Assembly: GCA_024975835.1 (NCBI GenBank) | Contig: GCA_024975835.1_4840.1 | Direction: 5' to 3' (one strand) | Length of the DNA: 64,000 bases | Source of the DNA: a phage | Shown: positions 1-64,000 of the stretch, piece after piece | Layout: the number at the start of each line of letters is the position of its first letter | Position numbering within the stretch: position 1 is the stretch's first letter | Made by a program: the position numbers and the translations under genes | Notes under the pieces: model-generated | What the model was told of the DNA's origin: nothing | The model's database searches: none | Seen by the model: the letters and a program-made list of their open reading frames with translations, nothing else

Positions 1-321
1 AGATTTACCGAGTTCGGTCAGGCGATAGAACGTCACCTCAGTGTTCGGCCAGTTCACGTAAGAACCGTCATGAACCATTGAGCCAGCTGGTTCGATCAAC
101 CCCTTGGCGAGCAGGGAAGCCCCAGTGCGGGGGTTGCCTTTGACGGAGGTGAAACCACCAGCGTTCGGGCATACCTGGAACGTCCAGACGGTGTTGCCCT
201 TGTCATTGGTCCAGGATTTGGGATGAAAGTACCATTCACCATAACGGTAATGACCTTTCTCAAAGTTCAACATTCCTAAAAGGACGCAGAGTTGATGTCC
301 TGTGATGCGCGGCTTTTTCAT
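1..321 (-). CDS. hypothetical protein, partial (3' end beyond window edge)
   Basis: Minus-strand ORF with ATG at 321..319 and no stop before position 1 ([18 protein letters not shown]...); start overlaps stop of upstream gene (ATGA). Confidence 0.45.
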   Translation of the reverse strand, partial: MKKPRITGHQLCVLLGMLNFEKGHYRYGEWYFHPKSWTNDKGNTVWTFQVCPNAGGFTSVKGNPRTGASLLAKGLIEPAGSMVHDGSYVNWPNTEVTFYRLTELGKS

Positions 322-635
322 GACAATACTCCTTTCAGAGCTAAAACGGAAAGCACACCAATAATCAACCATGTCGGGATAATTGGCTTGCAGTTCATGT
401 GGGTTTCTCCACCTTCGATGTTCGGGCTTCCTTGTATAAGAACGTGTTCACAGGAAGCTCTGAACGTCATTACACAGCCCATCAACACAATTGGCCTGAT
501 ATAATAACCCGTTTTAGTTTGCTTCACGATACATGGAGAGGAGAAGCGCAGATATGGATCCCCTTTCCGGTAGCCTGTGATTGTGACCTTCTGCACTTCA
601 GAAGGCACTTTTTGGCCAGGAAAATAAATTTTCAT
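318..635 (-). CDS. hypothetical protein
   Basis: 105-aa ORF; GGGGA ribosome-binding site upstream; 4-nt overlap with neighbouring genes in an operon-like array. Confidence 0.45.
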
Positions 636-1192
636 ATTTCAATCCCCAGATTGGTGTATAACAACTCAGACAGGGTTACAGGACGCTTGAATTGTTCCCA
701 GCTGCAGTTCAGGTATTCGCGCTCTTCACGCATTTCACCGTGAAGATGGCCATGGATATTATACACCCAGCGGTCTAATTGATAAGGAACGTGAGTGGTC
801 AGCACACGACCAACCGGAGTATCACGCTCATACATCGCACCAAAGGAGCTAATCCATCCCTCTTGATACAGCTGCATCAACATCTTGAATTTGTCATGGT
901 TGCCTTGCGCCACCCTGATGATAAAGTTCGGTCGCCAGTCATCAGGGACGGGGCGGCGCTTGAACTCATCAATATTCCGCTTGGCACCCTCGCGCATCAG
1001 GCGAATGAACCCCTCAGCCCCGATGAAGCAGATGTCCCCAGCCAGTTCAAGGACGTCTCGGGACTTCAGCCCCTGAAAGATACTGTCGATAACTGCAGCA
1101 TCATGTGCCTCTTGGGTATCGAACCCACGGGGCTTGAAGATCTTCTTGTGTCCGAGGTGAGTGTCGCCCAGATACTTTACAATTCCTGCCAT
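632..1192 (-). CDS. calcineurin-like metallophosphoesterase
   Basis: Motifs GDTHLG, GNHD and HGHLHGE in the expected order; start moved to internal ATG (MAGIVKY) preceded by GAGGAG. Confidence 0.6.
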
Positions 1193-1620
1193 TATGGTCT
1201 CCTCAACCATTCTAAAATCGGTACGTTCACAAACCCTTTATGCCAGCGATGGGGTTTATGGCCTCTGTTGTGTTCGAGCAAACACGTATCCGGTGGGACA
1301 CTGAAGTGGATGCCTTCGATGTCGTAGTAATGCCCATCAATCAGAGTATACACATGACCTTCGGTCTGACTGTAATGGATCTCTGCTTGGGGATACACGT
1401 GCTTCAGAAGTAGAGCAACCTGGTAACACTTCCCGTTCTTCCCCACGTACTCGACATCCACCTGTTGTGGAAACACATCTTTGATAAGGTTTATCAATCT
1501 CGTGATGTCATTTACGACAACCGAACGTTTCATATCACCTCTCCCGAGGATTCGTTGGTGAACCAATGATACTCTATCCCGGATATAGAAAAGCCCCTCA
1601 CGGGGCTTGATCGTCTTCAT
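1192..1620 (-). CDS. hypothetical protein
   Basis: 142-aa ORF; stop overlaps start of downstream phosphoesterase (TAATG); alternative start at MKRSVVV with GGAGAGG site. Confidence 0.45.
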
Positions 1621-1900
1621 CAGGGAATATACGCCATCGACCTATTCCATACCACTCACCGATAGAGTTCCATGTCCTTTCCCCAGGCCAGCCACCGACC
1701 GAGTAGTAATGCGCCACCAGCCGCCAGTAAGGAAGAGAGGCCGTGTTCACGCCGCCGTCGGCCTTTAGGCAGGCCAAGTACCAATTCGTGAGACTGAACG
1801 CCTGAAATAACGGATGAAGGAACATGAAGTACAGGTAGCCCAATATGGCTGTGAATACCCCAGCTGTTACGATCACACCGATGACAGTGAATACAATCAT
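1598..1900 (-). CDS. small membrane protein
   Basis: 100-aa ORF with hydrophobic N-terminal segment; GGAGG upstream; ATGA overlap with upstream gene. Confidence 0.5.
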   Translation of the reverse strand: MIVFTVIGVIVTAGVFTAILGYLYFMFLHPLFQAFSLTNWYLACLKADGGVNTASLPYWRLVAHYYSVGGWPGERTWNSIGEWYGIGRWRIFPDEDDQAP

Positions 1901-2529
1901 CCCACAACCTCCAGACCCATCAGATCTTCCATGGTCTTCTGAATACGCAGCCAGTCAAGCGCAGCGTCATAACGAGGGTCATGATAGACCATACCTTCCA
2001 GTTCCCACGCCTTGATACCAGCATACCGATCCTGCTGTCCAACACCCTTCAGCCAACTCACGATGTCGAAGGTGTGGTGGTAGTCCCAAGGCTCGTTGGA
2101 GTCCTGCTTACATGTCACCTCAATGATGTGCTGAGCCTTGCGCAGATCAAACAGGTTGCGATCACACCAGTCGACCGAGCGCGGGTCTACCCCAAGACGA
2201 TGACAACCCTTGCGGATTTCATCGGCCAATTGGAAGATAGAGATGTCATCTTCCTTGGGGTACAGACTGACTGCGCGAGCCGCATCACACGGGTTACGTT
2301 TACCCGCCCCCAACCACCATTCTACCGTCCCAGCGTCCTTCACGCGACCAAGTTCGAGCTGCTCTTTGACATTCAGCTTAATGAACGTCGTGCGCTCCTC
2401 AACCAGCTGCTGAAGAGTATAACGCTTGGTCAAGTCAGCGATGGTATGTGCCCAAGACAGCATGACTGCATCATCCCAGCGCCCCAGGGTTTCGCTGTCG
2501 GCCACAGCCAAAAAATTTGATTTATACAT
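1897..2529 (-). CDS. DEDDh-type 3'-5' exonuclease (DexA/oligoribonuclease-like)
   Basis: N-terminal AVADSETLG (D-x-E exo motif I) and C-terminal YHDPRYD (H-x4-D) by eye. Confidence 0.5.
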   Translation of the reverse strand: MYKSNFLAVADSETLGRWDDAVMLSWAHTIADLTKRYTLQQLVEERTTFIKLNVKEQLELGRVKDAGTVEWWLGAGKRNPCDAARAVSLYPKEDDISIFQLADEIRKGCHRLGVDPRSVDWCDRNLFDLRKAQHIIEVTCKQDSNEPWDYHHTFDIVSWLKGVGQQDRYAGIKAWELEGMVYHDPRYDAALDWLRIQKTMEDLMGLEVVG

Positions 2530-2773
2530 GTTTATTCTCCCAACACTTTATTTTGGCTTTTACTGTATAATAATTTTCATCAATGAACTTTTTGTTGACG
2601 CGCTTAATTTCTATCTCTGGGCAAAGTAACCCTATAGTTTCCCTCAAAATCTGGCTCACCCTGGCCTGTGAAATACAATAAATTTCTGATACTTCTTTCG
2701 AACTAGTTCCAGACATGACAAGTTTTAGAATATTGACCTTTTTATAAAATTCTTGATCAAACGCACATATCAT
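2522..2773 (-). CDS. small helix-turn-helix protein
   Basis: 83-aa ORF with HTH-like segment SEIYCISQARVSQILRE; strong GAGGAGGGG site inside the end of the upstream gene; AT-rich by eye. Confidence 0.5.
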   Translation of the reverse strand: MICAFDQEFYKKVNILKLVMSGTSSKEVSEIYCISQARVSQILRETIGLLCPEIEIKRVNKKFIDENYYTVKAKIKCWENKHV

Positions 2774-2776
2774 TAT

Positions 2777-3376
2777 TCACCCCTCCTCGTCGATGATTTC
2801 TTGCTCATCTTCGACAATCATGATACCTTCTGCGTCCAGATGAGAAAGTTCCATCAGATCATTATCGAATCCGTCTCCTTCCCTGATATAGAAGACTGGG
2901 ACGACACGACGGCGGGTCTCTTCATACACGCTTTCAGAGATTCGATTGATATGGCGTACTACACTGTAGAGGTTCAGGCCACCAATACCACAGCCGATAG
3001 CAGGCAGGCCGACATAGACAGTTTCGTCTTTAGTTGCTTCCACAATTTCATGCACCTGCTCAAACAGGGTCTGAACAGAACTGATGACAGACGGCATGCG
3101 AGCGTTCGGGCCTGGATAAAACTGAGTGTAGAGGTTCGCGCCCCAAACGCCCTTGCTGTGGTCAAATGCATAGGACATACCACCCAGGCGTTGCTCTGGA
3201 CCACGAGGGTCGTTCGCATCGACTTCGCGCAGCGCTGGGAAGTTGTTGCCGATGTGCAGGGCAATACCCGCGCCCATGGTAGACCAACAGTTGGCACCGT
3301 GGGCAAAGATGTCGATCAGATTGAAGCTACAGGCGGCTTTCAGTAAATCGCCGCCATTGATTACATAGGTTGTCAT
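2777..3376 (-). CDS. macro-domain protein (ADP-ribose binding/processing)
   Basis: GGDLLKAA...IDIFAHGANCWSTMGAGIALHI and VGLPAIGCGIGG resemble macro-domain glycine-rich ADP-ribose binding loops; acidic C-terminus; start moved to ATG at 3376 (GGAGACAG site, ATGA overlap). Confidence 0.55.
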   Translation of the reverse strand: MTTYVINGGDLLKAACSFNLIDIFAHGANCWSTMGAGIALHIGNNFPALREVDANDPRGPEQRLGGMSYAFDHSKGVWGANLYTQFYPGPNARMPSVISSVQTLFEQVHEIVEATKDETVYVGLPAIGCGIGGLNLYSVVRHINRISESVYEETRRRVVPVFYIREGDGFDNDLMELSHLDAEGIMIVEDEQEIIDEEG

Positions 3377-3615
3377 GCGTACTGTCTCCATTCAATAATG
3401 CTGTTGTCAACACATGACACCTGGATGATGCCTGTGCGGTGGTGATAATCAGTCATCTGCATGATAAAGTTGTTCCCATTGCGGATAATGGTGTTGACAA
3501 CGATACCCTTGGCAGCAAGGCGTATTACAATGGCAGTGCAAAGACGGTCCATGTAACCGGACACAGAACCTGGTTCGAAGCATCGCTCGAACAGGTTTTC
3601 AAATTCTGGGCTCAT
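3373..3615 (-). CDS. hypothetical protein
   Basis: 80-aa ORF whose stop overlaps the macro-domain gene start. Confidence 0.4.
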   Translation of the reverse strand: MSPEFENLFERCFEPGSVSGYMDRLCTAIVIRLAAKGIVVNTIIRNGNNFIMQMTDYHHRTGIIQVSCVDNSIIEWRQYA

Positions 3616-3665
3616 TTGATGTTACCAAACAAGAGGTCGAGGCGGTAATAATACCGCCTTTTTCT

Positions 3666-4076
3666 TCAATAGAGGTCTTCGGAAAAGAGTTCGCGGAAAG
3701 GGGTTGTCTTCAGGCGCACCTGATTGATCTGTCCAGCTTCACGGGCTACGATGCACGCCTCTTCACGAGTGAGGAAGTTGCCCTGGTTGTCGATGAATCC
3801 CTGTTCGCGGGTATGGGTGGATTTAATGACGCCTGCTTCTTTCAGGATCTTGAGCTGGCTGTTCATGAATCGGCTGTGGTGACGGTCGGCAACGACGATC
3901 ACGTCACCATATTTGTTGGCGGCAGCGACCACACGGCGCTCCCAGGCACCTTCGGCAGGAAGTTCACGAGTGTACAATGGAATCATCGTATCGCCGATGT
4001 CATCCCCTTTCACCTGTGAGAACAACTTGCCTTCAGTGCCCGTTGGGAGTTCACGAAAATATCCCAGTAATTTCAT
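3666..4076 (-). CDS. hypothetical protein
   Basis: 136-aa ORF with protein-like composition. Confidence 0.45.
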   Translation of the reverse strand: MKLLGYFRELPTGTEGKLFSQVKGDDIGDTMIPLYTRELPAEGAWERRVVAAANKYGDVIVVADRHHSRFMNSQLKILKEAGVIKSTHTREQGFIDNQGNFLTREEACIVAREAGQINQVRLKTTPFRELFSEDLY

Positions 4077-4135
4077 AATCTATTCAATCCAAATTTCAGG
4101 TTCATGGATGTCGACCATACCCACTGTCTGGTTCT

Positions 4136-4357
4136 TCAGATCGTGGAAACAGTCGCCGAGGAATTGTATTTGCCGTCGGTCAGGAACAGATGGCAACGTG
4201 ATGCTGGATCAGATGCATTCACCAGCAGGCTCGGTGTGAACGTAGGCTCAATAACATTGTTGTTCCACGACCACATCGGACCTTGGGTTTCGCCCTTAAT
4301 GTGATATAGATGAAGCATATCACACCTAGGACAATGAAAATACAAGGAATCATCCAT
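4136..4357 (-). CDS. hypothetical small Cys-containing protein
   Basis: 73-aa ORF with CPRC motif; weak support. Confidence 0.3.
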   Translation of the reverse strand: MDDSLYFHCPRCDMLHLYHIKGETQGPMWSWNNNVIEPTFTPSLLVNASDPASRCHLFLTDGKYNSSATVSTI

Positions 4358-4392
4358 AGACAGAAGTTTAGGGCTCAGAAGCTATGTTATGA

Positions 4393-4680
4393 TCAACCAT
4401 CTACAGTGGCTTCAGGATCGTAGGGGCGCAGTTCACCAACCAGTTTCGGAAAGAGTGCAAGCCCGAACAGGTTGAAAGAACGCATAGTGCCGACCATTGC
4501 AACATCTTCCCCTTCCTCGATATCTTTCATGGCGCACATTGGGTAATATTCATCGACCTCTGGGTCTTCCGTCTCACCATAGAGACCAAACGCTACCTCT
4601 TCTTTGATAAAGCGAGGAACCAAGAAATCAAATAGGATAATGATGAATACCACAGGTGCTGCAGAACGGAGATAGAACAT
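4393..4680 (-). CDS. small membrane protein
   Basis: 95-aa ORF with hydrophobic N-terminal segment. Confidence 0.4.
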   Translation of the reverse strand: MFYLRSAAPVVFIIILFDFLVPRFIKEEVAFGLYGETEDPEVDEYYPMCAMKDIEEGEDVAMVGTMRSFNLFGLALFPKLVGELRPYDPEATVDG

Positions 4681-4721
4681 AGCACAACCCTCCAGGTGAG
4701 GAGGGGCGAACCCCTCCGATG

Positions 4722-6062
4722 TTATAGGCCAAGAGCCTTTTCAAGGTCATCAAGGTCTTCAGTGTAAAGATCGATGTCCTCTTTCTTACTTAATTCCTTG
4801 TGCTGTGCTTCAAGGTTCTCAATCTGCTTGAGTAGGCGCTCACGGGCATCCAGAGTAATAGACGACAGAGGCATCTTGAACAACTCGTCAAGATCACCAC
4901 CAAAGTCCGGGTAGTCCTGCATGAACAGAGACTTCAGCACGTCAATCTTTTGGCGGAGATCAACACGCGTCGCCCATTCAATGAACACCGCCCGGTCACC
5001 CAGCTTGCGGATCCTGTCTGCCATGTCCTTCAACAGATACTGGCGACGGTCTTCATACCGTGACAGGCGATAATTGAAGAACGGCAGCAGCATATCCCGC
5101 CAACCAGAATAACGATGAATGACACCGTCTTCATCCCATGCCGTCCAAACAGGCTTGTTGGCTGAATACAACTTGAACATCTGCTCAACCTGCTCGTCAC
5201 TTAGCTTAGAGAGTTCGCCGCGCTTAAACACAACCGTGATATCCCAGCCGTCTTCGGTCGTGTCGTTGGCGTACTCGGTGAGGATACCAGCCTTGTACAG
5301 AGGCAGCAACACCTTGGTCTCATAGGTTTTGGCAAACCAACCCACTGGGACTTCGGTGATATGCAGGGTGGTGGCATTGACGCGACGGAAGATACCGCGA
5401 CTGTATGCTCTTCCTTCCTCAGTATAGCCTGTCTCTCCTTTGAAGCCGTTCCAGTACGGTTTTAAGTCTTTCGGGTCTTCGCCACGGAGAAGCGCTCTCA
5501 GGGCATTCAGCACGGACTTAACGCAATGACACGGGGTGTCGGTGGAATATCCGGTGCCGATACCATTGATCCCATTCACCAGGAACATGGGCAGGATGGG
5601 CAGAAAGAACTTCGGCTCTAGCCTTTCTTCACCAAGGTAGTTGTATTCCAAGATACCCTCATCCTCCTTGCGGAAGATCTTGCGGATAACATCAGACACA
5701 GCCACCGAAATGTAACGTGCTGACGACGCGTCGCGCCCCATGATAGAACCAAACTGGCCATCGCGGTCAAAGTACGGGATGTTGTTCGTGCCTGGGAACC
5801 CCTGAGCCATGTTCACGATAGTGCCGCTCATGTTCTCACCACCAGACTTGTAGTTGGTGCGAGCGGCGGCGAACATACCAAGGCGGTCAACAATCTCCTC
5901 CTTGTTGTACTCAAGAGCAGCGAAAAGGATCTTGCGCTGGCTTGGCTTGAGGCTGTCAATCAGCTGAGGGATTTGACGGATGCTGTTGACCACAGAAAAC
6001 TGCTTATGGTCAGTGTTGACAAAGTCCGTTACAGTAATGCTCTTAGCAACCATCTTATTCAT
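4722..6062 (-). CDS. 52: DNA topoisomerase II medium subunit (T4 gp52-like)
   Basis: Type II topoisomerase A-subunit-like sequence directly downstream of the ATPase subunit; start moved to internal ATG near the upstream stop. Confidence 0.8.
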   Translation of the reverse strand: MNKMVAKSITVTDFVNTDHKQFSVVNSIRQIPQLIDSLKPSQRKILFAALEYNKEEIVDRLGMFAAARTNYKSGGENMSGTIVNMAQGFPGTNNIPYFDRDGQFGSIMGRDASSARYISVAVSDVIRKIFRKEDEGILEYNYLGEERLEPKFFLPILPMFLVNGINGIGTGYSTDTPCHCVKSVLNALRALLRGEDPKDLKPYWNGFKGETGYTEEGRAYSRGIFRRVNATTLHITEVPVGWFAKTYETKVLLPLYKAGILTEYANDTTEDGWDITVVFKRGELSKLSDEQVEQMFKLYSANKPVWTAWDEDGVIHRYSGWRDMLLPFFNYRLSRYEDRRQYLLKDMADRIRKLGDRAVFIEWATRVDLRQKIDVLKSLFMQDYPDFGGDLDELFKMPLSSITLDARERLLKQIENLEAQHKELSKKEDIDLYTEDLDDLEKALGL

Positions 6063-7965
6063 CCTCAGTTTCAAACAGGCAAACATCGCTAAACCAGGTT
6101 TTACGGTAATCGGCAGCCTCATCACCGAAGCCATTCTTCAGTGACTGTTGGTAGCCATCGTCCAGCGTGACCGTCGTAGTATACGCATCTAGGTTGTTTA
6201 GAATACGTTTGAAGTCTTCAGTGCTGTTACCACCAAGACCTTTCAGATATTTCTTCTTCGTGATCTTCTTGGCATCAGGCGTCTTCAGGAACTCCTCATA
6301 CTCGGCGTTGTTCATGAACTCATGCATCACCTTACCACACCACACACGCATGTAAGGGGTGCGCAGGAGCTTCAGCCTGCCCTGACGGACATACTCCGGC
6401 CAGTAGGTGCAATACAGGGTGATCAACAACCCACGGATGTGGATGCCGTCATCGTCCGCATCGGTAGCCACAACAGTCTGTGGGTAACGGGTGATATCAA
6501 GGGGCTGGCCTGGCACTGCGCCGCCATGGATCGTACACAGGTTCTTGAACTCTTCATTGTTCATCACCTTTGAGCGCGGGGCGTTCAGGCAGTTGATGAA
6601 CTTACCACGAAGCGGGAACAACCCGATCTTCTTGGTGTCGCGGGCGTTCAGGATAGGATTGGAGGCACTATCACCCTCTGTCAGCAACAGGGAGCATCCG
6701 CTGCGGTCACCACGGGCGGTCGCCGGGTAATACTTCTCAATCTCACGATAATCCCGCTTGCTGATGTCCTTCTTGGCCTTTTCAAACTCAGCATCATCCT
6801 GCTCATTGCGCAGGGAAGCCAGTTCTTTGCTCAGACCAGCCGTAACGAACTCAAGCGCCTTGCGGATCAGTTTATCACTGGGCTTGTACGACGTACCGAA
6901 CTGGCTGACAGGAGTGGTCATGCGCTCCTTGGTCTGGCTGTCAAAGCGCGGGTTGTTGATGTCGGCAGCGATGAACAAGGACATGTGGTTCTTGATCATT
7001 GCTGGCTTCAGTTCGGTCTTGAACTTCTTCACCAGCTGGGGACGAATCGCTGCCACGATCTGGTCAGCAACATAATCAACGTGAGGACCACCGATGTGGG
7101 TGGCAATAGAGTTCACGTATGATGCGTGCATGAACGTACCGGATGAAGGGGCTACAGCAACAGACCAATCCCCGGTTTCGTCAACAGCCGAACCAGCATG
7201 GAAGTAATCAACGAAGTGGCCAAAGCGGTCAATCCGGATTTGCTTCCCGTTGAGAACAATCTTCAGGCGCGGGTTACACGCAGCCACTTCAAACGCGCGG
7301 CGATAGATCATCAGCAGGTTGTTCTGGTCAAGTCCTTTGACGCCCAGACGAGCATAGTCAGGGATCCAGGCGATGGATGTGCCAGGACTGTTCACGTTGC
7401 TGATGACTGGGTTAGATTTCTTGCTCATGTTGTCTTCAAACGTCTGAGTATAAGACTTCTTGCCGTCATTAGTCGTGACGCGGAACCATTTGGAGAACAC
7501 GTTGACGAGGGACGCCCCTTCGCCATTCTGACCACCGGACTTCTGGTTGTTGTACTCTTCGTCTTCGTCGTTGAAGTTCGATCCCGCATATAGAGAGCCG
7601 AACAACATTTCAGGAAGCCACTCGTTGGTGACGCCATGCTTGACCACAGGGATACCCCCGTTGTCAGCAACGATGATTTGACCGTTCATCGGGGAAACTG
7701 TGACGGTGATTTCCGTCAGGGATTTGCCCTCAGGGGTCTTGCTGTGGTCAACACAGTTGGTGATGATTTCATCAAACTGTTTGATCAGTGCGGGGGAGTA
7801 CTCAAAGTTGTCACGGAAGATGACTTTATCCTTAGTTGGGTCATACACCCACACCGTCCCCACAGACGAACGAATACTACCCAGATGACGCTCTGGGCGG
7901 AGTAGGATATGCTCAACGTGAGTGAGCTTCTTGTACTTGCGTTCAATATCAATTTTGTTGGACAT
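6055..7965 (-). CDS. 39: DNA topoisomerase II large subunit (ATPase; T4 gp39 and gp60 equivalents fused)
   Basis: 636-aa GyrB/ParE-like ORF with GHKL ATPase and TOPRIM-like regions; single ORF about the combined length of T4 gp39 plus gp60. Confidence 0.85.
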   Translation of the reverse strand: MSNKIDIERKYKKLTHVEHILLRPERHLGSIRSSVGTVWVYDPTKDKVIFRDNFEYSPALIKQFDEIITNCVDHSKTPEGKSLTEITVTVSPMNGQIIVADNGGIPVVKHGVTNEWLPEMLFGSLYAGSNFNDEDEEYNNQKSGGQNGEGASLVNVFSKWFRVTTNDGKKSYTQTFEDNMSKKSNPVISNVNSPGTSIAWIPDYARLGVKGLDQNNLLMIYRRAFEVAACNPRLKIVLNGKQIRIDRFGHFVDYFHAGSAVDETGDWSVAVAPSSGTFMHASYVNSIATHIGGPHVDYVADQIVAAIRPQLVKKFKTELKPAMIKNHMSLFIAADINNPRFDSQTKERMTTPVSQFGTSYKPSDKLIRKALEFVTAGLSKELASLRNEQDDAEFEKAKKDISKRDYREIEKYYPATARGDRSGCSLLLTEGDSASNPILNARDTKKIGLFPLRGKFINCLNAPRSKVMNNEEFKNLCTIHGGAVPGQPLDITRYPQTVVATDADDDGIHIRGLLITLYCTYWPEYVRQGRLKLLRTPYMRVWCGKVMHEFMNNAEYEEFLKTPDAKKITKKKYLKGLGGNSTEDFKRILNNLDAYTTTVTLDDGYQQSLKNGFGDEAADYRKTWFSDVCLFETEDE

Positions 7966-8014
7966 CGGCCTATCCCGTCAATGGTAAACACACAAGATTA
8001 TGTATGGGGTCGGC

Positions 8015-8596
8015 TTATAGACCAAATTTGCTACGCCACTTTTCAACCTTGTGTTCAATAGCGTGCTCCACTTTAATGCGAGTGGCCATCAAAGAGGATC
8101 CATGGATCGCCCCTTCCCCACACCCCATGCGCGCAACATGCTTGATTAGGTCATTGACGAGTTGATCCAATCTGTCTTGACTGCGATAAGGCTGGTTGCA
8201 CAACCGGATAATCCGGCCATGATAATGATGGATAAGATTCAGATGCTTTTGAGGATCACGATCAATCAGACGGAACCAGTCTTCTTCCAACAGATTAGAA
8301 GAAATATCGTTCACTGTCGCCATGTGGTTGATGACAGAGTCGATCATTTCGGCCTTGTTCATAGAGCCGCGCATTTGGACGTCGTCATAATCCATGACGT
8401 ACAGAAGGTCAATAGCAGAGATAATGACATCAGCAACTTCGCCATTCAACGGCTCAGAAGATACTATGCCATGAAACACATCAGACAGTTCACAGATCTC
8501 TTCACCTAGTTTGTTCAGAACAAACACAGGCGAGCGGTCTGGGGTATGAGCAGTGCAGTCATAAGAAGCGTCGACGATAGTGTGTAGAAATTTCAT
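8015..8596 (-). CDS. MazG-like nucleoside triphosphate pyrophosphohydrolase (putative)
   Basis: LGEEICEL...EVADVI acidic helical motif pair typical of MazG/HisE all-alpha NTP-PPases. Confidence 0.45.
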   Translation of the reverse strand: MKFLHTIVDASYDCTAHTPDRSPVFVLNKLGEEICELSDVFHGIVSSEPLNGEVADVIISAIDLLYVMDYDDVQMRGSMNKAEMIDSVINHMATVNDISSNLLEEDWFRLIDRDPQKHLNLIHHYHGRIIRLCNQPYRSQDRLDQLVNDLIKHVARMGCGEGAIHGSSLMATRIKVEHAIEHKVEKWRSKFGL

Positions 8597-9096
8597 TTCA
8601 AAGTTCCTTGTATGCGGAGACGATTAATGTGGGCAATGATATAGTCCATAGAGTTTTGAAAACTGTATTTCCCGTTCTGAACGTATGCATGGATCAGGGG
8701 TAGGCGACTGTACGCCAATCTGATCTTCAGACGTTCAGGCATTGTCTGGAGTTTCATACTAGTTGCAAATAGGATATCGCGCTTGAATTCTTCGGTAGAC
8801 GGGTCCAGGACAATGACGCGGGAAGCCGCCAATCCCTGTCCATATTGCTTGGCCTCATAACCGTCGAGCAGGCGCAGGTTGTCATCCCTATACTTCAGCC
8901 AATACCAGTACCCCTCCATGGAGTTAAACACACCATGTTCATGGGTAGTCATTGGATGATGGGTAAAATGCGAGAGGAAGCGCCCGAGTTCCGTCTGGCT
9001 CCGGCTGTAGATGTTGAAGTGATTCTTACCCTCTGTTGCAGGGGTCATCTTGTTCTGTGGAACGCTCATTAACATCATCATGATGTAGTTTCTCAA
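8593..9096 (-). CDS. hypothetical protein
   Basis: 167-aa ORF; Trp/Tyr/His-rich; no family recognised. Confidence 0.45.
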   Translation of the reverse strand: MRNYIMMMLMSVPQNKMTPATEGKNHFNIYSRSQTELGRFLSHFTHHPMTTHEHGVFNSMEGYWYWLKYRDDNLRLLDGYEAKQYGQGLAASRVIVLDPSTEEFKRDILFATSMKLQTMPERLKIRLAYSRLPLIHAYVQNGKYSFQNSMDYIIAHINRLRIQGTLK

Positions 9097-9123
9097 ATCA
9101 AAGTATTGCTGTGTGTAGCCAGT

Positions 9124-9321
9124 TTATTTCTTCACACACCCCAAATAGGAGCAGAGTAAACCGACAACAGAAAATATAATGGCAAGAAGGTAACGAGTCA
9201 CCTGCATTTGTGGTGTTGTAAGCAGGCCGATAACGCTTTCGAGCGCCAGGAACAAACACACCCCAGCGATTACACCGAATTTGAACGAATTACGTTCTCT
9301 GTTAATTCTGAACTTGTACAT
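9124..9321 (-). CDS. small membrane protein
   Basis: 65-aa ORF with two hydrophobic helices. Confidence 0.4.
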   Translation of the reverse strand: MYKFRINRERNSFKFGVIAGVCLFLALESVIGLLTTPQMQVTRYLLAIIFSVVGLLCSYLGCVKK

Positions 9322-9370
9322 TGCGCACCTCCTGTTAGGGAAATAGGGGAGTTTCCTCCCCTGTAACTAT

Positions 9371-9871
9371 CTAGCCCAGAAACACTACTAAAGTCAAATT
9401 AGTGAGGGCGCTGCGGCCTTCCCGCAGCATTTCATGCGCAGATGCAAGGCGCTTGGGGTCATGCAACGTATCAGAGAACACGATGATGTTTGCTTTATCG
9501 ATGCCCGTGCCCATGTAATGGGAGATGGTTGTCGTGTGCTGTTTCTTGTCTACATCGGGCAATGATACATCCGCGCCTGCTCGGGAGCGGAAGAAAGAAT
9601 CGCGTTCACTAACGCTATGGAAGACACCCATGATGTTGAGGTTGTTCTCTGTCTGGAAATCATAGGACAGAATCTTCTTCAGCGCGGCGGTGTGCCCAGT
9701 CTGGCGCAGCATGCGATAGTACAGTATGTTTCCAGGACAGGTGGGGTCCGTCACACCTCCCCTCGATTGGCGATCTTTCTGGATTTCATACGCATCCAGG
9801 ATAAGTTGTTGGACCATTTCAATATGGGCAGTCAGGGAGATTTCGACTTTACGTTTGACCATGGATTTCAT
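9371..9871 (-). CDS. hypothetical protein
   Basis: 166-aa ORF. Confidence 0.45.
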   Translation of the reverse strand: MKSMVKRKVEISLTAHIEMVQQLILDAYEIQKDRQSRGGVTDPTCPGNILYYRMLRQTGHTAALKKILSYDFQTENNLNIMGVFHSVSERDSFFRSRAGADVSLPDVDKKQHTTTISHYMGTGIDKANIIVFSDTLHDPKRLASAHEMLREGRSALTNLTLVVFLG

Positions 9872-9941
9872 TTGGTGTATCCTCAGTTAGGTTCCGCTCA
9901 TGGGGAACGGGTCCATTATACACCAAATGCTGGAAATGAAA

Positions 9942-9957
9942 AAGAGGCCGGAGCCTC
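9942..9957. terminator. stem-loop terminator (AGAGGCCGGAGCCTCT) with T-tracts on both sides
   Basis: Perfect hairpin followed by TTTTGTT on plus and TTTTTCATTT on minus; same stem core recurs at 12050. Confidence 0.5.
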
Positions 9958-9989
9958 TTTTGTTAACCCATGATCATCGCGTTCATGGC

Positions 9990-10223
9990 TCATTCCTCTT
10001 CATATTTGCCTGTCCTGAAGTTCCACTTTCGCGCATTCTTCAGGTCGAGGTCTTTGAAGATGTTTCCAAAGATCTTTTGGAAGGAGGTCTGCTCTTGTTC
10101 TTCCTCAAGATCCTTGGGCTTCTTGACAGGCTCTTTCACCATACCGCCTTCGGGTTTCCCCACATCGGCGGTCGTGGTTCCAGGGGCTGCTGAGTCTTCA
10201 AGGAAGTCCTGGAAGCCTTTCAT
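9990..10223 (-). CDS. hypothetical protein
   Basis: ORF trimmed to first ATG (MKGFQDF); translationally coupled to upstream Ig-like gene. Confidence 0.4.
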   Translation of the reverse strand: MKGFQDFLEDSAAPGTTTADVGKPEGGMVKEPVKKPKDLEEEQEQTSFQKIFGNIFKDLDLKNARKWNFRTGKYEEE

Positions 10224-10225
10224 GA

Positions 10226-11035
10226 TTAGACCGCAGCCATTTCGCAACGAGTAGAGGTCACAGAGTGGCCGTCAGCGTCTTCAACAACACACCAGTACTC
10301 ACCCTCGTTTTCGGCAGCAACTGCAGTGATAACCAGGCTCGCAGTTGCAGCAGTGGGGTTAGTGCCAGCATCGATCACCTCACCTTCACCACCAGGGACA
10401 TCAGAGAAGTACCAAGTATGTGTGTATGGGGTAGTGCCGCCTGTAGCAGCGATGGTGAAGGTTGCGGATTCACCTGTTGTTACATCCTGAGAAGCAGCCA
10501 GATCGGTAGACAGAGACAGAGCGCCAGCCACTGTGATGACGGTAGAGTCAGTGTGGTCACCTTCGATGGTCACGCCATAAACTGTTACCGAGCCAGGGGC
10601 CAGCAGCTTGAATTTACCACCACCGATGTGCACAGCTTTGGTCAGATCGCCAGAGTACCAGTTGACACCCTGGTAGGTCGCGTTCTCCGGAGCGACGACC
10701 GCCTTCAGTTCAACAACCTGACCGACTTCACCATTAGCAGTTTCAGGGGTGATGGTCAGGCCAGTGGTCAGCACAGCGCTTGGGTCGTGGATTTCATAAG
10801 ACAGCTGGAAGCCAACGGGCTTGGTTGGATCCACTTTGGTGACGCCATCGGCCTGCAAATTGCTCTTGGTCAGCAGTGCATCCAGACCTTTACACTCAGT
10901 CAGGATCTCGTCTGGGTCTTGGTTAAGACTGGTCTTTTCCCAACCCCGAGCAGTACCTGTTACAGTGTGAAGACGCTCAGTTTCCGGTTTGTTGCGAACA
11001 ACTTCCGGTGCTACTAATACAGTGATCGTTGGCAT
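10226..11035 (-). CDS. Ig-like domain protein (possible Hoc-like capsid decoration or adhesin)
   Basis: Thr/Val-rich beta-strand repeats and C-terminal GEYWCVVEDADG (Ig-fold Y-x-C signature); start at ATG 11035 preceded by GGAGGA. Confidence 0.5.
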   Translation of the reverse strand: MPTITVLVAPEVVRNKPETERLHTVTGTARGWEKTSLNQDPDEILTECKGLDALLTKSNLQADGVTKVDPTKPVGFQLSYEIHDPSAVLTTGLTITPETANGEVGQVVELKAVVAPENATYQGVNWYSGDLTKAVHIGGGKFKLLAPGSVTVYGVTIEGDHTDSTVITVAGALSLSTDLAASQDVTTGESATFTIAATGGTTPYTHTWYFSDVPGGEGEVIDAGTNPTAATASLVITAVAAENEGEYWCVVEDADGHSVTSTRCEMAAV

Positions 11036-11406
11036 GGTTTCCTCCACTCATCCAAATCGTTGTTCAGAGCCATCATCAGCTCATTATCTGGTTCGTATGA
11101 ACCGGAACATAAATCATCGCGCCATACGCCTAATGTCAACAAAGCAGCCTTGAGGCGTGGCAACTGGGGCTTATCCACCTTCAAAACGAGCATACGGCAA
11201 GCGGCCTCTGTTTCGAACGTATTGAAGACAGTAATCAATTGATTGAGAATCAACCGAGGACTCTTACCAGGGACAAATCTCTTCAATGATTGATTAATTA
11301 GCGAAATCCGCTGAATGTCTACCAGCAGTTCATCCCACGAGACAGAATCTACAATATAATGCCTCAGTGCATAATCCATCAAGTTGCTTTCGTCAACGAT
11401 AGGCAT
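11014..11406 (-). CDS. hypothetical protein
   Basis: 130-aa ORF. Confidence 0.45.
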   Translation of the reverse strand: MPIVDESNLMDYALRHYIVDSVSWDELLVDIQRISLINQSLKRFVPGKSPRLILNQLITVFNTFETEAACRMLVLKVDKPQLPRLKAALLTLGVWRDDLCSGSYEPDNELMMALNNDLDEWRKPCQRSLY

Positions 11407-11435
11407 ATTGAATAAGTTCAGCTGTTGTCATCGGC

Positions 11436-11861
11436 TTATTTAATCTGCAATTTTTCGATCAGCTTCGCAATCAGCTGAATGCGATCTTCTTCTGTGATAC
11501 CCAGCGGCGCAGCCAACAACTTGAGATCGTCAACCCCCAACAGGTTCAGAGTCTCGACTGTGATGTTGGTTTCAATCACAGCCCCGGTTTCAAACGGCTT
11601 GCCGAACTTGTCGCGACCATAACGCTTGAGGGTCGCAGCCAGCCCTGGAAGCTCCTGGAGGAGTTCTTTGGTGCCGTCTTGGTATTCGCACACCCAACCG
11701 TACCCGCCAGCGTAGACGACGCCTCCGTCTCCCCCTGGAGGGATGTTATCGATGGCGCGTTGTAGGTAGGTAGGCAACACACCTTCCTCCTTCGCCTGGA
11801 TGTCATCGACTGGGGCTTCGGTTTTAATTTCAACTTTCTTGACTTCAGGTTTCTTCGCCAT
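11436..11861 (-). CDS. hypothetical protein
   Basis: 141-aa ORF. Confidence 0.45.
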   Translation of the reverse strand: MAKKPEVKKVEIKTEAPVDDIQAKEEGVLPTYLQRAIDNIPPGGDGGVVYAGGYGWVCEYQDGTKELLQELPGLAATLKRYGRDKFGKPFETGAVIETNITVETLNLLGVDDLKLLAAPLGITEEDRIQLIAKLIEKLQIK

Positions 11862-12049
11862 GTTTGGTTCTCCTATAGACTGTTACGTATTTACCACAGC
11901 AATTGCAGCAGTATACGTGCATCGCGTATCCTTCGTCTGTGAAGTCGAAACCACCACAGCGACAGAACAATTTCACGAACTGTTGGTCATGAACTTCACG
12001 GGGAGGGAATTGTTTGTGGGGGTATTCCCTGGTCTCGCCTTCGAACTGA

Positions 12050-12067
12050 AAGGAGGCCGGAGCCTCC
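12050..12067 (-). terminator. stem-loop terminator downstream of the rIIB-like gene
   Basis: GGAGGCCGGAGCCTCC hairpin 20 nt after the stop codon, followed by TTTCAGTT on the minus strand. Confidence 0.45.
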
Positions 12068-12085
12068 TTGATGGATGGGGTTTAG

Positions 12086-13651
12086 TTACTTGTACAGACC
12101 TGTCACGTCAATAGACTTGTGCTGGCGGTTGTACTCAGCAGTGTAGTCATCCAACACCAGATATTCACAGCATCGGATCTTGCTGGAGCCATAGTCGTTG
12201 GTAATAGACACGATGTCTTTTGGGTTCAGCTTACAGCGAACAACGCGCTGGCCAACAGAACCGAAGCACTGTTTCAGATAGGCCAGGGAGCAAACGTGCA
12301 AACCGTATGAACACAGGTCAGAGTTGTTGTCGTTCACGAATGAGCGAGCCATCCGCACGATAGTGCCTGGGGCGTTGCTGATCGTGTTGCTGTGCTTGTC
12401 CATGTAGTTGCCGCGCACCGATTTGTAGAGGATGATGTCACCATCGTCGTCAATTTCGATGTCAGAGTACGCCATGAACTCATAGATGCGCCCAGACTGA
12501 ACCAGAGAAGCAGACGGGTTCTGGAACATTTTGTCCATAAACTTCGCCATGCGGTCCAGGTTGTGAAAGTCACCCTTCAGCATCAGCGCCAGTACACGCT
12601 TGGCGATGGATGTGCCTGTGATGTCATGGCCAGACCAGCGGACACGGTTGTCAGACACGTCTACCAGTCCAGCAGCGTACTTCGCGATCGCTTCACGAGG
12701 GCGCATCAGCGAGTATGCCAGCTTCACGTCTTTGTCTTTGATCGCCTGTACGATGCGGTCATAGGCCGGGTGTGAAGTGGTGATCGTTTCCGGCTTGCCG
12801 TCAATCGCGATAACAACGCTGTCAGGAAGAATCAGGATCTGGTGTTCGTTCAGGAACACGTCCAGGTCTTTCGCGCCGAAGTCCTGTTTGGTTTTCTTGT
12901 TATCAGCCGCTTCTTCAACTTCTTTGATAACAACAGCGAATTCCACAGAAGACAGAGCCAGGCGCAGAGTGCGGCCGAGGATGGCATCGAAGTAACCAAC
13001 ACGGCGACGGGCATCCAAGGATCCACGGATAGGATAGGTTTCCCCGTCAACCACAACGCTGATTTCAACGTTGCTCGGAACTTTGTCAGCGCCTTCTGTC
13101 AGCGCCACAGAAATTTCTGCCATCTTACCGACAGCTTCAACACCGAAAGCGCGACTATCACCTTCCACAGGAGTCAGTTCGGATTTTTCAAAGAGAGCCC
13201 CTTTGAAATTGCCGTCATTGGTGAGACACAGATACTTGTTATAGTTTGGTAAATATGCCCCAACATACCATTCTGAGCCATCTTTGTCTTTGGCCGTGCC
13301 GCCCGGTTGGACCTCGAATACTTCCTGCTCTTCCGGCTTGATAGGAGAGATCACAGTTACCTTGTTTTCCTCCTCGGTAATGCGGACCAACAGAGCGCGA
13401 GCAATGGTCTTGGCGGACACACCGTACACCTTGGCCAAGAATGCATTGCTGACATTACCTGCCGCCGAATCCCTTTGGATATTGGCGATCTGATCTGTTG
13501 TCAGGGATTTCAGCGAAGTAGGGTCAACACCAATTTCCGTGTCGGAAACACGTTGTACAGTCGAGCGGGGTATGCCCAACAGAGTAGCAATTGCGCTCTG
13601 GCTTTTGCCTTCCTTCAAATACTTCAGGATCTTTTCGTCAATCTTGTTCAT
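12086..13651 (-). CDS. rIIB: rIIB-like protein with N-terminal HTH domains
   Basis: Immediately downstream of the rIIA-like gene; two N-terminal HTH-like segments; C-terminal KHSNT...GLHVCS region recalled as rIIB-like; start moved to ATG (MNKIDEK). Confidence 0.55.
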   Translation of the reverse strand: MNKIDEKILKYLKEGKSQSAIATLLGIPRSTVQRVSDTEIGVDPTSLKSLTTDQIANIQRDSAAGNVSNAFLAKVYGVSAKTIARALLVRITEEENKVTVISPIKPEEQEVFEVQPGGTAKDKDGSEWYVGAYLPNYNKYLCLTNDGNFKGALFEKSELTPVEGDSRAFGVEAVGKMAEISVALTEGADKVPSNVEISVVVDGETYPIRGSLDARRRVGYFDAILGRTLRLALSSVEFAVVIKEVEEAADNKKTKQDFGAKDLDVFLNEHQILILPDSVVIAIDGKPETITTSHPAYDRIVQAIKDKDVKLAYSLMRPREAIAKYAAGLVDVSDNRVRWSGHDITGTSIAKRVLALMLKGDFHNLDRMAKFMDKMFQNPSASLVQSGRIYEFMAYSDIEIDDDGDIILYKSVRGNYMDKHSNTISNAPGTIVRMARSFVNDNNSDLCSYGLHVCSLAYLKQCFGSVGQRVVRCKLNPKDIVSITNDYGSSKIRCCEYLVLDDYTAEYNRQHKSIDVTGLYK

Positions 13652-13682
13652 CTTGTAGTTCCCACGTTGGTTAACAGGACTA

Positions 13683-16439
13683 TTATGCCCTGATAATGGA
13701 ATTTGAAATAACGTCCAAGTAATCCGAAGATTTTTCAATCGGGTTCAGGGCGCTTGGTTTGTAATTCTCTTTCAAGAACCGGACAACACGATGACGCTCG
13801 ATGGTCAATCGGTTTTCCCGCCTTGCTTTCAATGACGGAGTCCTCGATATATCAAACGGTGTAAATCCATGAAACCGCAACACATCCGAAGCGCATTCAA
13901 AGATCTGTAGCATCTGATGTTCTGAACGGAAGATCTTTTCGTCACGCTCGTTGGCGTACAAATTCACGTTAAGAGAATGTATTGTGTCCTGGAAATGGCT
14001 AAATCGACGCTTGTCATTGATTGAAACCGGGGCTTTCGCCAGGCTTTGGTAATGACGTACAGTCTGCTCATCCAAGATATCGTCCACAACTTTCATTAAC
14101 TTGTTGTAACGGCTGACCAATTTGCCATAACGATCGTCTTCAACATCACCAAACGCCTGATGAACCAGATGGCTCCCGTATTTTAATCGATCCGCCCCAA
14201 GGCGCATGCGGCGGTATGATTCCAGTATGCGCTTGGCGCTATCGCGCTCCATCATAGGCTTCACGTTTTCCAACATGATCTTCAGGATTTCATCGATCGG
14301 TATGAAGACCTCTGGGAACTTCTTCATCATTGGCACGGATTTACGACGAGCCAAGAAGATTCGGTTGTGAACGTTCAACATATCGCTGATGTACACTGGC
14401 TTGCCTTCATCGTCGACACTGACTGCGTGCTCATACAGAGATTTACGAATACCCCGCGCCGCCGCAGTCGTCAACGTTCTGTCCATCACCTGATGGATAC
14501 ACGCATGGCCAGACACCTCAATATAGACGATGCGCTCGCCCTTGTTGATGATATCTGAGATCTGGTCGCCCGTTAGTTCTTCATACTGGTATATGTCGAA
14601 GTTGCTGCGCGTGAACGGAAACAGGCCAGGGTCTTTGGTGACCGGGGGCGTGACATACGACAGTTCGTTCATGAACTTGACTTCAGCAGGCTCCAACACC
14701 GCACTCAGCCAATCGACGAACTTGTCGGCGAAGCACAGATAATCAACCGTCGTTTCTTCTTTACCAATCCAAGTTTCAAAGAAATCATAGAGAGCCTGAG
14801 AATTCTTGAACGCAGGGTTGTCCTTAGATTGGTTGCGCTTGGTGACATAGGATGTGTTCGGCTTGGCCACGATGACTATCGTCCCTGTATCTTTCAGCTG
14901 CTTGATCTTCAGGTTACGAGCACGAACACTATCTTCGATCACCACAGTAACATGCTGGCCGCGATCAATCCACTTCTGGATTTCTGAAATGGTCAAATTA
15001 CTGGACTCACCCCAGTCATAGAAGATCTCCATAGAGAACGGCGATGACAGCTCATTGAACGGCGCGGTATGGTCATAATCGCGATCTATCTCAACAGGCA
15101 GCGGGTAACGGTAATATGAATCATGAAAGCGCTTGTCTGCCGGGTATTCCTTTTCAACCATCTTGCGGAACCCACTGCCGAACATTTCACTCAGTTTTAC
15201 CTTCTCCATATACAGGGCAAGAGGACCACGCTTACACGCCAGCTCCAGGTCACGCATCTTTTCTGTCAAGATTGCATTGGCGGTGCCCTTAAACTCCTCA
15301 GAGAGCGTCTCACGCGTGAATTCGTCATATGAAAGGTCTTCACGCGACGGTGGTACGTTCAGCGAGCCAAGTTCGAAGAACGTATAGGACGATGGAAACT
15401 TGCTCATGATGGAAGCAGTGTCCGGGTCCAGCTGGTCCAGGTCAATCGGGTACGACACGCCACCCATTACAGCATAATGGGTGTTCCCCTGACCTTTCGG
15501 CTGGATGTACGTGTTGTTGACCTTGAAATCATAACTGATATCTTCCCAGCTGAAGCGGTATGAAGCGTTCTCAACAATTGGACGTTGTTCAGGGCGCATA
15601 ACACGACCAAGGCGAACCAGTTCATCAGAGAATGCGGAGAAGCGAGCGTTCTTCACCGGGATCTTCACCGTCATGCCGTTGAACTCATCGGTGTCTTCCG
15701 GCTTAGGATCACGGGTTTCAAGATCTTTGGTGATCAGGTCAACAGTCGGGATGCGCTTGGCATTCAGGTACATCAGGAAGCGATGGAGTTTACCGTCCAT
15801 GCGGCTTTCCACAGTGAACGAATCCGATACCGCAAATGGTGATTTGGAGCCAAGACCGAATGCCCCAATCTGATCATCATCTTCTTCCTTCGTACTGTGG
15901 AAGAGAGTGGTATACAACCCAGGCGTACGAATGATTTCACCATCTTCGCGACGGAACACTAGACCACCATTATAGAACGCAGGCACGCCGATGACCTCAG
16001 CTGAGTCAGGGATCTCATCTTCCTTGACCACCATGTTGCCTTCCAGCAACACTTCATCTTCCTGCGCTGGGATAGGCTCGCCAATGATCTTCTCAAGTGG
16101 CAGACCGATGCCGTAATCACGGATTTCCAGCCATGGCTCAAAGTCATCAGGTAGATGCACAACAACCTGCTTACCCTTCGGTGCAAGGTATTTGCTATGG
16201 CGGGCAGGAGGCGGAGTGAGAGGCGCGTAGTGGGACGCCATCACACGGTGCATACGATCACGCATGCCATGGGAGTCGATGGCGTTACAGACGGTTTCGC
16301 GCAGGGCTGCAGCCTCTTTGTAACGATACAATGATGAGAACAGAGTCTCAAACATCTTATCGTTCATCTTCACGTTGAACGCCTGCCCCTGAATGGAAGA
16401 CGACGAGCGGATAAAGTGCTCGGACTTGCGCATTTTCAT
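13683..16439 (-). CDS. rIIA: rIIA-like protein (N-terminal GHKL/Bergerat ATPase fold)
   Basis: N-terminal NAIDSH and IRDYGIGL boxes plus GAFGLGSKSPF glycine box, as in T4 rIIA; 918 aa; adjacent to rIIB-like and topoisomerase genes. Confidence 0.65.
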   Translation of the reverse strand: MKMRKSEHFIRSSSSIQGQAFNVKMNDKMFETLFSSLYRYKEAAALRETVCNAIDSHGMRDRMHRVMASHYAPLTPPPARHSKYLAPKGKQVVVHLPDDFEPWLEIRDYGIGLPLEKIIGEPIPAQEDEVLLEGNMVVKEDEIPDSAEVIGVPAFYNGGLVFRREDGEIIRTPGLYTTLFHSTKEEDDDQIGAFGLGSKSPFAVSDSFTVESRMDGKLHRFLMYLNAKRIPTVDLITKDLETRDPKPEDTDEFNGMTVKIPVKNARFSAFSDELVRLGRVMRPEQRPIVENASYRFSWEDISYDFKVNNTYIQPKGQGNTHYAVMGGVSYPIDLDQLDPDTASIMSKFPSSYTFFELGSLNVPPSREDLSYDEFTRETLSEEFKGTANAILTEKMRDLELACKRGPLALYMEKVKLSEMFGSGFRKMVEKEYPADKRFHDSYYRYPLPVEIDRDYDHTAPFNELSSPFSMEIFYDWGESSNLTISEIQKWIDRGQHVTVVIEDSVRARNLKIKQLKDTGTIVIVAKPNTSYVTKRNQSKDNPAFKNSQALYDFFETWIGKEETTVDYLCFADKFVDWLSAVLEPAEVKFMNELSYVTPPVTKDPGLFPFTRSNFDIYQYEELTGDQISDIINKGERIVYIEVSGHACIHQVMDRTLTTAAARGIRKSLYEHAVSVDDEGKPVYISDMLNVHNRIFLARRKSVPMMKKFPEVFIPIDEILKIMLENVKPMMERDSAKRILESYRRMRLGADRLKYGSHLVHQAFGDVEDDRYGKLVSRYNKLMKVVDDILDEQTVRHYQSLAKAPVSINDKRRFSHFQDTIHSLNVNLYANERDEKIFRSEHQMLQIFECASDVLRFHGFTPFDISRTPSLKARRENRLTIERHRVVRFLKENYKPSALNPIEKSSDYLDVISNSIIRA

Positions 16440-16506
16440 AGTATAGAAATCCTATCAATGTCAAAGGGGAACATATTGGTTGAGTGGGTATAATACGGTG
16501 GGCGTC

Positions 16507-16528
16507 TTCAATTGAAAAAGCCCTCAGC
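16507..16528 (-). terminator. rho-independent terminator
   Basis: AAAGCCCTCAGCTGAGGGCTTT hairpin followed by TTTTTCAATTG on the minus strand, upstream of the rIIA-like gene. Confidence 0.5.
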
Positions 16529-16545
16529 TGAGGGCTTTGTTCAGA

Positions 16546-16893
16546 TCAATCTTCAGTGGCAAATTGTGCCTGGAAGTTGAATGTCGGTCGGGTGGCACCA
16601 GGCTCAAGGGTTTCCTCAAGATAGCCCACGACCGTGCGGGTGACTGACACAGTCTCTTTGCGCGGTTTGACTGGAGTGGCCAGTGCGATGATAGATGCCT
16701 TCTCTTCTTCAGTGCGGGTATAATCCACGTTGAAATGATAACGGCTACCGAACGCTGCCACTTCCACTTTGGTGATCTGTAGATCTTTCAGTTCAGTGCT
16801 GTTCAGGGTTCCCACGTTCAACTGTGAGCGCAGATGCTCAACAATGTTGGAGTACACATACTGTGGGGTGATCAGCTGTTCAATAGAACTCAT
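16546..16893 (-). CDS. hypothetical protein
   Basis: 115-aa ORF. Confidence 0.45.
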   Translation of the reverse strand: MSSIEQLITPQYVYSNIVEHLRSQLNVGTLNSTELKDLQITKVEVAAFGSRYHFNVDYTRTEEEKASIIALATPVKPRKETVSVTRTVVGYLEETLEPGATRPTFNFQAQFATED

Positions 16894-17034
16894 AACATAT
16901 CCTCTACTTTTTGGGTTCGGTTTTACTTAATCGAGCGACCTCTGCTCGAAGGAAGATTATCTCGTCGGTCATCAAACATCACCCATGATCTGCCTAACTT
17001 AGGATTGCCAACGGACAAATCCTTCAGGCGCTCC

Positions 17035-17235
17035 TCACTTACGTTTGCGCTTGTTCTTTCCATGAGTCTTCGCCTTCTTCTTGCGGGTTACAGACGGGCG
17101 ACCATGTCCCGGTTCGCCGGGTGTGCCACCCTGAGTGTAACGACGCCCCCACATGTCATCACCACGATGCGCGGCGACGATTTCCATTTCTGACAGCGCT
17201 AGCATAGCAGCAACAGCCGCAGATGATTTCTTCAT
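17035..17235 (-). CDS. small protein with Lys/Arg-rich C-terminal tail
   Basis: 66-aa ORF, AAGGGGGA site, ATGA overlap with upstream gene. Confidence 0.4.
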   Translation of the reverse strand: MKKSSAAVAAMLALSEMEIVAAHRGDDMWGRRYTQGGTPGEPGHGRPSVTRKKKAKTHGKNKRKRK

Positions 17236-17687
17236 TTCGTTTCCCCCTTGGCAGCATAGGACAGTGCCTTGACGATCATTACAGCCAGATCGATCGGCGA
17301 GTAGGTGCTGTTCAGATCTTCTCGAACACTCTGCTCTATTTCTTCATCAGACTGGACTACAGGACAGTTCTTTCCCTGGCGACGGCGTTCTGTGTTGATC
17401 ATATCACGCAGGAGCAGATCGGTGAAGGAGTACTCATCAAAGTTTTCCAGATAATTCTGAATCCCAGTGGATACAGGGGTTGGCTCCGGTTCCTGTTCTC
17501 CAGGATCTTTCAGGGCAGCAACAGTGGCATCAATATCCCACAGAGGGTTCAGCAGTAACAGAAGATTAACTGTTTCTCCTGACTCTGAAGTCGGGTTATT
17601 TCCCAGCACCTTGTACAGATTCTTCAGGGTGCTGTCGAAGGTCAGAACGGTCTGCGCCAGTTCTTCATAAGTTGGTTTGGTAGTCAT
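17232..17687 (-). CDS. hypothetical acidic protein
   Basis: ORF-track TTG start lies inside a terminator hairpin; trimmed to in-frame ATG (MTTKPTY) preceded by GGAG. Confidence 0.45.
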   Translation of the reverse strand: MTTKPTYEELAQTVLTFDSTLKNLYKVLGNNPTSESGETVNLLLLLNPLWDIDATVAALKDPGEQEPEPTPVSTGIQNYLENFDEYSFTDLLLRDMINTERRRQGKNCPVVQSDEEIEQSVREDLNSTYSPIDLAVMIVKALSYAAKGETK

Positions 17688-17754
17688 CAGCGTTTGCTCC
17701 GGCGTTTGTTCTTCATCTTTCTTGGCTTGTCTGTCATGTTCCTGTCCACGAAAA

Positions 17755-17796
17755 AGGGGATAGAGCAATAATACCCTATCCCCTTTTATTGAAGAA
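17755..17796 (-). promoter_or_regulatory. terminator hairpin overlapping a sigma70-like promoter (TTCTTC-N17-TATTAT)
   Basis: GGGGATAG...CTATCCCC hairpin with TTTTT tract after the 17800 gene stop; minus-strand -35 TTCTTC at 17796..17791 and -10 TATTAT at 17773..17768 in the loop. Confidence 0.4.
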
Positions 17797-17799
17797 CGA

Positions 17800-18213
17800 T
17801 TAGTCTTCAGATTCTACTTTGCCGCCTCGTAGATCCCGAACTGGTTTACCGTCCGGTGCCATCACATAAATGGTGTTGATTGTCTCAAACCAAGACAGCT
17901 GGTCAACACCCTCGGTGTATGGGGTCACCGGAACAGAAGTCTTGACCTCTTTGCCTTTCGTGTTCGGATGTTCAACCACATCCAAGAACGCACATTTCCC
18001 GCTCGGAAGGATCACACCATCAGTAAACAGCACGATCTTCTTGCGAGGGTTGCTGGCCTCACCCAGGCACACCACCAGATGATGGATCATCTCGGGGCGG
18101 TCAATCAACATGTCGTCTTTGATAATCCCTTGCTTGATAGCAGAGATCACCACCTCATCCAACAGAGCCTGCTGTTGGTCCAGTGTCAGGGATTCAGTGA
18201 GTTTCACGCTCAT
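17800..18213 (-). CDS. hypothetical protein
   Basis: 137-aa ORF. Confidence 0.45.
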   Translation of the reverse strand: MSVKLTESLTLDQQQALLDEVVISAIKQGIIKDDMLIDRPEMIHHLVVCLGEASNPRKKIVLFTDGVILPSGKCAFLDVVEHPNTKGKEVKTSVPVTPYTEGVDQLSWFETINTIYVMAPDGKPVRDLRGGKVESED

Positions 18214-18217
18214 GACA

Positions 18218-18787
18218 TCAGCCTTTGAAGTTAATCGGTTTCTGAATACCAGCGTCGAACGCGGCCTGGGTACGGGTATCGCTCACCACCTGGCAGGTCT
18301 TGTCAAGGTCGATACGCGGGTAGCCGAACATGCCAGCAATCAACGAACCAGGGAACTGAGCCAGCTTGGTTTCGTATATTGTGCAGATATCCAGCTTCTT
18401 GGTCTGGCTGATGCGGAATTCATCACGCCCAGAACTGATCACCACCTGGATCTCTTTGTACAGGCTGGAATCGAACTGAATATTCTGCTCCTGGATCCAC
18501 TGCATGACGGCCTTGGAACCATCAGCACCATAACGCCCTTCGAACGTGCCTTTGATCACTTCCTTCAAGCCGTCTTTATACATGTCAGGAATCTGCGCCG
18601 TCTCCTGAACTTTGAGCGTGTAGTTGCTCAGGTAGTTCTCGGAGTCTTTGTTGAACTTCTTGACCTGCTGCTCAGTGCGGTTGAAGTCGTTGAAGTAGCT
18701 GATGACTGTACCGATGCCGAGAATCACTACACCCAGAAAAGCCAAACCAACTATCCAACCTGTTGCAATACCCTTAGATTGAGACAT
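18218..18787 (-). CDS. LemA-family membrane protein
   Basis: N-terminal transmembrane helix; C-terminal GRDEFRISQTK...FPGSLIAGMFGYP matches the LemA signature; AGAGGAAG site. Confidence 0.6.
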   Translation of the reverse strand: MSQSKGIATGWIVGLAFLGVVILGIGTVISYFNDFNRTEQQVKKFNKDSENYLSNYTLKVQETAQIPDMYKDGLKEVIKGTFEGRYGADGSKAVMQWIQEQNIQFDSSLYKEIQVVISSGRDEFRISQTKKLDICTIYETKLAQFPGSLIAGMFGYPRIDLDKTCQVVSDTRTQAAFDAGIQKPINFKG

Positions 18788-18805
18788 TCTTACTTCCTCT
18801 TTTGA

Positions 18806-19921
18806 TTAAAAATTAAACGGATAACGACGACGGCCACCATTGTACTCCATTCGCTGTAATATGAAAATTGCGGTGAATGGTAAGCAGCCCAGCAGAACAA
18901 CAACCACAACTTCCCAGGTCTTGAGTTCCCGCCACTTCAGGTACTCCATTTCCTTCATCTCAACGCGGTTGTAGCCTTTGGTGATGTTAGCGACAACATC
19001 AGCCATGACACCGACACCCATGTCGTGGCCTGTGAGAGCCATGCCATTGCGAGAATGGAGTTCACGGTTGTGCATACCATCAGCGAACGAAGTGCTCTTA
19101 CCCCAGTTGATCTTCAGGTCTTTGTTGATGTCGGTCACGACGATAACGTCGTTCTTTTTACCACCATCCCAAGCATAGACCAAGCCCTGGAAGTATTCAA
19201 CTGGCTGCCCGGAAGTCACAACCCAGACGATGTTCACCTGCTTGGCTGCGCCCAGCTTCTTCAGGGCATCATTCAGATAATCGTTCCAGTATGTGGTCGG
19301 TAACGCCAGGCCGGACACGTTCAGCACACGAGTGACGCGATAGTAGTCATAGACTTCGGGATACTTCGGAATCTTGTCTTTGAAGCGCTCAGCAAACTGC
19401 TGGTCTGAACGAGAGAACAGAGAGTCTTTGTTGCCCAGCACATAATTCATATATGAATGTTCACGTGCCGCAGGTTCCCCGATTTTAACTTGTGTCCAAC
19501 GCGGAGGCTCTGTAGTACCCTGACGATCAATACGGTCAATGCTCAGATCGCCGACGGTTGTTAATACATCCCAATCAACGTCATAAGAGTGCTCATAGCA
19601 TGTGCTGCAATGACGCGTTTGTGTACAAGATCGGTTATTTCCTGAACCTGTACAAGATGTTGTGTAATAGCACATACATTCATATGAATGCTCACAGCTC
19701 ACCTTATTGCGCTCCTTGCCAGTGACGTATCCGTTCAGGATCTCAACGTCCCCTGAACTGCCGAGGGAGAACGCAGCATAAGCCCCGACCTGAATCAGAC
19801 AGGACAGCACCACCACAATCGCCGTCGCTATCAGGGTCTCTTTCGGCTCATGGGTCTTGCGGTGGTAGGTCACAAACAGGATAGCCAGTACCAATGGCAC
19901 ACCAAACAGGAGGTAGATCAT
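18806..19921 (-). CDS. TPM-domain-like membrane protein with Cys-rich region
   Basis: Transmembrane segments at both ends; ten-Cys segment; VWVVTSGQPVEYFQGLVYAWDGGKKNDVIVVTD resembles the TPM core; paired with LemA as in bacterial LemA-TPM loci. Confidence 0.5.
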   Translation of the reverse strand: MIYLLFGVPLVLAILFVTYHRKTHEPKETLIATAIVVVLSCLIQVGAYAAFSLGSSGDVEILNGYVTGKERNKVSCEHSYECMCYYTTSCTGSGNNRSCTQTRHCSTCYEHSYDVDWDVLTTVGDLSIDRIDRQGTTEPPRWTQVKIGEPAAREHSYMNYVLGNKDSLFSRSDQQFAERFKDKIPKYPEVYDYYRVTRVLNVSGLALPTTYWNDYLNDALKKLGAAKQVNIVWVVTSGQPVEYFQGLVYAWDGGKKNDVIVVTDINKDLKINWGKSTSFADGMHNRELHSRNGMALTGHDMGVGVMADVVANITKGYNRVEMKEMEYLKWRELKTWEVVVVVLLGCLPFTAIFILQRMEYNGGRRRYPFNF

Positions 19922-20304
19922 TTGGATTCACCGACGAGCTGTGCCTTGGTCATCCCAAGGAGTTGATCTTTATGCTCAGGATTGGCACCGTTCTTTAACA
20001 ACAAATCCCAACGCTCTTCATGGTACTGTGGAGTTATTGCATCGTCAAAAGAAACATGGTGGCGATGCATAATTGTTGCAACGGTGTGAAGAACGATTGC
20101 TGTTGCTCTTTTTAAAGCACGTGTATCCGTGATGTGGTCTTCGTATTCGATTCCCAACAAATCGAGTTCTTTTCGGATATATGCTATAGACAAATTACCT
20201 TCAGAATGCAACGCGACGATAGTGGCTTTCTTAGGGTGGAGTGTACCATCCGTTTCTTTCATGAACAGATCGTACAGGTACTGTTTGTATTCGGACTGTG
20301 TCAT
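19918..20304 (-). CDS. hypothetical protein
   Basis: 128-aa ORF overlapping neighbours by 4 nt. Confidence 0.45.
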   Translation of the reverse strand: MTQSEYKQYLYDLFMKETDGTLHPKKATIVALHSEGNLSIAYIRKELDLLGIEYEDHITDTRALKRATAIVLHTVATIMHRHHVSFDDAITPQYHEERWDLLLKNGANPEHKDQLLGMTKAQLVGESK

Positions 20305-20513
20305 TTAGATTCTCCCATGACGATAACAGGAGCGCCATTACGGAAACAACTATATTCTGCAGGAAGACCTTCGCGAACCTTCTGGGCGAACGCTTCAGAA
20401 ACAACCAAACGACCAACCAGAGGTTCTTTTTGTTTTGGGGTGGACTCAAAGTAATCACCAAAAGTCGCTTCCATATCGAGCGCAGACATGTCTTCAATTC
20501 GTTGCATTGCCAT
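20301..20513 (-). CDS. hypothetical protein
   Basis: 70-aa ORF. Confidence 0.4.
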   Translation of the reverse strand: MAMQRIEDMSALDMEATFGDYFESTPKQKEPLVGRLVVSEAFAQKVREGLPAEYSCFRNGAPVIVMGESK

Positions 20514-20524
20514 GATATAGGACC

Positions 20525-20716
20525 TCAGTATAATTTCGTATAAACTTGTTTAACGCCAATATCGGCAGGAGCTGTGCTCTGCTGCATATTATAGAATGCC
20601 AAATCTGCTTGTTCTTTGTTTTCAAAATCAACTACAACTGTGTGTACTGATATTGCTTCACCCTGTCCATAAGCATAACAACGGCTGGTGACCAATATTT
20701 TGTATTGAGGTGTCAT
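20525..20716 (-). CDS. hypothetical protein
   Basis: 63-aa ORF with AAGGA site. Confidence 0.4.
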   Translation of the reverse strand: MTPQYKILVTSRCYAYGQGEAISVHTVVVDFENKEQADLAFYNMQQSTAPADIGVKQVYTKLY

Positions 20717-20738
20717 AAATCAATCCTTGCAAAAAGAA

Positions 20739-20780
20739 AGGGGAACGGGCTAATATTAACCCATTCCCCTTTATTGAAGA
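20739..20780 (-). promoter_or_regulatory. terminator hairpin overlapping a sigma70-like promoter (TTCTTC-N16-TAATAT)
   Basis: AGGGGAACGGG...CCCATTCCCCT hairpin followed by TTTCTTTTTGC on minus; -35 TTCTTC at 20780..20775, -10 TAATAT at 20758..20753 in the loop; same layout as 17755. Confidence 0.4.
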
Positions 20781-20797
20781 ACGCAATCCGCAGTCAG

Positions 20798-20965
20798 ATT
20801 ACTTTTTCTTCAGCTCTTCCAGCTTGGCTTCGATTTGTTCCAGGATGTCCTTACCCTTCTGAACAATCACTTCACCGTCTTGCGCGTGTTTACGGAAGAC
20901 CAGAGCACCAGCTACGAAACCGACAACAACGCCAGGAAGCGCGTACACCAACAGATCTTGTAACA
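20798..20965 (-). CDS. small single-pass membrane protein (55 aa; below ORF-track cutoff)
   Basis: ATG at 20965 preceded by GTGAGGA; MLQDLLVYALPGVVVGFVAGALVF transmembrane segment then charged tail. Confidence 0.4.
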
Positions 20966-21002
20966 TGATAATATCCTCACTTTATAGGCGAGGATATTTA
21001 TA

Positions 21003-22241
21003 TCAGCGTTTCAAGAGTGTCATGAGGTTGACGCTATGTTTGCGCGGCTGCTTGTCCTCAACCTTGCGCACAGGCATCTTCAGGTTCGTACATACCTCGG
21101 ATGGTTCCCAGCGCGTACCCTTTTGCAGGTGCCAGATGTGCAGAGGAACGCCAGTCTCAAAGAACACAGGCATCTTCCACTTCTGGACGCCTGGAACGTG
21201 CCCTGCAGGAGCCTTTTCACACAACAGGGTATCTGGCAGCCAGAGCGAACGGGCTTCCCAGAGCGCTGCGCAGGAGTATTCAGGCCAGACGCGTTCCATG
21301 TAGTCTATCTCATCCCAGGTACGCTCTGCGTCCCACCCGATGTAACGGGTATTCTTCAGTCGGAAGAACTTCTTCAGCCAGCATGCACCGGAGGTTTCAA
21401 AGTTCAGACGGTTGATGAACGTCAGGTGCCCGAACTCAGCCACACAATCCTGGAACGCCTGCTCAAGGTCGGCCTCAAGGATGTCACACTCTTCATCCGT
21501 GATAGGACAACCGTTGATCTTTTTCTTCCCGTGTTTAGTCACCCAATCGTCACGGTTGGACAAGAACGCCGCGCCATTACGGTTGGACTCGCTTCCATCA
21601 CGATCACGCAGCATGAAGCCAGGGACGTCAATGGTGTATTCGTTCCCGAAGACCATGTTCAGGGCTTCCAGGAAGTTCCAGGCGCTCAGGCGACCGAAGT
21701 ATTTCCAGGACATCGCCGTGTCCCACAGCTGGGTGAATTGTTCTGTCTTATCGATGCACACCAACATCCCACGGAAAGCGTCATATTGAGTACGGCCAGC
21801 CAGCCAGTCAATATAGGACTGAACACACGGAATCATCTTGGACTTGCGGTAGCGACAGTCGGTATCGAATCGCATGCGTTCAAAGTTCAGGTTATACCAA
21901 TCAGAGAAGCGCTGCATCTCTTCCTTAGACTGAGGCGGCACAGGGAACTCACTGTAGATTGTCCACGGTCCGACAGCGTTATAGCAACAACCCCACAGGA
22001 ATGCCATCCAGATCTTGCGCTCGACTTTCTGTTCGAGGCTGATGCCTTCAGTGACTTCGATCGCATAGTCCATCAGACGCATCTGCTGGTTGTGCTCTTC
22101 TGTGTAGGACAGCGCCTCCACCCAAGCCTTGAGCAGGTACATGCGATTCTCAGGCTTGCGATAATCAACAGCCAGGTCAATCGGGTACTTCCATTCAGCC
22201 GGAGGCGTATAGCCCGTCGGCATTTTAGATAAATGATGCAT
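21003..22241 (-). CDS. conserved hypothetical protein (412 aa; candidate DNA-modification enzyme)
   Basis: Trp/Cys/Tyr-rich composition; the opposite-strand ORF is Arg/Leu/His-rich; sits with the P-loop kinase and HAD genes. Confidence 0.5.
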   Translation of the reverse strand: MHHLSKMPTGYTPPAEWKYPIDLAVDYRKPENRMYLLKAWVEALSYTEEHNQQMRLMDYAIEVTEGISLEQKVERKIWMAFLWGCCYNAVGPWTIYSEFPVPPQSKEEMQRFSDWYNLNFERMRFDTDCRYRKSKMIPCVQSYIDWLAGRTQYDAFRGMLVCIDKTEQFTQLWDTAMSWKYFGRLSAWNFLEALNMVFGNEYTIDVPGFMLRDRDGSESNRNGAAFLSNRDDWVTKHGKKKINGCPITDEECDILEADLEQAFQDCVAEFGHLTFINRLNFETSGACWLKKFFRLKNTRYIGWDAERTWDEIDYMERVWPEYSCAALWEARSLWLPDTLLCEKAPAGHVPGVQKWKMPVFFETGVPLHIWHLQKGTRWEPSEVCTNLKMPVRKVEDKQPRKHSVNLMTLLKR

Positions 22242-22581
22242 CTTTCGCTTCCTCTTCAGGAGCCAACTGAATGTCTTCTGGTTTCACAAACCCCATCGGA
22301 CGTTCCCACATATCGATGAAGCGGCGGTCGGCGGTCACAAACCAAAGACGGGCTGCAGTGTGGGTCTTACCCGAGATGAACATCTGGGCATTCGTCTGGG
22401 TACGGAACGGAGCCGCCTGCAACCACTTACCGAAGTCTTTGGACGACGGATTGGCATTCAACTGGAACTGAGGGATGACGCAGTTCTTTTCAGGAATCAG
22501 GCGCACGGCAGTAATGTGCTTGGCGTTTCCGGTGTAGTCGATCGCAACAGCCACAGCATCGCGAGGGATTTGAATTTTCAT
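22225..22581 (-). CDS. hypothetical protein
   Basis: 118-aa ORF overlapping neighbours. Confidence 0.45.
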   Translation of the reverse strand: MKIQIPRDAVAVAIDYTGNAKHITAVRLIPEKNCVIPQFQLNANPSSKDFGKWLQAAPFRTQTNAQMFISGKTHTAARLWFVTADRRFIDMWERPMGFVKPEDIQLAPEEEAKDASFI

Positions 22582-22781
22582 TTTGGTTCCTTGAATATTT
22601 TATAGCCAGCAGCGCCGATAGCCATAATCGCGCCGATACAATACAACATGGTCAGGTTCATCTTTTCTGAGGTTGTTAAGTCCAGAGGGGTGAAATGATA
22701 GGCTAGGGCAGTACACATTGAAACGGCTGCCATAACCAGACCAATGAACAACAGATAATTAGACAACCGTTTCATGATCAC
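22578..22781 (-). CDS. small two-helix membrane protein
   Basis: 67-aa ORF with two hydrophobic segments; ATGA overlap with kinase stop. Confidence 0.4.
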   Translation of the reverse strand: MIMKRLSNYLLFIGLVMAAVSMCTALAYHFTPLDLTTSEKMNLTMLYCIGAIMAIGAAGYKIFKEPK

Positions 22782-23695
22782 CCCTTCTTCATCAGGTCAA
22801 GGAGAGAGCGCGACGCTGCCTTCGTTGCTTCTGGCTGGGCGCTCGCCTTGGTTTTAGTTTTGGATGCCTTCTGCGGCTTCTCAGGGACTCTGTGCGCCAA
22901 AGGATCCTGGCCGCCGATTTCACGAGTCATCGGATTGGTTTCACAGTAGGCGTAGAAGTCTTTGGTGTCCATGTTAACTTCACGCAGTTCGGACCGTATC
23001 TGATGACAAATCGCATTACCCACAACCCACAGCGGGGCGTCGAACGGTAGTACCGCCAACTCGGACTGCTGTTTGGTCGTGAACTCCTGGGTGTTGGCGT
23101 CCGGTGATTTATACAGGATATCCTGTCCGCTGTAATCATCAACAGCCACAGTGAAGCCCAGCGCCAGCATTTCGGCCTTCGACTTCTCAAACTCCTTGTA
23201 GTAAGATTCGTTGCGCGACCAGCCGGAGTTCCCTGCTTCTTTACCAGATCGACCACGGATACGAGCATCGTACTGATAGCGGTCGGGGTACGCAAAGTAC
23301 AGCAGCGCCAATGATTCAATCGGATAGTTCTTGAACATCCATTCAGGACGCCATTTGTCCGATAGCATGAGGGGTTCACCCTCGCACACCAGAGTGTATC
23401 CCTGAACCAACCAGCACTTGATTAGATCACGAGCAATATCGCCTGAGCCTGTAGCAGCATGGATTGCATCCATTGAAGTCCAGGAAGCCAGGCCGGATTT
23501 GTTAGACACGGTGTACTGTCCAACGAAGATTAACTTCAGCTCTCCGAACTTCAAGCCAAACGGGCGAGTCTTGTCACCAACGGTGTAGGTCAGTTCGGTA
23601 GGCTCCAGCTTAGTGCGCAGCCATTCGATGAACTGGACCACTCTCGTACCCTTGCCCGTGGCCGAGGTGCCTTTCACTACGATAATTTTTGCCAT
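22778..23695 (-). CDS. P-loop kinase (candidate 5-hydroxymethyl-dU DNA kinase type)
   Basis: N-terminal Walker A IIVVKGTSATGKGTR; 305 aa; Lys-rich C-terminal tail; identity beyond P-loop kinase not established. Confidence 0.55.
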   Translation of the reverse strand: MAKIIVVKGTSATGKGTRVVQFIEWLRTKLEPTELTYTVGDKTRPFGLKFGELKLIFVGQYTVSNKSGLASWTSMDAIHAATGSGDIARDLIKCWLVQGYTLVCEGEPLMLSDKWRPEWMFKNYPIESLALLYFAYPDRYQYDARIRGRSGKEAGNSGWSRNESYYKEFEKSKAEMLALGFTVAVDDYSGQDILYKSPDANTQEFTTKQQSELAVLPFDAPLWVVGNAICHQIRSELREVNMDTKDFYAYCETNPMTREIGGQDPLAHRVPEKPQKASKTKTKASAQPEATKAASRSLLDLMKKG

Positions 23696-24000
23696 TACAC
23701 AGCATCCTCAATACGCCAGCTCACGCCGCCCAGCCAAGGTGCCCAGAACACAGCAACCTGTGGGCGGCCATTCTCTTCAAACTTCACTTTATACTGGTCG
23801 TCGAAGTTATAGAAGATTTCATCCGCTTCAGAGCGCTGGCCGATCTTCACCAGTACATCATGAAGAGCCTTGGCTGCACCGATAGGAGTCGGAGTCTCCT
23901 GCTGACGAATGAAGTTGTTCACATGGTTAATCACGCCATCCATGTCGCTATCACCGAAACGCTCGTCGGGGATTTCCCCGAACTTGGATTGTTCTTGCAC
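23695..24000 (-). CDS. hypothetical protein
   Basis: 101-aa ORF, TAATG overlap with kinase start. Confidence 0.45.
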   Translation of the reverse strand: MQEQSKFGEIPDERFGDSDMDGVINHVNNFIRQQETPTPIGAAKALHDVLVKIGQRSEADEIFYNFDDQYKVKFEENGRPQVAVFWAPWLGGVSWRIEDAV

Positions 24001-24009
24001 GATGTCCTC

Positions 24010-24789
24010 CTATCGGACGTATTGATAATGACTAATCAGGCGGTTCACCACTTCGACAATATTGCGGTTCAGGAAGTCGAAGTGATTCTGGCCTTCTACT
24101 GGTTTAATATAAAGCATGTCTTCCGAATTCGAAAGATCCAGTTTTTCATAATTGCCCTGAGGAACAAAGATGACAAAGATGTTGTTCAGGCCACACGGCT
24201 CGACATACTTCGGATTGTCATCAATCAGGACATCGCCAGCCAGCAGATGCTTTTCGTCGGTGCTGACAAACCCGTTGAAGATACCAGGGAACTTGTCATA
24301 GACAAACTGACGCTTGCTGCGCTCGTGTTCCGGCTCGCACTTCGACACCGCGATGAATTCCACATTGTCGAAATCTTCAAGCAAGATATCCTTCAGATTT
24401 ACCAGGAACTCGTAAGCGCCGGGGAGCGGGTTCATCTTGGCGTACAGGTCAGGGCGACGCCACCAATCCATAGGATCGTTACCGCTTGGCACACGTTGTT
24501 TGTGCATCCCCAATTGGACTTCATGGTATAGCCACGCCGGATGCGCACGTTCACGCATCAGAATAGCCAGGTCGCCAGCATGGGACATATAACACTCTTT
24601 GGTGATCGGCTGGAACTGGTATGACTTATGTTCCCCCGTAGCGATAGCAGCGGCGGCGATGTTCTCTTCGTTGAACCACTGCACCCAAGGGGAGAGGCTG
24701 TCGACCAACGTCAGGTCAACATCCACGAGGACGCGATACAGGCCACCGACCTTTGATTTCATATCATAGATACAAACCAGGTTGTTCAT
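24010..24789 (-). CDS. HAD-superfamily hydrolase (5'(3')-deoxyribonucleotidase-like)
   Basis: N-terminal LVDVDLTLVDS (DxDxT HAD motif I); 259 aa. Confidence 0.5.
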   Translation of the reverse strand: MNNLVCIYDMKSKVGGLYRVLVDVDLTLVDSLSPWVQWFNEENIAAAAIATGEHKSYQFQPITKECYMSHAGDLAILMRERAHPAWLYHEVQLGMHKQRVPSGNDPMDWWRRPDLYAKMNPLPGAYEFLVNLKDILLEDFDNVEFIAVSKCEPEHERSKRQFVYDKFPGIFNGFVSTDEKHLLAGDVLIDDNPKYVEPCGLNNIFVIFVPQGNYEKLDLSNSEDMLYIKPVEGQNHFDFLNRNIVEVVNRLISHYQYVR

Positions 24790-25127
24790 TTGTCTTCCTC
24801 AACTTTATCGTAGCCTGTAGCAACACACTGTTCTTCGGTACAATCTGCATACAGAACGACGGAGGCCTGCTTCACGTAGGTGATGCAGTGGTAAGTTTCG
24901 TCTTCCTGGATGGAATCGTCATAGTTGCAGACAGTTTGGAGCGGACCCGGAGTAGTGTTGTCCAGTGCTGCATGTGCCTTAATGGTGTCTTCCATCTTGG
25001 ACACGGCCTGCTCATTGGTGAACGTCGGCGCGTCAAGGTCTACAGTAGACGCAACGTCCAGAAGGGTGGAACACGCAGTGGTAGAGAAAGCCAGAGCACA
25101 CACCAGAAGAATCTTATTGAGTTTCAT
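24786..25127 (-). CDS. secreted protein or lipoprotein (4 Cys)
   Basis: Signal-peptide-like N-terminus KILLVCALAFSTTAC; start moved to ATG with AGGTGA site; strong promoter upstream. Confidence 0.5.
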   Translation of the reverse strand: MKLNKILLVCALAFSTTACSTLLDVASTVDLDAPTFTNEQAVSKMEDTIKAHAALDNTTPGPLQTVCNYDDSIQEDETYHCITYVKQASVVLYADCTEEQCVATGYDKVEEDK

Positions 25128-25157
25128 TTCAATCACCTGTTTGTCAAAGGGTTAACA

Positions 25158-25193
25158 GGGGGAATTATATCCCCCTTTGGTTTATTGAATCAA
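25158..25193 (-). promoter_or_regulatory. sigma70-like promoter (TTGATT-N18-TATAAT) overlapping a GGGGG/CCCCC hairpin
   Basis: Minus-strand -35 TTGATT at 25193..25188 and consensus -10 TATAAT at 25169..25164 in the hairpin loop; follows the DNA polymerase stop. Confidence 0.45.
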
Positions 25194-28189
25194 CCTTTCT
25201 TCTTTTGCATCATGGCAAGAAGGTTCACACGGCGCTTGTGTGACCAGCCGACCACGTCGAGGATAGACTGAATCGGATCAATGAAGGACTTCTCAAAGGC
25301 CGCCTGATAATCCACCCATTTGCCCAGACCAAGCTCCTCAGGGAAGAACTCAGGATATGCGAAGTAATTCTGGCCGAATGGGTTGCCTGGCTTCAACAAC
25401 ACCATCTGTACCTTATCACCCGACTCGATCATCGGCAGGCCGAGATCTTCGTTCTTCTCAACCAGACGGTTGTAACCCACACAAGCCTTTGCAGCAAAAT
25501 GAGCACCAGAGATGAACGATCCGTCAGCAGCCACACACTTCTCTATGTCGGACACGCCTGACGCCTTGGCGATATCGTCTACAGAGAGTTTCATGTACTC
25601 CTCTTTGTACTGGGAGATGAGCGCCTGTACTTCCTCTTCGGTGCCGAGTAGGATCTTCTCATAGCACTTGACAAGGCGCTCACGACACCATTCCGGCGTG
25701 GTGGACTTGCGGGCTTCCAGACCTTTGAACTTGATCTTCGGCTTCTCGTACTTGATACCCTCACTGTCGTACACGGCCATGGCATACATCTTCTTGGCTC
25801 GCCAGACAGCGGCTGACGCAATGACCTCACGCTCCCACACCATGCGCTGTTCAAATCCGTTCATGGTGTTACATAGAAGCTGTGCCCACTCATTGGTCTT
25901 CGGCTGGTAGTTGTCTTTGATCCATTGGTCGATATTATCAACCATAGCATGATGGTCAGTAACATCAGGCCACAACTGCTTGACAAGACGCTCAATGCAG
26001 ATGTAGTTGGAGTCGGTATCCCCTGCGATGACGAAGTCCTGACCTGTTGTACCACACAGCTTGTTCAGATAGTCATCAGTGTAACGCTTGTTCCACTTGT
26101 TGATCAGCTGACCGGATGTGGTGATGGCTTCGGCAATGTTGAGGTTGAAGTACTCTTTGAACCAGACGTTTGAGATCGCGCCATAACCTGCGTTCATCAA
26201 GATCTTCAGACCTTGCTGAAGGGTATCTTGAGCAACGCCCAGATCTTCCCACTTCTTCATCACTTCGGTCAGTGCATCAAGATCAACGTTCTTGTGCTCT
26301 TCATACCACTCTGGGTCATAGTAGCGAGACTTCATGGCAGACTCAAGATGGAAGTCGCCCTTCGACATCTCTTTACACCAGCCAGCCCACTGCTCATACT
26401 TCAGACCCTTGGCCTTCTCTACTTTACGGTCGCTGTAGATACCACGCATGATTTCAGACAGGAACGACATCTTCTCGTTGCTGAAGAACTGAACGTTCGG
26501 CGTGAAGGACACGTTGTAGAGGCGCAGGGTTTCAAAGTGGAACTCACCCAGGGCAACCAACTCATCAACAACCTGCAGGCGTTCGTCAACCGCACGCAAC
26601 AGCTTGTCGTGAAGGGCTTTCATCAACCGACGTTTGTGCATCGGCGTTGCCATGTTATTCATCTGAGCAGCCAGCTCTTCACACATAGCCTCAATAATCT
26701 CGCGGCGCTGGTGTTTGTCGCCAACGATAGTCTCTGGACCGAGGTTGTACTGCTGAATGATGTGAGGATACAGGGAGTTCAAATCTTCCGAGAAGACCCA
26801 GAAGTAGATTCCTGGTGTCACATCCATGACGTATGCACCCTCAAAGTCGGTCGGACCATCGTATACACGCTGGATCTTAGGCACTATCCCCTTCTCGTAC
26901 AGGCGATAGTAGCACATGGCCAGCCACGGAGCCACAGTGCCCAGACCGTCTTCATAGTTGGACTTGGTGCGGTAGGCCAGGACGAACATCAGCTGGAGCA
27001 GGCGCAGCTTCTGTTCAAGTCGCCATACCAGCTTAACGTCTTTGATACCATATCGGGTGTGTTTGCAGTAGTCGTTGAAGTACAGATCAAAGAGCGACTT
27101 GCTCTCACTGTAGTCCATCTTCTTCTCACCCAGCTCACAATACGCAATCCAGTCAAGAGAGTAGCGTTCACGGGTGGTGTACGTGTGTTTCTTGTAGATC
27201 TGCATATAATCGAGCATAGGGCAACCCACGAACTGATACGTCGTGATATCGCCCTTCTTATCGCGAATGATACGCTTCTTAATGATACCCCAAGGACTGA
27301 GGCGCGACGTTTCAGCCTCTCCCAGAACCTGATTCATGCGCTCAACAAGATAAGGGCTATCAAACGTCTCAATGTTCCAGCCAGTCCATCCGTCGAACTG
27401 ACGCTCCGACCAGAAGTCCAGGAAAGAGCGCAGCAGGTCTTGTTCGGTGGTGAACTCCTGATAAACAACCTCCAGGCCGCCGATCTCTTTGTCTTCTGCG
27501 TCATAGGTGAATTTGTTACGATCTTTGGCGCACGGCATACCCCAGACCATGAACTTGTTGGTCGCCATATCCTGAAGCTGGATCAGGGTAATGGGGAACG
27601 CCGCATTCATGTCTTGGGTGATCTTGCCGTTGCTGTCAATGATAGGGAACTGATCAGTGACGTTGTTGCTGATGAAAGAACCAGGGAAGTGCTCACGGAC
27701 AAAATCATGGTTGGCCAGCACTTGTTTATGGAAGCGGCGAATGCGCGCCTCATTCCCTTTGAACGTCTGCTGCTCAATGGTTGGGTGAGGGAATGGACCT
27801 TTGGTCATCTTTCCGTCTTTCCACCCGGCGGAGAACACTTCGATATCGAGGTTAGCAATATGGATGTTGGAATAATCCGGCTCAATCTTTCCAGGAAAGC
27901 TATGGGCGATGAACTGGTATGCATAATCGGTCTGCCCGTAAATGGCAGCACCCTGGACTTCCTTGTACTCTTCAAGATAGTTGTCAGCGTCACGCATGGA
28001 AGGGAACTGCTTGGCTACCAGGGGTTCATTGAGAAGGCCAACCTTTTCAACATTTGAATAGTCAGCCGTGGGTAAATAGAGAGTGGGTTCGAATTTCTTT
28101 TTCAACAGACGGCGATTACCCATGTCATCTGCAATTCGAATCAACAGGTCATTGCCCCTGCGGGCAACGTTCGTATAGAAAACGGTCAT
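25190..28189 (-). CDS. 43: family B DNA polymerase (T4 gp43-like)
   Basis: 999-aa ORF with DLNSLYP (motif A), KILMNAGYG (motif B) and IAGDTDS (motif C); N-terminal exonuclease-region length. Confidence 0.9.
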   Translation of the reverse strand: MTVFYTNVARRGNDLLIRIADDMGNRRLLKKKFEPTLYLPTADYSNVEKVGLLNEPLVAKQFPSMRDADNYLEEYKEVQGAAIYGQTDYAYQFIAHSFPGKIEPDYSNIHIANLDIEVFSAGWKDGKMTKGPFPHPTIEQQTFKGNEARIRRFHKQVLANHDFVREHFPGSFISNNVTDQFPIIDSNGKITQDMNAAFPITLIQLQDMATNKFMVWGMPCAKDRNKFTYDAEDKEIGGLEVVYQEFTTEQDLLRSFLDFWSERQFDGWTGWNIETFDSPYLVERMNQVLGEAETSRLSPWGIIKKRIIRDKKGDITTYQFVGCPMLDYMQIYKKHTYTTRERYSLDWIAYCELGEKKMDYSESKSLFDLYFNDYCKHTRYGIKDVKLVWRLEQKLRLLQLMFVLAYRTKSNYEDGLGTVAPWLAMCYYRLYEKGIVPKIQRVYDGPTDFEGAYVMDVTPGIYFWVFSEDLNSLYPHIIQQYNLGPETIVGDKHQRREIIEAMCEELAAQMNNMATPMHKRRLMKALHDKLLRAVDERLQVVDELVALGEFHFETLRLYNVSFTPNVQFFSNEKMSFLSEIMRGIYSDRKVEKAKGLKYEQWAGWCKEMSKGDFHLESAMKSRYYDPEWYEEHKNVDLDALTEVMKKWEDLGVAQDTLQQGLKILMNAGYGAISNVWFKEYFNLNIAEAITTSGQLINKWNKRYTDDYLNKLCGTTGQDFVIAGDTDSNYICIERLVKQLWPDVTDHHAMVDNIDQWIKDNYQPKTNEWAQLLCNTMNGFEQRMVWEREVIASAAVWRAKKMYAMAVYDSEGIKYEKPKIKFKGLEARKSTTPEWCRERLVKCYEKILLGTEEEVQALISQYKEEYMKLSVDDIAKASGVSDIEKCVAADGSFISGAHFAAKACVGYNRLVEKNEDLGLPMIESGDKVQMVLLKPGNPFGQNYFAYPEFFPEELGLGKWVDYQAAFEKSFIDPIQSILDVVGWSHKRRVNLLAMMQKKKG

Positions 28190-28268
28190 GTAATTCTCCA
28201 GGTTATCCGTGCCGTTAGCACGTGGGCATATTTAACCATAGAGCCATTCATTGACCAAGGAGTTTAAT

Positions 28269-28841
28269 ATGGCAATCCCCCTCGTTGGTATGATCCCAGG
28301 GGCGCTCAAGCAACTCTGGAACCTCGGGACTGATTTGATCCAATATAAGCGGGAAGTTGTACAGGCCAAACACGACGTCAAGCTGGAGGCCATCAAGTCC
28401 TCCTCAGATTGGGAGCTGTCTAAGATCACCGAAGTCGGCGGATCTTGGAAAGATGAATTCTGGACTATCGTGTTGGCCATACCCGCCATCCTCGTCATGA
28501 CTGCTCCGGTTGTGGAACTGATTCTGTTCCCTGGTGAGTATCATAAAGGGGATTTCATCAAAGCAGTAATCGGTGGCCTTCAGGCACTAGATACCGCACC
28601 TGAATGGTATACCTATTCGTTATTGACAGCAATTAGTGCATCATTCGGTATCAAAGGCTACAACCACTACAAAAGCAACAGGCGAAAAGCCCAAGCTATG
28701 GATGCTCTCAAGCAATTTGGGGTTCGGGTCGTACAGAAAGATCCCACTGTTGTTACTCAGTCGGGTGCTCCCGATCTTGAGTCTGCTCCCCCAGCTGGGT
28801 CTACTGCGACCTCTGGTGCGTGGCCTGATCTGAAGAAATAA
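28269..28841 (+). CDS. membrane protein (holin-like topology?)
   Basis: Start at ATG 28269 with AAGGAG site; central hydrophobic segments; divergent from DNA polymerase gene. Confidence 0.5.
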   Translation: MAIPLVGMIPGALKQLWNLGTDLIQYKREVVQAKHDVKLEAIKSSSDWELSKITEVGGSWKDEFWTIVLAIPAILVMTAPVVELILFPGEYHKGDFIKAVIGGLQALDTAPEWYTYSLLTAISASFGIKGYNHYKSNRRKAQAMDALKQFGVRVVQKDPTVVTQSGAPDLESAPPAGSTATSGAWPDLKK

Positions 28842-28845
28842 GTTC

Positions 28846-28865
28846 AAGGGGAGGAAACTCCCCTT
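28846..28865 (+). terminator. rho-independent terminator
   Basis: AAGGGGAGGAAACTCCCCTT hairpin followed by TCTTTTGG. Confidence 0.5.
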
Positions 28866-28883
28866 TCTTTTGGTGTTTAGGGA

Positions 28884-29096
28884 ATGAATGTGGTAAACAA
28901 GAGATTGCTCGTCACCCAAGGCGGGGCGACGATAGTGCGCGGAAGGATCTATGAACAAACACAGCTGGGTGATCACAAGACGCGCCTGACTGTTAAGGCT
29001 CCAGATGGTGGTTGGCCGACAAAGGTAATTGTCCCTGACGGTCTCATAGAACGAGGGTCGGCGGTGTATAAAGGAGCAGAGTTCAAAATTTATTAA
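28884..29096 (+). CDS. hypothetical protein
   Basis: 70-aa ORF after a GGGAATGAATG start context. Confidence 0.4.
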   Translation: MNVVNKRLLVTQGGATIVRGRIYEQTQLGDHKTRLTVKAPDGGWPTKVIVPDGLIERGSAVYKGAEFKIY

Positions 29097-29191
29097 AATA
29101 TTTATTGAATAAAGTTTACTTCTTCAATAACTGGCGTATACTTCTAATTGTAGTACGAACAAACAACAATCTGAAGAGAAGGAAATACATC

Positions 29192-29749
29192 ATGGCAATC
29201 GAAATTATCGCTCAATCCAAATCTGGTAAAACTGTAATGTACGGCACTGAAGAAGGCCGCGCAATCACCACTCTGGGCACAATTGACGGTTCCAACCCAG
29301 TGAAAGGCGGTCGCTACCTGGTTGAATACGGTTCACACCTGCTGATGGTAAGCAAAGTCGATGGTCGTGAAATCATGATTCCCCGCAAAGAGTACTTCGA
29401 CTCGCGCATTGAAGCCATGAACTTCTTCCTTTTCCAGGAACGTCACGAACTGTTCGTTGAAGCGAAAGACGCAGGCCTGGACGATGCGACTGCCGAACTG
29501 ATTGCCGAAGGTAAAATGTCCCTCGAAGAAGCTCTGGGTGACATGGATTGCGATGCTGAAGCCCATTACATCGAATATTCCGCTTATCAGAATGAATGCG
29601 AAGACGATCCTGAAGATGACGGCTTCGACCCTGACCTTCACGGTGGCGAGGATGACAATACTCCTTCCCTGGAAGTGATCATGGCAGGCGGCCAGGCCGC
29701 TTGGGAGTGGCAGAACGAAAAGAACGCCTGGCTGGATTCCCACCTTTAA
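29192..29749 (+). CDS. acidic hypothetical protein
   Basis: Start at ATG 29192 with AAGGAAAT site; strongly acidic C-terminal half. Confidence 0.5.
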   Translation: MAIEIIAQSKSGKTVMYGTEEGRAITTLGTIDGSNPVKGGRYLVEYGSHLLMVSKVDGREIMIPRKEYFDSRIEAMNFFLFQERHELFVEAKDAGLDDATAELIAEGKMSLEEALGDMDCDAEAHYIEYSAYQNECEDDPEDDGFDPDLHGGEDDNTPSLEVIMAGGQAAWEWQNEKNAWLDSHL

Positions 29750-29765
29750 TGTGAAGAAATAAAGA

Positions 29766-29784
29766 AAGGGGCTTAACGCCCCTT
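29766..29784. terminator. bidirectional terminator between convergent genes
   Basis: GGGGCTTAACGCCCC hairpin with T-tracts on both strands between the 29749 and 29788 gene ends. Confidence 0.55.
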
Positions 29785-29787
29785 TTC

Positions 29788-30246
29788 TTATTCTTCCCAG
29801 AAGTCTTCGTCGTCCCCGACAGCAGCCAGTTCCGTGTCCAGTTCTTCATCGGTAAACGGTGGCAGCACCCCGTTCTGAATCAGATAATCCATCTCATCAT
29901 CTTCCAGCTGCAGGTCGGTGGCAATATACAGCGCTCCGCTGCCCTCTTCGTCCGTCTCGATACTGTACGAAGTGTATGGCACCCCATTCACTGTAATGAT
30001 GATAGACGTTGGATCCTTGGGATCTACGTGCGCCTCGAACGGCACGCCATCAATCGGTGCGTCTTCCAGGAAGGTGGCAAGTGCTACGGCGGCGCGGACA
30101 ACATCAGTGCCTTCAACGCCTGCATAGATCTCTTCCGCGCCTGTCTCTTCACGATCAAACAGCTCAATCGTGATACCGTCTTGAACACCAGTCCATACAG
30201 GGATGTCATTAGTGTATTCTGATTCAAACAATTTGGAGGTTGGCAT
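29788..30246 (-). CDS. highly acidic hypothetical protein
   Basis: 152-aa ORF, Asp/Glu-rich throughout. Confidence 0.5.
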   Translation of the reverse strand: MPTSKLFESEYTNDIPVWTGVQDGITIELFDREETGAEEIYAGVEGTDVVRAAVALATFLEDAPIDGVPFEAHVDPKDPTSIIITVNGVPYTSYSIETDEEGSGALYIATDLQLEDDEMDYLIQNGVLPPFTDEELDTELAAVGDDEDFWEE

Positions 30247-30390
30247 GTTAGGTTCCTCAGTGGGTTAGCCATATGGGGTATTTAGGCTTCCCGCTTGGCG
30301 ATGCCTGGTTTGTACAGGACGCCTCTCGGAATATTGGAGGAAGGTTTTCATAGATACCCCACACTGGTTGTATGGGGTATTTAGGATGGA

Positions 30391-31584
30391 TCAGGAAGGG
30401 GTGAAGTCGTTCACAGGAACTGTTTCAGGGATAGCCAGCTCAGGGCATGCTGCCTTCATTGGCTCAATGTACGGCTTACTACCCACAATCCAGAACAGAG
30501 TGTTCTCATTGAGCAACTCTGGCTTGTTCTGCTGGATCCAGGTCATGACCTTGCCTTCATAGCGAGGATGCAACTCAATATCGCCCCACTGATATTCCAT
30601 CAGGTCATTATAACGAACCCAATTAGTGGTATGAAGATCCCAATGGTGTACCTCAAAGCGAGGAAGCACGACCTCTGGCTCTTCCTTCTGCCTGATACCA
30701 CTTAGGAGGCCAGCCAGCGAAACGCTCTTAGAGGCATGCTGAAGCTCCTTCTTGCCGTGTACATAGTCTGGGTTGTCGTGATAGCGACGGGTAAAGTCGA
30801 CAATGTGCGGCAGATTGGCATGTTTGCCGATGATGCGCAGGCGGCTCTCGATAAAGTCAAGGCGGTTAGGACCGATGCCGATTAGATACACACGCTTCAG
30901 ATTAGGCTTCGGATGCATTGCCAGCCCGGTCAGGATGCTTGTGCAAGAGTTGCACGATCCGGCTGGGATGATCAGGTCAGTAATGTGATCAGGAATGTTG
31001 GCAACCTGCTCGCCACCCAACATATGGAACCCAGCAATGCGCTCAGGGGAGTGGGCTGTATGGTCGAGGGTGATACCATACTCCAGATAATACGCCTTTG
31101 GATTCTGTTGTTCGATCAACTTCTTACAGCGCGGCTGGATGGTGCTGTTGTAACCCGAGCCGACGAAGTTGAACTCACTACCAAACCAGGCTGACATTGC
31201 CACCATTTCATGGTTCATACAGGTGGTGGGTTTGGTCGCGCCGAGCACAGTAGTTGTCTTGCCGCCGAAGTGCCGAGAGACTGCTGTCGCCATAGGGGAC
31301 TGCGGACTACCAACGACAGTACCATGGATGATGTCAGGGGAGCCTCCGGCCTTGAGGTGCTCAACCATCAACCAGATGGCCTGGCGGAGTTTGCTGCCAT
31401 TGATGCCCTGCTTGGCGTTGGCATAGTTAGACAGCGGCGCAAAATAATCTTCACGCTTGAACCAGACCTGCTGGTTGGTTTCGGGATTGACGACAAGTTC
31501 GCACGGGGTGTGCTTGTAGAGATAGTCTTCCCAGTGAACCAGATTGCGGTCGAGGGAAAGGGTATCGAAAATGGTCTTGTTCAT
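30391..31584 (-). CDS. PLP-dependent enzyme (fold-type II-like; candidate base-modification enzyme)
   Basis: About 400 aa with Gly-rich loops (IIPAGSCNSCTSILTGL) resembling tryptophan-synthase-beta/ACC-deaminase-type PLP enzymes; start moved to ATG with AGGAGAAA site. Confidence 0.5.
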   Translation of the reverse strand: MNKTIFDTLSLDRNLVHWEDYLYKHTPCELVVNPETNQQVWFKREDYFAPLSNYANAKQGINGSKLRQAIWLMVEHLKAGGSPDIIHGTVVGSPQSPMATAVSRHFGGKTTTVLGATKPTTCMNHEMVAMSAWFGSEFNFVGSGYNSTIQPRCKKLIEQQNPKAYYLEYGITLDHTAHSPERIAGFHMLGGEQVANIPDHITDLIIPAGSCNSCTSILTGLAMHPKPNLKRVYLIGIGPNRLDFIESRLRIIGKHANLPHIVDFTRRYHDNPDYVHGKKELQHASKSVSLAGLLSGIRQKEEPEVVLPRFEVHHWDLHTTNWVRYNDLMEYQWGDIELHPRYEGKVMTWIQQNKPELLNENTLFWIVGSKPYIEPMKAACPELAIPETVPVNDFTPS

Positions 31585-31654
31585 TCTATTTTCTCCTGTA
31601 GACATTGGTTTATCATAGTGTATCTACAGGAGTATAGAAAAGGAGAATCTCGGC

Positions 31655-32314
31655 TTATTTCTTGAATAAACGAAGGAACTTCATCATGTTTTCCATGAAA
31701 GTCGGCTTCTTGACCTTTTGTTTTACCGGAGCGCCCTGATCATTCAGAACACGACTGGCCGGAGGAGTAGGTGGTGTCGGTGCTTTCGTTTCACAGGCCG
31801 GAACGATGTTCACGTCATGATGAGAAGACTCAGCTGTAGTGTTAACAACATTGTTCTCCTGGACGACAGGCTTAACGAGATTCTTTTCATACTCGCGAGC
31901 AATCGCCTGGTACTTCCGATTCTCCGCGTCAAAGTCCATAGAAACGACTTTACGACGGCGGCGCGTCGCGCTCTCATCACCATAGAAATCGTATCCGTTC
32001 TTGACCAGCCAGTGTACAGCTTGGACAAATGAATGGAAGATCATGAACGGCTGGCCATTACCCTCTTCAGCAGCGGTGATGCCGGAGTAGCCCATGAGCA
32101 CAACCTGACCCTTTACGTCGAGGTCAAAAGATGTACATTCACCGTGCTGGTTCAGATCACGCGGAGCCAGCTGGGAATCACGATGGATATAATTCGGCGA
32201 CAAAAACTCATTCAGAGTTCGTTTGTTGCCTTTGTATTCAAACAGGCGAATACAGATGGGAGTCGTCAGTTCATGCCATTCGGCATCGTTGACCCAGATA
32301 GAAACATTACGCAT
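31655..32314 (-). CDS. hypothetical protein
   Basis: 219-aa ORF with GAGGA site; Pro/Thr-rich linker; promoter-like element upstream. Confidence 0.5.
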   Translation of the reverse strand: MRNVSIWVNDAEWHELTTPICIRLFEYKGNKRTLNEFLSPNYIHRDSQLAPRDLNQHGECTSFDLDVKGQVVLMGYSGITAAEEGNGQPFMIFHSFVQAVHWLVKNGYDFYGDESATRRRRKVVSMDFDAENRKYQAIAREYEKNLVKPVVQENNVVNTTAESSHHDVNIVPACETKAPTPPTPPASRVLNDQGAPVKQKVKKPTFMENMMKFLRLFKK

Positions 32315-32354
32315 CGGTGTATCCTCAAATCAATGGATAGGGGTTTAACGGTTA

Positions 32355-32383
32355 AATTTTAAACCATTCTATCTCATTGAACA
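32355..32383 (-). promoter_or_regulatory. sigma70-like promoter (TTGTTC-N17-TAAAAT)
   Basis: Minus-strand -35 TTGTTC (32383..32378) and -10 TAAAAT (32360..32355) upstream of the 32314 gene start. Confidence 0.4.
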
Positions 32384-32413
32384 AATACAGAATGGGAAGG
32401 ATGGACAAAAGAA

Positions 32414-32435
32414 AGCCGGATAAGGATATCCGGCT
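32414..32435 (-). terminator. rho-independent terminator closing the tRNA cluster
   Basis: Perfect 9-bp stem AGCCGGATA/TATCCGGCT followed by TTCTTTTGTCC on the minus strand. Confidence 0.55.
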
Positions 32436-32653
32436 ATACCACATCGATGGGATGGGTTGAAAAGACTACACGCTTGCACTGGTACTGCCTTATGGGAGAG
32501 CGCGTCAGGAGTCGAACCTGAAGTCGTCGACGTAGAGAAAGCTATTTGCATTTCACTATCCTCGCCGCGATTTTCTTAACTTCCTAAACACCCCGATTAC
32601 GAGAGAGTCGACATGCACATCTTCTAACTCTTCAGGAAGTCACGCCCGTAATT

Positions 32654-32742
32654 TGGCGGAAGGTGAAGGATTCGAACCTTCGGGGGCTAAAAGCCCCACT
32701 CGATTAGCAATCGAGTCCCTTAAACCTCTCGGGCAACCTTCC
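32654..32742 (-). tRNA. tRNA-Ser (anticodon GCT)
   Basis: Hand-folded: acceptor GGAAGGT/ACCTTCC, anticodon arm CTCGA-TTGCTAA-TCGAG, long variable arm GGGGC/GCCCC, T-arm GAAGG-TTCGAAT-CCTTC, encoded CCA; 89 nt. Confidence 0.85.
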
Positions 32743-32962
32743 AATTTGGACGGGCTTCGCACCCGATTGAGCATTTGATCTACCGTAGCCCAACTCCCCG
32801 CGCTTCTCAGCGCCGATTGGTTAACTGGCGACCAGTGCCTTCTGGTTCGATCTCCTGGAACTTTACAGGCTTTGCGCCAGACCATTTCTGGAAGTTGGGG
32901 CATCGTTTCCGATGTGGAGTCACCCCATTTTATACACAGCTGGCTGCAACGCTTACTGTGTT

Positions 32963-33046
32963 TGGTGTGAGTGGATGGATTCGAACCACCGCGCTGTTAC
33001 GGGGAGATTTACAGTCTCCTGCATTCGACCGCTCTGCCACACTCAC
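32963..33046 (-). tRNA. tRNA-Tyr (anticodon GTA)
   Basis: Hand-folded: acceptor GTGAGTG/CACTCAC, anticodon arm GGAGA-CTGTAAA-TCTCC, extended variable region, T-loop TTCGAAT, encoded CCA; 84 nt. Confidence 0.75.
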
Positions 33047-33303
33047 ATTTGGTCTGCCGCTGCGTGCTGGGCCACGCTCGAGGACATCGGCCATCCTTCC
33101 TCAGCTAATCCACGCAGCGGTAGATTTGTATCAGAGTGTCCGGTGTAGCAACCCGTGAGGTGCGCACTACTGTAGCCTCTACACTCTGAATTTGGTGGGT
33201 GTTACTATCGTCGTCTTCGGATTCCGTTCGGCTATTGGACAGAGGCTTGGAGCTTGTCGGTCGCGTACTTTATGCCTATTCACTTTCGTTCACACCCATT
33301 GTC

Positions 33304-33379
33304 TGGCGACGATGGCAGGACTTGAACCTGCGACATATGGATTAACAGTCCACCGTTCTACCGACTGAACTACATCGTC
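33304..33379 (-). tRNA. tRNA-Asn (anticodon GTT)
   Basis: Hand-folded canonical cloverleaf: acceptor GACGATG/CATCGTC, D-arm GTTC-AGTCGGTA-GAAC, anticodon loop CTGTTAA, T-arm GCAGG-TTCAAGT-CCTGC, CCA; 76 nt. Confidence 0.85.
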
Positions 33380-33388
33380 TTGCAAATC

Positions 33389-33416
33389 ACTATACCATAT
33401 AAAGTTTATTGAACAA
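33389..33416 (-). promoter_or_regulatory. sigma70-like promoter (TTGTTC-N16-TATAGT, TG-extended) upstream of tRNA-Asn
   Basis: Minus-strand -35 TTGTTC (33416..33411) and TGgTATAGT -10 (33394..33389); predicted start falls within a few nt of the tRNA-Asn 5' end. Confidence 0.45.
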
Positions 33417-33550
33417 ACATTTATTTTACAACAAACTGTATTGGCGGGGTCTGAGGCTTTTCACCTCACCTGCTGGGTTTGGCCGCCCAGCCGTTCTCTA
33501 TGAGGATTCACTGTCCGGACAGCTATCCATTAAACTATCGCCCCTCAATA

Positions 33551-33627
33551 TGGTGATCCTGATTGGGTTTGAACCAATGACCAATGAATTATGAGTTCAC
33601 TGCTCTAACCGACTGAGCTACAGGACC
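33551..33627 (-). tRNA. tRNA-Met or tRNA-Ile2 (anticodon CAT)
   Basis: Hand-folded: acceptor GGTCCTG/CAGGATC, D-arm GCTC-AGTCGGTTA-GAGC, anticodon loop CTCATAA, T-arm ATTGG-TTCAAAC-CCAAT, CCA; Met versus lysidine-Ile not resolvable by eye. Confidence 0.8.
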
Positions 33628-35011
33628 AAATTATTGTGTGACCAACCAAGGACTGTCAACCCTTTATCCCGTTTGTGCATGATCAGTTCATACAGGCCTC
33701 TTTGTGCTGCCTCACGGCATGCGCTTCTGTTGGTCATTGGCTTACACTGTGGCCTCACAACAGGCGTTTATTTTTCCAGGGCTTTCCACTTACAAGTCTT
33801 AACCAGACCGGGATACGGGCTTGTAAGATCGGGTTGGACACAACTTTGAGGACACTGACGACGTATACGAGTCACCCATAACAGATATTCGGATGCCAGT
33901 GTCCTCAAAGTTGCAACCAATGTCGCAACTCGCAGCTTCCATACAGAAGCAACTTGTCCTCTAACGCTCGGACCAAACGAGGCTGGCTGGTTGATTCAGA
34001 GCCGCTGGTTGCTCCAGCAAGCATGGGTTGATAGCCCGGCAACATAGAATCACCCAAAGATGAAGAACATTCATGACTCACATCACACCACGAATGGCCT
34101 GAAAGAGAATCGAACTCTTTAAATGCTCTTCATTTTGTGAACTTGAGAATACTACGCCTGTCTCGGGTTTCCCCTTAGTTCGGCCTCCCAGTCCTCGCCG
34201 CGCCGGGTAGCTAACCCTGATGGCTCGTCTGCTACTGAGTTCTTCTTGGTGCCCACCAGTGTCCGGAATGTGTAGGCATCGCAATCTGCAAGGCATGGTC
34301 TATTTCACCCAATGCTCTCTCAAGTTCACAAATCGAAGTGCCCTGACTCAACAGTATGGCCCAATATGCTGTTATCGTCCACCGGATTGGCCGCCCAATT
34401 TGTAGATCAACCTTTGGGTTTAAGATAAATTGTCAAGGCACTTCGATTTGTGTGCCCTTCACCTGCCAGGGATCAGGGCTGATGGCAAGACTTCGCTCAC
34501 ATCTTTCAAGATACTCGTGAGAATATCCTCAAAGATGTGGAGCCGTTTTAGGGAGTCGAACCCAAATGCTTGGCCAGCGCTGACCTTACATCCCATCTGA
34601 CTTAGGCAACCCACCTCTGCTTACTCAGGAGCTTATCCCCTTTGGACAGTCAGATATAACGGCATTGTCGACGGGAGCTTATTAATCACACCCTCCCGTC
34701 TATTTTAGTGCGCCGAATTTGGTGATGAGGAATCGGAAGACCTCACTGACTTATAGGCTGTTACGCCGCCATCAGAACTTCGGAATCATTAGCAGTTATT
34801 TGCTTGGTCAGTTTCTAAAAACCCGCAAAGTCACTCACAACGAAAACGAAAACCTGTTTGAGCACAAGACGCCATGTCCTGGGTTCACATCGAAGTGTTT
34901 GTCTAATGCCCAAACAGCTTTTCGTTCAGTGGGTTAACTATACTTTGTAACCCGTTATTGACAAAACCTTAAATTAAGTTGCGGTGTACTCAAGACCACC
35001 GCACTATTAAT

Positions 35012-35326
35012 CTACTTCAGCCAGCCCATGACTGCTTTGATGGTGTTGTCTGAATTAACTTCCACAGACTCAACCCAAACAGCCTGACACGAGGCCGAGA
35101 AATTATACAGGGCATCGTAGTTCTCAAACTTCTTGTCCACCAGAGCGATGGCACGCTTCCGTCCTGAGATTTCTACCTTGGTTGAGTCTTCAGATTTCAC
35201 CAGAGTGCATGAAACCCCATCCCAACCCAGTTGCTTCTGTAAATTCTCTAAATTGATCATAACTACCTCTTTGTCGATATTTGTTGGACATTTCCATTCG
35301 CGGACTATGTCAACACCCACCAACAT
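35012..35326 (-). CDS. hypothetical protein
   Basis: 104-aa ORF. Confidence 0.4.
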   Translation of the reverse strand: MLVGVDIVREWKCPTNIDKEVVMINLENLQKQLGWDGVSCTLVKSEDSTKVEISGRKRAIALVDKKFENYDALYNFSASCQAVWVESVEVNSDNTIKAVMGWLK

Positions 35327-35772
35327 TTTGCCGGAACTTACGCATCCGGCCTCGCCTGTTGGTGCTCCTTCGAATCCGGGAAGATCAGTAGGAACTATGA
35401 ATCAAGTTAATTCGACCAACAGGAACCTTGTTGCCCTTTGACGCAACATTATGAACCCTCTATGGAAGACTCATAATGTTGTCGGCGTGATGGAGATTAG
35501 CGCCCCCGACCTCCCCTTGTGTTGGTGTCGACTTGCCAACGGGGTGCTCTCTATTTCTGAGCTAATCACGCTGCAACAGGGAGTTTCGTTCTCCGACGGT
35601 CAAGTGCGTCCACTGACACCATGCAAGGTGGATATTGACTTATGAAGCCGGAGTCCTCGTCCTAGGACTGTGCTTGGCCTCAGCCTTTACACCGCTGGTC
35701 GCCCGACTCTTTACACCATAAAATTTACTATACTACAGCCAAGCTAATTTGAAAAGTCCTCTCCTCTTTGTG

Positions 35773-35919
35773 CTACACTGCCCACAGCAGTGCGGACGAA
35801 CCTTCACACAAAACCGGATGCGCCGAAGTGGGCGACTGTTTACCGGACTGATCGGGTAGACCCAGGAGAGAGCAGGTAATCCCGATCAGGAGGATGAGGA
35901 GTAACATCATGTAAAACAT
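35773..35919 (-). CDS. small membrane protein (48 aa; below ORF-track cutoff)
   Basis: ATG at 35919 preceded by GGAAGGGAGGG; MFYMMLLLILLIGITCSLLGL hydrophobic segment. Confidence 0.35.
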   Translation of the reverse strand: MFYMMLLLILLIGITCSLLGLPDQSGKQSPTSAHPVLCEGSSALLWAV

Positions 35920-35976
35920 AGTGTTCCCTCCCTTCCATGCAACTAACTTTACTGCAATTATTTATTGAATAAAGCG

Positions 35977-36546
35977 TTATTTTAACACTTCTAACTTCAC
36001 AATACGACGCAGAAGGTAAACATATTCGCCAGCAGCTTCATGCGTCATATAATGGGTAGAAGGTGTGGAATGAGTGTTCTGGGTTTCTTTTAATCCAACG
36101 CGTTCAGCCCAACCATTAATAGAGTTCCCATAGAAACCGATAATCGCGCCAAAATAAATACGCCCGCTTTCTGGCTCTAAAACGTAGTTGACAGTGAAGC
36201 AAATGTCAGAACGAATAGACTCCAGTTTCATACCAACACGACCTTCAGAGAATTCGTTACGAACATATAAATGACGGAAGCGATCGCGCCGTGCTTGTGA
36301 TGATTCTTCCAATTCTTGTCGAAGTGAAGAAGTTATGTCAATATTAAATGAAAATGTTGGATTTCGTAAATCAGAACGGGCCAACTCTAACGCAGATTCA
36401 ATAACGCGACGGAAATTGATACTTTTACCTGTCAGGCGTTTCACTTCATCGGTGATTTTTTCAAAAGGGATTTTCGTGGCGCGTTCCCCTTCGTATTTTG
36501 CTAACAAAGGAACAATGTGTTTCATGATTGCTGTGTTAATGTGCAT
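35977..36546 (-). CDS. hypothetical protein (AT-rich orphan)
   Basis: 189-aa ORF in an AT-rich patch between the tRNA region and baseplate genes; no family recognised. Confidence 0.45.
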   Translation of the reverse strand: MHINTAIMKHIVPLLAKYEGERATKIPFEKITDEVKRLTGKSINFRRVIESALELARSDLRNPTFSFNIDITSSLRQELEESSQARRDRFRHLYVRNEFSEGRVGMKLESIRSDICFTVNYVLEPESGRIYFGAIIGFYGNSINGWAERVGLKETQNTHSTPSTHYMTHEAAGEYVYLLRRIVKLEVLK

Positions 36547-36861
36547 TCCGGAGCCTCACTGGATTGATTAAATGTCTCCGTTATTATATTGGGAGTATGT
36601 TTATTGAATATAAACACAGGAATGACCAATAAAATAATGACAGTGATTATTAATAGGTAAAAACTACTTTTCTACAACATCAAGAAACTGTATCCTAACG
36701 CAGTGCCCTTCGAGTTGTGAGTGTTAACGAACAACGAGAAGCAGCCTCCATGGCTGTGGAATGGTGCTGCCCGCATAGGGCGGTGTTACGAGCGAGGGCG
36801 TTAGCCCCCTCGCGAGTTATATTCGAATAAATTAAACGCGCGCGAGCGTTTTGATTCCCGT

Positions 36862-36875
36862 TGGCTAAATATCTT
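36862..36875 (+). promoter_or_regulatory. late-promoter-like motif CTAAATA (T4 TATAAATA analogue)
   Basis: GGCTAAATATC about 40 nt upstream of the gp6-like start; motif recurs upstream of six other plus-strand structural genes. Confidence 0.45.
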
Positions 36876-36911
36876 CAACACCATATTCAAACTCAGGTGA
36901 TGGAGATTATC

Positions 36912-38690
36912 ATGGCCACGCAAACAGTCCCTTCACTCGATGTCAGGGCTTTCGAGTATCTTATCAAGAAGCGTATGAAAGCTGATCCAACTTTCAAGGA
37001 TTATGACTTTGAAGGTTCTGGTCTCAGTGCAATCGTGCGTATCTTGGCCTCGGATGCCAACTCTATCGGGTTCATGCAGAACATGCTGAATGGCGAAAGC
37101 CATCTTCACTCTGCTCAACAGCGTTCTAATGTCGGTCTTGCGGCCGGGTTCTTGTCGTACACCCCTCATAACTACCAGGCGGCGTACCTGTATGCAAACG
37201 TCACAGTCACTCCATATGACGCCAGCACGGCTCCGGACACGATTATAATGGATCGCCGCGCGATGTTCATTGGGGCGAAGGATGGCAAATCCTACAACTT
37301 CACGGTTGAACAACCTGTGAGTGCCTCTCTTGTAGACGGCTCTTACAAGTTCGAGAACATCAAACTCATACAGGGTAACTGGCTGTACAAGTCCTATGAC
37401 GTGGAAGGCAGCGCGATTTCTACCTATGTGATCCCATCTTCTTCCGTGGACATCGACCATATGGTAGTGCAGGTACAGGAATCTGAGACATCTGACGTGC
37501 GGTCTACCTTCTCACGGTATGTCAGCCCGTTCGATTTGAGCCAGTATGCGCAACTCTACTTCGTTGAGCTGGGGTTGGACGGAATGTACACGTTCGAATT
37601 CGGTGATGGGTACATCTGCAAGCGAGTAGAAGACGGCAATGTTGTGTACCTCCAGTATCTGGAGACAGCTGGTGCGGACGGCAATGACATCACTGCCTTG
37701 TCCTCCGCGTCTTCCATCGGGGGATTCAACCTTGTAGATGTTGAGCTGGTGTCAGAACGTTCTTCCGGCGGTGCGGACCCAGAGAGCATTGAGGACATCA
37801 AGCGCCTTGCTCCGCTGGCTTATCAGGCAGAGGGTGCGGCGGTAGCCGAAGTCGATTATGCTGTGTTGACCGAGCGTCTGTTCTCCAACGTCTCCCGCGC
37901 CAAAGCATATGGCGGAGACACGCTCTCTCCGCCCGACTCCGGATACGTTTACATTGCTGTGGTGCCTTCTGTTGGTGAGACGCTCTCGGACGCCGAGAAG
38001 GCAGATATCGTGGCGACGTTGGACAAGTACAATGTGGGTACGATCACACCCAAGATTGTCGACGCTGAACTGACTTATGTTGATGTCACCACCCGCGTGT
38101 TCTGGGATCCGACTTCCACGTCCTATACCGAAGAGCAGTTGAAGACAGTCGTGAAGAACGGTGTTGTCAACTGGGGCTTGGGGAACCTAGAAGGATTCGA
38201 CGAACTGTTCGATAAAGAGCAGTTACAGTCGGCCATCACCGACATGGACAGATCGATAGTGTCAAACATCACTTCTGTGAAGTATAAGCGCCATTTCAAG
38301 CCAGACTATGGGGTACTGGACAGCTTCACATTCGATTTTGGGCGCTCGATTGCGTCTGGTTCTGTGCGTATCAGTGGGTTTAAGCCGCTTCCGGCCGAGG
38401 TCGAATTCACTTACTACATACGCGACGTCAGTGGTGTCCTGAATATGTACAAGGTGAGTACAACAGACACGACCAAGGAATATCTGGTACAAGCTGTTGG
38501 AACGGTTGATTATGTGAATGGCGTTGTTGAACTCCAGCGTATCATAGTATCCAACTACAACACTGAGGGTGTGACAATAATTGTGTCTCCAGACGGTCTT
38601 GACCAGAACATTCAGGCCACACAGAATCAGGTGCTCCGCATCGGTGCTGTAACTGTGGAGCCGGAGGTGCGTTATGTCCAAAGATCTTAA
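36912..38690 (+). CDS. 6: baseplate wedge protein (T4 gp6-like)
   Basis: KDYDFEGSGLSAIVRILAS resembles the N-terminal region of T4 gp6 as recalled; about 590 aa; start at ATG 36912 with GGTGATGGAG site. Confidence 0.65.
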   Translation: MATQTVPSLDVRAFEYLIKKRMKADPTFKDYDFEGSGLSAIVRILASDANSIGFMQNMLNGESHLHSAQQRSNVGLAAGFLSYTPHNYQAAYLYANVTVTPYDASTAPDTIIMDRRAMFIGAKDGKSYNFTVEQPVSASLVDGSYKFENIKLIQGNWLYKSYDVEGSAISTYVIPSSSVDIDHMVVQVQESETSDVRSTFSRYVSPFDLSQYAQLYFVELGLDGMYTFEFGDGYICKRVEDGNVVYLQYLETAGADGNDITALSSASSIGGFNLVDVELVSERSSGGADPESIEDIKRLAPLAYQAEGAAVAEVDYAVLTERLFSNVSRAKAYGGDTLSPPDSGYVYIAVVPSVGETLSDAEKADIVATLDKYNVGTITPKIVDAELTYVDVTTRVFWDPTSTSYTEEQLKTVVKNGVVNWGLGNLEGFDELFDKEQLQSAITDMDRSIVSNITSVKYKRHFKPDYGVLDSFTFDFGRSIASGSVRISGFKPLPAEVEFTYYIRDVSGVLNMYKVSTTDTTKEYLVQAVGTVDYVNGVVELQRIIVSNYNTEGVTIIVSPDGLDQNIQATQNQVLRIGAVTVEPEVRYVQRS

Positions 38691-39528
38691 TAACGGACAC
38701 AATGGGGTGAAATATGAAACCCCATTGTTTTACCAGAATGAATTCCCAGTATTCATCGAGTTTATGGATACGTTCTTCAACTGGTTGTATCGACAGCAGG
38801 GATTCACCGAAGAGGAGATCTTGGCGTATCTGGCAGACACTGGTGGCTGGGTGAACCCAAATACGGATCAGTCTCCTATTGAGCAGTTGATTGACATCAA
38901 GAAGCGCAAGACGCCAGGTACTGAGGCCAAAGACTTCTTGGAAGACAAGTTCCTGACGCGCACGTTTGAGAACATGATGGCGCTAGACTTCGAAGATTTG
39001 CTGGACGTGGACGGTCGGCCATTAATCTCAATGGAAGACAAGAACGAACGCATCGACGATTGGTATGCTGATTTTGGATTCCAGAGAACGGTTGATAAGT
39101 CCTTCCTGGAGTTCGGGAAGTTTGTGCCAGTTGGTTCGGACAGTTTGGTGACTTCAGACGGAGACACTCTCTCTGTATATGTCGAGGGAACTGAACGCCG
39201 GACACTGGACCATGTACGCTGGTTGAAGTTACTTAAACACATTTATCGCATTCGCGGGACGAAGAAAGCGATTGAATTGTTCTTCTGGATTTACTTTGGT
39301 TGCCCAGTGAGTGTGTATTATCCCAAGGAAGCAATTGGTGGCCTGGATGACAACTTTGAATGTGACGGCGCGACAGGAATGCGTGACGATTACTACTATG
39401 ATGAATTCACGTATGTGATAAGAGTTCCTGGCAACGTATCTGATTTTGAAGGTGTGTTTGATCGCGTCTTCCGTCAGCATTTCCATCCTGCTGGGTTTAC
39501 TGTATTCCTAGAAAGTTCAAGGAGTTAA
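38674..39528 (+). CDS. baseplate-associated structural protein (putative)
   Basis: 284-aa ORF coupled to gp6-like gene (GGAGG site, 17-nt overlap); assignment by position only. Confidence 0.4.
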   Translation: MSKDLNNGHNGVKYETPLFYQNEFPVFIEFMDTFFNWLYRQQGFTEEEILAYLADTGGWVNPNTDQSPIEQLIDIKKRKTPGTEAKDFLEDKFLTRTFENMMALDFEDLLDVDGRPLISMEDKNERIDDWYADFGFQRTVDKSFLEFGKFVPVGSDSLVTSDGDTLSVYVEGTERRTLDHVRWLKLLKHIYRIRGTKKAIELFFWIYFGCPVSVYYPKEAIGGLDDNFECDGATGMRDDYYYDEFTYVIRVPGNVSDFEGVFDRVFRQHFHPAGFTVFLESSRS

Positions 39529-39530
39529 AA

Positions 39531-40721
39531 ATGGCCGATTTTCTGAGTCAATACACAGGTCAGCAGATTGATGCAATCCTTTCTTCTGTTGACGATAAAA
39601 TAAGCAAGACTGATGTTGTCAACGATTTCGCTGTTGATGATCCGTTGTTCCCTCCTTCAGCTCATTTGACATACGAGCTGAAGCGTTCTGTGGATAATAT
39701 CTACGACACACTGGAAAACAAAGTGATCCGCACCGACGGTGGTGAACAAACGATCAACGGGAGAAAGACTTTTGTTGCGTTGTTGACCGCCAACGGCGGC
39801 CTGACTGTTCCGGCTGGAAAGAAACTTTCTATCGCGGATGAGCCTACGATAGCGACAGATGGTGTTAACCTGAGCATGTTGAGAAAGCATGGTGTCAGTG
39901 AAGACACTACCCCACCTGGTTCTGGTTTGGCTGGGGAGTTGTTGGCATCCGGATATTACAAATTCAATTTGGATTTCACCAAATTGTCTGCGTATATCGG
40001 ATCAACGTTGCCGACTTCAATCCCAGTACAAACAGATTCTGGAGCGCGTTATTGGACAATGACTGCATTTTTTGATGCGTTGTTTGCAGATAACCGATTT
40101 AATGGATATGTGACAACGACAGCGTATGATGCAGATATGCTGAGTTTAGAGTCCCAGATTAATAACATCAACACATCGTTGAACGGGAAAGTCAACACAT
40201 CGACTTACAACACTAAGATGGCGTCATTGGATTTGAGTATCTCCAATATCAATACGTCTCTGGGTAATAAAGTCGAGGTCAGCACGTACAACACGAAGAT
40301 GACATCTCTGGATAACAGCATCAGTTCTCTTTCCAGTGATAAAGTTAATGTATCAACGTATAATGCCAAGATGACCTCTGTCGACAATAGTTTAGGGAAC
40401 GCCGTTTATCGTACCAAAACGAATTTGTCTTCTTACACGGTTTCGGCTTCTGGGACGACGGCTCTTCCAGATTTTGATTTGGTGAACCTTTGTCAAATAC
40501 TGGTGACCGCGCAATGGGGAACAGGTAACGTTGTTGATACATATCGAGTAACCATAACTCGCGACGGAACTATCAAATCGGAGTTGTTGGTTCAGAAAAG
40601 TACGAGCGGTACAGTGACGTTCACAGGTTCTGTGGTGGGTGGTAAATTGAGAATTTCCGTTGTTAATGCGAACACGACGACTGCGTGCTACGTTGACTAC
40701 AATCTAGTCGCTTCTTTCTAA
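39531..40721 (+). CDS. tail fibre/fibritin-like protein with internal 27-aa tandem repeats
   Basis: AAGGAG site; three repeats of the KVNTSTYNTKM-SLD-SIS type; Ser/Thr/Asn-rich. Confidence 0.5.
   Translation: MADFLSQYTGQQIDAILSSVDDKISKTDVVNDFAVDDPLFPPSAHLTYELKRSVDNIYDTLENKVIRTDGGEQTINGRKTFVALLTANGGLTVPAGKKLSIADEPTIATDGVNLSMLRKHGVSEDTTPPGSGLAGELLASGYYKFNLDFTKLSAYIGSTLPTSIPVQTDSGARYWTMTAFFDALFADNRFNGYVTTTAYDADMLSLESQINNINTSLNGKVNTSTYNTKMASLDLSISNINTSLGNKVEVSTYNTKMTSLDNSISSLSSDKVNVSTYNAKMTSVDNSLGNAVYRTKTNLSSYTVSASGTTALPDFDLVNLCQILVTAQWGTGNVVDTYRVTITRDGTIKSELLVQKSTSGTVTFTGSVVGGKLRISVVNANTTTACYVDYNLVASF
40164..40400 (+). repeat. in-frame tandem repeat (about 81 nt x 3) within the fibre-like gene
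   Basis: Repeated nucleotide and peptide units visible by eye. Confidence 0.5.
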
Positions 40722-40726
40722 AGTGA

Positions 40727-40740
40727 AAACTAAATACCCC
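40727..40740 (+). promoter_or_regulatory. late-promoter-like motif CTAAATACCCC
   Basis: 34 nt upstream of the first tailspike ATG (40774); part of an 11-bp inverted repeat with the GGGGTATTT ribosome-binding region. Confidence 0.45.
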
Positions 40741-40773
40741 TAGATGAAACGAACACATTTAGGGGTATTTGAA

Positions 40774-43700
40774 ATGGCTAATAAACCAACACAGCCTGTT
40801 TTCCCTCTCGGTCTGGTGGCTGAAGAGCAGTCTACTTTGGCTGGTGTCGTCAACACGGGTACGATTGAGCATGGACCAGATGCTGTCCTGACTTTACCCG
40901 AGGGTAATGCCAGCGCAGGACTCCCGTCTTCCGTTCGCTACAATGCCGACTCCGACGAATTTGAGGGCTTCTATGAAAATGGTGGATGGTTGCCGCTGGG
41001 TGGCGGTGGTATCCGCTGGGAAGTCCTTCCGCATGCCTCTACGGCAACGCTCACTGAAGGGCGAGGCTATCTCATTAATAATACCACAGGGGCATCTACA
41101 GTGGTTCTCCCTTCCCCTACGCGTGTTGGGGATTCTGTTACTATTTGCGACGCTTATGGGAAATTTGCCACTTACCCATTGACTGTGTCTCCTTCTGGAA
41201 ATAATTTGTATGGCTCCACTGAAGACATGGCTATAACAACTGATAACGTATCAGCAACGTTCACTTGGTCTGGACCTGAACAAGGTTGGATTATTACATC
41301 CGGCGTCGGTCTTGGCCAAGGTCGTGTCTACAGTCGTGAAATCTTTACAAAAATTTTGGCGTCTGAGACAAGTTCTGTCACTCTCAATACTCCACCAACA
41401 ATCGTGGACGTGTATGCTGATGGAAAACGTCTTGCGGAATCCAAATATTCACTAGATGGGAATGTAATCACTTTCAGTCCTTCTTTGCCAGCCAGCACAG
41501 AACTTCAGGTGATTGAATATACTCCTATTCAATTGGGTATTGGGGATGGTTCTGGCTCTTCCACGATTACCTGGGTCTATAATGGGGGTTCAGCGATTGG
41601 TGGTGAAACCGAAATCACGTTGGACGTCGTTGTTGATGATGTTCCGGCCATTGATATAAACGGAAGTCGCCAGTATAAAAATCTGGGGTTCACATTCGAT
41701 CCATTAACCAGTAAAATCACTCTTGCGCAAGAACTGGAACCAGAGGATGAAGTTGTTGTAATTATCAATGGAACACCAAACATCTATAATCAAATTGATC
41801 ATACTTTGCGGGAAGTTGCTCGCGCAACCAATGTTAAAGATACAGAGGTCGTTTATTTTAGTGTTGGTGCTGCGTTAAGTGGGTATAAAGTTATTTATGA
41901 CAAGGAGACGCAAAGGGCTTATCCCTTGCCTGCTGATATTGCCCCTGGTACTACTGCTGTCAGTCTTAGTTCTTCCGCTGTACTTGTGCATTCAGCGGGT
42001 TCTGTAGACCTCGGGGAATTGGCTGTTACTCGTGAAGAGTACGTCACATTGTCCGGAACATTTGATACTGGTGTAACAGTTAATACCAAGAATGAACTGG
42101 TTGTTTTTACTGATGGTAAGTACCGTTGGGATGGGGTGTTGCCTAAAGAAGTTTCTGCTGGCTCAACTCCAGAGACTGCTGGTGGTGTAGGTGCGGGAAA
42201 ATGGTTGAGTGTTGGTGATGTATCATTGAGAGCCGACTTACTGTCAGGTGGCATGACTGATTTAATTGGATTTCCTGGGTACAACAATCTTACAGCATTC
42301 TTGCATACCACTGTTCGTACAGTAGAAGAGTTCAGAAGTGACGGACTAACTGACGCACAGGTATTCCAAGCGGCAATCAATGCAGGTAACGTGCGTGTGC
42401 CAGCAGGTAGCGTTATTAACATCACAGGGAATATTGATATCACTATCCCAGCCAATCGTTTAATTGTTGTAGATGACGGAGGTATATTACGCTCTAACGG
42501 TCGTTTTACAGCTTACGGCGTAAACGATGTTCATTGGGTAATTAACGGACTAGTTGAAAGCACTGGCATGGTTGCGGCCCCGGCAAAATCTGGATGGCCC
42601 AATACAGCAGAAGGCACTCAAGCGGGAGATGAGCGTGGGTTTATTGAGTTTGGTGGTGTTGTATTCGCCGGTAACGATGGGAAGAATTATTCTGTAACTG
42701 GTTCAGGGCACATTCAGGGTCCATGGTCTGGAACTCCTAACGTTTCAGATTTAGCCAATCAGTTAAATAAAAAGGGTATTGCTGCGTGGAACTGCTCAGG
42801 ATTCACTGTTGAAGGCGTTAGTATCGACGGCTTTGAAGGTGAGCAAGTGTATTGGTTTGCTCGCAACGCAGACAACAGAGACGCAATTTTCAATAGAGTA
42901 AAAAGTACCAATGCACGTTTTAACGCCCTGAACATGAACGTGTACAGCGCAACAAAAAATATTCGTGTGATCGATTGTTACACCAATAATTCGTACAACG
43001 GAATTGAATCATCTGCTGGTGATATCATTAACACAATCCATGACAATCCGGTTAACACAGGTATTCTGTTTGGTTCAGGTACTGGTGGTGGCAACCGATT
43101 AATTGAAGGCAATCAGGTGAACGAATGCCTCGGAACACCTTATTCACTACTTTATAATAAGGACTATGAAAGTCGTGGGTATGTACCTAACGTTACAGTG
43201 GTAAACAACACCGCAACAAACCCCGGCGTTCACTTCATCGCCATCTCAGGCATCACTGGATTCAAAGTCGCCAACAATACATGTTACGGGCTTAAAACAG
43301 GTAGATTTATTCAGGCCACCGTTTTACAAGGCGGTATTATAGAAAATAATACTAACTACAAACCATCACCAGGGACAGAGCACGTCTATCGTGGCGAATG
43401 TTATAGCGTAGAAGAGCATAATAACGCGCGTGTACTTTTAGGCGGTTCGTATGTTACTGCCGCCGCGTCAGACCACGCCATAACCGGGGGGAATTCAAGC
43501 GCTATAACGACATTCGGCAATCGTGAAAACTTCAAGGATTTACGTGCTGACAGTCCAGCAATCGGAACTGGCGCAGAACTTAGATACTCTGTTGATATAG
43601 GCGCCGCATTTACTCCTGTATCGTTAAGTATGCAACTGACCACATATGGGGGTTCAGGCGCTCAAGCTGACTGGTCTATCAATAACCTAAAGATAAATCC

Positions 43701-44253
43701 TAATGATGTACTTGGGCAGTCATGGGTGTCTCGACATACAGGACATTGGGAACCTGGGACTGATGGTATACAAAATTTCGGGTCACCAACGCGCCGTGTT
43801 AACAACAGCTATTTCACGGTAGCGCCTACTGTAACGTCTAATGAAATGGCTAAAACTGCGCTGTTAGATCTATCTGAAGCAGAACGTAACGCGGCATTAG
43901 AAATTAAAGATAACATTCGCAAGTATAAGCTATTAGATGCTATCGCTATTAAAGGGGAGGATGGTGCCCGTTGGCACTTCGGTGTGGGTGCACAAACGGT
44001 AGGCGATATAATGAGAAAACATGGACTTAATCCTGCTGACTATGGGTTTTGGTGTCACGATACATGGGAAGACCAATACACGGATGTAATGAAAAAAATT
44101 TATACCGGAAATACCGTTGTAAATGAGGAAGGACTTTCAGTTCCTGAATACACATTAGAACCAACAGGTGAAAGGATGCTTGTTAGGACCGCCGGAGAAA
44201 ACTACGGCATTCGTTATGATGAATTGTCTATGTTTATATTAAGTGCAATATAA
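40774..44253 (+). CDS. tailspike protein with N-terminal anchor region, beta-helix and C-terminal chaperone-like domain
   Basis: 1159 aa; conserved about 130-aa module (VKDTEVVYFSVGA...KYRWDG) shared with the next tailspikes; Gly/Asn/Thr-rich beta-helix composition; start at 40774 because the promoter motif precludes the 40744 ATG. Confidence 0.7.
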   Translation: MANKPTQPVFPLGLVAEEQSTLAGVVNTGTIEHGPDAVLTLPEGNASAGLPSSVRYNADSDEFEGFYENGGWLPLGGGGIRWEVLPHASTATLTEGRGYLINNTTGASTVVLPSPTRVGDSVTICDAYGKFATYPLTVSPSGNNLYGSTEDMAITTDNVSATFTWSGPEQGWIITSGVGLGQGRVYSREIFTKILASETSSVTLNTPPTIVDVYADGKRLAESKYSLDGNVITFSPSLPASTELQVIEYTPIQLGIGDGSGSSTITWVYNGGSAIGGETEITLDVVVDDVPAIDINGSRQYKNLGFTFDPLTSKITLAQELEPEDEVVVIINGTPNIYNQIDHTLREVARATNVKDTEVVYFSVGAALSGYKVIYDKETQRAYPLPADIAPGTTAVSLSSSAVLVHSAGSVDLGELAVTREEYVTLSGTFDTGVTVNTKNELVVFTDGKYRWDGVLPKEVSAGSTPETAGGVGAGKWLSVGDVSLRADLLSGGMTDLIGFPGYNNLTAFLHTTVRTVEEFRSDGLTDAQVFQAAINAGNVRVPAGSVINITGNIDITIPANRLIVVDDGGILRSNGRFTAYGVNDVHWVINGLVESTGMVAAPAKSGWPNTAEGTQAGDERGFIEFGGVVFAGNDGKNYSVTGSGHIQGPWSGTPNVSDLANQLNKKGIAAWNCSGFTVEGVSIDGFEGEQVYWFARNADNRDAIFNRVKSTNARFNALNMNVYSATKNIRVIDCYTNNSYNGIESSAGDIINTIHDNPVNTGILFGSGTGGGNRLIEGNQVNECLGTPYSLLYNKDYESRGYVPNVTVVNNTATNPGVHFIAISGITGFKVANNTCYGLKTGRFIQATVLQGGIIENNTNYKPSPGTEHVYRGECYSVEEHNNARVLLGGSYVTAAASDHAITGGNSSAITTFGNRENFKDLRADSPAIGTGAELRYSVDIGAAFTPVSLSMQLTTYGGSGAQADWSINNLKINPNDVLGQSWVSRHTGHWEPGTDGIQNFGSPTRRVNNSYFTVAPTVTSNEMAKTALLDLSEAERNAALEIKDNIRKYKLLDAIAIKGEDGARWHFGVGAQTVGDIMRKHGLNPADYGFWCHDTWEDQYTDVMKKIYTGNTVVNEEGLSVPEYTLEPTGERMLVRTAGENYGIRYDELSMFILSAI

Positions 44254-44257
44254 CAAA

Positions 44258-44277
44258 AACCCCGCTTTGGCGGGGTT
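44258..44277 (+). terminator. rho-independent terminator
   Basis: AACCCCGCTTTGGCGGGGTT hairpin then CTTATTATAC. Confidence 0.5.
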
Positions 44278-44288
44278 CTTATTATACC

Positions 44289-44352
44289 TTTGTTCATAAA
44301 TTTATTAGTTCAGACTAAATACCCTATATTGGCAAATCCTTTATGGGGTATT
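44289..44352 (+). repeat. direct repeat copy 1 (intergenic promoter/leader cassette)
   Basis: About 64 nt nearly identical to 46949..47012 (one mismatch by eye), containing TTGTTCATAAATTTATTAG and CTAAATACCC. Confidence 0.6.
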
Positions 44353-44355
44353 ATC

Positions 44356-46674
44356 ATGATTTCTCAATTCAATCAACCACGCGGCTCCGCTTCCATAGAA
44401 GTTAACAAACAATCTATCGCTCGAAATTTCGGTGTCAAAGAAGACGAAGTCGTTTATTTCACTGCTGGTATTGATCTCAGTGGATTTAAAGTAATTTATG
44501 ATGAGACCACCCAACGGGCTTATTCTCTCCCTTCCGGTATTGTTTCAGGGACAACTGCAATTAGTCTGGACGAACGAGCTATCCTCACTCATTCCGCTGG
44601 TTCTGTTGATCTAGGGGAACTTGCCGTAGCCAGAGAAGAATATGTAACCTTACCTGGTTCATTTGATACCGGTGTAACCGTCAATGCTAAGAATGAATTG
44701 GTTGTCTTTACCGACGGCAAGTACCGTTGGGATGGGGAGATTCCCAAAATAGTACCTGTCAACACAACCCCTAAAGATACTGGGGGTGTTGGTCTAGGGG
44801 CATGGTTAAGAGTCGGCGATGCATCTTTGCGTTCTGAAGTTTACTCAAATATGGCTTGGGTTTCTCCTGAAATGTACGGTGCACTTGAAACGGAATCTGA
44901 TGCGGATACTCAAGCTGTTATAGATGCGTTTATTACCGCGAAGACAATGGGGCTGGCTGTGAAGCTGTCCAGAATATATAAGTGTGATCAAAACATATCA
45001 GTAGCTAATTTTTACGGAGATATTTTTGGCGTAAGTATGGCCACATGCGGAATAAAATTTGCTGCTGGATATGGTCTTATCATTGATAACTCTGGGACCA
45101 CAGTAGTACGCAAACCTGTAGGTCTTTGTAATTTCACCATTAAAGCCACTGGTAAACGACAAGGCACTGCTCTAGAGTTTCTAGGTACTGGTGGAATAGC
45201 TTATGCACGACAACTTATTGTAAGAGATTTAGATGTATCAAATGATGCTGGAACCCCTACCTCTTTTGATGTAGTATTCAAGTTAAACCGTGCAGGTCAA
45301 TGTGTATTTGATGGGGTGAATGTCGCTGGCGGTGGCACAAGCGACCCCAACGCTCGCATGGGCAAAATATTCGACCTGTACTCAACAAAGAATATCAATG
45401 TTGTCAACGGTTCTTATCAGAACTTCGACACCTTCATGTACGCGCATGACGATACCGAAGGTGTTGTGGTTTTCGGTAACCACATCATCGCAGGTCGTCG
45501 TGGTGTTGTCTCAGAAAACAATGTTGGCAACTTGTTCCAGGTAACGAACAACCACTTCAACACATCGTTGAGTGCTGTAGAGTTGGGCGATCTGTCTAAC
45601 AACGGTGGGAACCATAGCATAATCACCGACAACTTCTGTATGGTATGGAATGGGATTCCTGAAGATGATACTACGCCATATATCGGGTTCAAGTCCTGTG
45701 CCATGTACGGAACCTATAGTGATAATGAGGTGCTTCTGTCTGGTTTCACTAAAGACGTTACTCACACCTTGTTTACTTCTAATGCCACAGGGACCAGAAC
45801 GGCACAATACAATATAGTAAGCAACCCAAGAGTTAATAATTGTACCAGAGGCATTCATATGCTGGCTGGCACCCAATCGAACCATGTGAGCAACGTCCAG
45901 CGCGTAGGCGTAACACTGGCAAATGCCATCATAGATGAAGGGGCAAACAACAGGTCATGGATGTTTGATGTAGATAATAATGCATTTATGACCAGAAACA
46001 TAAAATTGTGCACTCCAGGTTCAGCCGTTGCGCAGCAAATTCGTTTTTACTCCGCTACTGATGCAAATACACCAAGCGCCATTCTCCGAGTATCTGGAGG
46101 CGTTGCCGGTGTTGGCGGGGATGGGACGGCAGAGCTTACTGCTGGTACTACCGTCTTTAAAAACATTAGACCGTCAGCTGCAAACACTTATAGCTGCGGA
46201 TCTAGCGGTGCACCGTGGTCTGGCGGGTTCACACAAACTGCATTCACCGTGACATCTGATGCTGATTACAAATCAGATCCACTGCTGATGACTGATGATA
46301 TTCTTGATGCAGCAGAAGAGGTACAACTTGTCCAGTATCAATATCTCGACAGGATTGAAGAAAAAGGAGCTGACGGTGCCCGCTGGCACTTCGGAGCCAT
46401 TGCACAACGGTATGTAGAGGCATTTGAAAGACACGGGCTTGATGCTCATCGCTTTGGGTTCATCTGTTATGATGAATGGGGTGATGCTCCTGCTGTCATA
46501 GATGAAGATACTGGCGAAGTGATCACGCCAGCTATTGAGGCAGGATCAAGATACGGCATTCGTTATGAAGAAATGCTGGTAATGGAAGCAGCGCTGCAAC
46601 GCAGAAACTATGCGCGGCTACTTGATAAATACGAAACACTTGAGGCTCGTATTAGCTCATTAGAGAATAAATAA
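44356..46674 (+). CDS. tailspike protein with C-terminal chaperone-like domain
   Basis: 772 aa from ATG 44356 (GGGG site); N-terminal module shared with the other tailspikes; C-terminal GARWHFG...YGIRYEE region shared with the first tailspike. Confidence 0.7.
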   Translation: MISQFNQPRGSASIEVNKQSIARNFGVKEDEVVYFTAGIDLSGFKVIYDETTQRAYSLPSGIVSGTTAISLDERAILTHSAGSVDLGELAVAREEYVTLPGSFDTGVTVNAKNELVVFTDGKYRWDGEIPKIVPVNTTPKDTGGVGLGAWLRVGDASLRSEVYSNMAWVSPEMYGALETESDADTQAVIDAFITAKTMGLAVKLSRIYKCDQNISVANFYGDIFGVSMATCGIKFAAGYGLIIDNSGTTVVRKPVGLCNFTIKATGKRQGTALEFLGTGGIAYARQLIVRDLDVSNDAGTPTSFDVVFKLNRAGQCVFDGVNVAGGGTSDPNARMGKIFDLYSTKNINVVNGSYQNFDTFMYAHDDTEGVVVFGNHIIAGRRGVVSENNVGNLFQVTNNHFNTSLSAVELGDLSNNGGNHSIITDNFCMVWNGIPEDDTTPYIGFKSCAMYGTYSDNEVLLSGFTKDVTHTLFTSNATGTRTAQYNIVSNPRVNNCTRGIHMLAGTQSNHVSNVQRVGVTLANAIIDEGANNRSWMFDVDNNAFMTRNIKLCTPGSAVAQQIRFYSATDANTPSAILRVSGGVAGVGGDGTAELTAGTTVFKNIRPSAANTYSCGSSGAPWSGGFTQTAFTVTSDADYKSDPLLMTDDILDAAEEVQLVQYQYLDRIEEKGADGARWHFGAIAQRYVEAFERHGLDAHRFGFICYDEWGDAPAVIDEDTGEVITPAIEAGSRYGIRYEEMLVMEAALQRRNYARLLDKYETLEARISSLENK

Positions 46675-46762
46675 AAATCCTACTCTCCTGAGAGTACTAT
46701 GTATATGCATTCGTTATTTACGGTTGTAAACTATAGTAATTACATTAACAATCCAATAGGTA

Positions 46763-46780
46763 AGCCCCAGCATATGGGCT
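46763..46780 (+). terminator. rho-independent terminator
   Basis: AGCCCCAGCATATGGGCT hairpin followed by TTTTTGTTG. Confidence 0.5.
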
Positions 46781-46914
46781 TTTTGTTGTACCCCAAACAA
46801 TCCTTTATGTAGACTGTTTTAGTCAATTACGACTTAACTAACCTGAGAAAGTCCCTATGGGAAATGAACCAGATAACGTAACTCTAGCGAGAGACTGAGA
46901 AACATTTCGAAAAC

Positions 46915-46937
46915 CAAAACCCCGCTTCGGTGGGGTT
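46915..46937 (+). terminator. rho-independent terminator (second, tandem)
   Basis: AACCCCGCTTCGGTGGGGTT hairpin then TCTCTTATAC; homologous to the 44258 terminator. Confidence 0.45.
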
Positions 46938-46948
46938 TCTCTTATACA

Positions 46949-47012
46949 TTTGTTCATAAATTTATTAGTTCAGACTAAATACCCCATATTGGCAAATCCT
47001 TTATGGGGTATT
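46949..47012 (+). repeat. direct repeat copy 2 (intergenic promoter/leader cassette)
   Basis: Near-identical to 44289..44352; includes the late-promoter-like CTAAATACCCC and GGGGTATTT leader. Confidence 0.6.
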
Positions 47013-47017
47013 TTCAA

Positions 47018-49081
47018 ATGACCAGAAACGTCGAGAGCATCTTTGGAGCGGTCGTAACAGCTCCACACCAGATTCCATACACTTACACAGCAACTGGCGG
47101 AGAGAAGTTTATCTCCCTCCCTTTCTACCCTGTCACTGGAGTAGTCACAGTCAACGGTAGTATGCAAGTTCCGTTAGACAACTTCGAGATAGACGGGAAT
47201 ACGTTAAACCTTGGGCGCGCATTATCCAAAGGCGATGTTGTGTTCTGTCTGTTTGATAAGATTCTTTCGCCAGAAGATTATAAAACCGGGATTCGAATCT
47301 ATAAGTTTCAGGCTGTAGGAGGTGAAACTGAGTTCACTCCTGATTTCACATCTTATGGAGTCCAATCTCTTTATATCGGTGGTGAGTACAAAACACCCGA
47401 AATTGAATATTCCTATAACAGCACGACAGGGAAAGTGTCTTTGCAAACTGCACTGACTGCAGGCGTTTGGGTTGTGGCTGAAATGTCTGCTAAACAACCG
47501 AATATCGGTCCGTTGTTTGACCGAAGTATTCAAGAAATCGCTCGTGCAGCTAACGTAAAAGACTCTGAAGTAATCCTTAGTACAGATAGTACCCAGTTCC
47601 TGAATGACAAGAAGATTGTTTATTCTGTTAGTGAACAGAAGGCTTATGGGTTACCAGTATTACCTACTAACGTATTCATTCAGTCTGTGGATAATGGCAA
47701 GTTAACTTACTCCCCAGGTAACATTGCTGTAGACCTGGTTCCTGTTCCTGGCTCTGCTGAGTCACTTACTGCTTCGGATGTTCCAACTACTTCTGGGGAT
47801 TCCGTACAGGATGGGTTAGATAGTATTGATGTATTTATTGATACTGACTCATATAAGAGAGTTGGGGATATTCGCGGTTATACAACCACGCAGGATGTAA
47901 CTCCTGTTAACGCAATTATTGCAGCAAATCAAGATGTTGGTATTATTCGGCTACCTAAGGGTAACTGGACTGGTAACTTTGCTCTGCTAAATAAAACTAG
48001 TTTAGATGGCACTTCACTTGCTACTACAACGTTAACTGTTCCAATTAATACAGCAGGTATTAAACCCTCCGGTACTGATGTACGTGGTATTAACATTAGT
48101 AACATTGCTATGCAGGTGGTGGGTGCTGTGTCTGGTGGGGCACCAATTGGTACAGGTATTGGTCTGGATATGACTGGCTGTACTAAGATGGTTAACTGTA
48201 CTATTTCTAATATCTATAGTGATTTCTTTGATATTGGTTTCAAAGCTGGCCCTGCTGATTTCTCTAACGTTTACAATAACATTCGCTGTAATAACAACCG
48301 TATTGGTTTTGATATTTCTAGTAACGGGCAGATTATTGAGAATACCTGGAACAGCCCATATGCTGCTAACTGGACCCAGATTGGTATGAAGATTAGTGGT
48401 GTTGGTGGTCAGGTAATCAATGCACCAAACTTTGGGCATAATGGCACCGCTGGCGCTTACTTCATGCACATTGACACCAACTCCCGTGGAGTGATTATTA
48501 ATGGTGCTAACTTCGAAATGGATGCTGTAGGTGGTAAACTTTCTGCTGGTAGCCAAGCAGTAATTGTAGCTTCTGACTCAGCAGTTACTTTTAATGCCCC
48601 TGTATTCAATAAGGTTGGTGCTGCTGGCCCTAATACCTATCTTTTTCGTATCCGTGGTACATGTGTAGTACATATTAACAATCCGCAGATTTACAATGAT
48701 GATGGGATTGTTGGACACTTACGTATTGAAGATACTGCTACTGTATATCTGAATGACCCTAAAGGCGTTATTACGGTAATTTCTGTGGCAGCAGGTGCTA
48801 AGTTGATTCGTGTACATGAAAAACTGGCTAATGCACCTAGTTATACGGCTGTTCAATCAGTTCAGTCTGGTACAGTTGTAAACGTTGGTTTCTATCCTAC
48901 GTATGCTATAGGTGTACCGGATTTCCATGCCAGCGCACTACCAGCTACATTTAAGTATGCCGTTACCTTTGATACGTATAACTCTACCCATGGAACTATG
49001 GTAGCTAGGGTTTACGATACTACTACCGGGTTGTATGTTACTTCAGTATCTGTTCCCACATTCATTCAAGCATGGCGTTAG
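47018..49081 (+). CDS. tailspike protein (divergent N-terminal module, beta-helix)
   Basis: 687 aa; Gly/Asn/Thr-rich repeats; VKDSEV remnant of the shared module; start at 47018 after the promoter cassette. Confidence 0.65.
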   Translation: MTRNVESIFGAVVTAPHQIPYTYTATGGEKFISLPFYPVTGVVTVNGSMQVPLDNFEIDGNTLNLGRALSKGDVVFCLFDKILSPEDYKTGIRIYKFQAVGGETEFTPDFTSYGVQSLYIGGEYKTPEIEYSYNSTTGKVSLQTALTAGVWVVAEMSAKQPNIGPLFDRSIQEIARAANVKDSEVILSTDSTQFLNDKKIVYSVSEQKAYGLPVLPTNVFIQSVDNGKLTYSPGNIAVDLVPVPGSAESLTASDVPTTSGDSVQDGLDSIDVFIDTDSYKRVGDIRGYTTTQDVTPVNAIIAANQDVGIIRLPKGNWTGNFALLNKTSLDGTSLATTTLTVPINTAGIKPSGTDVRGINISNIAMQVVGAVSGGAPIGTGIGLDMTGCTKMVNCTISNIYSDFFDIGFKAGPADFSNVYNNIRCNNNRIGFDISSNGQIIENTWNSPYAANWTQIGMKISGVGGQVINAPNFGHNGTAGAYFMHIDTNSRGVIINGANFEMDAVGGKLSAGSQAVIVASDSAVTFNAPVFNKVGAAGPNTYLFRIRGTCVVHINNPQIYNDDGIVGHLRIEDTATVYLNDPKGVITVISVAAGAKLIRVHEKLANAPSYTAVQSVQSGTVVNVGFYPTYAIGVPDFHASALPATFKYAVTFDTYNSTHGTMVARVYDTTTGLYVTSVSVPTFIQAWR

Positions 49082-49085
49082 TAAC

Positions 49086-49112
49086 TGCCCCCCCCTTCTC
49101 TCCTGGGAGGGG
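49086..49112 (+). terminator. stem-loop (weak terminator) between tailspike genes
   Basis: CCCCCCT...AGGGGGG hairpin followed by TTTCC. Confidence 0.35.
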
Positions 49113-49140
49113 GGTTTCCTAGAAAAACAAAGAGGTTTAT

Positions 49141-51219
49141 ATGAACGAAATGTTCTCACAAGGTGGTAAGGGTTCAACTGGAATCTTAACCAACAAACAA
49201 GCAGTAGCTCGTCACTTTGGGGTTAAACAATCTGAGGTTGTTTACTTCTCAGTGGGTGCTGTACTAAGCGGTTATAAAGTTATCTATGACAAAGTGTCAC
49301 AGCGTGCTTATTCCTTACCTGCCGACATTGGTTCAGGGGTTACTGCTGTAAGCCTTAGTCCTGCTGGGGTATTAGTTCACTCTGACGGTAATGTTGACTT
49401 GGGTGCACTAGCCGTTACCCGCGAAGAGTATGTAACCCTACCTGGCTCATTTACTACAGGCGTTACTGTTAATAGTAAAAATGAACTTGTTGTGAGTGTT
49501 GGTGTTAAATACCGTTGGGATGGTTCTCTACCTAAAGTAGTTCCTCCTGATTCTACTCCATTAAGCACTGGGGGAGTTGGCCCAGGGGCATGGATAGTAG
49601 AAGGTGTTGCTGGGTTGGAGCAACGTTTGGCTTCCTGGGAAGGTTCATCCATTATTGACTCTGGTAATCTGTCCCTTTACAAAAAGAGTGGTGTATTTGG
49701 TGATGGTGGGGAAGTAACTGATAAGCAACAGGTTATTAAGCATACAGATGGATTTTGGTACAAGTATACTGGAACCCTGCCCGTTAGCTATGGCTCTGCC
49801 CCAGACTCTTCCTGGACTAATGTTGGTAAGTTAACCGGGTTTAATGAACACTCACCTGAGAACTTTGGGGCAATCCCGAACGATGCCAGCTTTGACTGTC
49901 TACCTGCTATAAAATTAGCTATAGCTACAGGCACATTAAACCTGGATGGTAATTCTACCTACCACGTAACTGATGAGGTTATCATACCCTCACATCTACG
50001 TGGGAATTTGAATGGGGCAACAATCAAAGCAATCGGTCCTACCTGGCCTGTATTAAAATCTGTTGTTCGTGTTAGTAAATTTCCTATTGGAACCCCAACC
50101 GTTGATGTAGCTAATACTGAGAACCAGGTACGAGGGCTACGTTTAATTGGTAGTTTGAACATAGACTGTGCAGATATTGCATCGTATGGTTTTTACGCAC
50201 GACTAATGTGTGCAGAATCCGAGATGGGTAGTATCTATTCTTACAATGCTAATAAGTATGGCATTGTAATGTTCGCTTGCTGGTATTTTCAGATGGGCGT
50301 GCTTCATGCAAACAATTGTGCAAGGGGGATGGCTTTAGGTTACTCAACAGAAGGGGAGCAGGGCGATACTTACGTAAACGCAACATACTTCCCACACATT
50401 AGTGCATGGGGTACTGATAAGTCTACGGGGCTAGGCTATGACCCAATCACCGACGATGCAAGTAAGTACACAATAGGTGCTGGTATTATTCTAGGCCGTG
50501 GTTTGTCCACTAGTGTTGGTGTGCTGTGCTCTGAGAATACATCCGGTGCTGGTGTGGTAACAATGGACCCTGCTGCGTGGGATATTGGAGTTATGTACTG
50601 TGAGGGCAACAGTAAAGACTTCACTCAGGAGGGTGAGCCGAAGGTATCATTGTTGTCATCTAAGGCTAACAGCGAGAGTCATACACTTACCATCTCTACA
50701 CTTCACCTATCTGCTGGTTGTGGCATTTTAACCAGAAGTAAACAAGAACGGGTGTTGATCAGAAGTCTTTACCGTTTTGATAATTCAAAAACCTTCCACT
50801 CTTACTGCACAGAAGATACAATAGAGATTGGTAGTAGCAACTACTATGTACTTAATGGTCATAATTACAATGCACCTGCTGCACTTATTAAAGAACCTCT
50901 CAATGTGGATTTTGTGCGATCAGGGCTGACCTTGAGTGAGTGGACACCTACCGTTATTGGTTACTTTCCTGGCAGCACGTCAGAACAACAGCTTTATGTT
51001 AAGCTGCCTGTAAGCCCTAGTGGGCTAGATCTACAGATTGCTAGTGAAGATGGTACAGAATACATCACTGTAACTGGCACAGATTTTAAAGCCTCTTTAA
51101 CCAAGAAAAGGCTGCCCAGTAAGGTGTATGAGATAAAGATTGGGTCTGTCTCAACAGTAGCTGTTACTGATTGCTCCATTTTAATCAGAAGTAAAAAAGG
51201 AGATTGGTACTACTGGTAA
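49141..51219 (+). CDS. tailspike protein
   Basis: 692 aa; AAAGAGG site; N-terminal module VKQSEVVYFSVGAVLSGYKVIYDK...KYRWDG closely matches the first two tailspikes. Confidence 0.65.
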   Translation: MNEMFSQGGKGSTGILTNKQAVARHFGVKQSEVVYFSVGAVLSGYKVIYDKVSQRAYSLPADIGSGVTAVSLSPAGVLVHSDGNVDLGALAVTREEYVTLPGSFTTGVTVNSKNELVVSVGVKYRWDGSLPKVVPPDSTPLSTGGVGPGAWIVEGVAGLEQRLASWEGSSIIDSGNLSLYKKSGVFGDGGEVTDKQQVIKHTDGFWYKYTGTLPVSYGSAPDSSWTNVGKLTGFNEHSPENFGAIPNDASFDCLPAIKLAIATGTLNLDGNSTYHVTDEVIIPSHLRGNLNGATIKAIGPTWPVLKSVVRVSKFPIGTPTVDVANTENQVRGLRLIGSLNIDCADIASYGFYARLMCAESEMGSIYSYNANKYGIVMFACWYFQMGVLHANNCARGMALGYSTEGEQGDTYVNATYFPHISAWGTDKSTGLGYDPITDDASKYTIGAGIILGRGLSTSVGVLCSENTSGAGVVTMDPAAWDIGVMYCEGNSKDFTQEGEPKVSLLSSKANSESHTLTISTLHLSAGCGILTRSKQERVLIRSLYRFDNSKTFHSYCTEDTIEIGSSNYYVLNGHNYNAPAALIKEPLNVDFVRSGLTLSEWTPTVIGYFPGSTSEQQLYVKLPVSPSGLDLQIASEDGTEYITVTGTDFKASLTKKRLPSKVYEIKIGSVSTVAVTDCSILIRSKKGDWYYW

Positions 51220-51278
51220 TAGATAGGAAAAGCCCCCAGAATTGGGGGCTTATTTCTTTCTATTCCTCGGTTGGTTGT

Positions 51279-51292
51279 ATACTAAATATCTC
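51279..51292 (+). promoter_or_regulatory. late-promoter-like motif CTAAATATC
   Basis: TACTAAATATCTC about 35 nt upstream of ATG 51323. Confidence 0.4.
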
Positions 51293-51322
51293 TATAATGG
51301 CACCTATCGATGGAGCATCAAA

Positions 51323-54300
51323 ATGCAAGAAATGAACCTCAACCGCCGCCCATATTGGGATGACTGGAATCCAGAGAAGCGTTTTTCGCGCATCCTATTC
51401 CGTCCGGCACCTATCAAAGTTCAGACGCGTGAACTGAACCAGATGCAGACCATCTTCCAGGATCAACTGGAGAAACTTGGCAACCATCTGTTCAAAGACG
51501 GTTCAATGGTTATCCCCGGCGGCCTAACGATCACCAACACTGCTGTGTCCATGAAGTTCACTCTGGCTGGTGGTAGTGAGTTCACTGATCTGGAAGGTAT
51601 CTCCGAACTCTATGTTCTGGGCAAGGACAACAATGCGAAAGCACGCGTCCTGTCCTTGGAACGTTATCCGGCTGAGCCAGATACAATGTATGCCATCTTA
51701 GAGATGACTGAGAGTGGTAGTTCAGACGGTTTCGAAGCTGGCGACAATCTATACTTCAACACCTATGACGTGAACGATAACTTCATCCGTGTCGGCTATG
51801 GTGTGGCCGATACTGTTGGTGGTTCGATTGTCGCTCGCATGACAAAGGGTGTTTATTTCGTTCGTGGTATGTTCCTGGATGTTGAACCAACCACTTTGAT
51901 CGTAGACAACGCATCGAACTCTACATCTCACCGCATTGGCTTCAAAGTTACAGAAACAATCGTGACTGAAGCAGAAGATGAAAGTCTGTTCTCCAATGCT
52001 CAGGGTACTCCGAACTCTAAAGCCCCTGGTGCGCATCGCCTGCGCGTCGACCTCGTGTTGTCTCGCTACGGTTATGATGAAGAAGTGGCCGACTTCGTTG
52101 AACTGGCGAAGGTGAAAGACGGTCGCATTCAGTCCATGGTCACCCAGTCAACGTACAACATCCTCGAAGACGCCATGGCTCAGCGTACCTATGAGACTAA
52201 TGGTGACTACAACGTCTCTACTCACCAGATCGACCTGCGCGAACATCTGAAACAGAACAACAACGGCGGCGTTTACACTCCGGCTGAAGGTGGTGATGAA
52301 AGCAAATTCGTGGCGGTTATGAAGCCAGGGATATCCTACGTTCGTGGTCGTCGTATCGAAAACCTCGGCGAAGAGCTGGTCATAATTGAAAAAGCCCGTG
52401 ACACTGATATCCTGAACAACAACCCTGTGGCTGTTTCGACTGGCAACTATCTGGTGTCCAAGAACTCCAAAGGGGTTCCGGTTGTCTCCCGCACAATCCG
52501 CTACAAGTTCCTGAACGCATCTAGCGATGTGCAGGCCACCGCCCTGCTGATTTCGGCAGAGCGCTCCGGTACTGAATTCCGTCTGTATATGCGCGACCTG
52601 GTTGTGACTGGAGACATGGGTACGGTGACCAAAGTCGCTTATGAAGAAAGCGGTACAACGATGTTCTCTTGCGAACTGGAGTCCAATCAGTTCAGTCAGA
52701 GTTCGGCGATTGACCTGATCTTCCCTCTTCCTGTATTTGGTGTGAAGACCCTAGCACCTACAGGCACCATCGACATCAACTACACTGTCCTGCGGTCAAA
52801 CAAGATCACGTTGAACGCCGCTGGTGCAGGCTCAATCTCTGCTCCTCTGGGTTACAGCTTCAGCCCTGAGTTTTCACTGTACTCCGCAGCGAAAGCAGAT
52901 GGCACTGCAGCTCAGTTTGATATCTCTTCGGGACTGTCCCTGGCTGGTACTCCGGTTGGTTCAGCACTGCAGATTTCCCTGGGCGCGGGGTACGCCAACC
53001 AGTCTATCAACCTGTTGGCATTGATGGTCCGCACCACAGCGACGATCAAGACCAAGACTGTTACCGAAGTCACCGAGACTGTGACGTTTACTACGGCAGC
53101 CAGCGTACAACTTGGGAACCACGACGGATACAAGCTGGTCAGCGTGAAGAACGCAAATGGTGCTGACGTCACCTCGAACTTCACTCTGGACGGCGGTCAG
53201 CGTGATGCTGCATACTACCTTTCTAACCTCGTATCGTCTACTGGATCCATCTCAGGCGTGTTCACAGTGGTGTACCAGTACTTCGCTCACAGTTCTGGTG
53301 ATTTCTTCACAGCGGACTCCTATTCGTCCATCAACTACCCAGACATCCCGAACTATGTTTCATCCAGTTCTGGTACTGTGTATGGGTTGGCCGACAGCCT
53401 GGACTTCCGTCCTAAGATCACCAACGGAACGTCTGACACGGACATGGTTCGCCCGAACACCGCGATCATCCTAGATGCAGAGTACTATCTGCCTCGTATT
53501 GATGCCGTGTATCTGGCAGACAACGGCGTGTTCAACGTTGCTCGCGGTGTGAGTTCCAACAGCCTGGCTTCCCCTGCGATCCCAGACAACGGCATGCGTC
53601 TGTACGAATTGATGATCCCACCATACACGGCCAACATTGACGACATCCAGATTCGCACTATCGACAACCGCCGCTACACGATGCGCGATATCGGTAAACT
53701 GGAGACCCGTATCTCCAATGTCGAATATTACACCTCACTGTCTCAGCTGGAATCCTCGGCGATGGCGCAACAGGTGTTCGATCCAATTACTGGCAACCCG
53801 CGCTTCAAGAACGGTATCGCAGCAGACCCGTTCAAAGACTTCCGTCTGATCGACGATTTGTCTGCAGACTGGGTGGGTTCAATCGACACTGACAATGGTC
53901 GCCTGCGTCCGTTTGTTCAGCAGAACGCGATTGACCTGACGCCAGTCGGTTGGAACAACGTTCAGGATGGCATGGTTGTATGCAACTACACCCGTGAGAT
54001 CTCTGTCCGCCAGGACTATGCAACCACGACCATCAACGTGAACCCGTATGCGGTGTTCAACTGGGAAGGTTTCCTGAAACTGAACCCAACTACTGATTAC
54101 TGGTTTGAGAACTACTATGTTACCCCACGTGTGATCAACGAAACGATCAACACCCGTGGTGCGATCAAAGAAGGTTCTGTGTATGGCACATGGCGTACTG
54201 TGTCCGTGTCTGAGCGTGTGTGGGAACCGCATGGTGCGGGTGGTGTATGGTGGGGCTACCGCTACCGCACGACTGTGTCTACCCGTGACATTACCACGTA

Positions 54301-56161
54301 CACGTACACCGACAGGACGACTACCACCATGACTGGTGAGCAGATCGTTGAAACGCAGGTAATCCCATACATGCGCAAAACGAACATCAACTTCGAAGCC
54401 ACAGGCCTGCGTCCGTTCACTCGTGTGTATCCGTTCTTCTCCGGGCGTGATGTGAGCGCGTACTGTACCCCAAACGGTGGCGCTCTGGGTGGTGCGTTGA
54501 ATACTGATGCCAACGGCAACATCAAAGGTGTGTTTGCGGTTCCTCAGAACGAGACTATCAAGTTTAACACGGGTGACAACGTCTTCCGTCTGACTGACAG
54601 TCCTGTGGACAGCAAGTCTGCTGATGATACCCTGACCAATGCTGAGGCTGTTCATAAGTCCTTCGGTAAGAAACAGGGTATCCAGAAGACTTATGTCAAC
54701 ACTCGCGTCCTGGGATACACTGCGACCAAGTCTACGGAAAACAAAACAGAGACGGTTGAAGTCGCGAAGTGGAAAGATCCTATCGCCCAGTCCTTCATGG
54801 TTGCCACCAATATCGGCGGCGAATACATCGAAGGCATCGAAGTGTTCTTCTCTACCAAGTCTCGCGATATTCCAATCACTTTGGAAATCCGTGAGATGAG
54901 CAATGGTCTGCCAGCGACGACTGTCGTCACTCGTAAGACTCTGAATCCATCAGAAGTTTCCATCTCCACAGACTCTTCTGTGCCGACGATGTTCAAGTTT
55001 GATTATCCTGTGTATCTGCAGGCGCAGACTGAGTTCGCGATTGTTCTCTTGGCCAACACTCAGGACTACAACGCATACATCGCAGAGATGGGTAAGAAGA
55101 ACTTGCTGACCAACGAGTTCATTGCCAAACAGCCGTATACTGGCGTGTTCTTCACATCTTCAAATGGTACGACCTGGACTCCAAACCAGACTGCTGATAT
55201 GAAGTTCCGTGTGTATCGCTGTAACTTCTCCGCTGGTTCAAACATCGTGACCTTCGATGCTAAAGTCGGTCCGAAGATCCGCCCTCTGGGTCTGAACACC
55301 GTGAAATGTGTCAACGGTTCTTCAACTGTTACTGTGTACGCTCCGGGGCATGGCCTGACTGCGGGTGAAAGTGTTACTCTGTCTGGGTTGACGGGTGGTT
55401 GTGGTTTCACTCCTGAGCAACTGAACGCTCGACACACTGTGACTGATGCGACGTTCACGACGTTCAAATTCGTTCTGAGTTCCAACGCCGACTCCGACGG
55501 TCAGATTGGTGGTGAAGCGGCTTCTTTCCTAGGCAACTACTTGGTAGACATGTTCTATGCAAGCGTCACCAATTCAGCCCTAGAAGGATCTGTATTGAAA
55601 CTGGAATACCGCTATCGCGATGCGACCTCCAACTCATTCTCTGATTGGGTTGAGTTCGAATCCGATACGGACGTGTCTCTGCCGACGGAAGGTATCTATC
55701 GTCAGGTGGGCGACTTCCAGGTTCGTGCAACTATGACTCGCAACGAGAGTAATGTCTACACGGCTCCAATGATCGACGGTGATGATTTCACTATCATCTT
55801 CAACACCTACGGTGTGGATCCGTTTGAAGACGTGTTCAGCTACGTGACCAAGGATATCGGATTCGATAACCCTTGCACCACTCTGAAACAATACTTCGGC
55901 GCGATGCTACCTTCTCAGTCTTCAATGACTGTACAGGTTAAACTGCTGCGCGCAGGTCAGGAGATGGATGACGTGGAATGGGAAACTGTGACACCGACAT
56001 CCCCTCTGGTCAATGACGGTTCTACATTCTTCGAATATGAGTATGACAAGACTGTAGCCAGTACCAATCCTTTCGTTGGCCTGAAGATCCGCCTGCTGGT
56101 CAGAGGCAACCGCACAGCACCGCCGTCATTCAAAGATTTCCGTTTGATTGCTCTGGCATAA
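51323..56161 (+). CDS. large virion structural protein (1612 aa; baseplate/tail-associated)
   Basis: Very long ORF with structural-protein composition between tailspike and neck genes; start at ATG 51323 with GGAG site. Confidence 0.5.
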   Translation: MQEMNLNRRPYWDDWNPEKRFSRILFRPAPIKVQTRELNQMQTIFQDQLEKLGNHLFKDGSMVIPGGLTITNTAVSMKFTLAGGSEFTDLEGISELYVLGKDNNAKARVLSLERYPAEPDTMYAILEMTESGSSDGFEAGDNLYFNTYDVNDNFIRVGYGVADTVGGSIVARMTKGVYFVRGMFLDVEPTTLIVDNASNSTSHRIGFKVTETIVTEAEDESLFSNAQGTPNSKAPGAHRLRVDLVLSRYGYDEEVADFVELAKVKDGRIQSMVTQSTYNILEDAMAQRTYETNGDYNVSTHQIDLREHLKQNNNGGVYTPAEGGDESKFVAVMKPGISYVRGRRIENLGEELVIIEKARDTDILNNNPVAVSTGNYLVSKNSKGVPVVSRTIRYKFLNASSDVQATALLISAERSGTEFRLYMRDLVVTGDMGTVTKVAYEESGTTMFSCELESNQFSQSSAIDLIFPLPVFGVKTLAPTGTIDINYTVLRSNKITLNAAGAGSISAPLGYSFSPEFSLYSAAKADGTAAQFDISSGLSLAGTPVGSALQISLGAGYANQSINLLALMVRTTATIKTKTVTEVTETVTFTTAASVQLGNHDGYKLVSVKNANGADVTSNFTLDGGQRDAAYYLSNLVSSTGSISGVFTVVYQYFAHSSGDFFTADSYSSINYPDIPNYVSSSSGTVYGLADSLDFRPKITNGTSDTDMVRPNTAIILDAEYYLPRIDAVYLADNGVFNVARGVSSNSLASPAIPDNGMRLYELMIPPYTANIDDIQIRTIDNRRYTMRDIGKLETRISNVEYYTSLSQLESSAMAQQVFDPITGNPRFKNGIAADPFKDFRLIDDLSADWVGSIDTDNGRLRPFVQQNAIDLTPVGWNNVQDGMVVCNYTREISVRQDYATTTINVNPYAVFNWEGFLKLNPTTDYWFENYYVTPRVINETINTRGAIKEGSVYGTWRTVSVSERVWEPHGAGGVWWGYRYRTTVSTRDITTYTYTDRTTTTMTGEQIVETQVIPYMRKTNINFEATGLRPFTRVYPFFSGRDVSAYCTPNGGALGGALNTDANGNIKGVFAVPQNETIKFNTGDNVFRLTDSPVDSKSADDTLTNAEAVHKSFGKKQGIQKTYVNTRVLGYTATKSTENKTETVEVAKWKDPIAQSFMVATNIGGEYIEGIEVFFSTKSRDIPITLEIREMSNGLPATTVVTRKTLNPSEVSISTDSSVPTMFKFDYPVYLQAQTEFAIVLLANTQDYNAYIAEMGKKNLLTNEFIAKQPYTGVFFTSSNGTTWTPNQTADMKFRVYRCNFSAGSNIVTFDAKVGPKIRPLGLNTVKCVNGSSTVTVYAPGHGLTAGESVTLSGLTGGCGFTPEQLNARHTVTDATFTTFKFVLSSNADSDGQIGGEAASFLGNYLVDMFYASVTNSALEGSVLKLEYRYRDATSNSFSDWVEFESDTDVSLPTEGIYRQVGDFQVRATMTRNESNVYTAPMIDGDDFTIIFNTYGVDPFEDVFSYVTKDIGFDNPCTTLKQYFGAMLPSQSSMTVQVKLLRAGQEMDDVEWETVTPTSPLVNDGSTFFEYEYDKTVASTNPFVGLKIRLLVRGNRTAPPSFKDFRLIALA

Positions 56162-56174
56162 GTAGTATTAACAA

Positions 56175-56191
56175 GGCGGGGTTGCCCCGCC
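56175..56191 (+). terminator. stem-loop after the large structural gene
   Basis: GGCGGGGTTGCCCCGCC hairpin; no strong T-tract. Confidence 0.3.
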
Positions 56192-56210
56192 ATTAACAGA
56201 GGATATTATC

Positions 56211-56459
56211 ATGCGTGGTGTAAAAGTACAAGGGCATGCATCGATGATGAGAAGTAGCTCTTGCCCTGGGGCTATCATCTGCACAGACAATGCTGCCGGT
56301 TTGGCAGCACTGAACGCTCGTCGAAATCAGGAAGAAAAGGACAGAACTATTGCAGCGCAGGCAGCGCAAATAGATCAACTGACAGCGATGGTACAACTCA
56401 TGGCGGAACACCTCGGGATTGAACTCCCGTCAGGAGGCCAAGATGGCAACCCAAACTGA
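56211..56459 (+). CDS. hypothetical protein
   Basis: 82-aa ORF with GAGGA site; overlaps the next gene by 17 nt in another frame. Confidence 0.35.
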   Translation: MRGVKVQGHASMMRSSSCPGAIICTDNAAGLAALNARRNQEEKDRTIAAQAAQIDQLTAMVQLMAEHLGIELPSGGQDGNPN

Positions 56460-56781
56460 CACTGTGATCGATGTGAAAGCGATCCTCACCGGGGTGCTGA
56501 CGGCGACGATAGTCTCTGTTGGCTCGGTTGTTTGGATGATGGGTAAATTTGAGAATCGCCTTGATGTGGTTGAGCGTGACTCCAACAAGGTCGACCTAAT
56601 CCTCACCAAGGTGAACGATATGAATGAGAAGATTGCTGTGTTAAACACAGACGTTAACTACGTCAAGCAGAACGTTGCTGAGTTGAAACTCAATAGCAAC
56701 AGTCTATCCGACGACGTTCGCACTTTACGTATCACCGTCGCTGATATCCAGAGCAACAAGGGGAATGGCAATGGCCGTTAA
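56443..56781 (+). CDS. small membrane/coiled-coil protein
   Basis: Start at ATG with GGAGG site; one hydrophobic helix then heptad-like region. Confidence 0.45.
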   Translation: MATQTDTVIDVKAILTGVLTATIVSVGSVVWMMGKFENRLDVVERDSNKVDLILTKVNDMNEKIAVLNTDVNYVKQNVAELKLNSNSLSDDVRTLRITVADIQSNKGNGNGR

Positions 56782-57523
56782 TTCTATTGTTGATCGTAAA
56801 GGATTTATGAATTACATTCTCAAGAAATTGGGGGCACCTGTAATTCAGATCAACCTTGACCCAACGCAAGTTTCGGATGCTGTAGACGATGCTCTACAGA
56901 AGTTTTGGGAGTATCATCGTGATGGCAGTCAGGACGCATTCTTTGTTCACCAGGTGACTGAAGAAACTATCACCAACGGTTACATCGAATTCCCCAAAGA
57001 CATCGACGACGTGGTGGAAGTCATCGTTGGCCCTCCGATTGAATCGATCGGTAACTGGGCAACCCCTCAATGGCAGATGGCCCAAGCCATGTTGGTACCA
57101 AAGGCCGCCCTCGTTTCCATCCGCTTGGTCGACTATGTTTCAATGCAACAGCGTTTGTCTGACATCACCAGTGTGCTGAACGTGAAGCGCACCTTCGTTT
57201 ACAAGAAATTCCAGCGCAAACTCTACCCACAATTCGCCCTGATAAAGGACGAGGTGTTGGCGTTCAAATGCTTCCAGAACATCGACCCAGAGGTTGAGGG
57301 TAATGAAGAAGCATGGAATGATATGTGGCTGAAGGCATATGCAACTGCGTTGGTCAAGCGCCGCTGGGCAGAAGTGCTCAAGAAGGCAAGAGGCATCCGT
57401 CTCCCTGGCGGTATCGAGCTGGATGGCGATAGTATGTTCAGTGAGGCTGAAGCGGAGATCGAGCGTTTAGAGGAAGAATTGCGTACTGGTCAGCAGTACC
57501 CTATCGACTTCTACATGGGATAA
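56765..57523 (+). CDS. neck protein (gp13-like, by position)
   Basis: 252-aa ORF ahead of neck/terminase genes; alternative start at 56771. Confidence 0.4.
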   Translation: MAMAVNSIVDRKGFMNYILKKLGAPVIQINLDPTQVSDAVDDALQKFWEYHRDGSQDAFFVHQVTEETITNGYIEFPKDIDDVVEVIVGPPIESIGNWATPQWQMAQAMLVPKAALVSIRLVDYVSMQQRLSDITSVLNVKRTFVYKKFQRKLYPQFALIKDEVLAFKCFQNIDPEVEGNEEAWNDMWLKAYATALVKRRWAEVLKKARGIRLPGGIELDGDSMFSEAEAEIERLEEELRTGQQYPIDFYMG

Positions 57524-57526
57524 GGA

Positions 57527-57547
57527 AAGGCGGGATTACCCGCCCTT
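57527..57547. terminator. bidirectional terminator
   Basis: AAGGCGGGATTACCCGCCCTT hairpin between the plus gene end (57523) and the minus gene end (57551), T-tracts on both sides. Confidence 0.45.
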
Positions 57548-57550
57548 CTT

Positions 57551-57763
57551 TTAGATTTTCAAATCCAGGTTTCCGTTACCACTACCACGCAGCAGACCGT
57601 CTTCTGTCTTGTCTTTGGAGTTCCACCACTCAATGAAGTCTGTGCCGTCTACTTCTTTCACCAGACCGACGATGTCGTAATCACCACCTCCAATCTTGGC
57701 GTCTACACAGATGATTCGGACGCGACGACCGCTGCGAACTTCTTTGATGTCTTCCACTTGCAT
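57551..57763 (-). CDS. small hypothetical protein encoded antisense within the late gene block
   Basis: 70-aa ORF with ATG start and GAGGAA site; only minus-strand gene in the structural module. Confidence 0.4.
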   Translation of the reverse strand: MQVEDIKEVRSGRRVRIICVDAKIGGGDYDIVGLVKEVDGTDFIEWWNSKDKTEDGLLRGSGNGNLDLKI

Positions 57764-57789
57764 GAGCTATTCCTCAAAAGAATAAACTT

Positions 57790-57802
57790 CGACTAAATAC
57801 CT
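57790..57802 (+). promoter_or_regulatory. late-promoter-like motif CTAAATACC
   Basis: GACTAAATACC 24 nt upstream of ATG 57823; near-inverted repeat with the TTGAGGGTAT ribosome-binding region. Confidence 0.45.
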
Positions 57803-57822
57803 TCAAAATTGAGGGTATCGAT

Positions 57823-58473
57823 ATGGCCACTTCTAAATATTTCAACGCCACCAATCACCAAGGCACACAGAAGCTGATTGAAGATTTGGTACAGGAAATG
57901 ATTGAGTTGCGCGGGATAGACATCAAGTATATACCCCGTTCCATCGTTGAAAAATTTCCTATCACCAACGATGCCAACCACAGGTTCGACCAGGCGTTCG
58001 ACATCGAAGCGTACATGCAGGATTATCAGGGCTTCAACACCCAGATGTGGGAGAAGTTTGGGGGTATCCAATTGCAAGACGAAGTGACGTTCTCTATCTC
58101 GCGCCGCCGATTTGCCGAGGTGATAGGCAACGGTGTTGGGTTTGAACAACAACCTCAGGAAGGCGACCTGATCTATCTGCCACTGGCGAACAAGATCTTC
58201 AAGGTCAACAACCCGAACAACGATGAAGACTTCATGCAATTTGGCAAATGGTATACGTTCTCTCTGCCGTGCACGTTGTTCCAGTACGGCAACGAAAACT
58301 TCGATACAGGCGTTCCGGAAATCGACGATATCGACAAACGTCTGTCCATCTTAGACGAAGAGAACGAACCGGACGTGTACAAGGATTCTTCTCTACAGAC
58401 CGACAATGCTTTAGCAGATGTTCTTGAGAAGGGGCTTGCAACAGACAAGATGAAGATCGACTTTGGAGAATAA
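57823..58473 (+). CDS. neck protein (gp14-like, by position)
   Basis: 216-aa ORF following a late-promoter motif. Confidence 0.4.
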   Translation: MATSKYFNATNHQGTQKLIEDLVQEMIELRGIDIKYIPRSIVEKFPITNDANHRFDQAFDIEAYMQDYQGFNTQMWEKFGGIQLQDEVTFSISRRRFAEVIGNGVGFEQQPQEGDLIYLPLANKIFKVNNPNNDEDFMQFGKWYTFSLPCTLFQYGNENFDTGVPEIDDIDKRLSILDEENEPDVYKDSSLQTDNALADVLEKGLATDKMKIDFGE

Positions 58474-58475
58474 TC

Positions 58476-59171
58476 ATGGCCAGACCATTTGAAAATTACT
58501 TCTACCATGATTCATTGATGAAATACATCAATCTGTTTGCCACCATTATGTCTGACCTGAAGGTGAACACAGAGCGTGGACTTATGGAAGTCCCATTACA
58601 CATGGCCATCGGGAGACGCAATGACCTCAACAGGAACGTGCCGTCCAACATGCTTCCATTTGCGACCTTCTCTTTTGGTCAGTTTGAGATCAACAAACAG
58701 GTGACGAAGACGTACCACAATCGACAATCGACACCAACAGCAGGGGCGAAGCAGCGAATCCCCCTGATTATCGATTTTGAGTACAATATCCGAACCAAGA
58801 AATTGGTTGAGATGTTACAGGTGCTAGAGCAGGTTTATTCGGTATTCACTCCCTCTCTAGACTGTGGTATCAAAGACAACGATACACTACAGCAAGACCA
58901 GAAGATCAAGATCCAACTGATCAGCCACCAGATGTCCGATAACTGGGAAGGGGATGCTTCTGATTCACCACACGTCGACTGCTCCTTCATGTTCCAGCTG
59001 AGCGGCTTCATCTACGGGTATGACTATTGGGTGGACAACGGTGGAGGCGGGGATCCTAACGGGATCAAAGAGATAATTATCGAAATGTCTAATGATTTGA
59101 AAACACCGTGGACGGAACTGCCGGAGTGGTTCCGTGTTGACAAAGACGGTGTACATCATCCTGGAGATTGA
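58476..59171 (+). CDS. tail completion/terminator protein (gp15-like, by position)
   Basis: 231-aa ORF coupled to neighbours (GGAGA site). Confidence 0.4.
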   Translation: MARPFENYFYHDSLMKYINLFATIMSDLKVNTERGLMEVPLHMAIGRRNDLNRNVPSNMLPFATFSFGQFEINKQVTKTYHNRQSTPTAGAKQRIPLIIDFEYNIRTKKLVEMLQVLEQVYSVFTPSLDCGIKDNDTLQQDQKIKIQLISHQMSDNWEGDASDSPHVDCSFMFQLSGFIYGYDYWVDNGGGGDPNGIKEIIIEMSNDLKTPWTELPEWFRVDKDGVHHPGD

Positions 59172-59173
59172 TT

Positions 59174-59881
59174 ATGAGTGCTATGTCAGAACGCCTATTA
59201 TCCACCCTCAGCGCTATCCAAGCGCGAGATGAGGTCGCTCAAGAAGTCATGGAGAAGACCTCGCCTGTGGCTGGAAAGGATTACGATCCGGATACAGGTG
59301 TATGGTTGGGTGAAAAGCCTGCGGGGTATGAGCCTGTGGTGTTTCCTCCTTCATTGGACCCAGAAGAGCTGAAGCCCAAGGAGTCTAAGGTTCCAGACTT
59401 CGAAGACACTGATGCCACCACCGACTACAAACGCATCCGTGACACGACTTATGCCATGCAGGAAGCCACGATGTTCATGATGGGGCAGGCAGCCAAACTT
59501 GCGACGACGACTGAAGCACCCCGTGCCTTCACAGTCTTCAAAGAGTTGGGTGAACTCATGCGCGGTCTGAACAAAGACCTGATGGAGAACCAGAAAACCA
59601 TCAAGGCGGTCACGGGCGACAGAGAGCCACCTCCTGGAGACGAAACAACCGTCGAGGTCACCACTTCCCCTGATGGGACAACAACAGTCAACGTCGGTAA
59701 ACAGGCCAGGTCTTCCCGTGATCTACTGAAGACCATCGAAGACGCCCGTAAACGTGCTGAAGAACGTGCTGCAGCGAAATCTGCGCCCAAAGGACCTGAT
59801 CCCGAAGAAGATGTAATCGACGTTCAGGCGGAGCCGCAGCCGAAGGAAGAAGGTGAAGACAATGGCGTATCAGAAGCGTGA
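59174..59881 (+). CDS. terminase small subunit (putative)
   Basis: Immediately upstream of and overlapping the large terminase gene; acidic/Lys-rich C-terminal tail; GGAG site. Confidence 0.45.
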   Translation: MSAMSERLLSTLSAIQARDEVAQEVMEKTSPVAGKDYDPDTGVWLGEKPAGYEPVVFPPSLDPEELKPKESKVPDFEDTDATTDYKRIRDTTYAMQEATMFMMGQAAKLATTTEAPRAFTVFKELGELMRGLNKDLMENQKTIKAVTGDREPPPGDETTVEVTTSPDGTTTVNVGKQARSSRDLLKTIEDARKRAEERAAAKSAPKGPDPEEDVIDVQAEPQPKEEGEDNGVSEA

Positions 59882-62072
59882 TGTAGAATACGCCCCACTC
59901 AAGACGGGGTTTAAAACAGAAGACGTCAGACTGCGTATGGACCAAACGTTCATGCGCAAGCCGTCTGTGCGCGCTCCTCGCGTGGAGTTGATGCTAACAG
60001 ATGAGCAGGAATCGGAGTTCGTCGAGTGCGCGATGGACGCCCATTACTTCGCCGCCAACTACTACAAGATCACGACCATCGATAAAGGCTTCATCCTCTT
60101 TGACATGCACGATTATCAGAAGCAGTTGTTCCATGACTTCCAGGACTATCGATTCAATGTGGTCGTCCAGGCTCGTCAGTCTGGGAAATGTGTAAAAGGT
60201 GACACGCTTGTCACAGTTTACGATACTCTCAGCCAAGAGGAGTTGATCCTGACCATAGGGGAGCTTCACAGCCGCTTCGAGGACGTCAACCACGCTGTGC
60301 CGCTGAATACCATTGGCAACCATGACAAGTTCGTGGACAGCCGCTTCGGTAAACGTTACTTTGTACAATCCGATAGTGGCTGGGTTCCGGTTATCGCGGC
60401 GCATAAGACGAAGAAATATGCGGAATTCGTTATTGTCACCGTTACCGGGCGACGAATTAACGTGGCCGATGAACATATGTTCTTCACTCCGGAAATGAAG
60501 GAGATATTTGCCAAAGACCTGAATGCTGGGTCATACATCATGACGTCAGAAGGTCCAGAAGAAATCCGTGAGATTTGGCAGACTGGTGAAATGCATCACA
60601 TGTATGACCTACAGGTGAAATCTGGTGATCAGCGCTACTACACCAACGGCTTCCTCAGCCACAACACGACAGTCGTGGCAGCATTCCTTCTCTGGTATGC
60701 GATGTTCCACTCCGACAAAGAGATCGCAGTACTGGCGAACAAAGAGAAGCAGGCGATTGAAATCCTGGATCGTATTCGAAAAGCATATCAAGATTTGCCA
60801 TTCTTCCTCCAACAGGGTTGTGAGAAGTTCGGTTCCACGCTGATAGAGTTCGAAAACGGATCAAAGATCTACGCCTATGCGACATCTTCCGACTCCATCC
60901 GTGGTCGATCTGTATCGCTCCTGTATGTGGACGAAGTGGCGTTCATTGAAAACGACTTTGAATTCTGGGAGTCTACATTCCCGGCGATTGCATCTGCAGA
61001 GACTTCACGTTGTATTCTGACCAGTACGCCGAAAGGTCAGCGCGGGTTATTCTACGACATCGTCACCAAGGCGAACCCAGAACACCCACAATACAACGAC
61101 TTCAAACTCACAGAGGTCCCATGGTATCGTGTTCCAACGTACACCAAAGATCCAGACTGGGAATCCAAACAAAGGGCGAAGCTGGGTGATGCACGTTTCG
61201 ATCAAGAATTTGGCATTAAGTTCCGTGGTTCTGTGGGATCACTGATACCTGCCAAGTGTCTGGACAAGATGACCTCGAAGCTGTATCAGGAGCCGAACGA
61301 GTTCACCAAGATTTACCACGACTACGATCCTAAGCGCATCTATATGGGTATCGCAGATACAGGCAAGGGTGTCGAAGGGGATTATTCTGTGCTGACCATT
61401 ATCGACATCACAGACTATCCTCACAAGATCGCAGCCAAGTATCGGAACAACACGATACCTCCAATGATGTATGCGTACACAATCGCCGATATGGGCGAGA
61501 AGTATGGAACGTGCCCGATGCTAGTCGAGACCAACAACGACGTGGGTGGTCAGGTAATCACTATCCTCTACCAGGAAATTGAATATCCCGAGATCATCTT
61601 CACCACAACAGATACCAAGGGCACAGGCAAGAGAATCGGTGGTCGCCGCCCTGAACCTGGTATCAATACCAACAAGAAGGTGCGCACAAACGGCTGTGCC
61701 AACCTGAAAGCCCTGATTGAACGTGAAATGCTGGTGATAGATGACCAGGACACGATAGATGAACTCAGTACATTCGTATGGACTGGGACAAGGTATGAAG
61801 CCGATGATGGTTGTCATGATGACTGTGTAATGCCTCTTGTGCTGTATGCATGGGCGGTGAAACAAGAATGGTTTAGTGACCTCACCAACTCCAGTATCTC
61901 AGTCGACATGAGAGGACGGTTGTCTGCGATGGAAGAATCACAGATGCTACCATTTGGAGGTATGATGTCGACGCCAGATCCTCACTCTGTGGAGAACATC
62001 CCAGGGTTCGGTGGAATTCAGGTTTATGACGACCGCTCTGGTATGTCTATGGAAGAATGGCTGAGACGGTGA
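59862..62072 (+). CDS. 17: terminase large subunit (T4 gp17-like) interrupted by a mini-intein
   Basis: Walker A split as QARQSGK / intein / TTVVAAF; removing 159 aa leaves about 577 aa; start at ATG 59862 (ORF track used GTG 59853). Confidence 0.85.
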   Translation: MAYQKRDVEYAPLKTGFKTEDVRLRMDQTFMRKPSVRAPRVELMLTDEQESEFVECAMDAHYFAANYYKITTIDKGFILFDMHDYQKQLFHDFQDYRFNVVVQARQSGKCVKGDTLVTVYDTLSQEELILTIGELHSRFEDVNHAVPLNTIGNHDKFVDSRFGKRYFVQSDSGWVPVIAAHKTKKYAEFVIVTVTGRRINVADEHMFFTPEMKEIFAKDLNAGSYIMTSEGPEEIREIWQTGEMHHMYDLQVKSGDQRYYTNGFLSHNTTVVAAFLLWYAMFHSDKEIAVLANKEKQAIEILDRIRKAYQDLPFFLQQGCEKFGSTLIEFENGSKIYAYATSSDSIRGRSVSLLYVDEVAFIENDFEFWESTFPAIASAETSRCILTSTPKGQRGLFYDIVTKANPEHPQYNDFKLTEVPWYRVPTYTKDPDWESKQRAKLGDARFDQEFGIKFRGSVGSLIPAKCLDKMTSKLYQEPNEFTKIYHDYDPKRIYMGIADTGKGVEGDYSVLTIIDITDYPHKIAAKYRNNTIPPMMYAYTIADMGEKYGTCPMLVETNNDVGGQVITILYQEIEYPEIIFTTTDTKGTGKRIGGRRPEPGINTNKKVRTNGCANLKALIEREMLVIDDQDTIDELSTFVWTGTRYEADDGCHDDCVMPLVLYAWAVKQEWFSDLTNSSISVDMRGRLSAMEESQMLPFGGMMSTPDPHSVENIPGFGGIQVYDDRSGMSMEEWLRR
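60189..60665 (+). mobile_element. mini-intein (159 aa) in the terminase Walker A motif
   Basis: Begins with Cys (CVKGDTLV), ends with His-Asn (GFLSHN) followed by Thr; splicing reconstitutes GKT; too short for a homing-endonuclease domain. Confidence 0.7.
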
Positions 62073-62084
62073 TCACTAAATATC
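62072..62084 (+). promoter_or_regulatory. late-promoter-like motif CTAAATATC
   Basis: CACTAAATATC about 45 nt upstream of the sheath start. Confidence 0.4.
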
Positions 62085-62124
62085 TTTCAAATTGAGCGAA
62101 ACTCTACAGAGAAGGAATAAGATT

Positions 62125-64000
62125 ATGGCAACTCAAAGCTTCAGCGTTGCGCCGTCCGTACAGTGGACTGAGCGTGATGCCACGCTTCAGACGTCCCCAT
62201 CCGTTGTTGTTCAGGGTGCGGCTGTCGGCAAATTCCAATGGGGTGAAGCAGAACTCCCTGTGTTGGTCACTGGTGGCGAAACTGGTCTGGTGAAGAAATT
62301 CTTCAAGCCAAACGATGCAACTGCCACCGACTTCTTGGTGATTGCTGACTTCCTGTCTTACAGCTCTGTTGCATGGGTGACCCGTGTGGTCGGTCCGGCG
62401 GCACGCAACGCTGTAACCAAAGGTCAGAGTGCAATCCTTATCCGCAACAAACTGGACTTCGAAACTGCGTCCCCATCTGCGTCTATTACCTGGACAGGCC
62501 GCTATGCTGGCTCTCTGGGTAACGACATTGCTGTGAACATCTGTGACGCTGCGCTGTTCCCGACCTGGGAATTCCGTAACAACTTCGCATATGCTCCGCA
62601 GGATGGCGAGTACCATATCGCCATCGTTGACAAAGTAGGTCGCATCACCGACTCTTCTGGCGCTGTTAGTCAGGTTGATCGTATCTCTGTATCCGGTACT
62701 GCCACCGCTGCTGGTTCCATCTCTGTTGCTGGTGAAGCCGTGGCGTACACTGACGCTGACACCCCGGCGACTCTGGCGACAAAGATCGGAACTGCGCTGA
62801 CGGAGCTGTCTGACGTGTATTCTTCTGTTGTCGTGAAGTCCAACACCGTCACCGTCACTCACAAAGCAATCGGTCCTCAGGCTGCGACTGCGATTGTTCC
62901 AGACGCGAATGGTCTGACTGCTACCGCTGCCGTCACCACTGTTGGTGCTTCCGGTACGATCATCGAGAAGTATGAACTGGTTCAGACCGCTCAGGGTTCT
63001 AAGAAATCTGATGGATCCAATGCGTACTTCAAAGACGTGATCAACGGCACCTCAAATTGGGTGTACACCTTCGCCACTACCCTGGCTGCTGGTGTCATTG
63101 AACTCGAAGGTGGTGTAGACGATTACACTGGGAACCGTGTTGCGGCTATCCAGGCACTGAACAACGCCGAAGCGTATGATGCCAAGCCAGTGTTCGGTTT
63201 CTGTGAAGAACTGATTGAGCAGCAGGCACTGATCGACCTGTCCACCGAGCGTAAAGACACAGTGTCCTTCGTGTCTCCTCTTCGCGATACGGTCGTCGGA
63301 AACCGTGGCCGTGAGATGGATGATGTTGTGGCCTGGCGTGAAAGTCTTGTTCGCGACTCCTCCTACTTCTTCATGGATGACAACTGGGCGTATGTGTACG
63401 ACAAGTACAACGACAAAATGCGTTGGATTCCGGCTTGTGGCGGCACCGCAGGTGTTTGGGCGCGCAGCATTGAAATCGCGGGTATCTACAAATCTCCGGC
63501 GTTCCACAACCGTGGTAAATACAACAACTATAATCGAATGGCGTGGTCTGCGTCTTCTGATGAGCGTGCTGTGCTGTATCGCAACCAGATCAACAGCATT
63601 GTCACCTTCTCCAACGAAGGCATCGTGTTGTACGGCGACAAGACTGGCCTGACCCGCCCATCTGCGTTCGACCGCATCAACGTTCGTGGTCTGTTCATTA
63701 TGGCAGAACAGAACATCGCAGCCATCGCCAAATACTACCTTGGTGAGAACAACGATGCATTCACTCGTGGATTGTTCAGCAACGCTGTCCGCCCATATAT
63801 CCGCCAGTTGGCCAACATGGGCGCGATCTATGACGGGATGGTGAAGTGTGATGAGGACAACAACACTGCGGAAGTTATCGCTGCCAACCAGATGGTTGCT
63901 GGTATCTGGCTGAAGCCCGAGTACAGCATAAATTGGGTGTATCTCGACTTCGCCGCCGTTCGCCCGGACATGGAATTCAGTGAGATCGAATCCGGTGGTG
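62125..64000 (+). CDS. 18: tail sheath protein (gp18-like), partial (3' end beyond window edge)
   Basis: Open frame from ATG 62125 (GAAGGA site) to the window end, not in the ORF track because no stop is reached; directly follows terminase as in T4. Confidence 0.65.
   Translation, partial: MATQSFSVAPSVQWTERDATLQTSPSVVVQGAAVGKFQWGEAELPVLVTGGETGLVKKFFKPNDATATDFLVIADFLSYSSVAWVTRVVGPAARNAVTKGQSAILIRNKLDFETASPSASITWTGRYAGSLGNDIAVNICDAALFPTWEFRNNFAYAPQDGEYHIAIVDKVGRITDSSGAVSQVDRISVSGTATAAGSISVAGEAVAYTDADTPATLATKIGTALTELSDVYSSVVVKSNTVTVTHKAIGPQAATAIVPDANGLTATAAVTTVGASGTIIEKYELVQTAQGSKKSDGSNAYFKDVINGTSNWVYTFATTLAAGVIELEGGVDDYTGNRVAAIQALNNAEAYDAKPVFGFCEELIEQQALIDLSTERKDTVSFVSPLRDTVVGNRGREMDDVVAWRESLVRDSSYFFMDDNWAYVYDKYNDKMRWIPACGGTAGVWARSIEIAGIYKSPAFHNRGKYNNYNRMAWSASSDERAVLYRNQINSIVTFSNEGIVLYGDKTGLTRPSAFDRINVRGLFIMAEQNIAAIAKYYLGENNDAFTRGLFSNAVRPYIRQLANMGAIYDGMVKCDEDNNTAEVIAANQMVAGIWLKPEYSINWVYLDFAAVRPDMEFSEIESGG

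Follow-up and report, generated by a model that had tools for sequence, protein, structure and literature searches.

Putative late-promoter boxes within predicted ribosome-binding-site hairpins in an Ackermannviridae phage

What does the short motif CTAAATAYC do ahead of virion genes in phages of the Ackermannviridae, and what is the meaning of its frequent overlap with a sequence complementary to the ribosome-binding site (RBS) of the gene that follows? The string CTAAATAcCcc has been listed for this family ('Viunalikevirus') as a 'unique regulatory motif', with no mechanism given (PMC7283392), and in the CBA120 paper the late promoter of the family was described as not yet identified. These questions were addressed in the window, that is, the whole 64,000-nt stretch of DNA analysed here, which belongs to an Agtrevirus (Ackermannviridae), a ViI-like phage, and in which the motif of the published type is intergenic.

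A search over the whole window yielded 9 exact matches to CTAAATAYC versus 0.48 expected, a count reached by 0 of 100 shuffles, and thus bore out the enrichment. All 9 copies are co-oriented with a start codon located 30-49 nt downstream (from the motif C to the A of the ATG), which replaces the distance of 25-45 nt given in a preliminary description of this DNA. The seven plus-strand positions of that description were correct, apart from 62075, which should read 62076, but its claim that the motif is missing before minus-strand genes did not hold: two exact copies (30277-30285 and 30376-30384) and a variant box, TATAAATATC, of the TATAAATA type and 35 nt ahead of a 55-aa gene, are present on that strand. 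The longer form CTAAATACCCC is exact at 40730, 46975, 30384(-) and 30285(-), and the remaining copies differ in the tail alone. The putative late promoter boxes are as follows.

20993..21002, minus strand: box TATAAATATC, before a 55-aa membrane/coiled-coil gene (20799-20966, ATG 20966)
30277..30285, minus strand: box CTAAATACC, before a 152-aa gene (29788-30246)
30376..30384, minus strand: box CTAAATACC, before a 28-aa remnant of a CBA120 orf229 homologue (ATG 30351)
36865..36873, plus strand: box CTAAATATC, before a gp6-like baseplate wedge gene (ATG 36912)
40730..40738, plus strand: box CTAAATACC, before a TSP4-like tail-spike gene (likely ATG 40774)
44315..44323, plus strand: box before a TSP3-like tail-spike gene (ATG 44356)
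46975..46983, plus strand: box before a TSP2-like tail-spike gene (likely ATG 47018)
51282..51290, plus strand: box before a 1612-aa virion gene (ATG 51323), preceded by a terminator (51230-51251)
57793..57801, plus strand: box before a head-closure/neck gene (ATG 57823)
62076..62084, plus strand: box before the tail sheath gene (ATG 62125), 4 nt past the terminase stop

T4-type late promoters are the most likely identity of the CTAAATA boxes, a reading that the preliminary description had suggested and that was supported at the sequence level by the T4/Aeh1-like box, the virion genes downstream, the position after terminators, the orthologous conservation and a gp55-like sigma factor. The box is invariant at the 10 sites, and the 60 nt upstream have no shared sequence except in the duplicated tail-spike cassette, where the 46975 site lies within a 105-nt repeat of 44252-44356. 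Several boxes directly follow intrinsic terminators, such as the 44315 box (38 nt past the terminator at 44258-44277), and the 40730 box starts 9 nt past the stop of the preceding gene. The box is kept at orthologous sites across the Ackermannviridae; in the window it precedes genes for the baseplate wedge, three tail spikes, the 1612-aa virion protein, the neck protein and the sheath, and in CBA120 also genes for the scaffold, tube cap, resolvase and endolysin. No homologues of gp55, gp33 or gp45 were found within the window; they are encoded by AG3 (Orf122/076/165) and present in the CBA120 annotation, and gp55 homologues were detected across the family by tblastn. In phage Aeh1, the inferred late box is likewise CTAAATA, beginning at -12 (PMC1524935). 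No mapped transcript 5' ends for any Ackermannviridae phage were found in the searchable literature, and the predicted +1, approximately 12 nt downstream of the first base of the box, was taken by analogy with T4 and Aeh1.

The inverted repeat with the ribosome-binding region, which had also been claimed earlier, was confirmed at 7 of the 10 sites, with stems of 7-16 bp, minimum free energies (MFE) of -10.2 to -21.0 kcal/mol and, where computed, z-scores of -3 to -7.4 against mononucleotide shuffles. These hairpins are listed below (5' arm / 3' arm).

20970..20998, minus strand: AATATCCTCGC (20998-20988) / GTGAGGATATT (20980-20970), 7-nt loop, 3' arm over the Shine-Dalgarno (SD) sequence GAGGA; MFE -14.0 kcal/mol
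30354..30380, minus strand: ATACCCCATAC / GTGTGGGGTAT, 5-nt loop; MFE -17.2 kcal/mol, z -7.4
36871..36907, plus strand: ATCTTCA (+ACACC) / (GGTG+) TGGAGAT, over the SD GGAG; MFE -11.6 kcal/mol
40731..40771, plus strand: 16-bp hairpin, TAAATACCCCTAGATG / CATTTAGGGGTATTTG; MFE -21.0 kcal/mol
44318..44352, plus strand: AATACCCTATA / TATGGGGTATT, one U-G pair; MFE -16.1 kcal/mol
46977..47013, plus strand: AAATACCCCATA / TATGGGGTATTT; MFE -18.8 kcal/mol
57797..57818, plus strand: ATACCTTCA / TGAGGGTAT, 4-nt loop; MFE -10.2 kcal/mol

The repeat AAATACCCC/GGGGTATTT is exact at both 40730 and 46975, the corresponding repeat at 44315 is AATACCCT/GGGGTATT with one U-G pair, and that at 30376(-) is ATACCCC/GGGGTAT. 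Only weak 6-bp stems of about -5 to -6 kcal/mol, neither of them partner-specific, were found at 51282 (CTCTAT/ATGGAG, 51290-51315) and 62076 (TCTTTC/GAAGGA, 62083-62116), and fold analysis gave no RBS hairpin at 30277(-), where the cost of opening the RBS was 5.6 versus 4.2. Among orthologues, 12% of the stem columns were variable versus 43% of the loop columns (p=1.6e-6), a difference that could partly reflect promoter and SD constraints instead of pairing. The 20970..20998(-) hairpin is kept in CBA120 and vB_CECAV_050, the 30354..30380(-) hairpin has an invariant stem and a variable loop in its orthologues, and the 57797..57818 hairpin is kept in 17 related loci; in the distant Vibrio phage K357, the box is retained and the hairpins are absent. 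At the Rfam gathering threshold, the window yielded four tRNAs only, with no match at the hairpins.

The computed cost of opening the RBS depended on where the RNA begins. On long RNA, the median opening cost was 12.6 kcal/mol for 24 late-box genes versus 6.4 kcal/mol for 212 others (p=5e-7), and on RNA beginning at box+12 it was 4.6 versus 4.9 kcal/mol (p=0.76). The cost difference between the two RNAs separated late-box from other genes with p=9e-10 in this set, which pools orthologous and hence non-independent sites of the window and CBA120, and with p=9e-7 in CBA120 alone, where a gain of >= 5 kcal/mol was observed in 11/16 late-box genes versus 20/160 others (p=2e-6). Individual plus-strand sites behaved similarly (36865, 17.7 to 7.6; 40730, 20.2 to 4.4; 44315, 14.4 to 5.5; 46975, 19.3 to 6.1; and 57793, 12.7 to 3.9 kcal/mol from long to predicted-start RNA), as did the positive control, T4 gene e (16.6 to 0.9 kcal/mol). 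When the 5' end was moved from offset +4 to offset +12, counted from the box C, the cost fell from ~11 to ~4.8 kcal/mol, and this stretch is exactly what the predicted start removes. Relative to the first base of the box, the 5' arms cover offsets +1 to +16, and they overlap the promoter box; in some orthologues (L010/L011, before the 1612-aa gene), a weak 5' arm lies downstream of the predicted start. Since the 5' arm sits on the box and the bases before the predicted start, a transcript from the gene's own promoter would lack it, and the hairpin would therefore mask the RBS on read-in transcripts only. The stem-loop sequestering the RBS that was proposed earlier thus stands as a structure, but not as a leader of the late mRNA, given that its 5' arm coincides with the box and with the ~5 nt ahead of the predicted start.

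Taken together, the boxes are probably late promoters, most of them nested in a hairpin arm so that the RBS would be masked on read-through transcripts, a reading to which a probability of roughly 0.68 may be assigned. CTAAATA, or the variant TATAAATA, would be a -10-type box read by the host RNA polymerase with a phage gp55-like late sigma factor; the 5' arm would be made up of the 3' end of the box and the following C/T-rich bases (the 'cCcc' of the published motif), and the 3' arm of the gene's own SD region. We infer the existence of RNA entering from upstream, on which both arms would be present and the RBS closed, and a start point of the gene's own late transcript inside or after the 5' arm, so that no stem would form and the message would be translated. 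Each such gene would then be translated essentially from its own late promoter only. Early promoters on the minus strand, and upstream late promoters or leaky terminators in the structural cluster, may supply the read-in transcripts. Early-type promoter motifs are found upstream of and co-oriented with all three minus-strand sites:

25164..25189, minus strand: early-type promoter motif TTCAAT-N14-TATAAT, upstream of the 21002(-) hairpin gene and a candidate source of read-through transcripts
32356..32381, minus strand: early-type promoter motif with 1 mismatch, upstream of the 30376/30277(-) sites

The plus-strand sites are preceded by late genes, with or without terminators between, and 5/7 of them are inside the late structural cluster, several directly after strong terminators. 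Read-through within this cluster would itself be late, so the benefit of such a device is less obvious than in T4.

Several other explanations of the repeats were considered, two of which concern the pairing itself. A DNA-level element, either the palindromic operator across promoter and translation start that the preliminary description had offered, here bound by a dimeric regulator, or a cruciform or hairpin aiding promoter opening as in N4 early promoters, would account for an inverted repeat that overlaps the promoter and for arms that are perfect in DNA at 40730 and 46975. Against it, at least seven different arm sequences were found, with corresponding changes between partners, and the arms of 57793 (ATACCTTCA/TGAGGGTAT), 36865 (ATCTTCA/TGGAGAT) and 21002(-) (AATATCCTCGC/GTGAGGATATT) are self-complementary and unlike the others. 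This variety of matched arms, together with loops of 4 to 23 nt and tolerated G-U wobbles, points to RNA pairing rather than a protein operator; U-G mismatches on the sense strand would be A-C on the opposite strand, the U is in the 5' arm in 14/20 G-U pairs, and at all strong sites folding is more favourable for the sense than for the antisense strand. K357, in which the box stands without the repeat, further indicates that the promoter does not require the repeat to function. A DNA-level role is very improbable. An equally slight chance is given to a by-product, in which the pyrimidine-rich stretch after the box pairs with any purine-rich SD and the TATT that comes after the SD is a local initiation context. 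CCUCC-like strings can pair with whatever SD is present, several genes have ATTATCATG behind the SD, of which one (56211) lacks a box, and 51282, 62076 and the CBA120 helicase site fit their own partners no better than others. Overall, however, cognate arms pair at -13.6 versus -7.6 kcal/mol for non-cognate ones (permutation p=5e-5), in 7/10 classes no arm pairs better than the cognate one, and there are gene-specific extensions such as CCCCTAGATG/CATTTAGGGG and TCCTCGC/GTGAGGA. In addition, late-box genes without cCcc have no stem, and the corresponding segment of T4 late promoters is rich in A/T, so C-richness is no promoter need.

The other two explanations accept the RNA stem and assign it a different role. 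If transcription started at or upstream of the box, the hairpin would be part of the late mRNA itself, in line with the first of the two options in the preliminary description, and might stabilise the message or throttle its translation, which would suit strong stems that include the SD and the few orthologues with a weak arm past the predicted start. This is unlikely, although it is the least improbable of the alternatives: the box is the sole element common to the sites, lies directly after terminators and matches the gp55 type about one helical turn ahead of the start, the arm bases that matter are at offsets +4 to +11, and stems of 15-20 kcal/mol that close the RBS would work against the production of abundant virion proteins. 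Somewhat less probable still is an attenuator or insulating terminator that acts on read-through RNA, instead of or besides a translational block, and halts upstream transcripts shortly ahead of the gene through a G/C stem with a U-rich 3' side. The 3' arm does end in UAUUU(U) at several sites, and transcripts starting inside the arm would bypass such a stem likewise, but the Us of this run pair with AAA in the box and leave no free tail, 57793, 36865 and 30376 are without a U tract, and the terminator scan called none of these stems, with canonical terminators already present 35-40 nt upstream. Moreover, in every case the 3' arm falls on the SD, an element for which a terminator has no use.

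The promoter motif was already known, and the hairpin proposed to mask read-through transcripts would be a new case, at the family level, of a mechanism already known elsewhere, which does not overturn current understanding. An RBS hairpin with an embedded promoter is apparently undescribed for the Ackermannviridae, and pairing between the motif and the RBS is not mentioned in the accessible literature. The combination of a gp55-type promoter and an RBS-masking 5' arm offers a mechanistic reading of a motif repeated unexplained in genome papers of this family, and predicts which late genes are translated from their own promoter only. It may also be relevant to engineering, as CBA120/ViI-like phages are actively used for tail-spike swapping and reporter insertion, and the expression of an inserted gene would be predicted to differ greatly depending on whether the 5' arm is retained or lost. 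A genome-wide rule, by which about two thirds of late promoters in the Ackermannviridae gate translation by transcript origin, in contrast to the occasional safeguard of T4, is a tentative and rather doubtful extension. If true, the terminator-promoter-hairpin unit before each tail-spike gene would be a self-contained, exchangeable expression cassette, spike-gene output would be independent of its neighbours so that frequent spike swapping is tolerated, and the published motif would owe its cCcc tail to anti-SD mimicry instead of promoter recognition.

Compared with known systems, the putative promoters resemble the gp55/gp33/gp45-dependent late promoters of T4 (PMC2988020) in their single A/T-rich box of 7-8 bp at -10, the lack of a common upstream or -35 element, the virion genes downstream and a sigma homologue in the lineage; they differ in their first base, a C as in Aeh1, and in a downstream segment that is often C-rich rather than A/T-rich. 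The CTAAATAcCcc published for the Ackermannviridae is the same string as the window motif. RBS-sequestering hairpins with a late promoter in the DNA of the 5' strand have been described for T4 e, soc, 49, I-TevI/II/III and segB and for Aeh1 mobE (PMC3014915; PMC2988022), and the reviews put the number of such T4 genes at about a dozen (e, soc, 49, 39, 25, 26 and several homing endonucleases). As in T4 e, soc and 49, the SD and/or AUG is in the helix and a gp55-type box within the 5' strand, and late transcripts would lack that strand while long upstream transcripts would be untranslatable; by the same metric, opening costs fall from about 12-20 to about 4-7 kcal/mol at the window sites and from 16.6 to 0.9 kcal/mol in T4 e. 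T4 gene e is a documented case; the Ackermannviridae hairpins are predicted from sequence. Unlike in the T4 hairpins, the box is CTAAATA instead of TATAAATA, and the arm starts inside the box and supplies the cCcc tail of the family motif. The CBA120 endolysin and RuvC-like resolvase genes, which carry the same design, are functional counterparts of T4 e and 49. The T4 lysozyme type of control would thus be extended beyond the Straboviridae and also to structural genes: about two thirds of box-proximal genes use the hairpin here (11/16 in CBA120), unlike in T4, and the users include tail-spike, baseplate wedge and neck genes located in late clusters, after terminators.

A window-wide search, as proposed in the preliminary description, revealed that CTAAATAYC is enriched, with nine occurrences versus 0.48 expected, a number reached by no shuffle. 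The seven plus-strand copies described earlier are positioned correctly, save that the last begins at 62076 and not at 62075. The claim that the motif is absent before minus-strand genes was found to be wrong: the minus strand has exact copies at 30277 and 30376, together with a variant of the T4 consensus type, TATAAATATC, at 21002 (-), 35 nt ahead of a gene for a 55-aa protein. Every motif copy is followed 30-49 nt downstream by a start codon in the same orientation, and the remaining CTAAATA strings in the window (47987 and 57833) are intragenic and have no YC tail. In a 2020 genome paper, these phages are credited with two 'unique regulatory motifs', 'CTAAATAcCcc' and 'TTCAAT[N14]TATAAT' (PMC7283392).

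The structural region of the window shows 95-97% identity to Agtrevirus phages (Ackermannviridae, ViI-like group) and about 82% to Kuttervirus. By the annotation of the relative vB_CECAV_050, the genes behind the motifs encode a baseplate wedge, three tail spikes, a large virion protein, a neck/head-closure protein, and a tail sheath; PHROG matches were also obtained for them. The G+C content of the tail-spike genes (window 40000-52000) falls to 0.43-0.45, compared with about 0.50 elsewhere, which is consistent with spike modules from other sources. Four tRNA genes at 32657-33627 (-) are the sole Rfam matches in the window, and an Rfam search of the leaders gave no match.

CTAAATA (the late box) is a predicted late promoter, a reading that is well supported but unproven. 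T4 late promoters consist of a lone 8-bp box approximately one helical turn before the start, followed by an A/T-rich segment (PMC2988020), and in the T4-like phage Aeh1 the late promoter was inferred to be CTAAATA, from -12 (PMC1524935). A 2011 paper on the related phage CBA120 reported homologues of gp55, gp33, and gp45 in the family, the late promoter sequence being not yet identified then, and the AG3 paper named the genes for these homologues. Genes for the late sigma, late co-activator, and clamp are annotated in CBA120, and tblastn detected the late sigma across the family, as far as a distant Vibrio phage. Since a search of the window found none of the three homologues, this support comes from relatives. 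Across the complete CBA120 genome, CTAAATA stands ahead of about 17 genes, nearly all of them with virion or late functions, and in the distant Vibrio phage K357 (wedge protein 38% identical) the box likewise precedes structural genes, at 26009, 29345, 32835, and 39013 (+) of record L025. K357 also has, adjacent to its DNA polymerase gene, a 600-aa gene annotated as 'RNA polymerase sigma factor'. No transcription start mapping in Ackermannviridae was found in the searchable literature, and a 2024 review of the family is silent on promoters. A sigma-70/terminator consensus scan of the window did not rise above shuffles (36 vs 30 promoters, 16 vs 12 terminators) and served only for locating obvious terminators.

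The inverted repeat with the ribosome-binding site (RBS) noted in the preliminary description was recovered as a stem at 7 of the 10 sites, with a 5' arm that starts within the box and a 3' arm that is the Shine-Dalgarno (SD) region.

Hairpins at late-box sites (window coordinate of the box, strand, stem, MFE)
40730, plus strand: 16 bp, -21.0 kcal/mol
46975, plus strand: 12 bp, -18.8 kcal/mol
30376, minus strand: 11 bp, -17.2 kcal/mol
44315, plus strand: 11 bp with one U-G, -16.1 kcal/mol
21002, minus strand: 11 bp, -14.0 kcal/mol
36865, plus strand: 7+4 bp, -11.6 kcal/mol
57793, plus strand: 9 bp, -10.2 kcal/mol

Hairpin arms (5' arm/3' arm)
Spike genes: ACCCC.../...GGGGT
Neck gene: ACCTTCA/TGAGGGT
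Wedge gene: ATCTTCA/TGGAGAT
55-aa gene: ATCCTCGC/GTGAGGAT

Only 6-bp stems are present at sites 51282 and 62076, and folding of site 30277 gave no stem. Because in-frame ATGs at 40744 and 47003 (+) fall in the hairpin loop or 3' arm, a mechanical ORF list begins the two spike genes concerned 30 and 15 nt too far upstream; the starts with proper SD spacing are at 40774 and 47018. Two different tail-spike genes are each preceded by a copy of a 105-nt direct repeat (91% identical; 44252-44356 and 46912-47016) that is made up of a terminator, a spacer, the late box, and the RBS hairpin. The repeat has the look of a portable expression cassette and is possibly a recombination site for spike exchange.

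The relationship between the arm and the predicted start was analyzed by the opening cost, namely the free energy needed to make the RBS (-16 to +2) single-stranded, in a long RNA from 40 nt upstream of the box and in a short RNA from 12 nt past the first base of the box, where T4 and Aeh1 would place the start. Among 24 late-box genes (8 from the window and 16 from CBA120), the median was 12.6 kcal/mol in the long and 4.6 in the short RNA. The corresponding medians of 212 other genes, truncated at matching positions, were 6.4 and 4.9 (p=5e-7 for the long RNA, p=0.76 for the short RNA, and p=9e-10 for the difference, or 9e-7 with CBA120 alone). A gain of at least 5 kcal/mol was observed in CBA120 for 11/16 late-box genes versus 20/160 others (p=2e-6). 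The control genes came from a simple ORF/SD heuristic in which some starts are wrong (two CBA120 late genes, for example, are misplaced), which adds noise without bias toward the result. When the 5' end was shifted in 2-nt steps, the cost stayed at 11-13 kcal/mol up to offset +4 and reached background by +12, indicating that the masking arm is exactly what a transcript from the predicted late start would lack. At some Kuttervirus loci, before a 1612-aa gene, a weak arm lies downstream of the predicted start. Thus, of the RBS-sequestering leader stem-loop suggested earlier, the stem over the SD stands at seven sites, but its 5' arm would be missing from a transcript that begins at the predicted start. 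Read-through RNA, in which the arm is present, would have a masked RBS, and the gene's own late-promoter transcript, which would have no such arm, would leave it open.

The inverted repeats might instead form a palindromic operator, the other explanation offered in the preliminary description, or be chance by-products of complementarity. When each 5' arm was paired with every 3' arm, cognate arms gave -13.6 and non-cognate arms -7.6 kcal/mol (permutation p=5e-5), and the cognate arm was the best 3' partner in 7/10 classes. This permutation across genes was used because orthologues in the family have diverged too little to supply many double-sided changes; formal covariation counts were set aside, since the MAFFT alignment of the tail-spike-4 leaders puts the 3' arm out of register between subtypes. 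On the sense strand the arm mismatches read as U-G, and all strong hairpins fold better in sense than in antisense, an asymmetry that is marginal over all 26 sites (p=0.04) and consistent at the strong hairpins only. Among 19-22 related loci, variable columns make up 12% of stems and 43% of loops (p=1.6e-6). The arms differ by gene and do not make up a single palindrome, and the loops range from 4 to 23 nt. Arm specificity, loop lengths, sense-strand U-G pairs, and stem conservation jointly favour RNA pairing and exclude, for the seven strong sites at least, both a chance by-product and a fixed protein operator. A promoter for a T7/SP6-like single-subunit polymerase and an N4-like hairpin promoter were both rejected, given that the ViI-like lineage has gp55, that the loops are both long and variable, and that the SD forms the 3' arm in every case. 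No RBS-complementary arm or hairpin was seen at the K357 boxes, which implies that the hairpin is an added layer outside promoter recognition.

With regard to the surroundings of the sites, TTCAAT-N14-TATAAT (at most one mismatch) occurs seven times in the window versus 0.22 expected (758, 9915, 17768, 25164, 29123, 32356, and 36583; range 758-36608). Six of these lie on the minus strand, where they head early gene blocks, and the motif resembles an early, sigma-70-like promoter. Those at 25164-25189 (-) and 32356-32381 (-) are co-oriented with and upstream of the three minus-strand late sites. On the plus strand, strong terminators lie 30-40 nt ahead of sites 44315, 46975, and 51282, and an upstream stop codon is found 9 nt before site 40730 and 4 nt before site 62076. 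The mask would act here on late read-through RNA, and each gene would be translated from its own promoter only. We infer that this is its plus-strand purpose, which is the weakest part of the interpretation.

Several individual loci were also characterized. The first minus-strand box and hairpin (30265-30384 (-)) lead only to a 28-aa ORF (MKTFLQYSERR...), a remnant of orf229, a 149-aa gene that CBA120 retains intact. The second minus-strand box, which belongs to a 152-aa gene, sits within this remnant, and the first 14 nt, CTAAATACCCCATA, are common to both. The 55-aa protein (20799-21002 (-); phrog_3879, unknown function) has a transmembrane segment at the N terminus and a charged coiled-coil tail, and might be a late protein related to lysis or the envelope; its gene is the only early-block gene with a perfect T4 TATAAATA box and RBS mask. 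Upstream of a fourth tail-spike-like gene (ATG 49141; 49050-49141 (+)) there is a strong G/C hairpin terminator but no late box, and expression of this gene would need terminator read-through or an unrecognised promoter. The leader of a small virion gene at 56211 (56150-56211 (+)) contains a degenerate box, CATAAGTAG, and a terminator-like G/C hairpin between this box and an SD/spacer, GAGGATATTATCATG, that recurs unchanged at the 55-aa gene.

The motif is already published and the mechanism is textbook T4. In accessible papers, which do not include the 2012 'Viunalikevirus' genus paper, no description was found of an RBS-masking hairpin in Ackermannviridae, of its extent (approximately two thirds of box-proximal genes, tail spikes included), or of 'cCcc' as a hairpin arm. 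That genus paper was the first to list the motif and may also contain a prior description.

According to reviews, the same design is used by T4 e, soc, 49, I-TevI/II/III, and segB and by Aeh1 mobE: the RBS is covered by a helix on long early/middle transcripts, and a late promoter in the DNA encoding the 5' strand produces transcripts unable to fold it, with an effect of about 100-fold for e (PMC3014915, PMC2988022). As a positive control, the opening cost of T4 gene e (T4 50-100 kb) fell from 16.6 to 0.9 kcal/mol by the same metric, and 3/6 box-proximal genes were positive in the 50 kb of T4 covered. The CBA120 endolysin gene is equipped with a TTTAAATA box, and a 13-bp stem covers its RBS (19.1 to 5.6 kcal/mol; record 55339-55375 (-)), and a 13-bp stem in the same promoter-in-hairpin design precedes the RuvC-like resolvase gene (about 44215-44257 (-) in CBA120 record L002). 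Functionally, these two genes correspond to T4 e and 49. The segment after the box is C-rich in the window phage, whereas it is A/T-rich in T4 (PMC2988020); we read this C-richness as the price of encoding an anti-SD-like arm. Given the co-oriented early-type motifs upstream, the minus-strand late sites of the window match the T4 case of a late gene within an early unit.

Follow-up and report, generated by a model that had tools for sequence, protein, structure and literature searches.

Four long consecutive open reading frames on the + strand fill positions 40774-51219 of the phage DNA analysed here (the window, a stretch of 64,000 nucleotides), and they raise the question of what receptor-binding apparatus they encode and how its parts came together. 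A preliminary description had proposed a tailspike cassette with Ackermannviridae affinity, and this identification is borne out: the best matches are the solved structures of the tailspikes TSP1-TSP4 that form the complex of Kuttervirus CBA120 (orf210-213; PDB 4oj5, 6w4q, 5w6f/6nw9, 5w6h and 7rej), and there are Pfam Tail_spike_N and Peptidase_S74 matches as well. The domain-wise comparison with Ackermannviridae tailspikes that it suggested finds all four N-termini orthologous to CBA120 TSP structures. The genes lie in the order TSP4-TSP3-TSP2-TSP1, orthologous to the same-named CBA120 proteins, with start codons adjusted after aligning the products with the solved CBA120 proteins. The mechanical reading frame of TSP3 begins earlier, with a TTG at 44290, and its residue 23 aligns with residue 1 of CBA120 TSP3 (5w6f/6nw9, E 1e-83); residue 6 of the TSP2 frame aligns with residue 1 of CBA120 TSP2 (6w4q, E 4e-124). 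Over its residues 1-338 TSP4 matches the structures 7rej/7rfo of the CBA120 TSP4 N-terminus (E ~1e-195, phmmer), and TSP1 residues 1-171 match CBA120 TSP1 (4oj5, E 2e-72). The genes and their predicted domains, named after PMC11721090, are as follows.

40774-44253, +: TSP4 gene, 1159 aa (ORF; phrog_7992 tail spike; CBA120 TSP4 orthologue)
40774-41808, +: TSP4 anchor and gp10-like XD1-XD3, residues 1-345 (phmmer to 7rej_A, 7rfo_A, 7rfv_A)
41809-42258, +: TSP4 TD1-TD2, residues 346-495, with GTTAVSL motif (BLAST, MAFFT, Pfam Tail_spike_N)
42259-43836, +: TSP4 body, predicted right-handed beta-helix and C-terminal stalk, residues 496-1021 (AlphaFold/Foldseek)
43837-44250, +: TSP4 Peptidase_S74-like chaperone domain, residues 1022-1159 (phmmer, Foldseek, dyad)
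44356-46674, +: TSP3 gene, 772 aa (ORF; alignment to CBA120 TSP3)
44356-44850, +: TSP3 TD1-TD2, residues 1-165 (BLAST, MAFFT, Pfam Tail_spike_N)
44851-46254, +: TSP3 body and stalk, residues 166-633 (homologues, profile matches)
46255-46671, +: TSP3 Peptidase_S74 chaperone domain, residues 634-772 (Pfam PF13884, structure alignments)
47018-49081, +: TSP2 gene, 687 aa (ORF; alignment to CBA120 TSP2)
47018-47530, +: TSP2 gp10-like XD2-XD3, residues 1-171 (phmmer to 6w4q, 9d80, 9d83)
47531-47767, +: TSP2 TD1-only module copy, residues 172-250 (BLAST, MAFFT)
47768-49078, +: TSP2 body, predicted beta-helix and small C-terminal beta domain, residues 251-687 (AlphaFold/Foldseek)
49141-51219, +: TSP1 gene, 692 aa (ORF; CBA120 TSP1 orthologue)
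49141-49635, +: TSP1 TD1-TD2, residues 1-165 (BLAST, MAFFT, Pfam Tail_spike_N)
49648-51216, +: TSP1 body, residues 170-692 (homologues)

The region resembles that of CBA120 in gene order, flanks and N-terminal architecture (75-85% amino acid identity), with anchor, XD1-3 and TD1-TD2 in TSP4, XD2-3 and TD1 in TSP2, and TD1-TD2 in TSP3 and TSP1; N-terminal identity is 85% for TSP4 (residues 1-489), 83% for TSP3 (residues 1-162), 77% for TSP2 and 75% for TSP1 (residues 1-171). Unlike Kuttervirus CBA120, this phage belongs to another subfamily (Aglimvirinae, Agtrevirus), and window positions 20000-40000 are ~96% identical in nucleotide sequence to the Agtrevirus genomes fGh-Ecl02 and vB_CECAV_050. 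Baseplate genes precede the four tsp genes and a DUF4815 (VriC-like) gene follows them, as in vB_CECAV_050, YX22 and CBA120; G+C content is 43-45% in the cluster versus ~50% elsewhere. In its ~96% identical backbone, conserved N-termini and highly diverse bodies the cluster is like those of other Agtrevirus phages (AV101, vB_CECAV_050, YX22, fGh-Ecl02). By analogy with these systems it is very probable that we are dealing with an Agtrevirus tsp cluster, which most likely builds a CBA120-type branched receptor-binding complex.

C-terminal domains of TSP4 and TSP3

The first two genes alone had been described as ending in a shared domain reminiscent of intramolecular chaperones, and both points hold. 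Over 143 aa the TSP4 and TSP3 domains share 35% identity (E 1e-17), and no such domain is found at the C-terminus of TSP2 or TSP1. That of TSP3 scores 42.6 bits against Pfam PF13884 (gathering score 22) and aligns residue by residue with 9vvr, 3gud (which starts SDERHK), 6eu4, 7y5s and endoNF (3gw6). That of TSP4 scores 18.4, below the gathering score of 22, and is matched by phmmer to 7y5s (1e-15), 6eu4 (1e-13) and 3gw6 (2e-11), and also to 4uw8 and 3gud; when its structure was predicted, as the preliminary description had suggested, the top Foldseek matches were the chaperone structures of T5 pb1 (4uw8) and endoNF (3gw6). A Ser-x4-Lys dyad, the requirement for which is documented (PMC3742440), aligns with the cleavage sites of phi29-type gp12 and endoNF in both proteins: S1022/K1027 (SNEMAK) in TSP4, with the motif GVGAQ, and S634/K639 (SDADYK) in TSP3, with GAIAQ. 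Judged by these sequence and model matches, the two C-termini are Peptidase_S74 intramolecular chaperones, with self-cleavage predicted before Ser1022 and Ser634. They lie C-terminally, after the stalk, like the S74 domains of endosialidase K1F (3gw6), phi29-type gp12 (3gud), T5 pb1 (4uw8) and K5 lyase, and share with known S74 chaperones sequence and predicted-fold homology, the boundary dyad and a GxIAQ-type motif; unlike those, they are joined here to Ackermannviridae docking domains and unrelated beta-helix bodies, and in this ending TSP4 and TSP3 differ from their CBA120 counterparts.

We think it unlikely that the S74-like domains, at least that of TSP4, instead stay on the mature spike as structural or carbohydrate-binding domains without autocleavage. 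The TSP4 copy is indeed divergent, with its sub-threshold Pfam score, a long insertion relative to TSP3, and GVGAQ replacing the conserved G-[VA]-I-A-Q; however, the dyad is kept at the aligned cleavage position in both proteins, the PDB sequence matches of the domains are strong (E 1e-11 to 1e-21), the best fold matches of the TSP4 model are chaperones, and homologous units of body plus chaperone are widespread among prophage tailspikes.

Bodies, breakpoints and intergenic DNA

The bodies had been called unrelated, and they have no mutual similarity even when compared profile against profile: BLASTP finds no match below E 0.04 among the four outside the C-terminal domain, and hhalign of the trimmed body profiles gives probabilities of 0.7-43%. 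All four also differ from those of CBA120: past the TD domains no similarity between the TSPs of the two phages is detectable. Their description as beta-helices is supported by models for TSP4 and TSP2, and by weaker, indirect matches for TSP3 and TSP1. The TSP4 model (pLDDT 87) matches the 9NA, Det7, P22 and Dettilon tailspikes and polysaccharide lyases in Foldseek, and distant homologues of this body carry Pfam Beta_helix, Pectate_lyase_3 or NosD; the TSP2 model (pLDDT 86.6) matches the Sf6, HK620 and CBA120 TSP2 tailspikes and AlgE epimerases. For TSP3 we infer a beta-helix from profile matches to the beta-helix adhesin PfbA (3zpp, E 5e-4) and the C-terminal stalk of K5 lyase (2x3h, E 4e-6), and from one homologue that matches Beta_helix/NosD. 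Indirect support for a TSP1 beta-helix comes from an alignment of this body with 30 homologues on four adaptor types, in which six of the 31 sequences carry Pfam Pect-lyase_RHGA_epim and two carry Beta_helix.

Relatives of these bodies are found on other adaptors. Over the full length, body plus chaperone are matched by tailspikes of P22-like prophages from E. coli, Salmonella and Citrobacter (PF09008 Head_binding, body and S74), at 62-74% identity for TSP4 (several of these homologues with the P22 head-binding domain) and ~80% for TSP3 (747-aa E. coli proteins); these tailspikes differ in having the P22 head-binding adaptor instead of TD1-TD2 and a single spike type per virion. The TSP2 body has only 13 homologues (49-60% identity), on T7-tail, P22 head-binding or Tail_spike_N adaptors, and over its last ~80 aa it shares 44% identity with the C-terminal end of Limestonevirus tailspikes. 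Tail fibres of the ~40-kb phage records TM1, EFA-1 and EFA-2 align with the whole TSP1 body at 85-86.5% identity, and proteins of the Ackermannviridae-size phages UP17 and TSP7_1 are 43% identical to it. Identical TSP2 and TSP1 proteins are present in NCBI (EJS6251368.1 and EJS6251369.1), the latter with exact copies in many independent assemblies.

Recombinational swapping, as originally suggested, agrees with these recurrences on P22 head-binding, T7-tail, Phage_tail_fib and Tail_spike_N adaptors and with breakpoints at module ends: nucleotide identity to relatives stops at 42229 (TSP4) and 44822 (TSP3), both by comparison with vB_CECAV_050, and at 47756 (TSP2), and resumes at 51246. The AV101 bodies likewise resemble tailspikes of prophages and unrelated virulent phages (PMC10791037). 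Conserved docking domains with swappable bodies are a design already published for Ackermannviridae (PMC11721090, PMC8432352, PMC10791037). Among deposited phages nothing matches the TSP4, TSP3 or TSP2 body over its full length, and no record in a collection of 50,697 phage genomes covers more than 26% of the cluster, which makes this set of TSP subtypes new and sets it apart from other Agtrevirus clusters. What is new is the combination of four bodies, together with a scar of 157 nt that a G7C-like phage left downstream of TSP3. The intergenic features are these.

40730-40773, +: CTAAATACCC motif, then hairpin (ACCCCTA...TAGGGGT), directly before the TSP4 start (pattern search)
44252-44356, +: 105-nt intergenic cassette, copy 1 (direct repeat D2, terminator scan, motif)
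46762-46918, +: recombination scar (blastn, 88-90% identity to G7C, F22, phi G17, E20 and others)
46912-47016, +: 105-nt intergenic cassette, copy 2 (direct repeat D2, motif)

The scar consists of a terminator hairpin, some intergenic DNA and the opening ~19 codons, broken by a 10-nt deletion, of a gene resembling N4 gp63 (alignment, translation). All 12 matching records listed are 68-73 kb, and in G7C-like Gamaleyavirus phages (G7C, F22 context) this stretch lies directly 3' of the distal tailspike gene gp63.1. In this gp66/gp63.1 system the spikes at the gp63.1 position begin with a TD1-TD2 that is 74-79% identical to that of TSP1 here; in contrast to this phage, G7C is a podovirus and has two spikes, not four, with bodies that, like those of F22, are unrelated to the present ones. 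Recombination at the end of the TD domains very probably brought in the bodies, each with its chaperone where there is one; P22-like prophages, T7-like phages and G7C-like phages are among the donors or co-owners.

The CTAAATACCC motif has 8 matches in the window versus 1.98 expected, and the stretch before TSP4 is probably a late promoter and 5' leader. Copy 1 of the cassette has a terminator-like hairpin (44258-44277), CTAAATACCC (44315-44324) and a leader hairpin ending at the TSP3 ATG; copy 2, 91% identical, has the hairpin CCCCGCTTCGGTGGGG with a T-rich tail, CTAAATACCC (46975-46984) and a leader hairpin ending at the TSP2 ATG. Similarly, CTAAATACC lies shortly upstream of TSP4, TSP3 and TSP2 in CBA120, vB_CECAV_050 and YX22, as it does here. 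Unlike the other three genes, TSP1 has no CTAAATACCC, and a terminator-like hairpin lies upstream of it. This would fit a silent or defective spike, and in some Ackermannviridae a TSP is missing (Limestonevirus yielded no TSP3; PMC8432352), but there seems little chance that one or more of the four genes is silent and that the phage uses fewer than four receptors: all four frames are uninterrupted and keep their conserved docking domains, a good Shine-Dalgarno sequence precedes TSP1, exact copies of TSP1 recur in many independent assemblies, and CBA120, all four of whose TSPs reportedly recognise O-antigens (PMC8432352), has the same three-motif pattern.

The shared module

The module common to three of the four genes is a tandem domain pair, TD1-TD2, ~58% identical among TSP4, TSP3 and TSP1 over 177 MAFFT columns. 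Local BLAST gives 67% over 146 aa for TSP4 residues 356-501 versus TSP1 20-165 (ORF numbering; E 6e-52), 61% over 165 aa for TSP3 versus TSP1 (E 2.5e-58) and 38% over 372 aa for TSP4 versus TSP3 (E 4e-56), and Pfam Tail_spike_N matches all three (TSP4 E 1e-20, TSP3 E 4e-21, TSP1 E 6e-24). A low-complexity artefact is rejected, as the similarity is far beyond chance and the sequence is not of low complexity. The module is N-terminal, as had been stated, in TSP3 and TSP1; in TSP4 and TSP2 it is internal, behind gp10-like XD domains which, like the anchor, were absent from the preliminary description. The "degraded copy" noted in the third gene is indeed partial: the second half of the module is missing, and the first shows 27-30% identity over ~107 MAFFT columns (BLAST E 2e-4 versus TSP1, and 32% identity, E 1e-13, versus TSP4 across XD3-TD1 with the preceding XD3 included). 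It is not recently decayed: TD1-only is the published, family-wide architecture of TSP2 (PMC8432352), and because its N-terminus is 77% identical to CBA120 TSP2, the gene is a conserved paralogue of long standing.

Ongoing gene conversion or recent duplication in this genome, with the TSP2 copy decaying, is most improbable: the three TD regions do share a 240-nt DNA repeat family (65-73% nucleotide identity) and GTTAVSL, at the end of TD1, is a proposed recombination site (PMC8432352), but the TD1-only state of TSP2 is common to CBA120 and vB_CECAV_050, and each N-terminus is closer to its CBA120 orthologue (75-85%) than to its same-genome paralogues (~58%), so the paralogues predate the split of the two subfamilies.

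Proposed assembly and receptor number

In the CBA120 model XD3 of TSP4 and TSP2 is the binding site for TD1 of TSP1 and TSP3 (PMC11721090, PMC8432352), and by this analogy the old, conserved module would be a docking and neck element; docking is its main known role, beyond that of a mere recombination handle. The mode by which TSP3 docks on TSP2 is putative even in CBA120 (PMC11721090), and XD3 is not always conserved across the family (PMC8432352). On the CBA120 model, TSP4 would be fixed to the baseplate by its N-terminal anchor and XD1 and would pair with TSP2 via the gp10-like XD2 domains, and TSP1 and TSP3 would dock by TD1 onto XD3 of TSP4 and TSP2. TD1-TD2 would then have to remain conserved, and everything downstream would be exchangeable. 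Each TSP presumably trimerises and carries its own right-handed beta-helix body; in TSP4 and TSP3 the S74 chaperone would drive folding of the distal-stalk trimer and then excise itself via the Ser-Lys dyad. Each body would bind, and probably cleave, a different surface polysaccharide, most likely an E. coli or enterobacterial O- or K-antigen, and the bodies could target capsules rather than O-antigens. If this is true, the phage would have up to four receptor specificities.

Organization of the tailspike gene cluster

The four consecutive tailspike genes are named here after their orthologues in the Kuttervirus CBA120, whose TSP1 to TSP4 have solved structures. Their start codons were set by alignment to solved structures; the mechanical ORF list instead places the TSP3 start at position 44290, a TTG within the promoter region.

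Features of the tailspike cluster and its intergenic regions
40774-44253, + strand, TSP4 (1159 aa)
44356-46674, + strand, TSP3 (772 aa)
47018-49081, + strand, TSP2 (687 aa)
49141-51219, + strand, TSP1 (692 aa)
40730-40739, 44315-44324 and 46975-46984, CTAAATACCC motif; further sites at 30276 and 30375, - strand
44252-44356, 105-nt direct repeat, copy upstream of TSP3
46912-47016, 105-nt direct repeat, copy upstream of TSP2 (the two copies are 91% identical)
46762-46918, segment between the TSP3 stop codon and the second repeat copy, 88-90% identical to G7C-like Gamaleyavirus phages

Outside the cluster the window is about 96% identical in nucleotide sequence to phages of the genus Agtrevirus (Enterobacter phage fGh-Ecl02, Salmonella phage vB_CECAV_050 and Escherichia phages A221 and RPN242). 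A tsp cluster has been defined as consecutive tsp genes between three baseplate genes and a vriC-like gene (PMC11721090), and ORFs and synteny give the same arrangement here, with baseplate genes before the tsp genes and a vriC-like gene after them. The upstream neighbor belongs to phrog_3838, where baseplate genes are annotated in syntenic relatives, and the downstream neighbor encodes a VriC-like DUF4815 protein; the same flanks are found in vB_CECAV_050, in a second Agtrevirus relative, YX22, and in CBA120. This synteny, together with N-terminal identities to the CBA120 proteins of 85% (TSP4), 83% (TSP3), 77% (TSP2) and 75% (TSP1), makes the orthology secure. Antisense ORFs of 103-178 aa within the cluster had no PHROG match, no Rfam family was found in 40000-52000, and the cluster contains no tRNA gene. 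Four tRNA genes (Ser-GCT, Tyr-GTA, Asn-GTT and Met-CAT) lie on the - strand at 32654-33627, upstream of the structural region.

Directly 5' of the start codons of TSP4, TSP3 and TSP2 is the motif CTAAATACCC followed by a short hairpin; TSP1 has no such motif. The pattern occurs eight times in the window, where about two matches are expected, and CTAAATACC precedes these three genes at short distance in CBA120 as well as in vB_CECAV_050 and YX22. Generic sigma-70 promoter and terminator scans gave background levels; the only conspicuous elements are the CTAAATACCC motif and certain specific hairpins. In 2012 Adriaenssens and colleagues reportedly proposed, in Arch Virol, CTAAATAcCcc as the late promoter of ViI-like phages, and we take CTAAATACCC and its hairpin to be, probably, such a late promoter and leader; a literature search on the motif string returned nothing useful. 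Each copy of the 105-nt repeat is a cassette of terminator-like hairpin, CTAAATACCC motif and leader hairpin, and it could also be used as a recombination arm.

Domain architecture of the four spikes

A preliminary description of this locus had proposed that the genes share an N-terminal module, with a degraded copy in the third gene. The shared module is real: in TSP4, TSP3 and TSP1 it is 61-67% identical by BLAST (E 1e-52 to 1e-58), and 58% identical over 177 columns in a MAFFT alignment of the three. It corresponds to the tandem domains TD1-TD2, which by the published CBA120 model would form the docking and neck region, and its TD2 part is covered by Pfam Tail_spike_N. It also contains a GTTAVSL-type motif, a site of recombination in the proposal of Sørensen et al. 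(PMC8432352). In the third gene, TSP2, the module aligns over its first half, TD1, only, at 27-30% identity. A partial module is therefore present there, but "degraded" is misleading, since the TD1-only state is published as the usual condition of TSP2 (PMC8432352) and is kept in both CBA120 and vB_CECAV_050. An artefact of low complexity is ruled out by the E values and by the matches to solved structures.

The N-terminal position holds for TSP3 and TSP1 but not for TSP4 and TSP2, in which the module is internal. TSP3 and TSP1 open with TD1-TD2, matching 5w6f/6nw9 and 4oj5 from residue 1 as well as Pfam Tail_spike_N. In TSP4 the module is preceded by a 345-aa region of anchor and gp10-like XD1-XD3 domains, of which residues 1-338 match 7rej/7rfo (E ~1e-195), and in TSP2 by 171 aa of XD2-XD3, with residues 1-246 (XD2-XD3 and TD1) matching 6w4q (E 4e-124). 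When aligned with characterized Ackermannviridae tailspikes, the N-termini match the CBA120 TSP structures. Since the XD and TD domains are conserved, we infer that the four TSP trimers would assemble into a single branched baseplate complex.

A shared C-terminal domain reminiscent of self-cleaving chaperones had been noticed on the first two genes only, and this distribution was borne out: Pfam finds no S74-type C-terminal domain in TSP2 or TSP1, and TSP4 and TSP3 have both S74-type sequence or fold matches and a candidate catalytic dyad. Against Pfam PF13884 (Peptidase_S74; gathering score 22) TSP3 scores 42.6 bits, above the threshold, and TSP4 18.4 bits, below it; the TSP4 domain nevertheless has phmmer matches to PDB sequences (E 1e-15 to 3e-7) as well as fold matches. 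Both domains match the chaperone-containing PDB chains 3gw6 (endoNF), 4uw8 (T5 pb1), 3gud (gp12), 6eu4 and 7y5s with E values from 1e-7 to 1e-21, and 4uw8 and 3gw6 are also the best Foldseek matches of the modelled TSP4 domain. The TSP4 and TSP3 domains occupy the final 138-139 residues, after a stalk. The TSP3 region ahead of Ser634 matches the C-terminal stalk of K5 lyase (2x3h), and TSP4 residues 998-1019 have low pLDDT in a monomer model, which cannot reveal a triple helix. At the N-terminal boundary of each domain a Ser is followed five residues later by a Lys (SNEMAK, S1022/K1027, in TSP4; SDADYK, S634/K639, in TSP3), and both dyads align with SDERHK of 3gud and with the endoNF site. Such a Ser-x4-Lys dyad is needed for self-cleavage (PMC3742440). 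The GxIAQ trimerization motif reads HFGAIAQ in TSP3 and HFGVGAQ, with Gly replacing Ile, in TSP4. Autoproteolysis of TSP4 and TSP3 is well supported by homology, as a prediction from the chaperone chain matches and the dyad at the aligned position.

Receptor-binding bodies and their exchange

The variable receptor-binding bodies downstream of the TD domains are, as first supposed, unrelated: outside the C-terminal domain, neither BLASTP nor profile-profile comparison on trimmed alignments detects any similarity between them. The two untrimmed alignments A3 and A1 did give an hhalign probability of 100%, a score probably driven by shared chaperone and adaptor rows; on the trimmed body profiles neither hhalign nor BLASTP found hidden homology among the four. 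Pfam searches with the isolated bodies at E values up to 10 returned nothing useful.

The supposition that all four bodies are beta-helices fared differently from gene to gene, being upheld by AlphaFold and Foldseek for TSP4 and TSP2 and more indirectly suggested for TSP3 and TSP1. In AlphaFold2 models made from homologue alignments, the TSP4 body with its C-terminal domain has a mean pLDDT of 87 and is closest by Foldseek to the beta-helix tailspikes of 9NA, Det7, P22 and Dettilon and to polysaccharide lyases, and the TSP2 body (mean pLDDT 86.6) is closest to the tailspikes of Sf6 and HK620 and to CBA120 TSP2; the models thus show a right-handed beta-helix in both. A beta-helix is indirectly suggested for the TSP1 body, where, in an alignment of the body and 30 homologues, a pectate-lyase-like Pfam domain was found in 6 of the 31 sequences and Beta_helix in 2, the carriers being remote homologues; its homologue profile had no match among PDB sequences. 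For the TSP3 body the same fold is suggested by a weak profile match to the beta-helix adhesin PfbA (E 5e-4) and by Beta_helix/NosD in one homologue. Since close relatives of the TSP4, TSP3 and TSP2 bodies are found in E. coli prophages, the likely targets are E. coli surface polysaccharides.

Two smaller segments may have histories of their own. The last ~80 aa of TSP2 (48836-49078), a small C-terminal beta domain, are 44% identical to the C-terminus of Limestonevirus (Dickeya phage) tailspikes, the remaining body being unrelated, and may represent a distal domain that can be exchanged on its own. The start of the TSP1 body (49310-49836) weakly resembles the TD region of other spikes (ORF residues 172-232, and also 159-299 against the second gene, TSP3; E 1.8e-4 and 5e-5), and may be a further TD-like repeat inside a horizontally shared body.

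Recombinational swapping of bodies, also part of the preliminary description, is supported by breaks in a mosaic of identity and by the occurrence of the bodies on other adaptors. vB_CECAV_050 and YX22 match the window at about 97% nucleotide identity as far as 42229, where TD2 of TSP4 ends. The match reappears only over the N-termini of TSP3 (to 44822) and TSP2 (to 47756), and from 51246 it is back at 97-98%. Within the cluster G+C is 43-45%, compared with about 50% elsewhere, and among deposited phages the coverage of the cluster does not exceed 26%. The TSP4 body and chaperone share 62-74% identity with tailspikes from E. coli, Salmonella and Citrobacter, several of them bearing a P22 head-binding domain; the TSP3 body and chaperone share about 80% identity with E. 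coli tailspikes of 747 aa that have this head-binding domain. Only 13 homologues of the TSP2 body were found, their adaptors being of the T7-tail, P22 head-binding or Tail_spike_N type. The TSP1 body (49648-51216) is 85-86.5% identical in amino acid sequence, over its full length, to tail fibres in phage records of about 40 kb (e.g., TM1); in public assemblies, contigs of ~155 kb carry it too, on proteins of 866 and 1017 aa, which suggests that it moves between TSP positions within the Ackermannviridae. Two of the ~40-kb records bear the name 'Enterococcus phage EFA-1/EFA-2', apparently a wrong host label. The closest DNA relatives of the TSP3 body, L006 (84% nucleotide identity) and L007 (79%; a 41-kb contig whose neighbouring genes include a family-A DNA polymerase gene), have the body in common but not its flanks, and the donor was not found among such DNA relatives.

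A probable G7C-type scar, and what is new in the locus

The 157-nt stretch after TSP3 combines a terminator and a spacer with the first ~19 codons of an N4 gp63-like gene, the gene found behind tailspike gene gp63.1 in phages like the podovirus G7C; a 10-nt deletion breaks the N4 gp63-like reading frame. All 12 records among the matches listed for this segment are 68-73 kb long. By its sequence 46762-46918 looks like a cross-family recombination scar. In G7C-type phages the spikes at the gp63.1 position also have the TD1-TD2 module at their start, with 74-79% identity to TSP1 here. There is perhaps an even chance that the scar directly records the move of an entire tailspike cassette, 3' flank included, out of a G7C-like podovirus (Schitoviridae) and into an Agtrevirus myovirus; the two recombination arms would then have been the TD1-TD2 module and the flank downstream. 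If true, this whole-cassette transfer would be a dated, junction-resolved case of receptor-binding protein transfer between families.

Identical copies of TSP4, TSP2 and TSP1 are already public, in a 64,932-bp Logan contig and, as EJS6251366, EJS6251368 and EJS6251369, respectively, in an E. coli assembly at NCBI; a look-up of the exact TSP2 in the contig index gave no record. In the NCBI assembly, which contains this phage, TSP4 and TSP3 are annotated in N-terminally shortened form (1008 and 607 aa, from internal Met starts; EJS6251366.1 and protein P0084), and in the window both ORFs (40774-44253 and 44356-46674) are open back to their canonical starts. An assembly difference and an annotation choice are the candidate causes of this shortening.

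The preliminary description was accurate in its finding and essentially right in its interpretation, but the system was already known. Four TSPs with XD and TD domains, a TD1-only TSP2, occasional C-terminal chaperones, a recombination site in the TD region and bodies that recur in prophages and in distant phages have all been described for the Ackermannviridae (PMC11721090, PMC8432352) and for Agtrevirus (PMC10791037). Modular TSP design, TD recombination and body exchange are thus confirmation for phage biology and not discovery. What is new is the TSP subtypes, the bodies of TSP4, TSP3 and TSP2 having no full-length match among deposited phage genomes, with the G7C-type scar as a minor new detail. 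The scar is small but concrete evidence on how such exchanges occur, and the new TSP subtypes would enlarge host-range prediction schemes and depolymerase catalogues.

Follow-up and report, generated by a model that had tools for sequence, protein, structure and literature searches.

A repeated terminator, late-promoter and ribosome-site hairpin unit flanking a tailspike gene of an Agtrevirus-like phage, and its probable second role as a homology arm

Two nearly identical 64-nt sequences flank the second of four consecutive tailspike genes in a 64,000-nt stretch of phage DNA (GenBank assembly GCA_024975835.1, contig GCA_024975835.1_4840.1), referred to here as the window. They are copies of a composite unit of terminator, late-type promoter and ribosome-site hairpin that is placed before tailspike genes in many Ackermannviridae. 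On balance, the evidence favors a reading in which this inter-tailspike regulatory unit doubles as a homology arm, at a locus that has experienced both swaps of tailspike cassettes and import from G7C-like podophages. The original prediction had instead taken the repeat pair as the mark of a recent cassette insertion or replacement between leader repeats.

The window belongs, judging from a backbone 90-96% identical to Agtrevirus-type genomes, to an Agtrevirus-like phage of the Ackermannviridae. Its tailspike genes lie behind a gp6-wedge module and encode Tail_spike_N domains and conserved N termini, as in the tsp1-4 clusters of the family, and their order (tsp4, tsp3, tsp2, tsp1) matches that of annotated relatives. 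The gene coordinates that follow were corrected from the reading frames.

40774-44253, plus strand: tsp4 gene, 1159 aa, with an Agtrevirus-like N-terminal anchor part and Pfam Tail_spike_N at aa 417-482
44356-46674, plus strand: tsp3 gene, 772 aa, with conserved N terminus, Tail_spike_N, receptor-binding part and Peptidase_S74 chaperone
47018-49081, plus strand: tsp2 gene, 687 aa
49141-51219: tsp1 gene, from reading frames
41989-42228, plus strand: Tail_spike_N (tandem-domain) coding repeat in tsp4, with further copies in tsp3 (44590-44829) and tsp1 (49378-49617) (73% and 65%)

Divergence of the second tailspike gene, tsp3, from its paralogues is confirmed: TSP3 is 61-66% identical to TSP4 and TSP1 over the N-terminal ~150 residues only, and 35% identical to TSP4 across the C-terminal chaperone domain. 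The expected variation in cassette content among relatives is enormous, the best single phage record covering at most 26% of the tailspike cluster.

An ungapped alignment of 44289-44352 with 46949-47012 gives 63 identical positions of 64, the one difference that had been counted by eye being T44325 against C46985. In a repeat search the pair extends to 105 nt (44252-44356 and 46912-47016) at 91% identity, and the first 36 nt occur exactly twice in the window at up to three mismatches (none expected, 100 shuffles). The description of the repeat as a promoter/leader cassette with a terminator upstream is likewise sound, and its elements are as follows.

44254-44355, plus strand: tsp3 leader cassette, comprising terminator, spacer TTTGTTCATAAATTTATTAGTTCAGA, promoter, hairpin and Shine-Dalgarno site; its last bases (ATCATG) are tsp3-type, everything up to and including the loop tsp2-type
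46912-47017, plus strand: tsp2 leader cassette, with a 63-nt core identical to the copy in Kuttervirus Mutine
44258-44277, plus strand: intrinsic-terminator-like hairpin AACCCCGCTTTGGCGGGGTT after tsp4, flagged by the terminator scan; eight pairs, six of them G-C, tail CTTATTAT
46762-46781, plus strand: terminator-like hairpin in the spacer, flagged by the scan; tail TTTGTTGT
46917-46938, plus strand: terminator hairpin of the tsp2 cassette, a 9-bp stem in the minimum-energy fold with a weaker T-run, tail TCTCTTAT; unflagged by the scan
44315-44321, plus strand: CTAAATA, predicted tsp3 late promoter box, with predicted transcription start near 44327
46975-46981, plus strand: CTAAATA, predicted tsp2 late promoter box, with predicted start near 46987
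40730-40773, plus strand: tsp4 leader, with CTAAATA at 40730-40736 and a 16-bp hairpin pairing the box and the following CCCCTAGATG with the Shine-Dalgarno region (-23.5 kcal/mol, z -6.7)
44318-44352, plus strand: tsp3 leader hairpin, arms 44318-44328 (AATACCCTATA) and 44342-44352 (TATGGGGTATT), folding at -17.2 kcal/mol (z -3.9)
46977-47013, plus strand: tsp2 leader hairpin, with perfect 12-bp arms 46977-46988 and 47002-47013 and Shine-Dalgarno GGGG at 47005-47008

A terminator-like hairpin had been claimed just upstream of each repeat; a G+C-rich hairpin does precede both, but the second was not flagged by the scan. The hairpins show the G+C-rich stem-loop and following T-rich run of intrinsic terminators, termination itself being predicted. 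No family in Rfam 15 reached its gathering score (best 26.8 bits against gathering scores of 41-60), and all the weak matches fall on terminator hairpins. Between terminator and promoter box lies a conserved A+T-rich spacer of ~35 nt.

The composite unit is widespread. A 72-nt cassette query matches 249 phage records, with most Kuttervirus records matched in two places each at 93-97% identity. Nine other genomes have the long form before tsp3 as well as before tsp2, and the same two-position arrangement is found in most Kuttervirus and many Agtrevirus genomes; the core without the long form is what Limestonevirus, Taipeivirus, Nezavisimistyvirus and some Agtrevirus have. With both copies at the same two positions across so many genomes, near-identity of the duplicates does not mark a recent insertion. 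Presence at every late gene with invariant cassette content would have pointed to a generic promoter, and here the outcome is divided: the core promoter motif is generic and recurs at other late genes of the window, but the long form is confined to two sites, and cassette content does vary.

Strong purifying selection on a promoter/leader, with no recombination between copies, might by itself keep the copies alike. Conservation of the cassette between genera is indeed 93-97%, against only about 85% identity for the backbones, and the match to Mutine extends over 63 nt. Yet orthologous tsp3 leaders keep a distinct TCATCC loop in all nine other long-form genomes and in 163 further records found by BLAST, whereas the window's tsp3 copy carries the tsp2 loop, CAAATCC, and a sister phage with the same tsp3 does not. 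Functional selection leaves such a switch between two conserved loop types unexplained, making conservation alone a very unlikely account.

The promoter element of the unit is of a recognizable kind. CTAAATA occurs at 11 sites in the window, nine of which are 25-50 nt upstream of the start codon of a late or structural gene on the same strand, including those for the gp6 wedge, tsp4, tsp3, tsp2, a VriC-like protein, gp14 and the probable sheath, and it precedes late genes likewise in four other genera (Kuttervirus, Limestonevirus, Taipeivirus and Nezavisimistyvirus). The fuller core, CTAAATAcccc...GGGGTAT, is also found upstream of tsp4 and other late genes. Sigma-70-like promoters in the region are at chance level (23 found, 23.1 expected). 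A T4 late promoter is an 8-bp box that precedes the start by about one helical turn, and phage Aeh1 has an a/gC variant at the first two box positions (-13/-12) (PMC2988020). Given its conserved 8-bp A+T-rich box, the lack of a -35 element and the late genes downstream, NCTAAATA is predicted to be a late promoter of this T4/Aeh1 type; the spacing used for the predicted starts, ~6 nt past the box, is borrowed from T4 (PMC2988020). Homologues of gp55, gp33 and gp45 have been reported in the ViI-like phages CBA120 and AG3 (PMC3184105, PMC3121705). A late promoter motif was not identified in the CBA120 paper (PMC3184105), and the AG3 paper sought TATAAATA allowing one mismatch (PMC3121705).

Behind the box, the bases pair with the gene's own Shine-Dalgarno region in eight of the nine late leaders of the window. 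The pairing is absent from the late leader at 30285 (minus strand) and from several Taipeivirus and Limestonevirus leaders. In the tsp3 hairpin the loop contains the diagnostic CAAATCC and the 3' arm the Shine-Dalgarno GGGG (44345-44348). Folds of the tsp4, tsp3 and tsp2 leaders have z scores of -3.9 to -6.7, with none of 200 shuffles folding equally well; RNA begun 6 nt past the box has structure no greater than background (z +0.3 and +0.9). The result is a stable helix that includes the Shine-Dalgarno site, as in the e/soc-type gating hairpins of T4. Matched arm pairs average -10.5 kcal/mol compared with -6.7 for mismatched pairs, and 7 of 20,000 permutations were as good, a test in which the tsp3 and tsp2 leaders, as paralogues, are not independent points. 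The single C-to-T difference between the two copies (C46985, T44325) preserves a G-U pair.

These features suggest how the unit might work. An intrinsic terminator hairpin would close the transcript of the upstream tailspike gene, followed by the spacer and the late promoter box; the end of the box and the next 4-9 bases (ATACCCCATA) would form the 5' arm of a second hairpin, and the Shine-Dalgarno region (TATGGGGTAT), just before the start codon, its 3' arm. A late polymerase starting ~6 nt past the box, as in T4, would produce an mRNA without the 5' arm and with the ribosome site free, and RNA read through from upstream would contain both arms, sequester the ribosome site and be untranslatable. 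Each tailspike gene would in this way be an autonomous, insulated expression module. We infer this gating, with read-through RNA silent and promoter-initiated RNA translatable, from a geometry that fits it: the box and the 5' arm overlap, and RNA beginning at +6, a start position assumed from T4, is unstructured. The terminator immediately upstream may make read-through so rare that the hairpin is of no consequence, and as the bases behind the box are CCCC, not A+T-rich as in T4, the late polymerase may behave differently here. The literature searched holds no measured transcription start, terminator efficiency or translation effect for any Ackermannviridae phage.

The hairpin could also be real but serve another purpose, as an RNase III or RNase E site, as a protector of the 3' end of the upstream message, or as a promoter feature at the DNA level in which CCCC is a discriminator and the complementarity secondary. 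High conservation of CCCC right behind the box, where T4 has A+T (PMC2988020), hints at promoter-specific contacts, and the terminator already upstream lessens the need for translational insulation. The Shine-Dalgarno bases, however, always fall within the 3' arm, and boxes trailed by TCTTC, CCTTC or TCTTTC have matching GGAG, GAGGG or GAAGGA sites, a correspondence that a fixed promoter discriminator would not require. The design is, moreover, identical to that of the proven T4 cases (PMC3014915), so that a role of this other kind is unlikely.

Gating aside, the locus carries the recombination scars that had been anticipated. The blocks and remnants concerned are listed below.

41843-44286, plus strand: tsp4 receptor-binding block with stop codon and terminator, common to the gp63.1-slot tailspike gene of a G7C-like podophage contig
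44641-46838, plus strand: tsp3 block identical to sister contigs L029-L031 (100% over 2198 nt), consisting of the receptor-binding part and 164 nt of 3' flank
46675-46761, plus strand: 87-nt spacer right behind the tsp3 stop codon, traveling with the tsp3 block
46762-46921, plus strand: remnant of G7C-like (Gamaleyavirus) DNA 3' of a tailspike gene, starting with the terminator-like hairpin 46762-46781
46857-46898, plus strand: dead 5' end of N4/G7C gene 63, with the sequence MGNEPDNVTLAR ahead of a 10-nt deletion and a stop codon

The tsp4 block is 89.5% identical in DNA to L033 over 2447 nt, and 42121-44285 is 90% identical to L032; homology to the G7C-like DNA stops just past the shared terminator, the hairpin at 44258-44277 being found also after tailspike genes of G7C-like phages. 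The upstream part of the gene has other affinities, with residues 1-477 of TSP4 95% identical to A221 TSP4 and the DNA up to about 42233 94-97% identical to L027/L029. Against L029-L031, the window shows nine differences in 44258-44335, then none in 129 nt, 14 in 176 nt and none in 2198 nt, and in L027 the tsp3 receptor-binding module of the window occupies the tsp4 slot. The receptor-binding parts of tsp4 and tsp3 would thus have been replaced as cassettes, with 5' junctions in the coding Tail_spike_N repeat, which appears to be the 5' recombination arm for these cassettes, and 3' junctions at the terminator or in the flank. This pattern runs counter to leader repeats as the junctions of demonstrably recent exchange, the 5' end of the 100%-identical tsp3 block lying inside the coding repeat at about 44641; the tsp4 import has its 3' end at the terminator.

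The non-coding insert between tsp3 and tsp2, predicted to be 300 nt with two tandem terminators, is 274 nt long (46675-46948); two hairpins are roughly right, one at 46762-46781 and the other the cassette's own. It is foreign flank DNA from G7C-like podophages rather than a leader-mediated product. The 87 nt behind tsp3 have no match in the phage collection, and the remnant that follows is 85-90% identical to 16 Gamaleyavirus records and to Agtrevirus A221, PC3/PH4 and AV101, joining the tsp2 cassette within AAAACCAAAACCCCGC. Relatives carry a second type of spacer debris from the same G7C-like neighborhood. The spacer is best viewed as a probable scar of tailspike import from a G7C-like (N4-type) podophage. 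Within Agtrevirus a 150-nt spacer sequence stands after tsp4 (A221), after tsp3 (window and PC3) or after tsp1 (AV101), and such movement between slots could suggest that spacer or repeat is mobile, as a small MITE-like element or as a homing endonuclease target or footprint. This idea is extremely improbable: terminal inverted repeats, target duplications and an Rfam family match are all lacking, the sequence is single-copy in the window, in G7C-like phages it consists of ordinary intergenic DNA and the beginning of gene 63, and it always lies directly 3' of a tailspike gene, as expected from hitch-hiking with imported genes.

A role for the leaders themselves as crossover or conversion sites is supported by hybrid copies. 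The tsp3 and tsp2 leaders of one genome differ at one position in the window and at 4-10 positions in the nine other long-form genomes; compared with those of other genomes, the window's tsp3 copy has 1-6 differences from tsp2 copies and 5-12 from tsp3 copies. Among 163 records with a tsp3-type leader and start, none exceeds 96.8% identity to the window, so none carries the tsp2-type loop, and the sister contigs L029-L031 have the canonical tsp3 loop together with a different tsp4. LHE287 provides the reciprocal hybrid, a tsp3-type loop joined to the tsp2 start, with tsp3 absent. A tsp2-type copy may therefore have replaced the window's tsp3 copy as far as the loop, by conversion or crossover, which would leave the two copies 63/64 identical instead of differing at 4-10 positions as elsewhere. 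Since the two leader types differ diagnostically only in the loop and the bases before ATG, this conversion rests on a patch of ~7 nt, absent from the 163 records. The closest backbone relative of the window, fGh-Ecl02, has a tsp2-type loop too, before a different tsp3, so that the state in the window may be inherited rather than new. Junctions located in the cassette comprise the hybrid leaders (window, LHE287), the end of the tsp4 import at the terminator, and that of YX22 at CTTGTTATACC; the 5' end of the recent tsp3 block lies elsewhere, in coding DNA. The recombination events could have run in either direction and in more than one order.

One specific history would start from a three-gene ancestor (tsp4, leader, tsp2) into which homologous recombination between leaders inserted a donor segment (leader, tsp3, flank, leader), creating the flanking repeats. 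Three-gene relatives exist (A221, LHE287), the TSP4 N termini of A221 and the window are 95% identical, and the hybrid tsp3 leader, whose tsp2-type sequence runs to the loop and gives way to tsp3-type bases just before ATG, is exactly what a left-hand crossover inside the leader would leave; the reciprocal hybrid in LHE287, lacking tsp3, agrees. Four genes with both leaders are nonetheless the common state in Kuttervirus and many Agtrevirus genomes, and three-gene genomes are more simply deletions. The junction of G7C remnant and leader is common to the window, PC3 and A221 and so predates the window lineage, and in the recent exchange with a sister phage the 5' junction falls near 44641, within the coding repeat and not in the leader. 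We consider this history quite unlikely. The reading of a regulatory unit with a second role draws instead on its repetition and on a terminator hairpin shared with tailspike genes of other phages, through which the unit doubles as a short homology arm.

A broader proposal is more tentative. Agtrevirus myophages and G7C-like (N4-type) podophages may form one tailspike exchange community, with the Tail_spike_N coding repeat as the 5' arm, the shared terminator hairpin CCCCGCTTYGGCGGGG or an earlier-imported G7C flank serving as a landing pad as the 3' arm, and the resident leader making a captured gene insulated and correctly timed. As a separate matter, promoter-embedded anti-Shine-Dalgarno gating might be general for Ackermannviridae late genes, not rare as in T4. 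Tailspikes set host range, and Ackermannviridae phages are widely used in biocontrol, detection and the engineering of Salmonella and E. coli phages. Natural cassette boundaries show engineers where to cut, at the Tail_spike_N repeat (5') and at terminator plus leader (3'), and correct timing and level of expression should follow for a cassette that supplies its own terminator, late promoter and gated ribosome site or encounters them where it inserts. Beyond similarity at the protein level, the G7C-derived debris gives direct physical evidence of repeated gene flow from podophage to myophage across families. If general, the promoter-embedded design would give the family a late-promoter definition that can be tested, where the CBA120 genome paper reported none, and would amount to a second, far wider application of a control device described for few T4 genes.

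Several known systems share parts of this arrangement. T4-family late promoters (TATAAATA; PMC2988020) have, like those of the window, an 8-bp A+T-rich box upstream of structural genes and no -35 element, and NCTAAATA fits the Aeh1-type variant (PMC2988020); behind the box, T4 is A+T-rich (PMC2988020), whereas the window has G+C-rich CCCC. In T4, the late promoters of genes e, soc, 49 and I-TevI encode the 5' strand of a helix that blocks translation of transcripts initiated upstream (PMC3014915, section 29). As in the window leaders, the late promoter box lies in or beside the 5' arm, the Shine-Dalgarno site falls within the 3' arm, and late transcripts, predicted ones in the window, are without the 5' arm (PMC3014915). 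In T4 this is a special device of few late genes embedded in early regions (PMC3014915), but in the window the pairing is predicted at most of the late structural genes examined (8/9), even behind other late genes and a terminator.

PeSL cassettes of T4-type phages (Arbiol et al. 2010, PMC2839356; Comeau et al. 2014, PMC4122927) are, like the window unit, small repeated composites of terminator stem-loop and promoter that flank variable genes, and recombination between their copies gives rise to insertions, deletions and replacements, so that a regulatory unit also drives modular shuffling (PMC2839356, PMC4122927). The PeSL promoter is sigma-70-like and early, in contrast to the late-type CTAAATA, and the window unit has in addition a ribosome-site hairpin. 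PeSLs accompany small ORFans in hyperplastic regions; the long form here has two copies per genome and flanks large, essential host-range genes. Excised mini-circles are a PeSL trait.

Exchange of Ackermannviridae tailspike receptor-binding domains as modules via conserved N-terminal XD/TD domains is described in the portions consulted of Sorensen et al. (2021, PMC8432352; 2023, PMC10791037; 2024, PMC11414711) and of a review (PMC11721090). Those portions agree with the window in placing 5' junctions in the tandem-domain (Tail_spike_N) repeat, in finding the same module in different slots, and in describing modules traded with prophages and unrelated lytic phages. They treat coding 5' ends, with no account in them of 3' junctions, of a repeated leader/terminator cassette or of G7C-derived non-coding debris. 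The branched tailspike module of G7C, gp66/gp63.1 (Gamaleyavirus; HQ259105 annotation; Prokhorov et al. 2017, as cited in PMC10791037), has N-terminal domains homologous to Ackermannviridae TSPs, residues 1-163 of gp63.1 being 74% identical to TSP1 of the window. G7C-like phages and the window share the terminator hairpin after a tailspike gene. Unlike the window, G7C-like phages are without the CTAAATA leader, and behind their tailspike gene come gene 63, holin and endolysin, of which the window retains only the dead gene 63 fragment.

The window belongs to an Agtrevirus-like phage of the Ackermannviridae, with a backbone 90-96% identical to those of fGh-Ecl02, A221, PC3, vB_CECAV_050, AG3 and others. 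On the + strand, the gp6 wedge gene and two baseplate genes are followed by the tailspike genes tsp4, tsp3, tsp2 and tsp1 and a VriC-like gene, a tailspike order that matches CBA120, Mutine and Det7.

Tailspike genes of the window
40774-44253, + strand, tsp4
44356-46674, + strand, tsp3 (start codon at 44356)
47018-49081, + strand, tsp2
49141-51219, + strand, tsp1

The Pfam Tail_spike_N domain is found in TSP4, TSP3 and TSP1, and TSP3 ends in a C-terminal Peptidase_S74 chaperone. As DNA-level coverage of the cluster does not exceed 26% for any single phage record, all four receptor-binding parts are unlike those of sequenced relatives among the phage records. DNA and protein searches of the phage collection with the tsp3 and tsp4 receptor-binding parts returned no close match, giving chaperone-domain similarity and partial protein matches of 44-56%, several of them in Gamaleyavirus records; the close relatives of these parts come from large protein and assembly collections, not from the phage collection. 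In the tsp2-tsp1 spacer (49082-49140) there is a C8/G6 hairpin (CCCCCCCCTTCTCTCCTGGGAGGGGGG) together with an AGAGG ribosome site, but no CTAAATA. For its expression, tsp1 probably relies on the tsp2 transcript. Most relatives read have this short-form spacer.

The leaders of tsp3 and tsp2 are, as originally noted, nearly identical: 44289-44352 and 46949-47012 align without gaps and agree at 63 of 64 positions. The match extends to a longer repeat pair of 105 nt at 91% identity (44252-44356 and 46912-47016), and with up to 3 mismatches allowed, the first 36 nt of the repeat have exactly two occurrences in the window, where chance predicts none. Each copy also has a G+C-rich hairpin upstream. 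From the tsp3 stop codon to the second copy, the spacer, which had been put at 300 nt, measures 274 nt and contains an additional hairpin.

Hairpins associated with the repeats
44258-44277, + strand, upstream of the first copy, flagged as terminator-like in the scan
46917-46938, + strand, upstream of the second copy, seen in the minimum-energy fold, with a weaker T-run
46762-46781, + strand, additional terminator-like hairpin in the tsp3-tsp2 spacer, from the terminator scan

An Rfam scan of 44150-47150 gave sub-threshold, terminator-like matches and assigned no family. Tandem gene duplication as the source of the repeats is rejected because the N-termini of TSP3 and TSP2 are not homologous.

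The distribution of the leader cassette is broad. A 72-nt query taken from the first copy matched 249 phage records, with two places per genome at 93-97% identity in most Kuttervirus. In all nine other genomes read that have the long cassette at both positions (CBA120, Mutine, Det7, EP75, Se-B, vB_CECAV_050, YX22, AV101 and PC3), one copy precedes tsp3 and one precedes tsp2. The tsp3-type leader is diagnosed by the loop TTGGTCATCC and the end GGGGTATTATCATG, and the tsp2-type leader by TTGGCAAATCC and GGGGTATYTTCAAATG. Of this cassette, other genera and some Agtrevirus genomes have just the last 40 nt at the 3' end, which run from CTAAATA to the start codon. A pattern scan of IMG/VR for leader copies found only 7 loci, all of Kuttervirus type, with one tsp2-type loop per genome. 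As both copies stand at the same two positions across much of the family, the duplication is old, and the repeats are not the footprint of a recent insertion that they had been taken for.

The element shared by these leaders is a candidate late promoter. CTAAATA occurs at 11 sites in the window, nine of which lie 25-50 nt upstream of a late or structural start codon on the same strand.

CTAAATA sites before late genes
36865, 40730, 44315, 46975, 51282, 57793 and 62076, + strand
30384 and 30285, - strand

The genes behind them are those for the gp6 wedge, tsp4, tsp3, tsp2, the VriC-like protein, gp14, a probable sheath protein and two minus-strand genes, and placement is alike in Taipeivirus, Limestonevirus, Nezavisimistyvirus and Kuttervirus. 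T4 late promoters consist of an 8-bp box that precedes the start by about one helical turn, and the Aeh1 variant has a/gC at the first two positions (PMC2988020); the window's NCTAAATA fits this Aeh1-type variant. ViI-like phages encode homologues of gp55, gp33 and gp45 (PMC3184105, PMC3121705). The late promoter of this group was stated as not identified in the CBA120 paper (PMC3184105), the AG3 paper used the motif TATAAATA with one mismatch allowed (PMC3121705), and for LIMEstone 33 late promoters are listed with no sequence in the text. No published late-promoter motif or leader description for Ackermannviridae was found in the literature searched, and the words "promoter" and "intergenic" are absent from a 2024 review. 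The hybrid tsp3 leader also gives a 10/12 match to a sigma-70 promoter (TTGGCA, 17 nt, TATCAT; 44329-44357) ending at the start codon, which is probably accidental because the whole promoter scan is at chance level.

In the late leaders, the Shine-Dalgarno region is complementary to the last bases of the box and those that follow.

Complementary arms of late leaders
tsp2 leader, + strand, AAATACCCCATA / TATGGGGTATTT, 12 bp
tsp4 leader, + strand, AAATACCCCTAGATG / CATTTAGGGGTATTT
gp14 leader, ATACCTTCAA / TTGAGGGTAT

The leader folds are much more stable than shuffled sequences (z -3.9 to -6.7), and the RNA predicted to begin 6 nt past the box is unstructured. Box-adjacent bases pair with the gene's own Shine-Dalgarno in 8 of 9 late leaders. 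Because the stems hardly vary among orthologues, arm binding was compared among paralogous late leaders: matched arms bind at -10.5 kcal/mol versus -6.7 kcal/mol for mismatched ones, a result equalled in 7 of 20,000 permutations. The one position at which the window's copies disagree (C to T, 5' arm) retains a G-U pair. The arrangement predicted for the tailspike leaders is that of T4 e, soc, 49 and I-TevI, in which transcripts started upstream go untranslated because they form a helix with its 5' strand encoded by the late promoter (PMC3014915). By analogy, each tailspike gene would be translated only from its own late transcripts, with the upstream terminator insulating it further. The analysis shows the placement of the motif, the predicted structure and a complementarity that tracks each gene's own ribosome site; the start position, read-through and translational effect are inferred. 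Pairing of the bases after CTAAATA with the Shine-Dalgarno may, on these predictions, be a general late-gene design in Ackermannviridae. Elsewhere in the window, two 47-nt hairpin elements (17752-17798 and 20737-20783; 74% identical) both precede a copy of TTATTGAAGAACG; they may represent a further repeated unit of terminator plus signal in the early or replication region.

The leaders are themselves subject to exchange. The tsp3 and tsp2 copies differ at one position in the window and at 4-10 within each of the nine other long-form genomes. Compared with other genomes, the window's tsp3 copy shows 1-6 differences from tsp2 copies and 5-12 from tsp3 copies because it combines a tsp2-type loop with tsp3-type bases before the ATG. 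Full-length identity to 44326-44390 reaches at most 96.8% in the 163 phage records that have a tsp3-type leader and start, so the window's loop is present in none of them. In fGh-Ecl02 the same tsp2-type loop precedes a different tsp3, and LHE287, which is without tsp3, has the reciprocal hybrid of a tsp3-type loop with the tsp2 ending and gene. Thus, leaders recombine or convert, yielding both hybrids as well as gene loss. The closest backbone relative is fGh-Ecl02, whose cassettes lack their 5' half before both tsp3 and tsp2 (L008:6823-6917). The N-terminus of its tsp3 product, annotated in the record as 85% identical to a G7C tail fibre protein, is unlike that of the window's TSP3.

A recent exchange is seen in a sister phage represented by contigs L029-L031 from three assemblies, which has a canonical tsp3 loop, a different tsp4 (1022 aa) and a TSP3 unlike the window's only in its N-terminal part.

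Differences between the window and the sister phage
44258-44335 (leader), 78 nt, 9 differences
44336-44464, 129 nt, 0 differences
44465-44640, 176 nt, 14 differences
44641-46838, 2198 nt, 0 differences

With no difference in 2198 nt, the tsp3 receptor-binding block and its 3' flank must have been shared very recently. The 5' junction of the block lies within the Tail_spike_N coding repeat, a region proposed earlier as an exchange site (PMC8432352, PMC10791037).

Copies of the Tail_spike_N coding repeat, from the repeat search
41989-42228, + strand
44590-44829, + strand
49378-49617, + strand

All three contigs end 164 nt past the stop codon, which hides the 3' junction. These independent assemblies all break (L029:10483, L030:4453, L031:4439) inside a G7C-like remnant, and the common break may come from sequence repeated in the samples, for example shared by co-occurring phages. 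The tsp3 receptor-binding module also occupies the tsp4 slot of another Ackermannviridae contig (L027) at 87-88% identity. The receptor-binding part of TSP3 (44850-46200) shares 79-82% identity with tailspikes of P22-like E. coli prophages bearing the P22 head-binding domain (PF09008), a similarity that suggests specificity for an E. coli O-antigen. An NCBI protein (P0002; 100% identical, 74-kb contig) considered as a G7C-like donor proved to be a truncated ORF call (607/772 aa) next to a truncated tsp4 call, and its contig is most likely this phage or a near-identical one within an E. coli assembly. This protein (EJS6251367.1, 607 aa) and its neighbour on the 74,022-bp contig (P0098, EJS6251366.1, 1008 aa) appear to be calls of the window's TSP3 and TSP4 cut short at the N-terminus.

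Positions 46762-46921, in the tsp3-tsp2 spacer, are 85-90% identical to the DNA directly 3' of the gp63.1 tailspike gene in G7C-like podophages (Gamaleyavirus, Schitoviridae), and the match extends into the first 70 nt of their gene 63. The window keeps MGNEPDNVTLAR, identical to the N-terminus of G7C gp63, followed by a 10-nt deletion and a stop codon. As N4-type phages have a complete, conserved gene 63, of which the window has no more than a stump, transfer from podophage to myophage is the direction indicated, and the spacer is, to judge from its sequence, a cross-family import scar. The same remnant is found after tsp3 in PC3 and PH4, after tsp4 in A221 and after tsp1 in AV101. Its junction with the tsp2 leader, in AAAACCAAAACCCCGC, is common to the window, PC3 and A221 and so is older than the window's lineage. 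The spacer's first 87 nt, which travel with the tsp3 block, have no match in the phage collection. With respect to a mobile element, terminal inverted repeats were not found and the window has one copy only; a MITE paper (PMC11602168) names Ackermannviridae only in a reference. An exact 11-nt repeat, AATCCTTTATG, is common to the G7C-like remnant (46799-46809) and the tsp2-type loop and 3' arm (46995-47005) and could be microhomology for illegitimate recombination, or chance.

Likewise, tsp4 appears to be imported. Over 2447 nt, positions 41843-44286 share 89.5% identity with the gp63.1-slot gene of G7C-like contig L033, where the gene order is terminase, adaptor, 893-aa protein, 833-aa protein, gene 63, holin, endolysin, Rz and portal. 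Homology ends just past a terminator, CAAAAACCCCGCTTYGGCGGGGTT, used by both phage groups; in L033 a minus-strand gene for a 208-aa protein comes after it, and pieces of this gene, at 77-92% identity, form the other long spacers in A221, PC3, LHE287, fGh-Ecl02 and YX22.

Second debris type (TTTTCTTATATAGARTTTACTGTTTGCATTACCC...) in comparison contigs, matching the 3' part of the 208-aa gene (L033 9505-9807)
L005:8397-8847
L006:10451-10901
L008:14401-14822
L009:8676-9027
L010:10452-11097

Taken with the G7C-like remnant, these pieces make the long Agtrevirus tailspike spacers, repeatedly, debris of a G7C-like neighbourhood.

The proposal of cassette replacement through the leader repeats is therefore to be divided. 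This is a replacement locus in which the leaders take part, but the repeats did not arise as a by-product of insertion and are a regulatory unit that is conserved. The recent exchange has its 5' junction in the coding repeat, and the tsp4 import, which is older, stopped at the terminator that both phage groups use. Tailspike swapping as such is already well known; the literature searched holds no description of the 3' junctions and G7C-derived debris, of hybrid leaders, or of the apparently general pairing of late promoter and ribosome site. The nearest known concept is the promoter-early stem-loop (PeSL) cassette of T4-type phages, which joins promoter and terminator (PMC2839356, PMC4122927). 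Unlike it, the tailspike cassette has a late promoter and a predicted translational gate of the T4 e/soc type.
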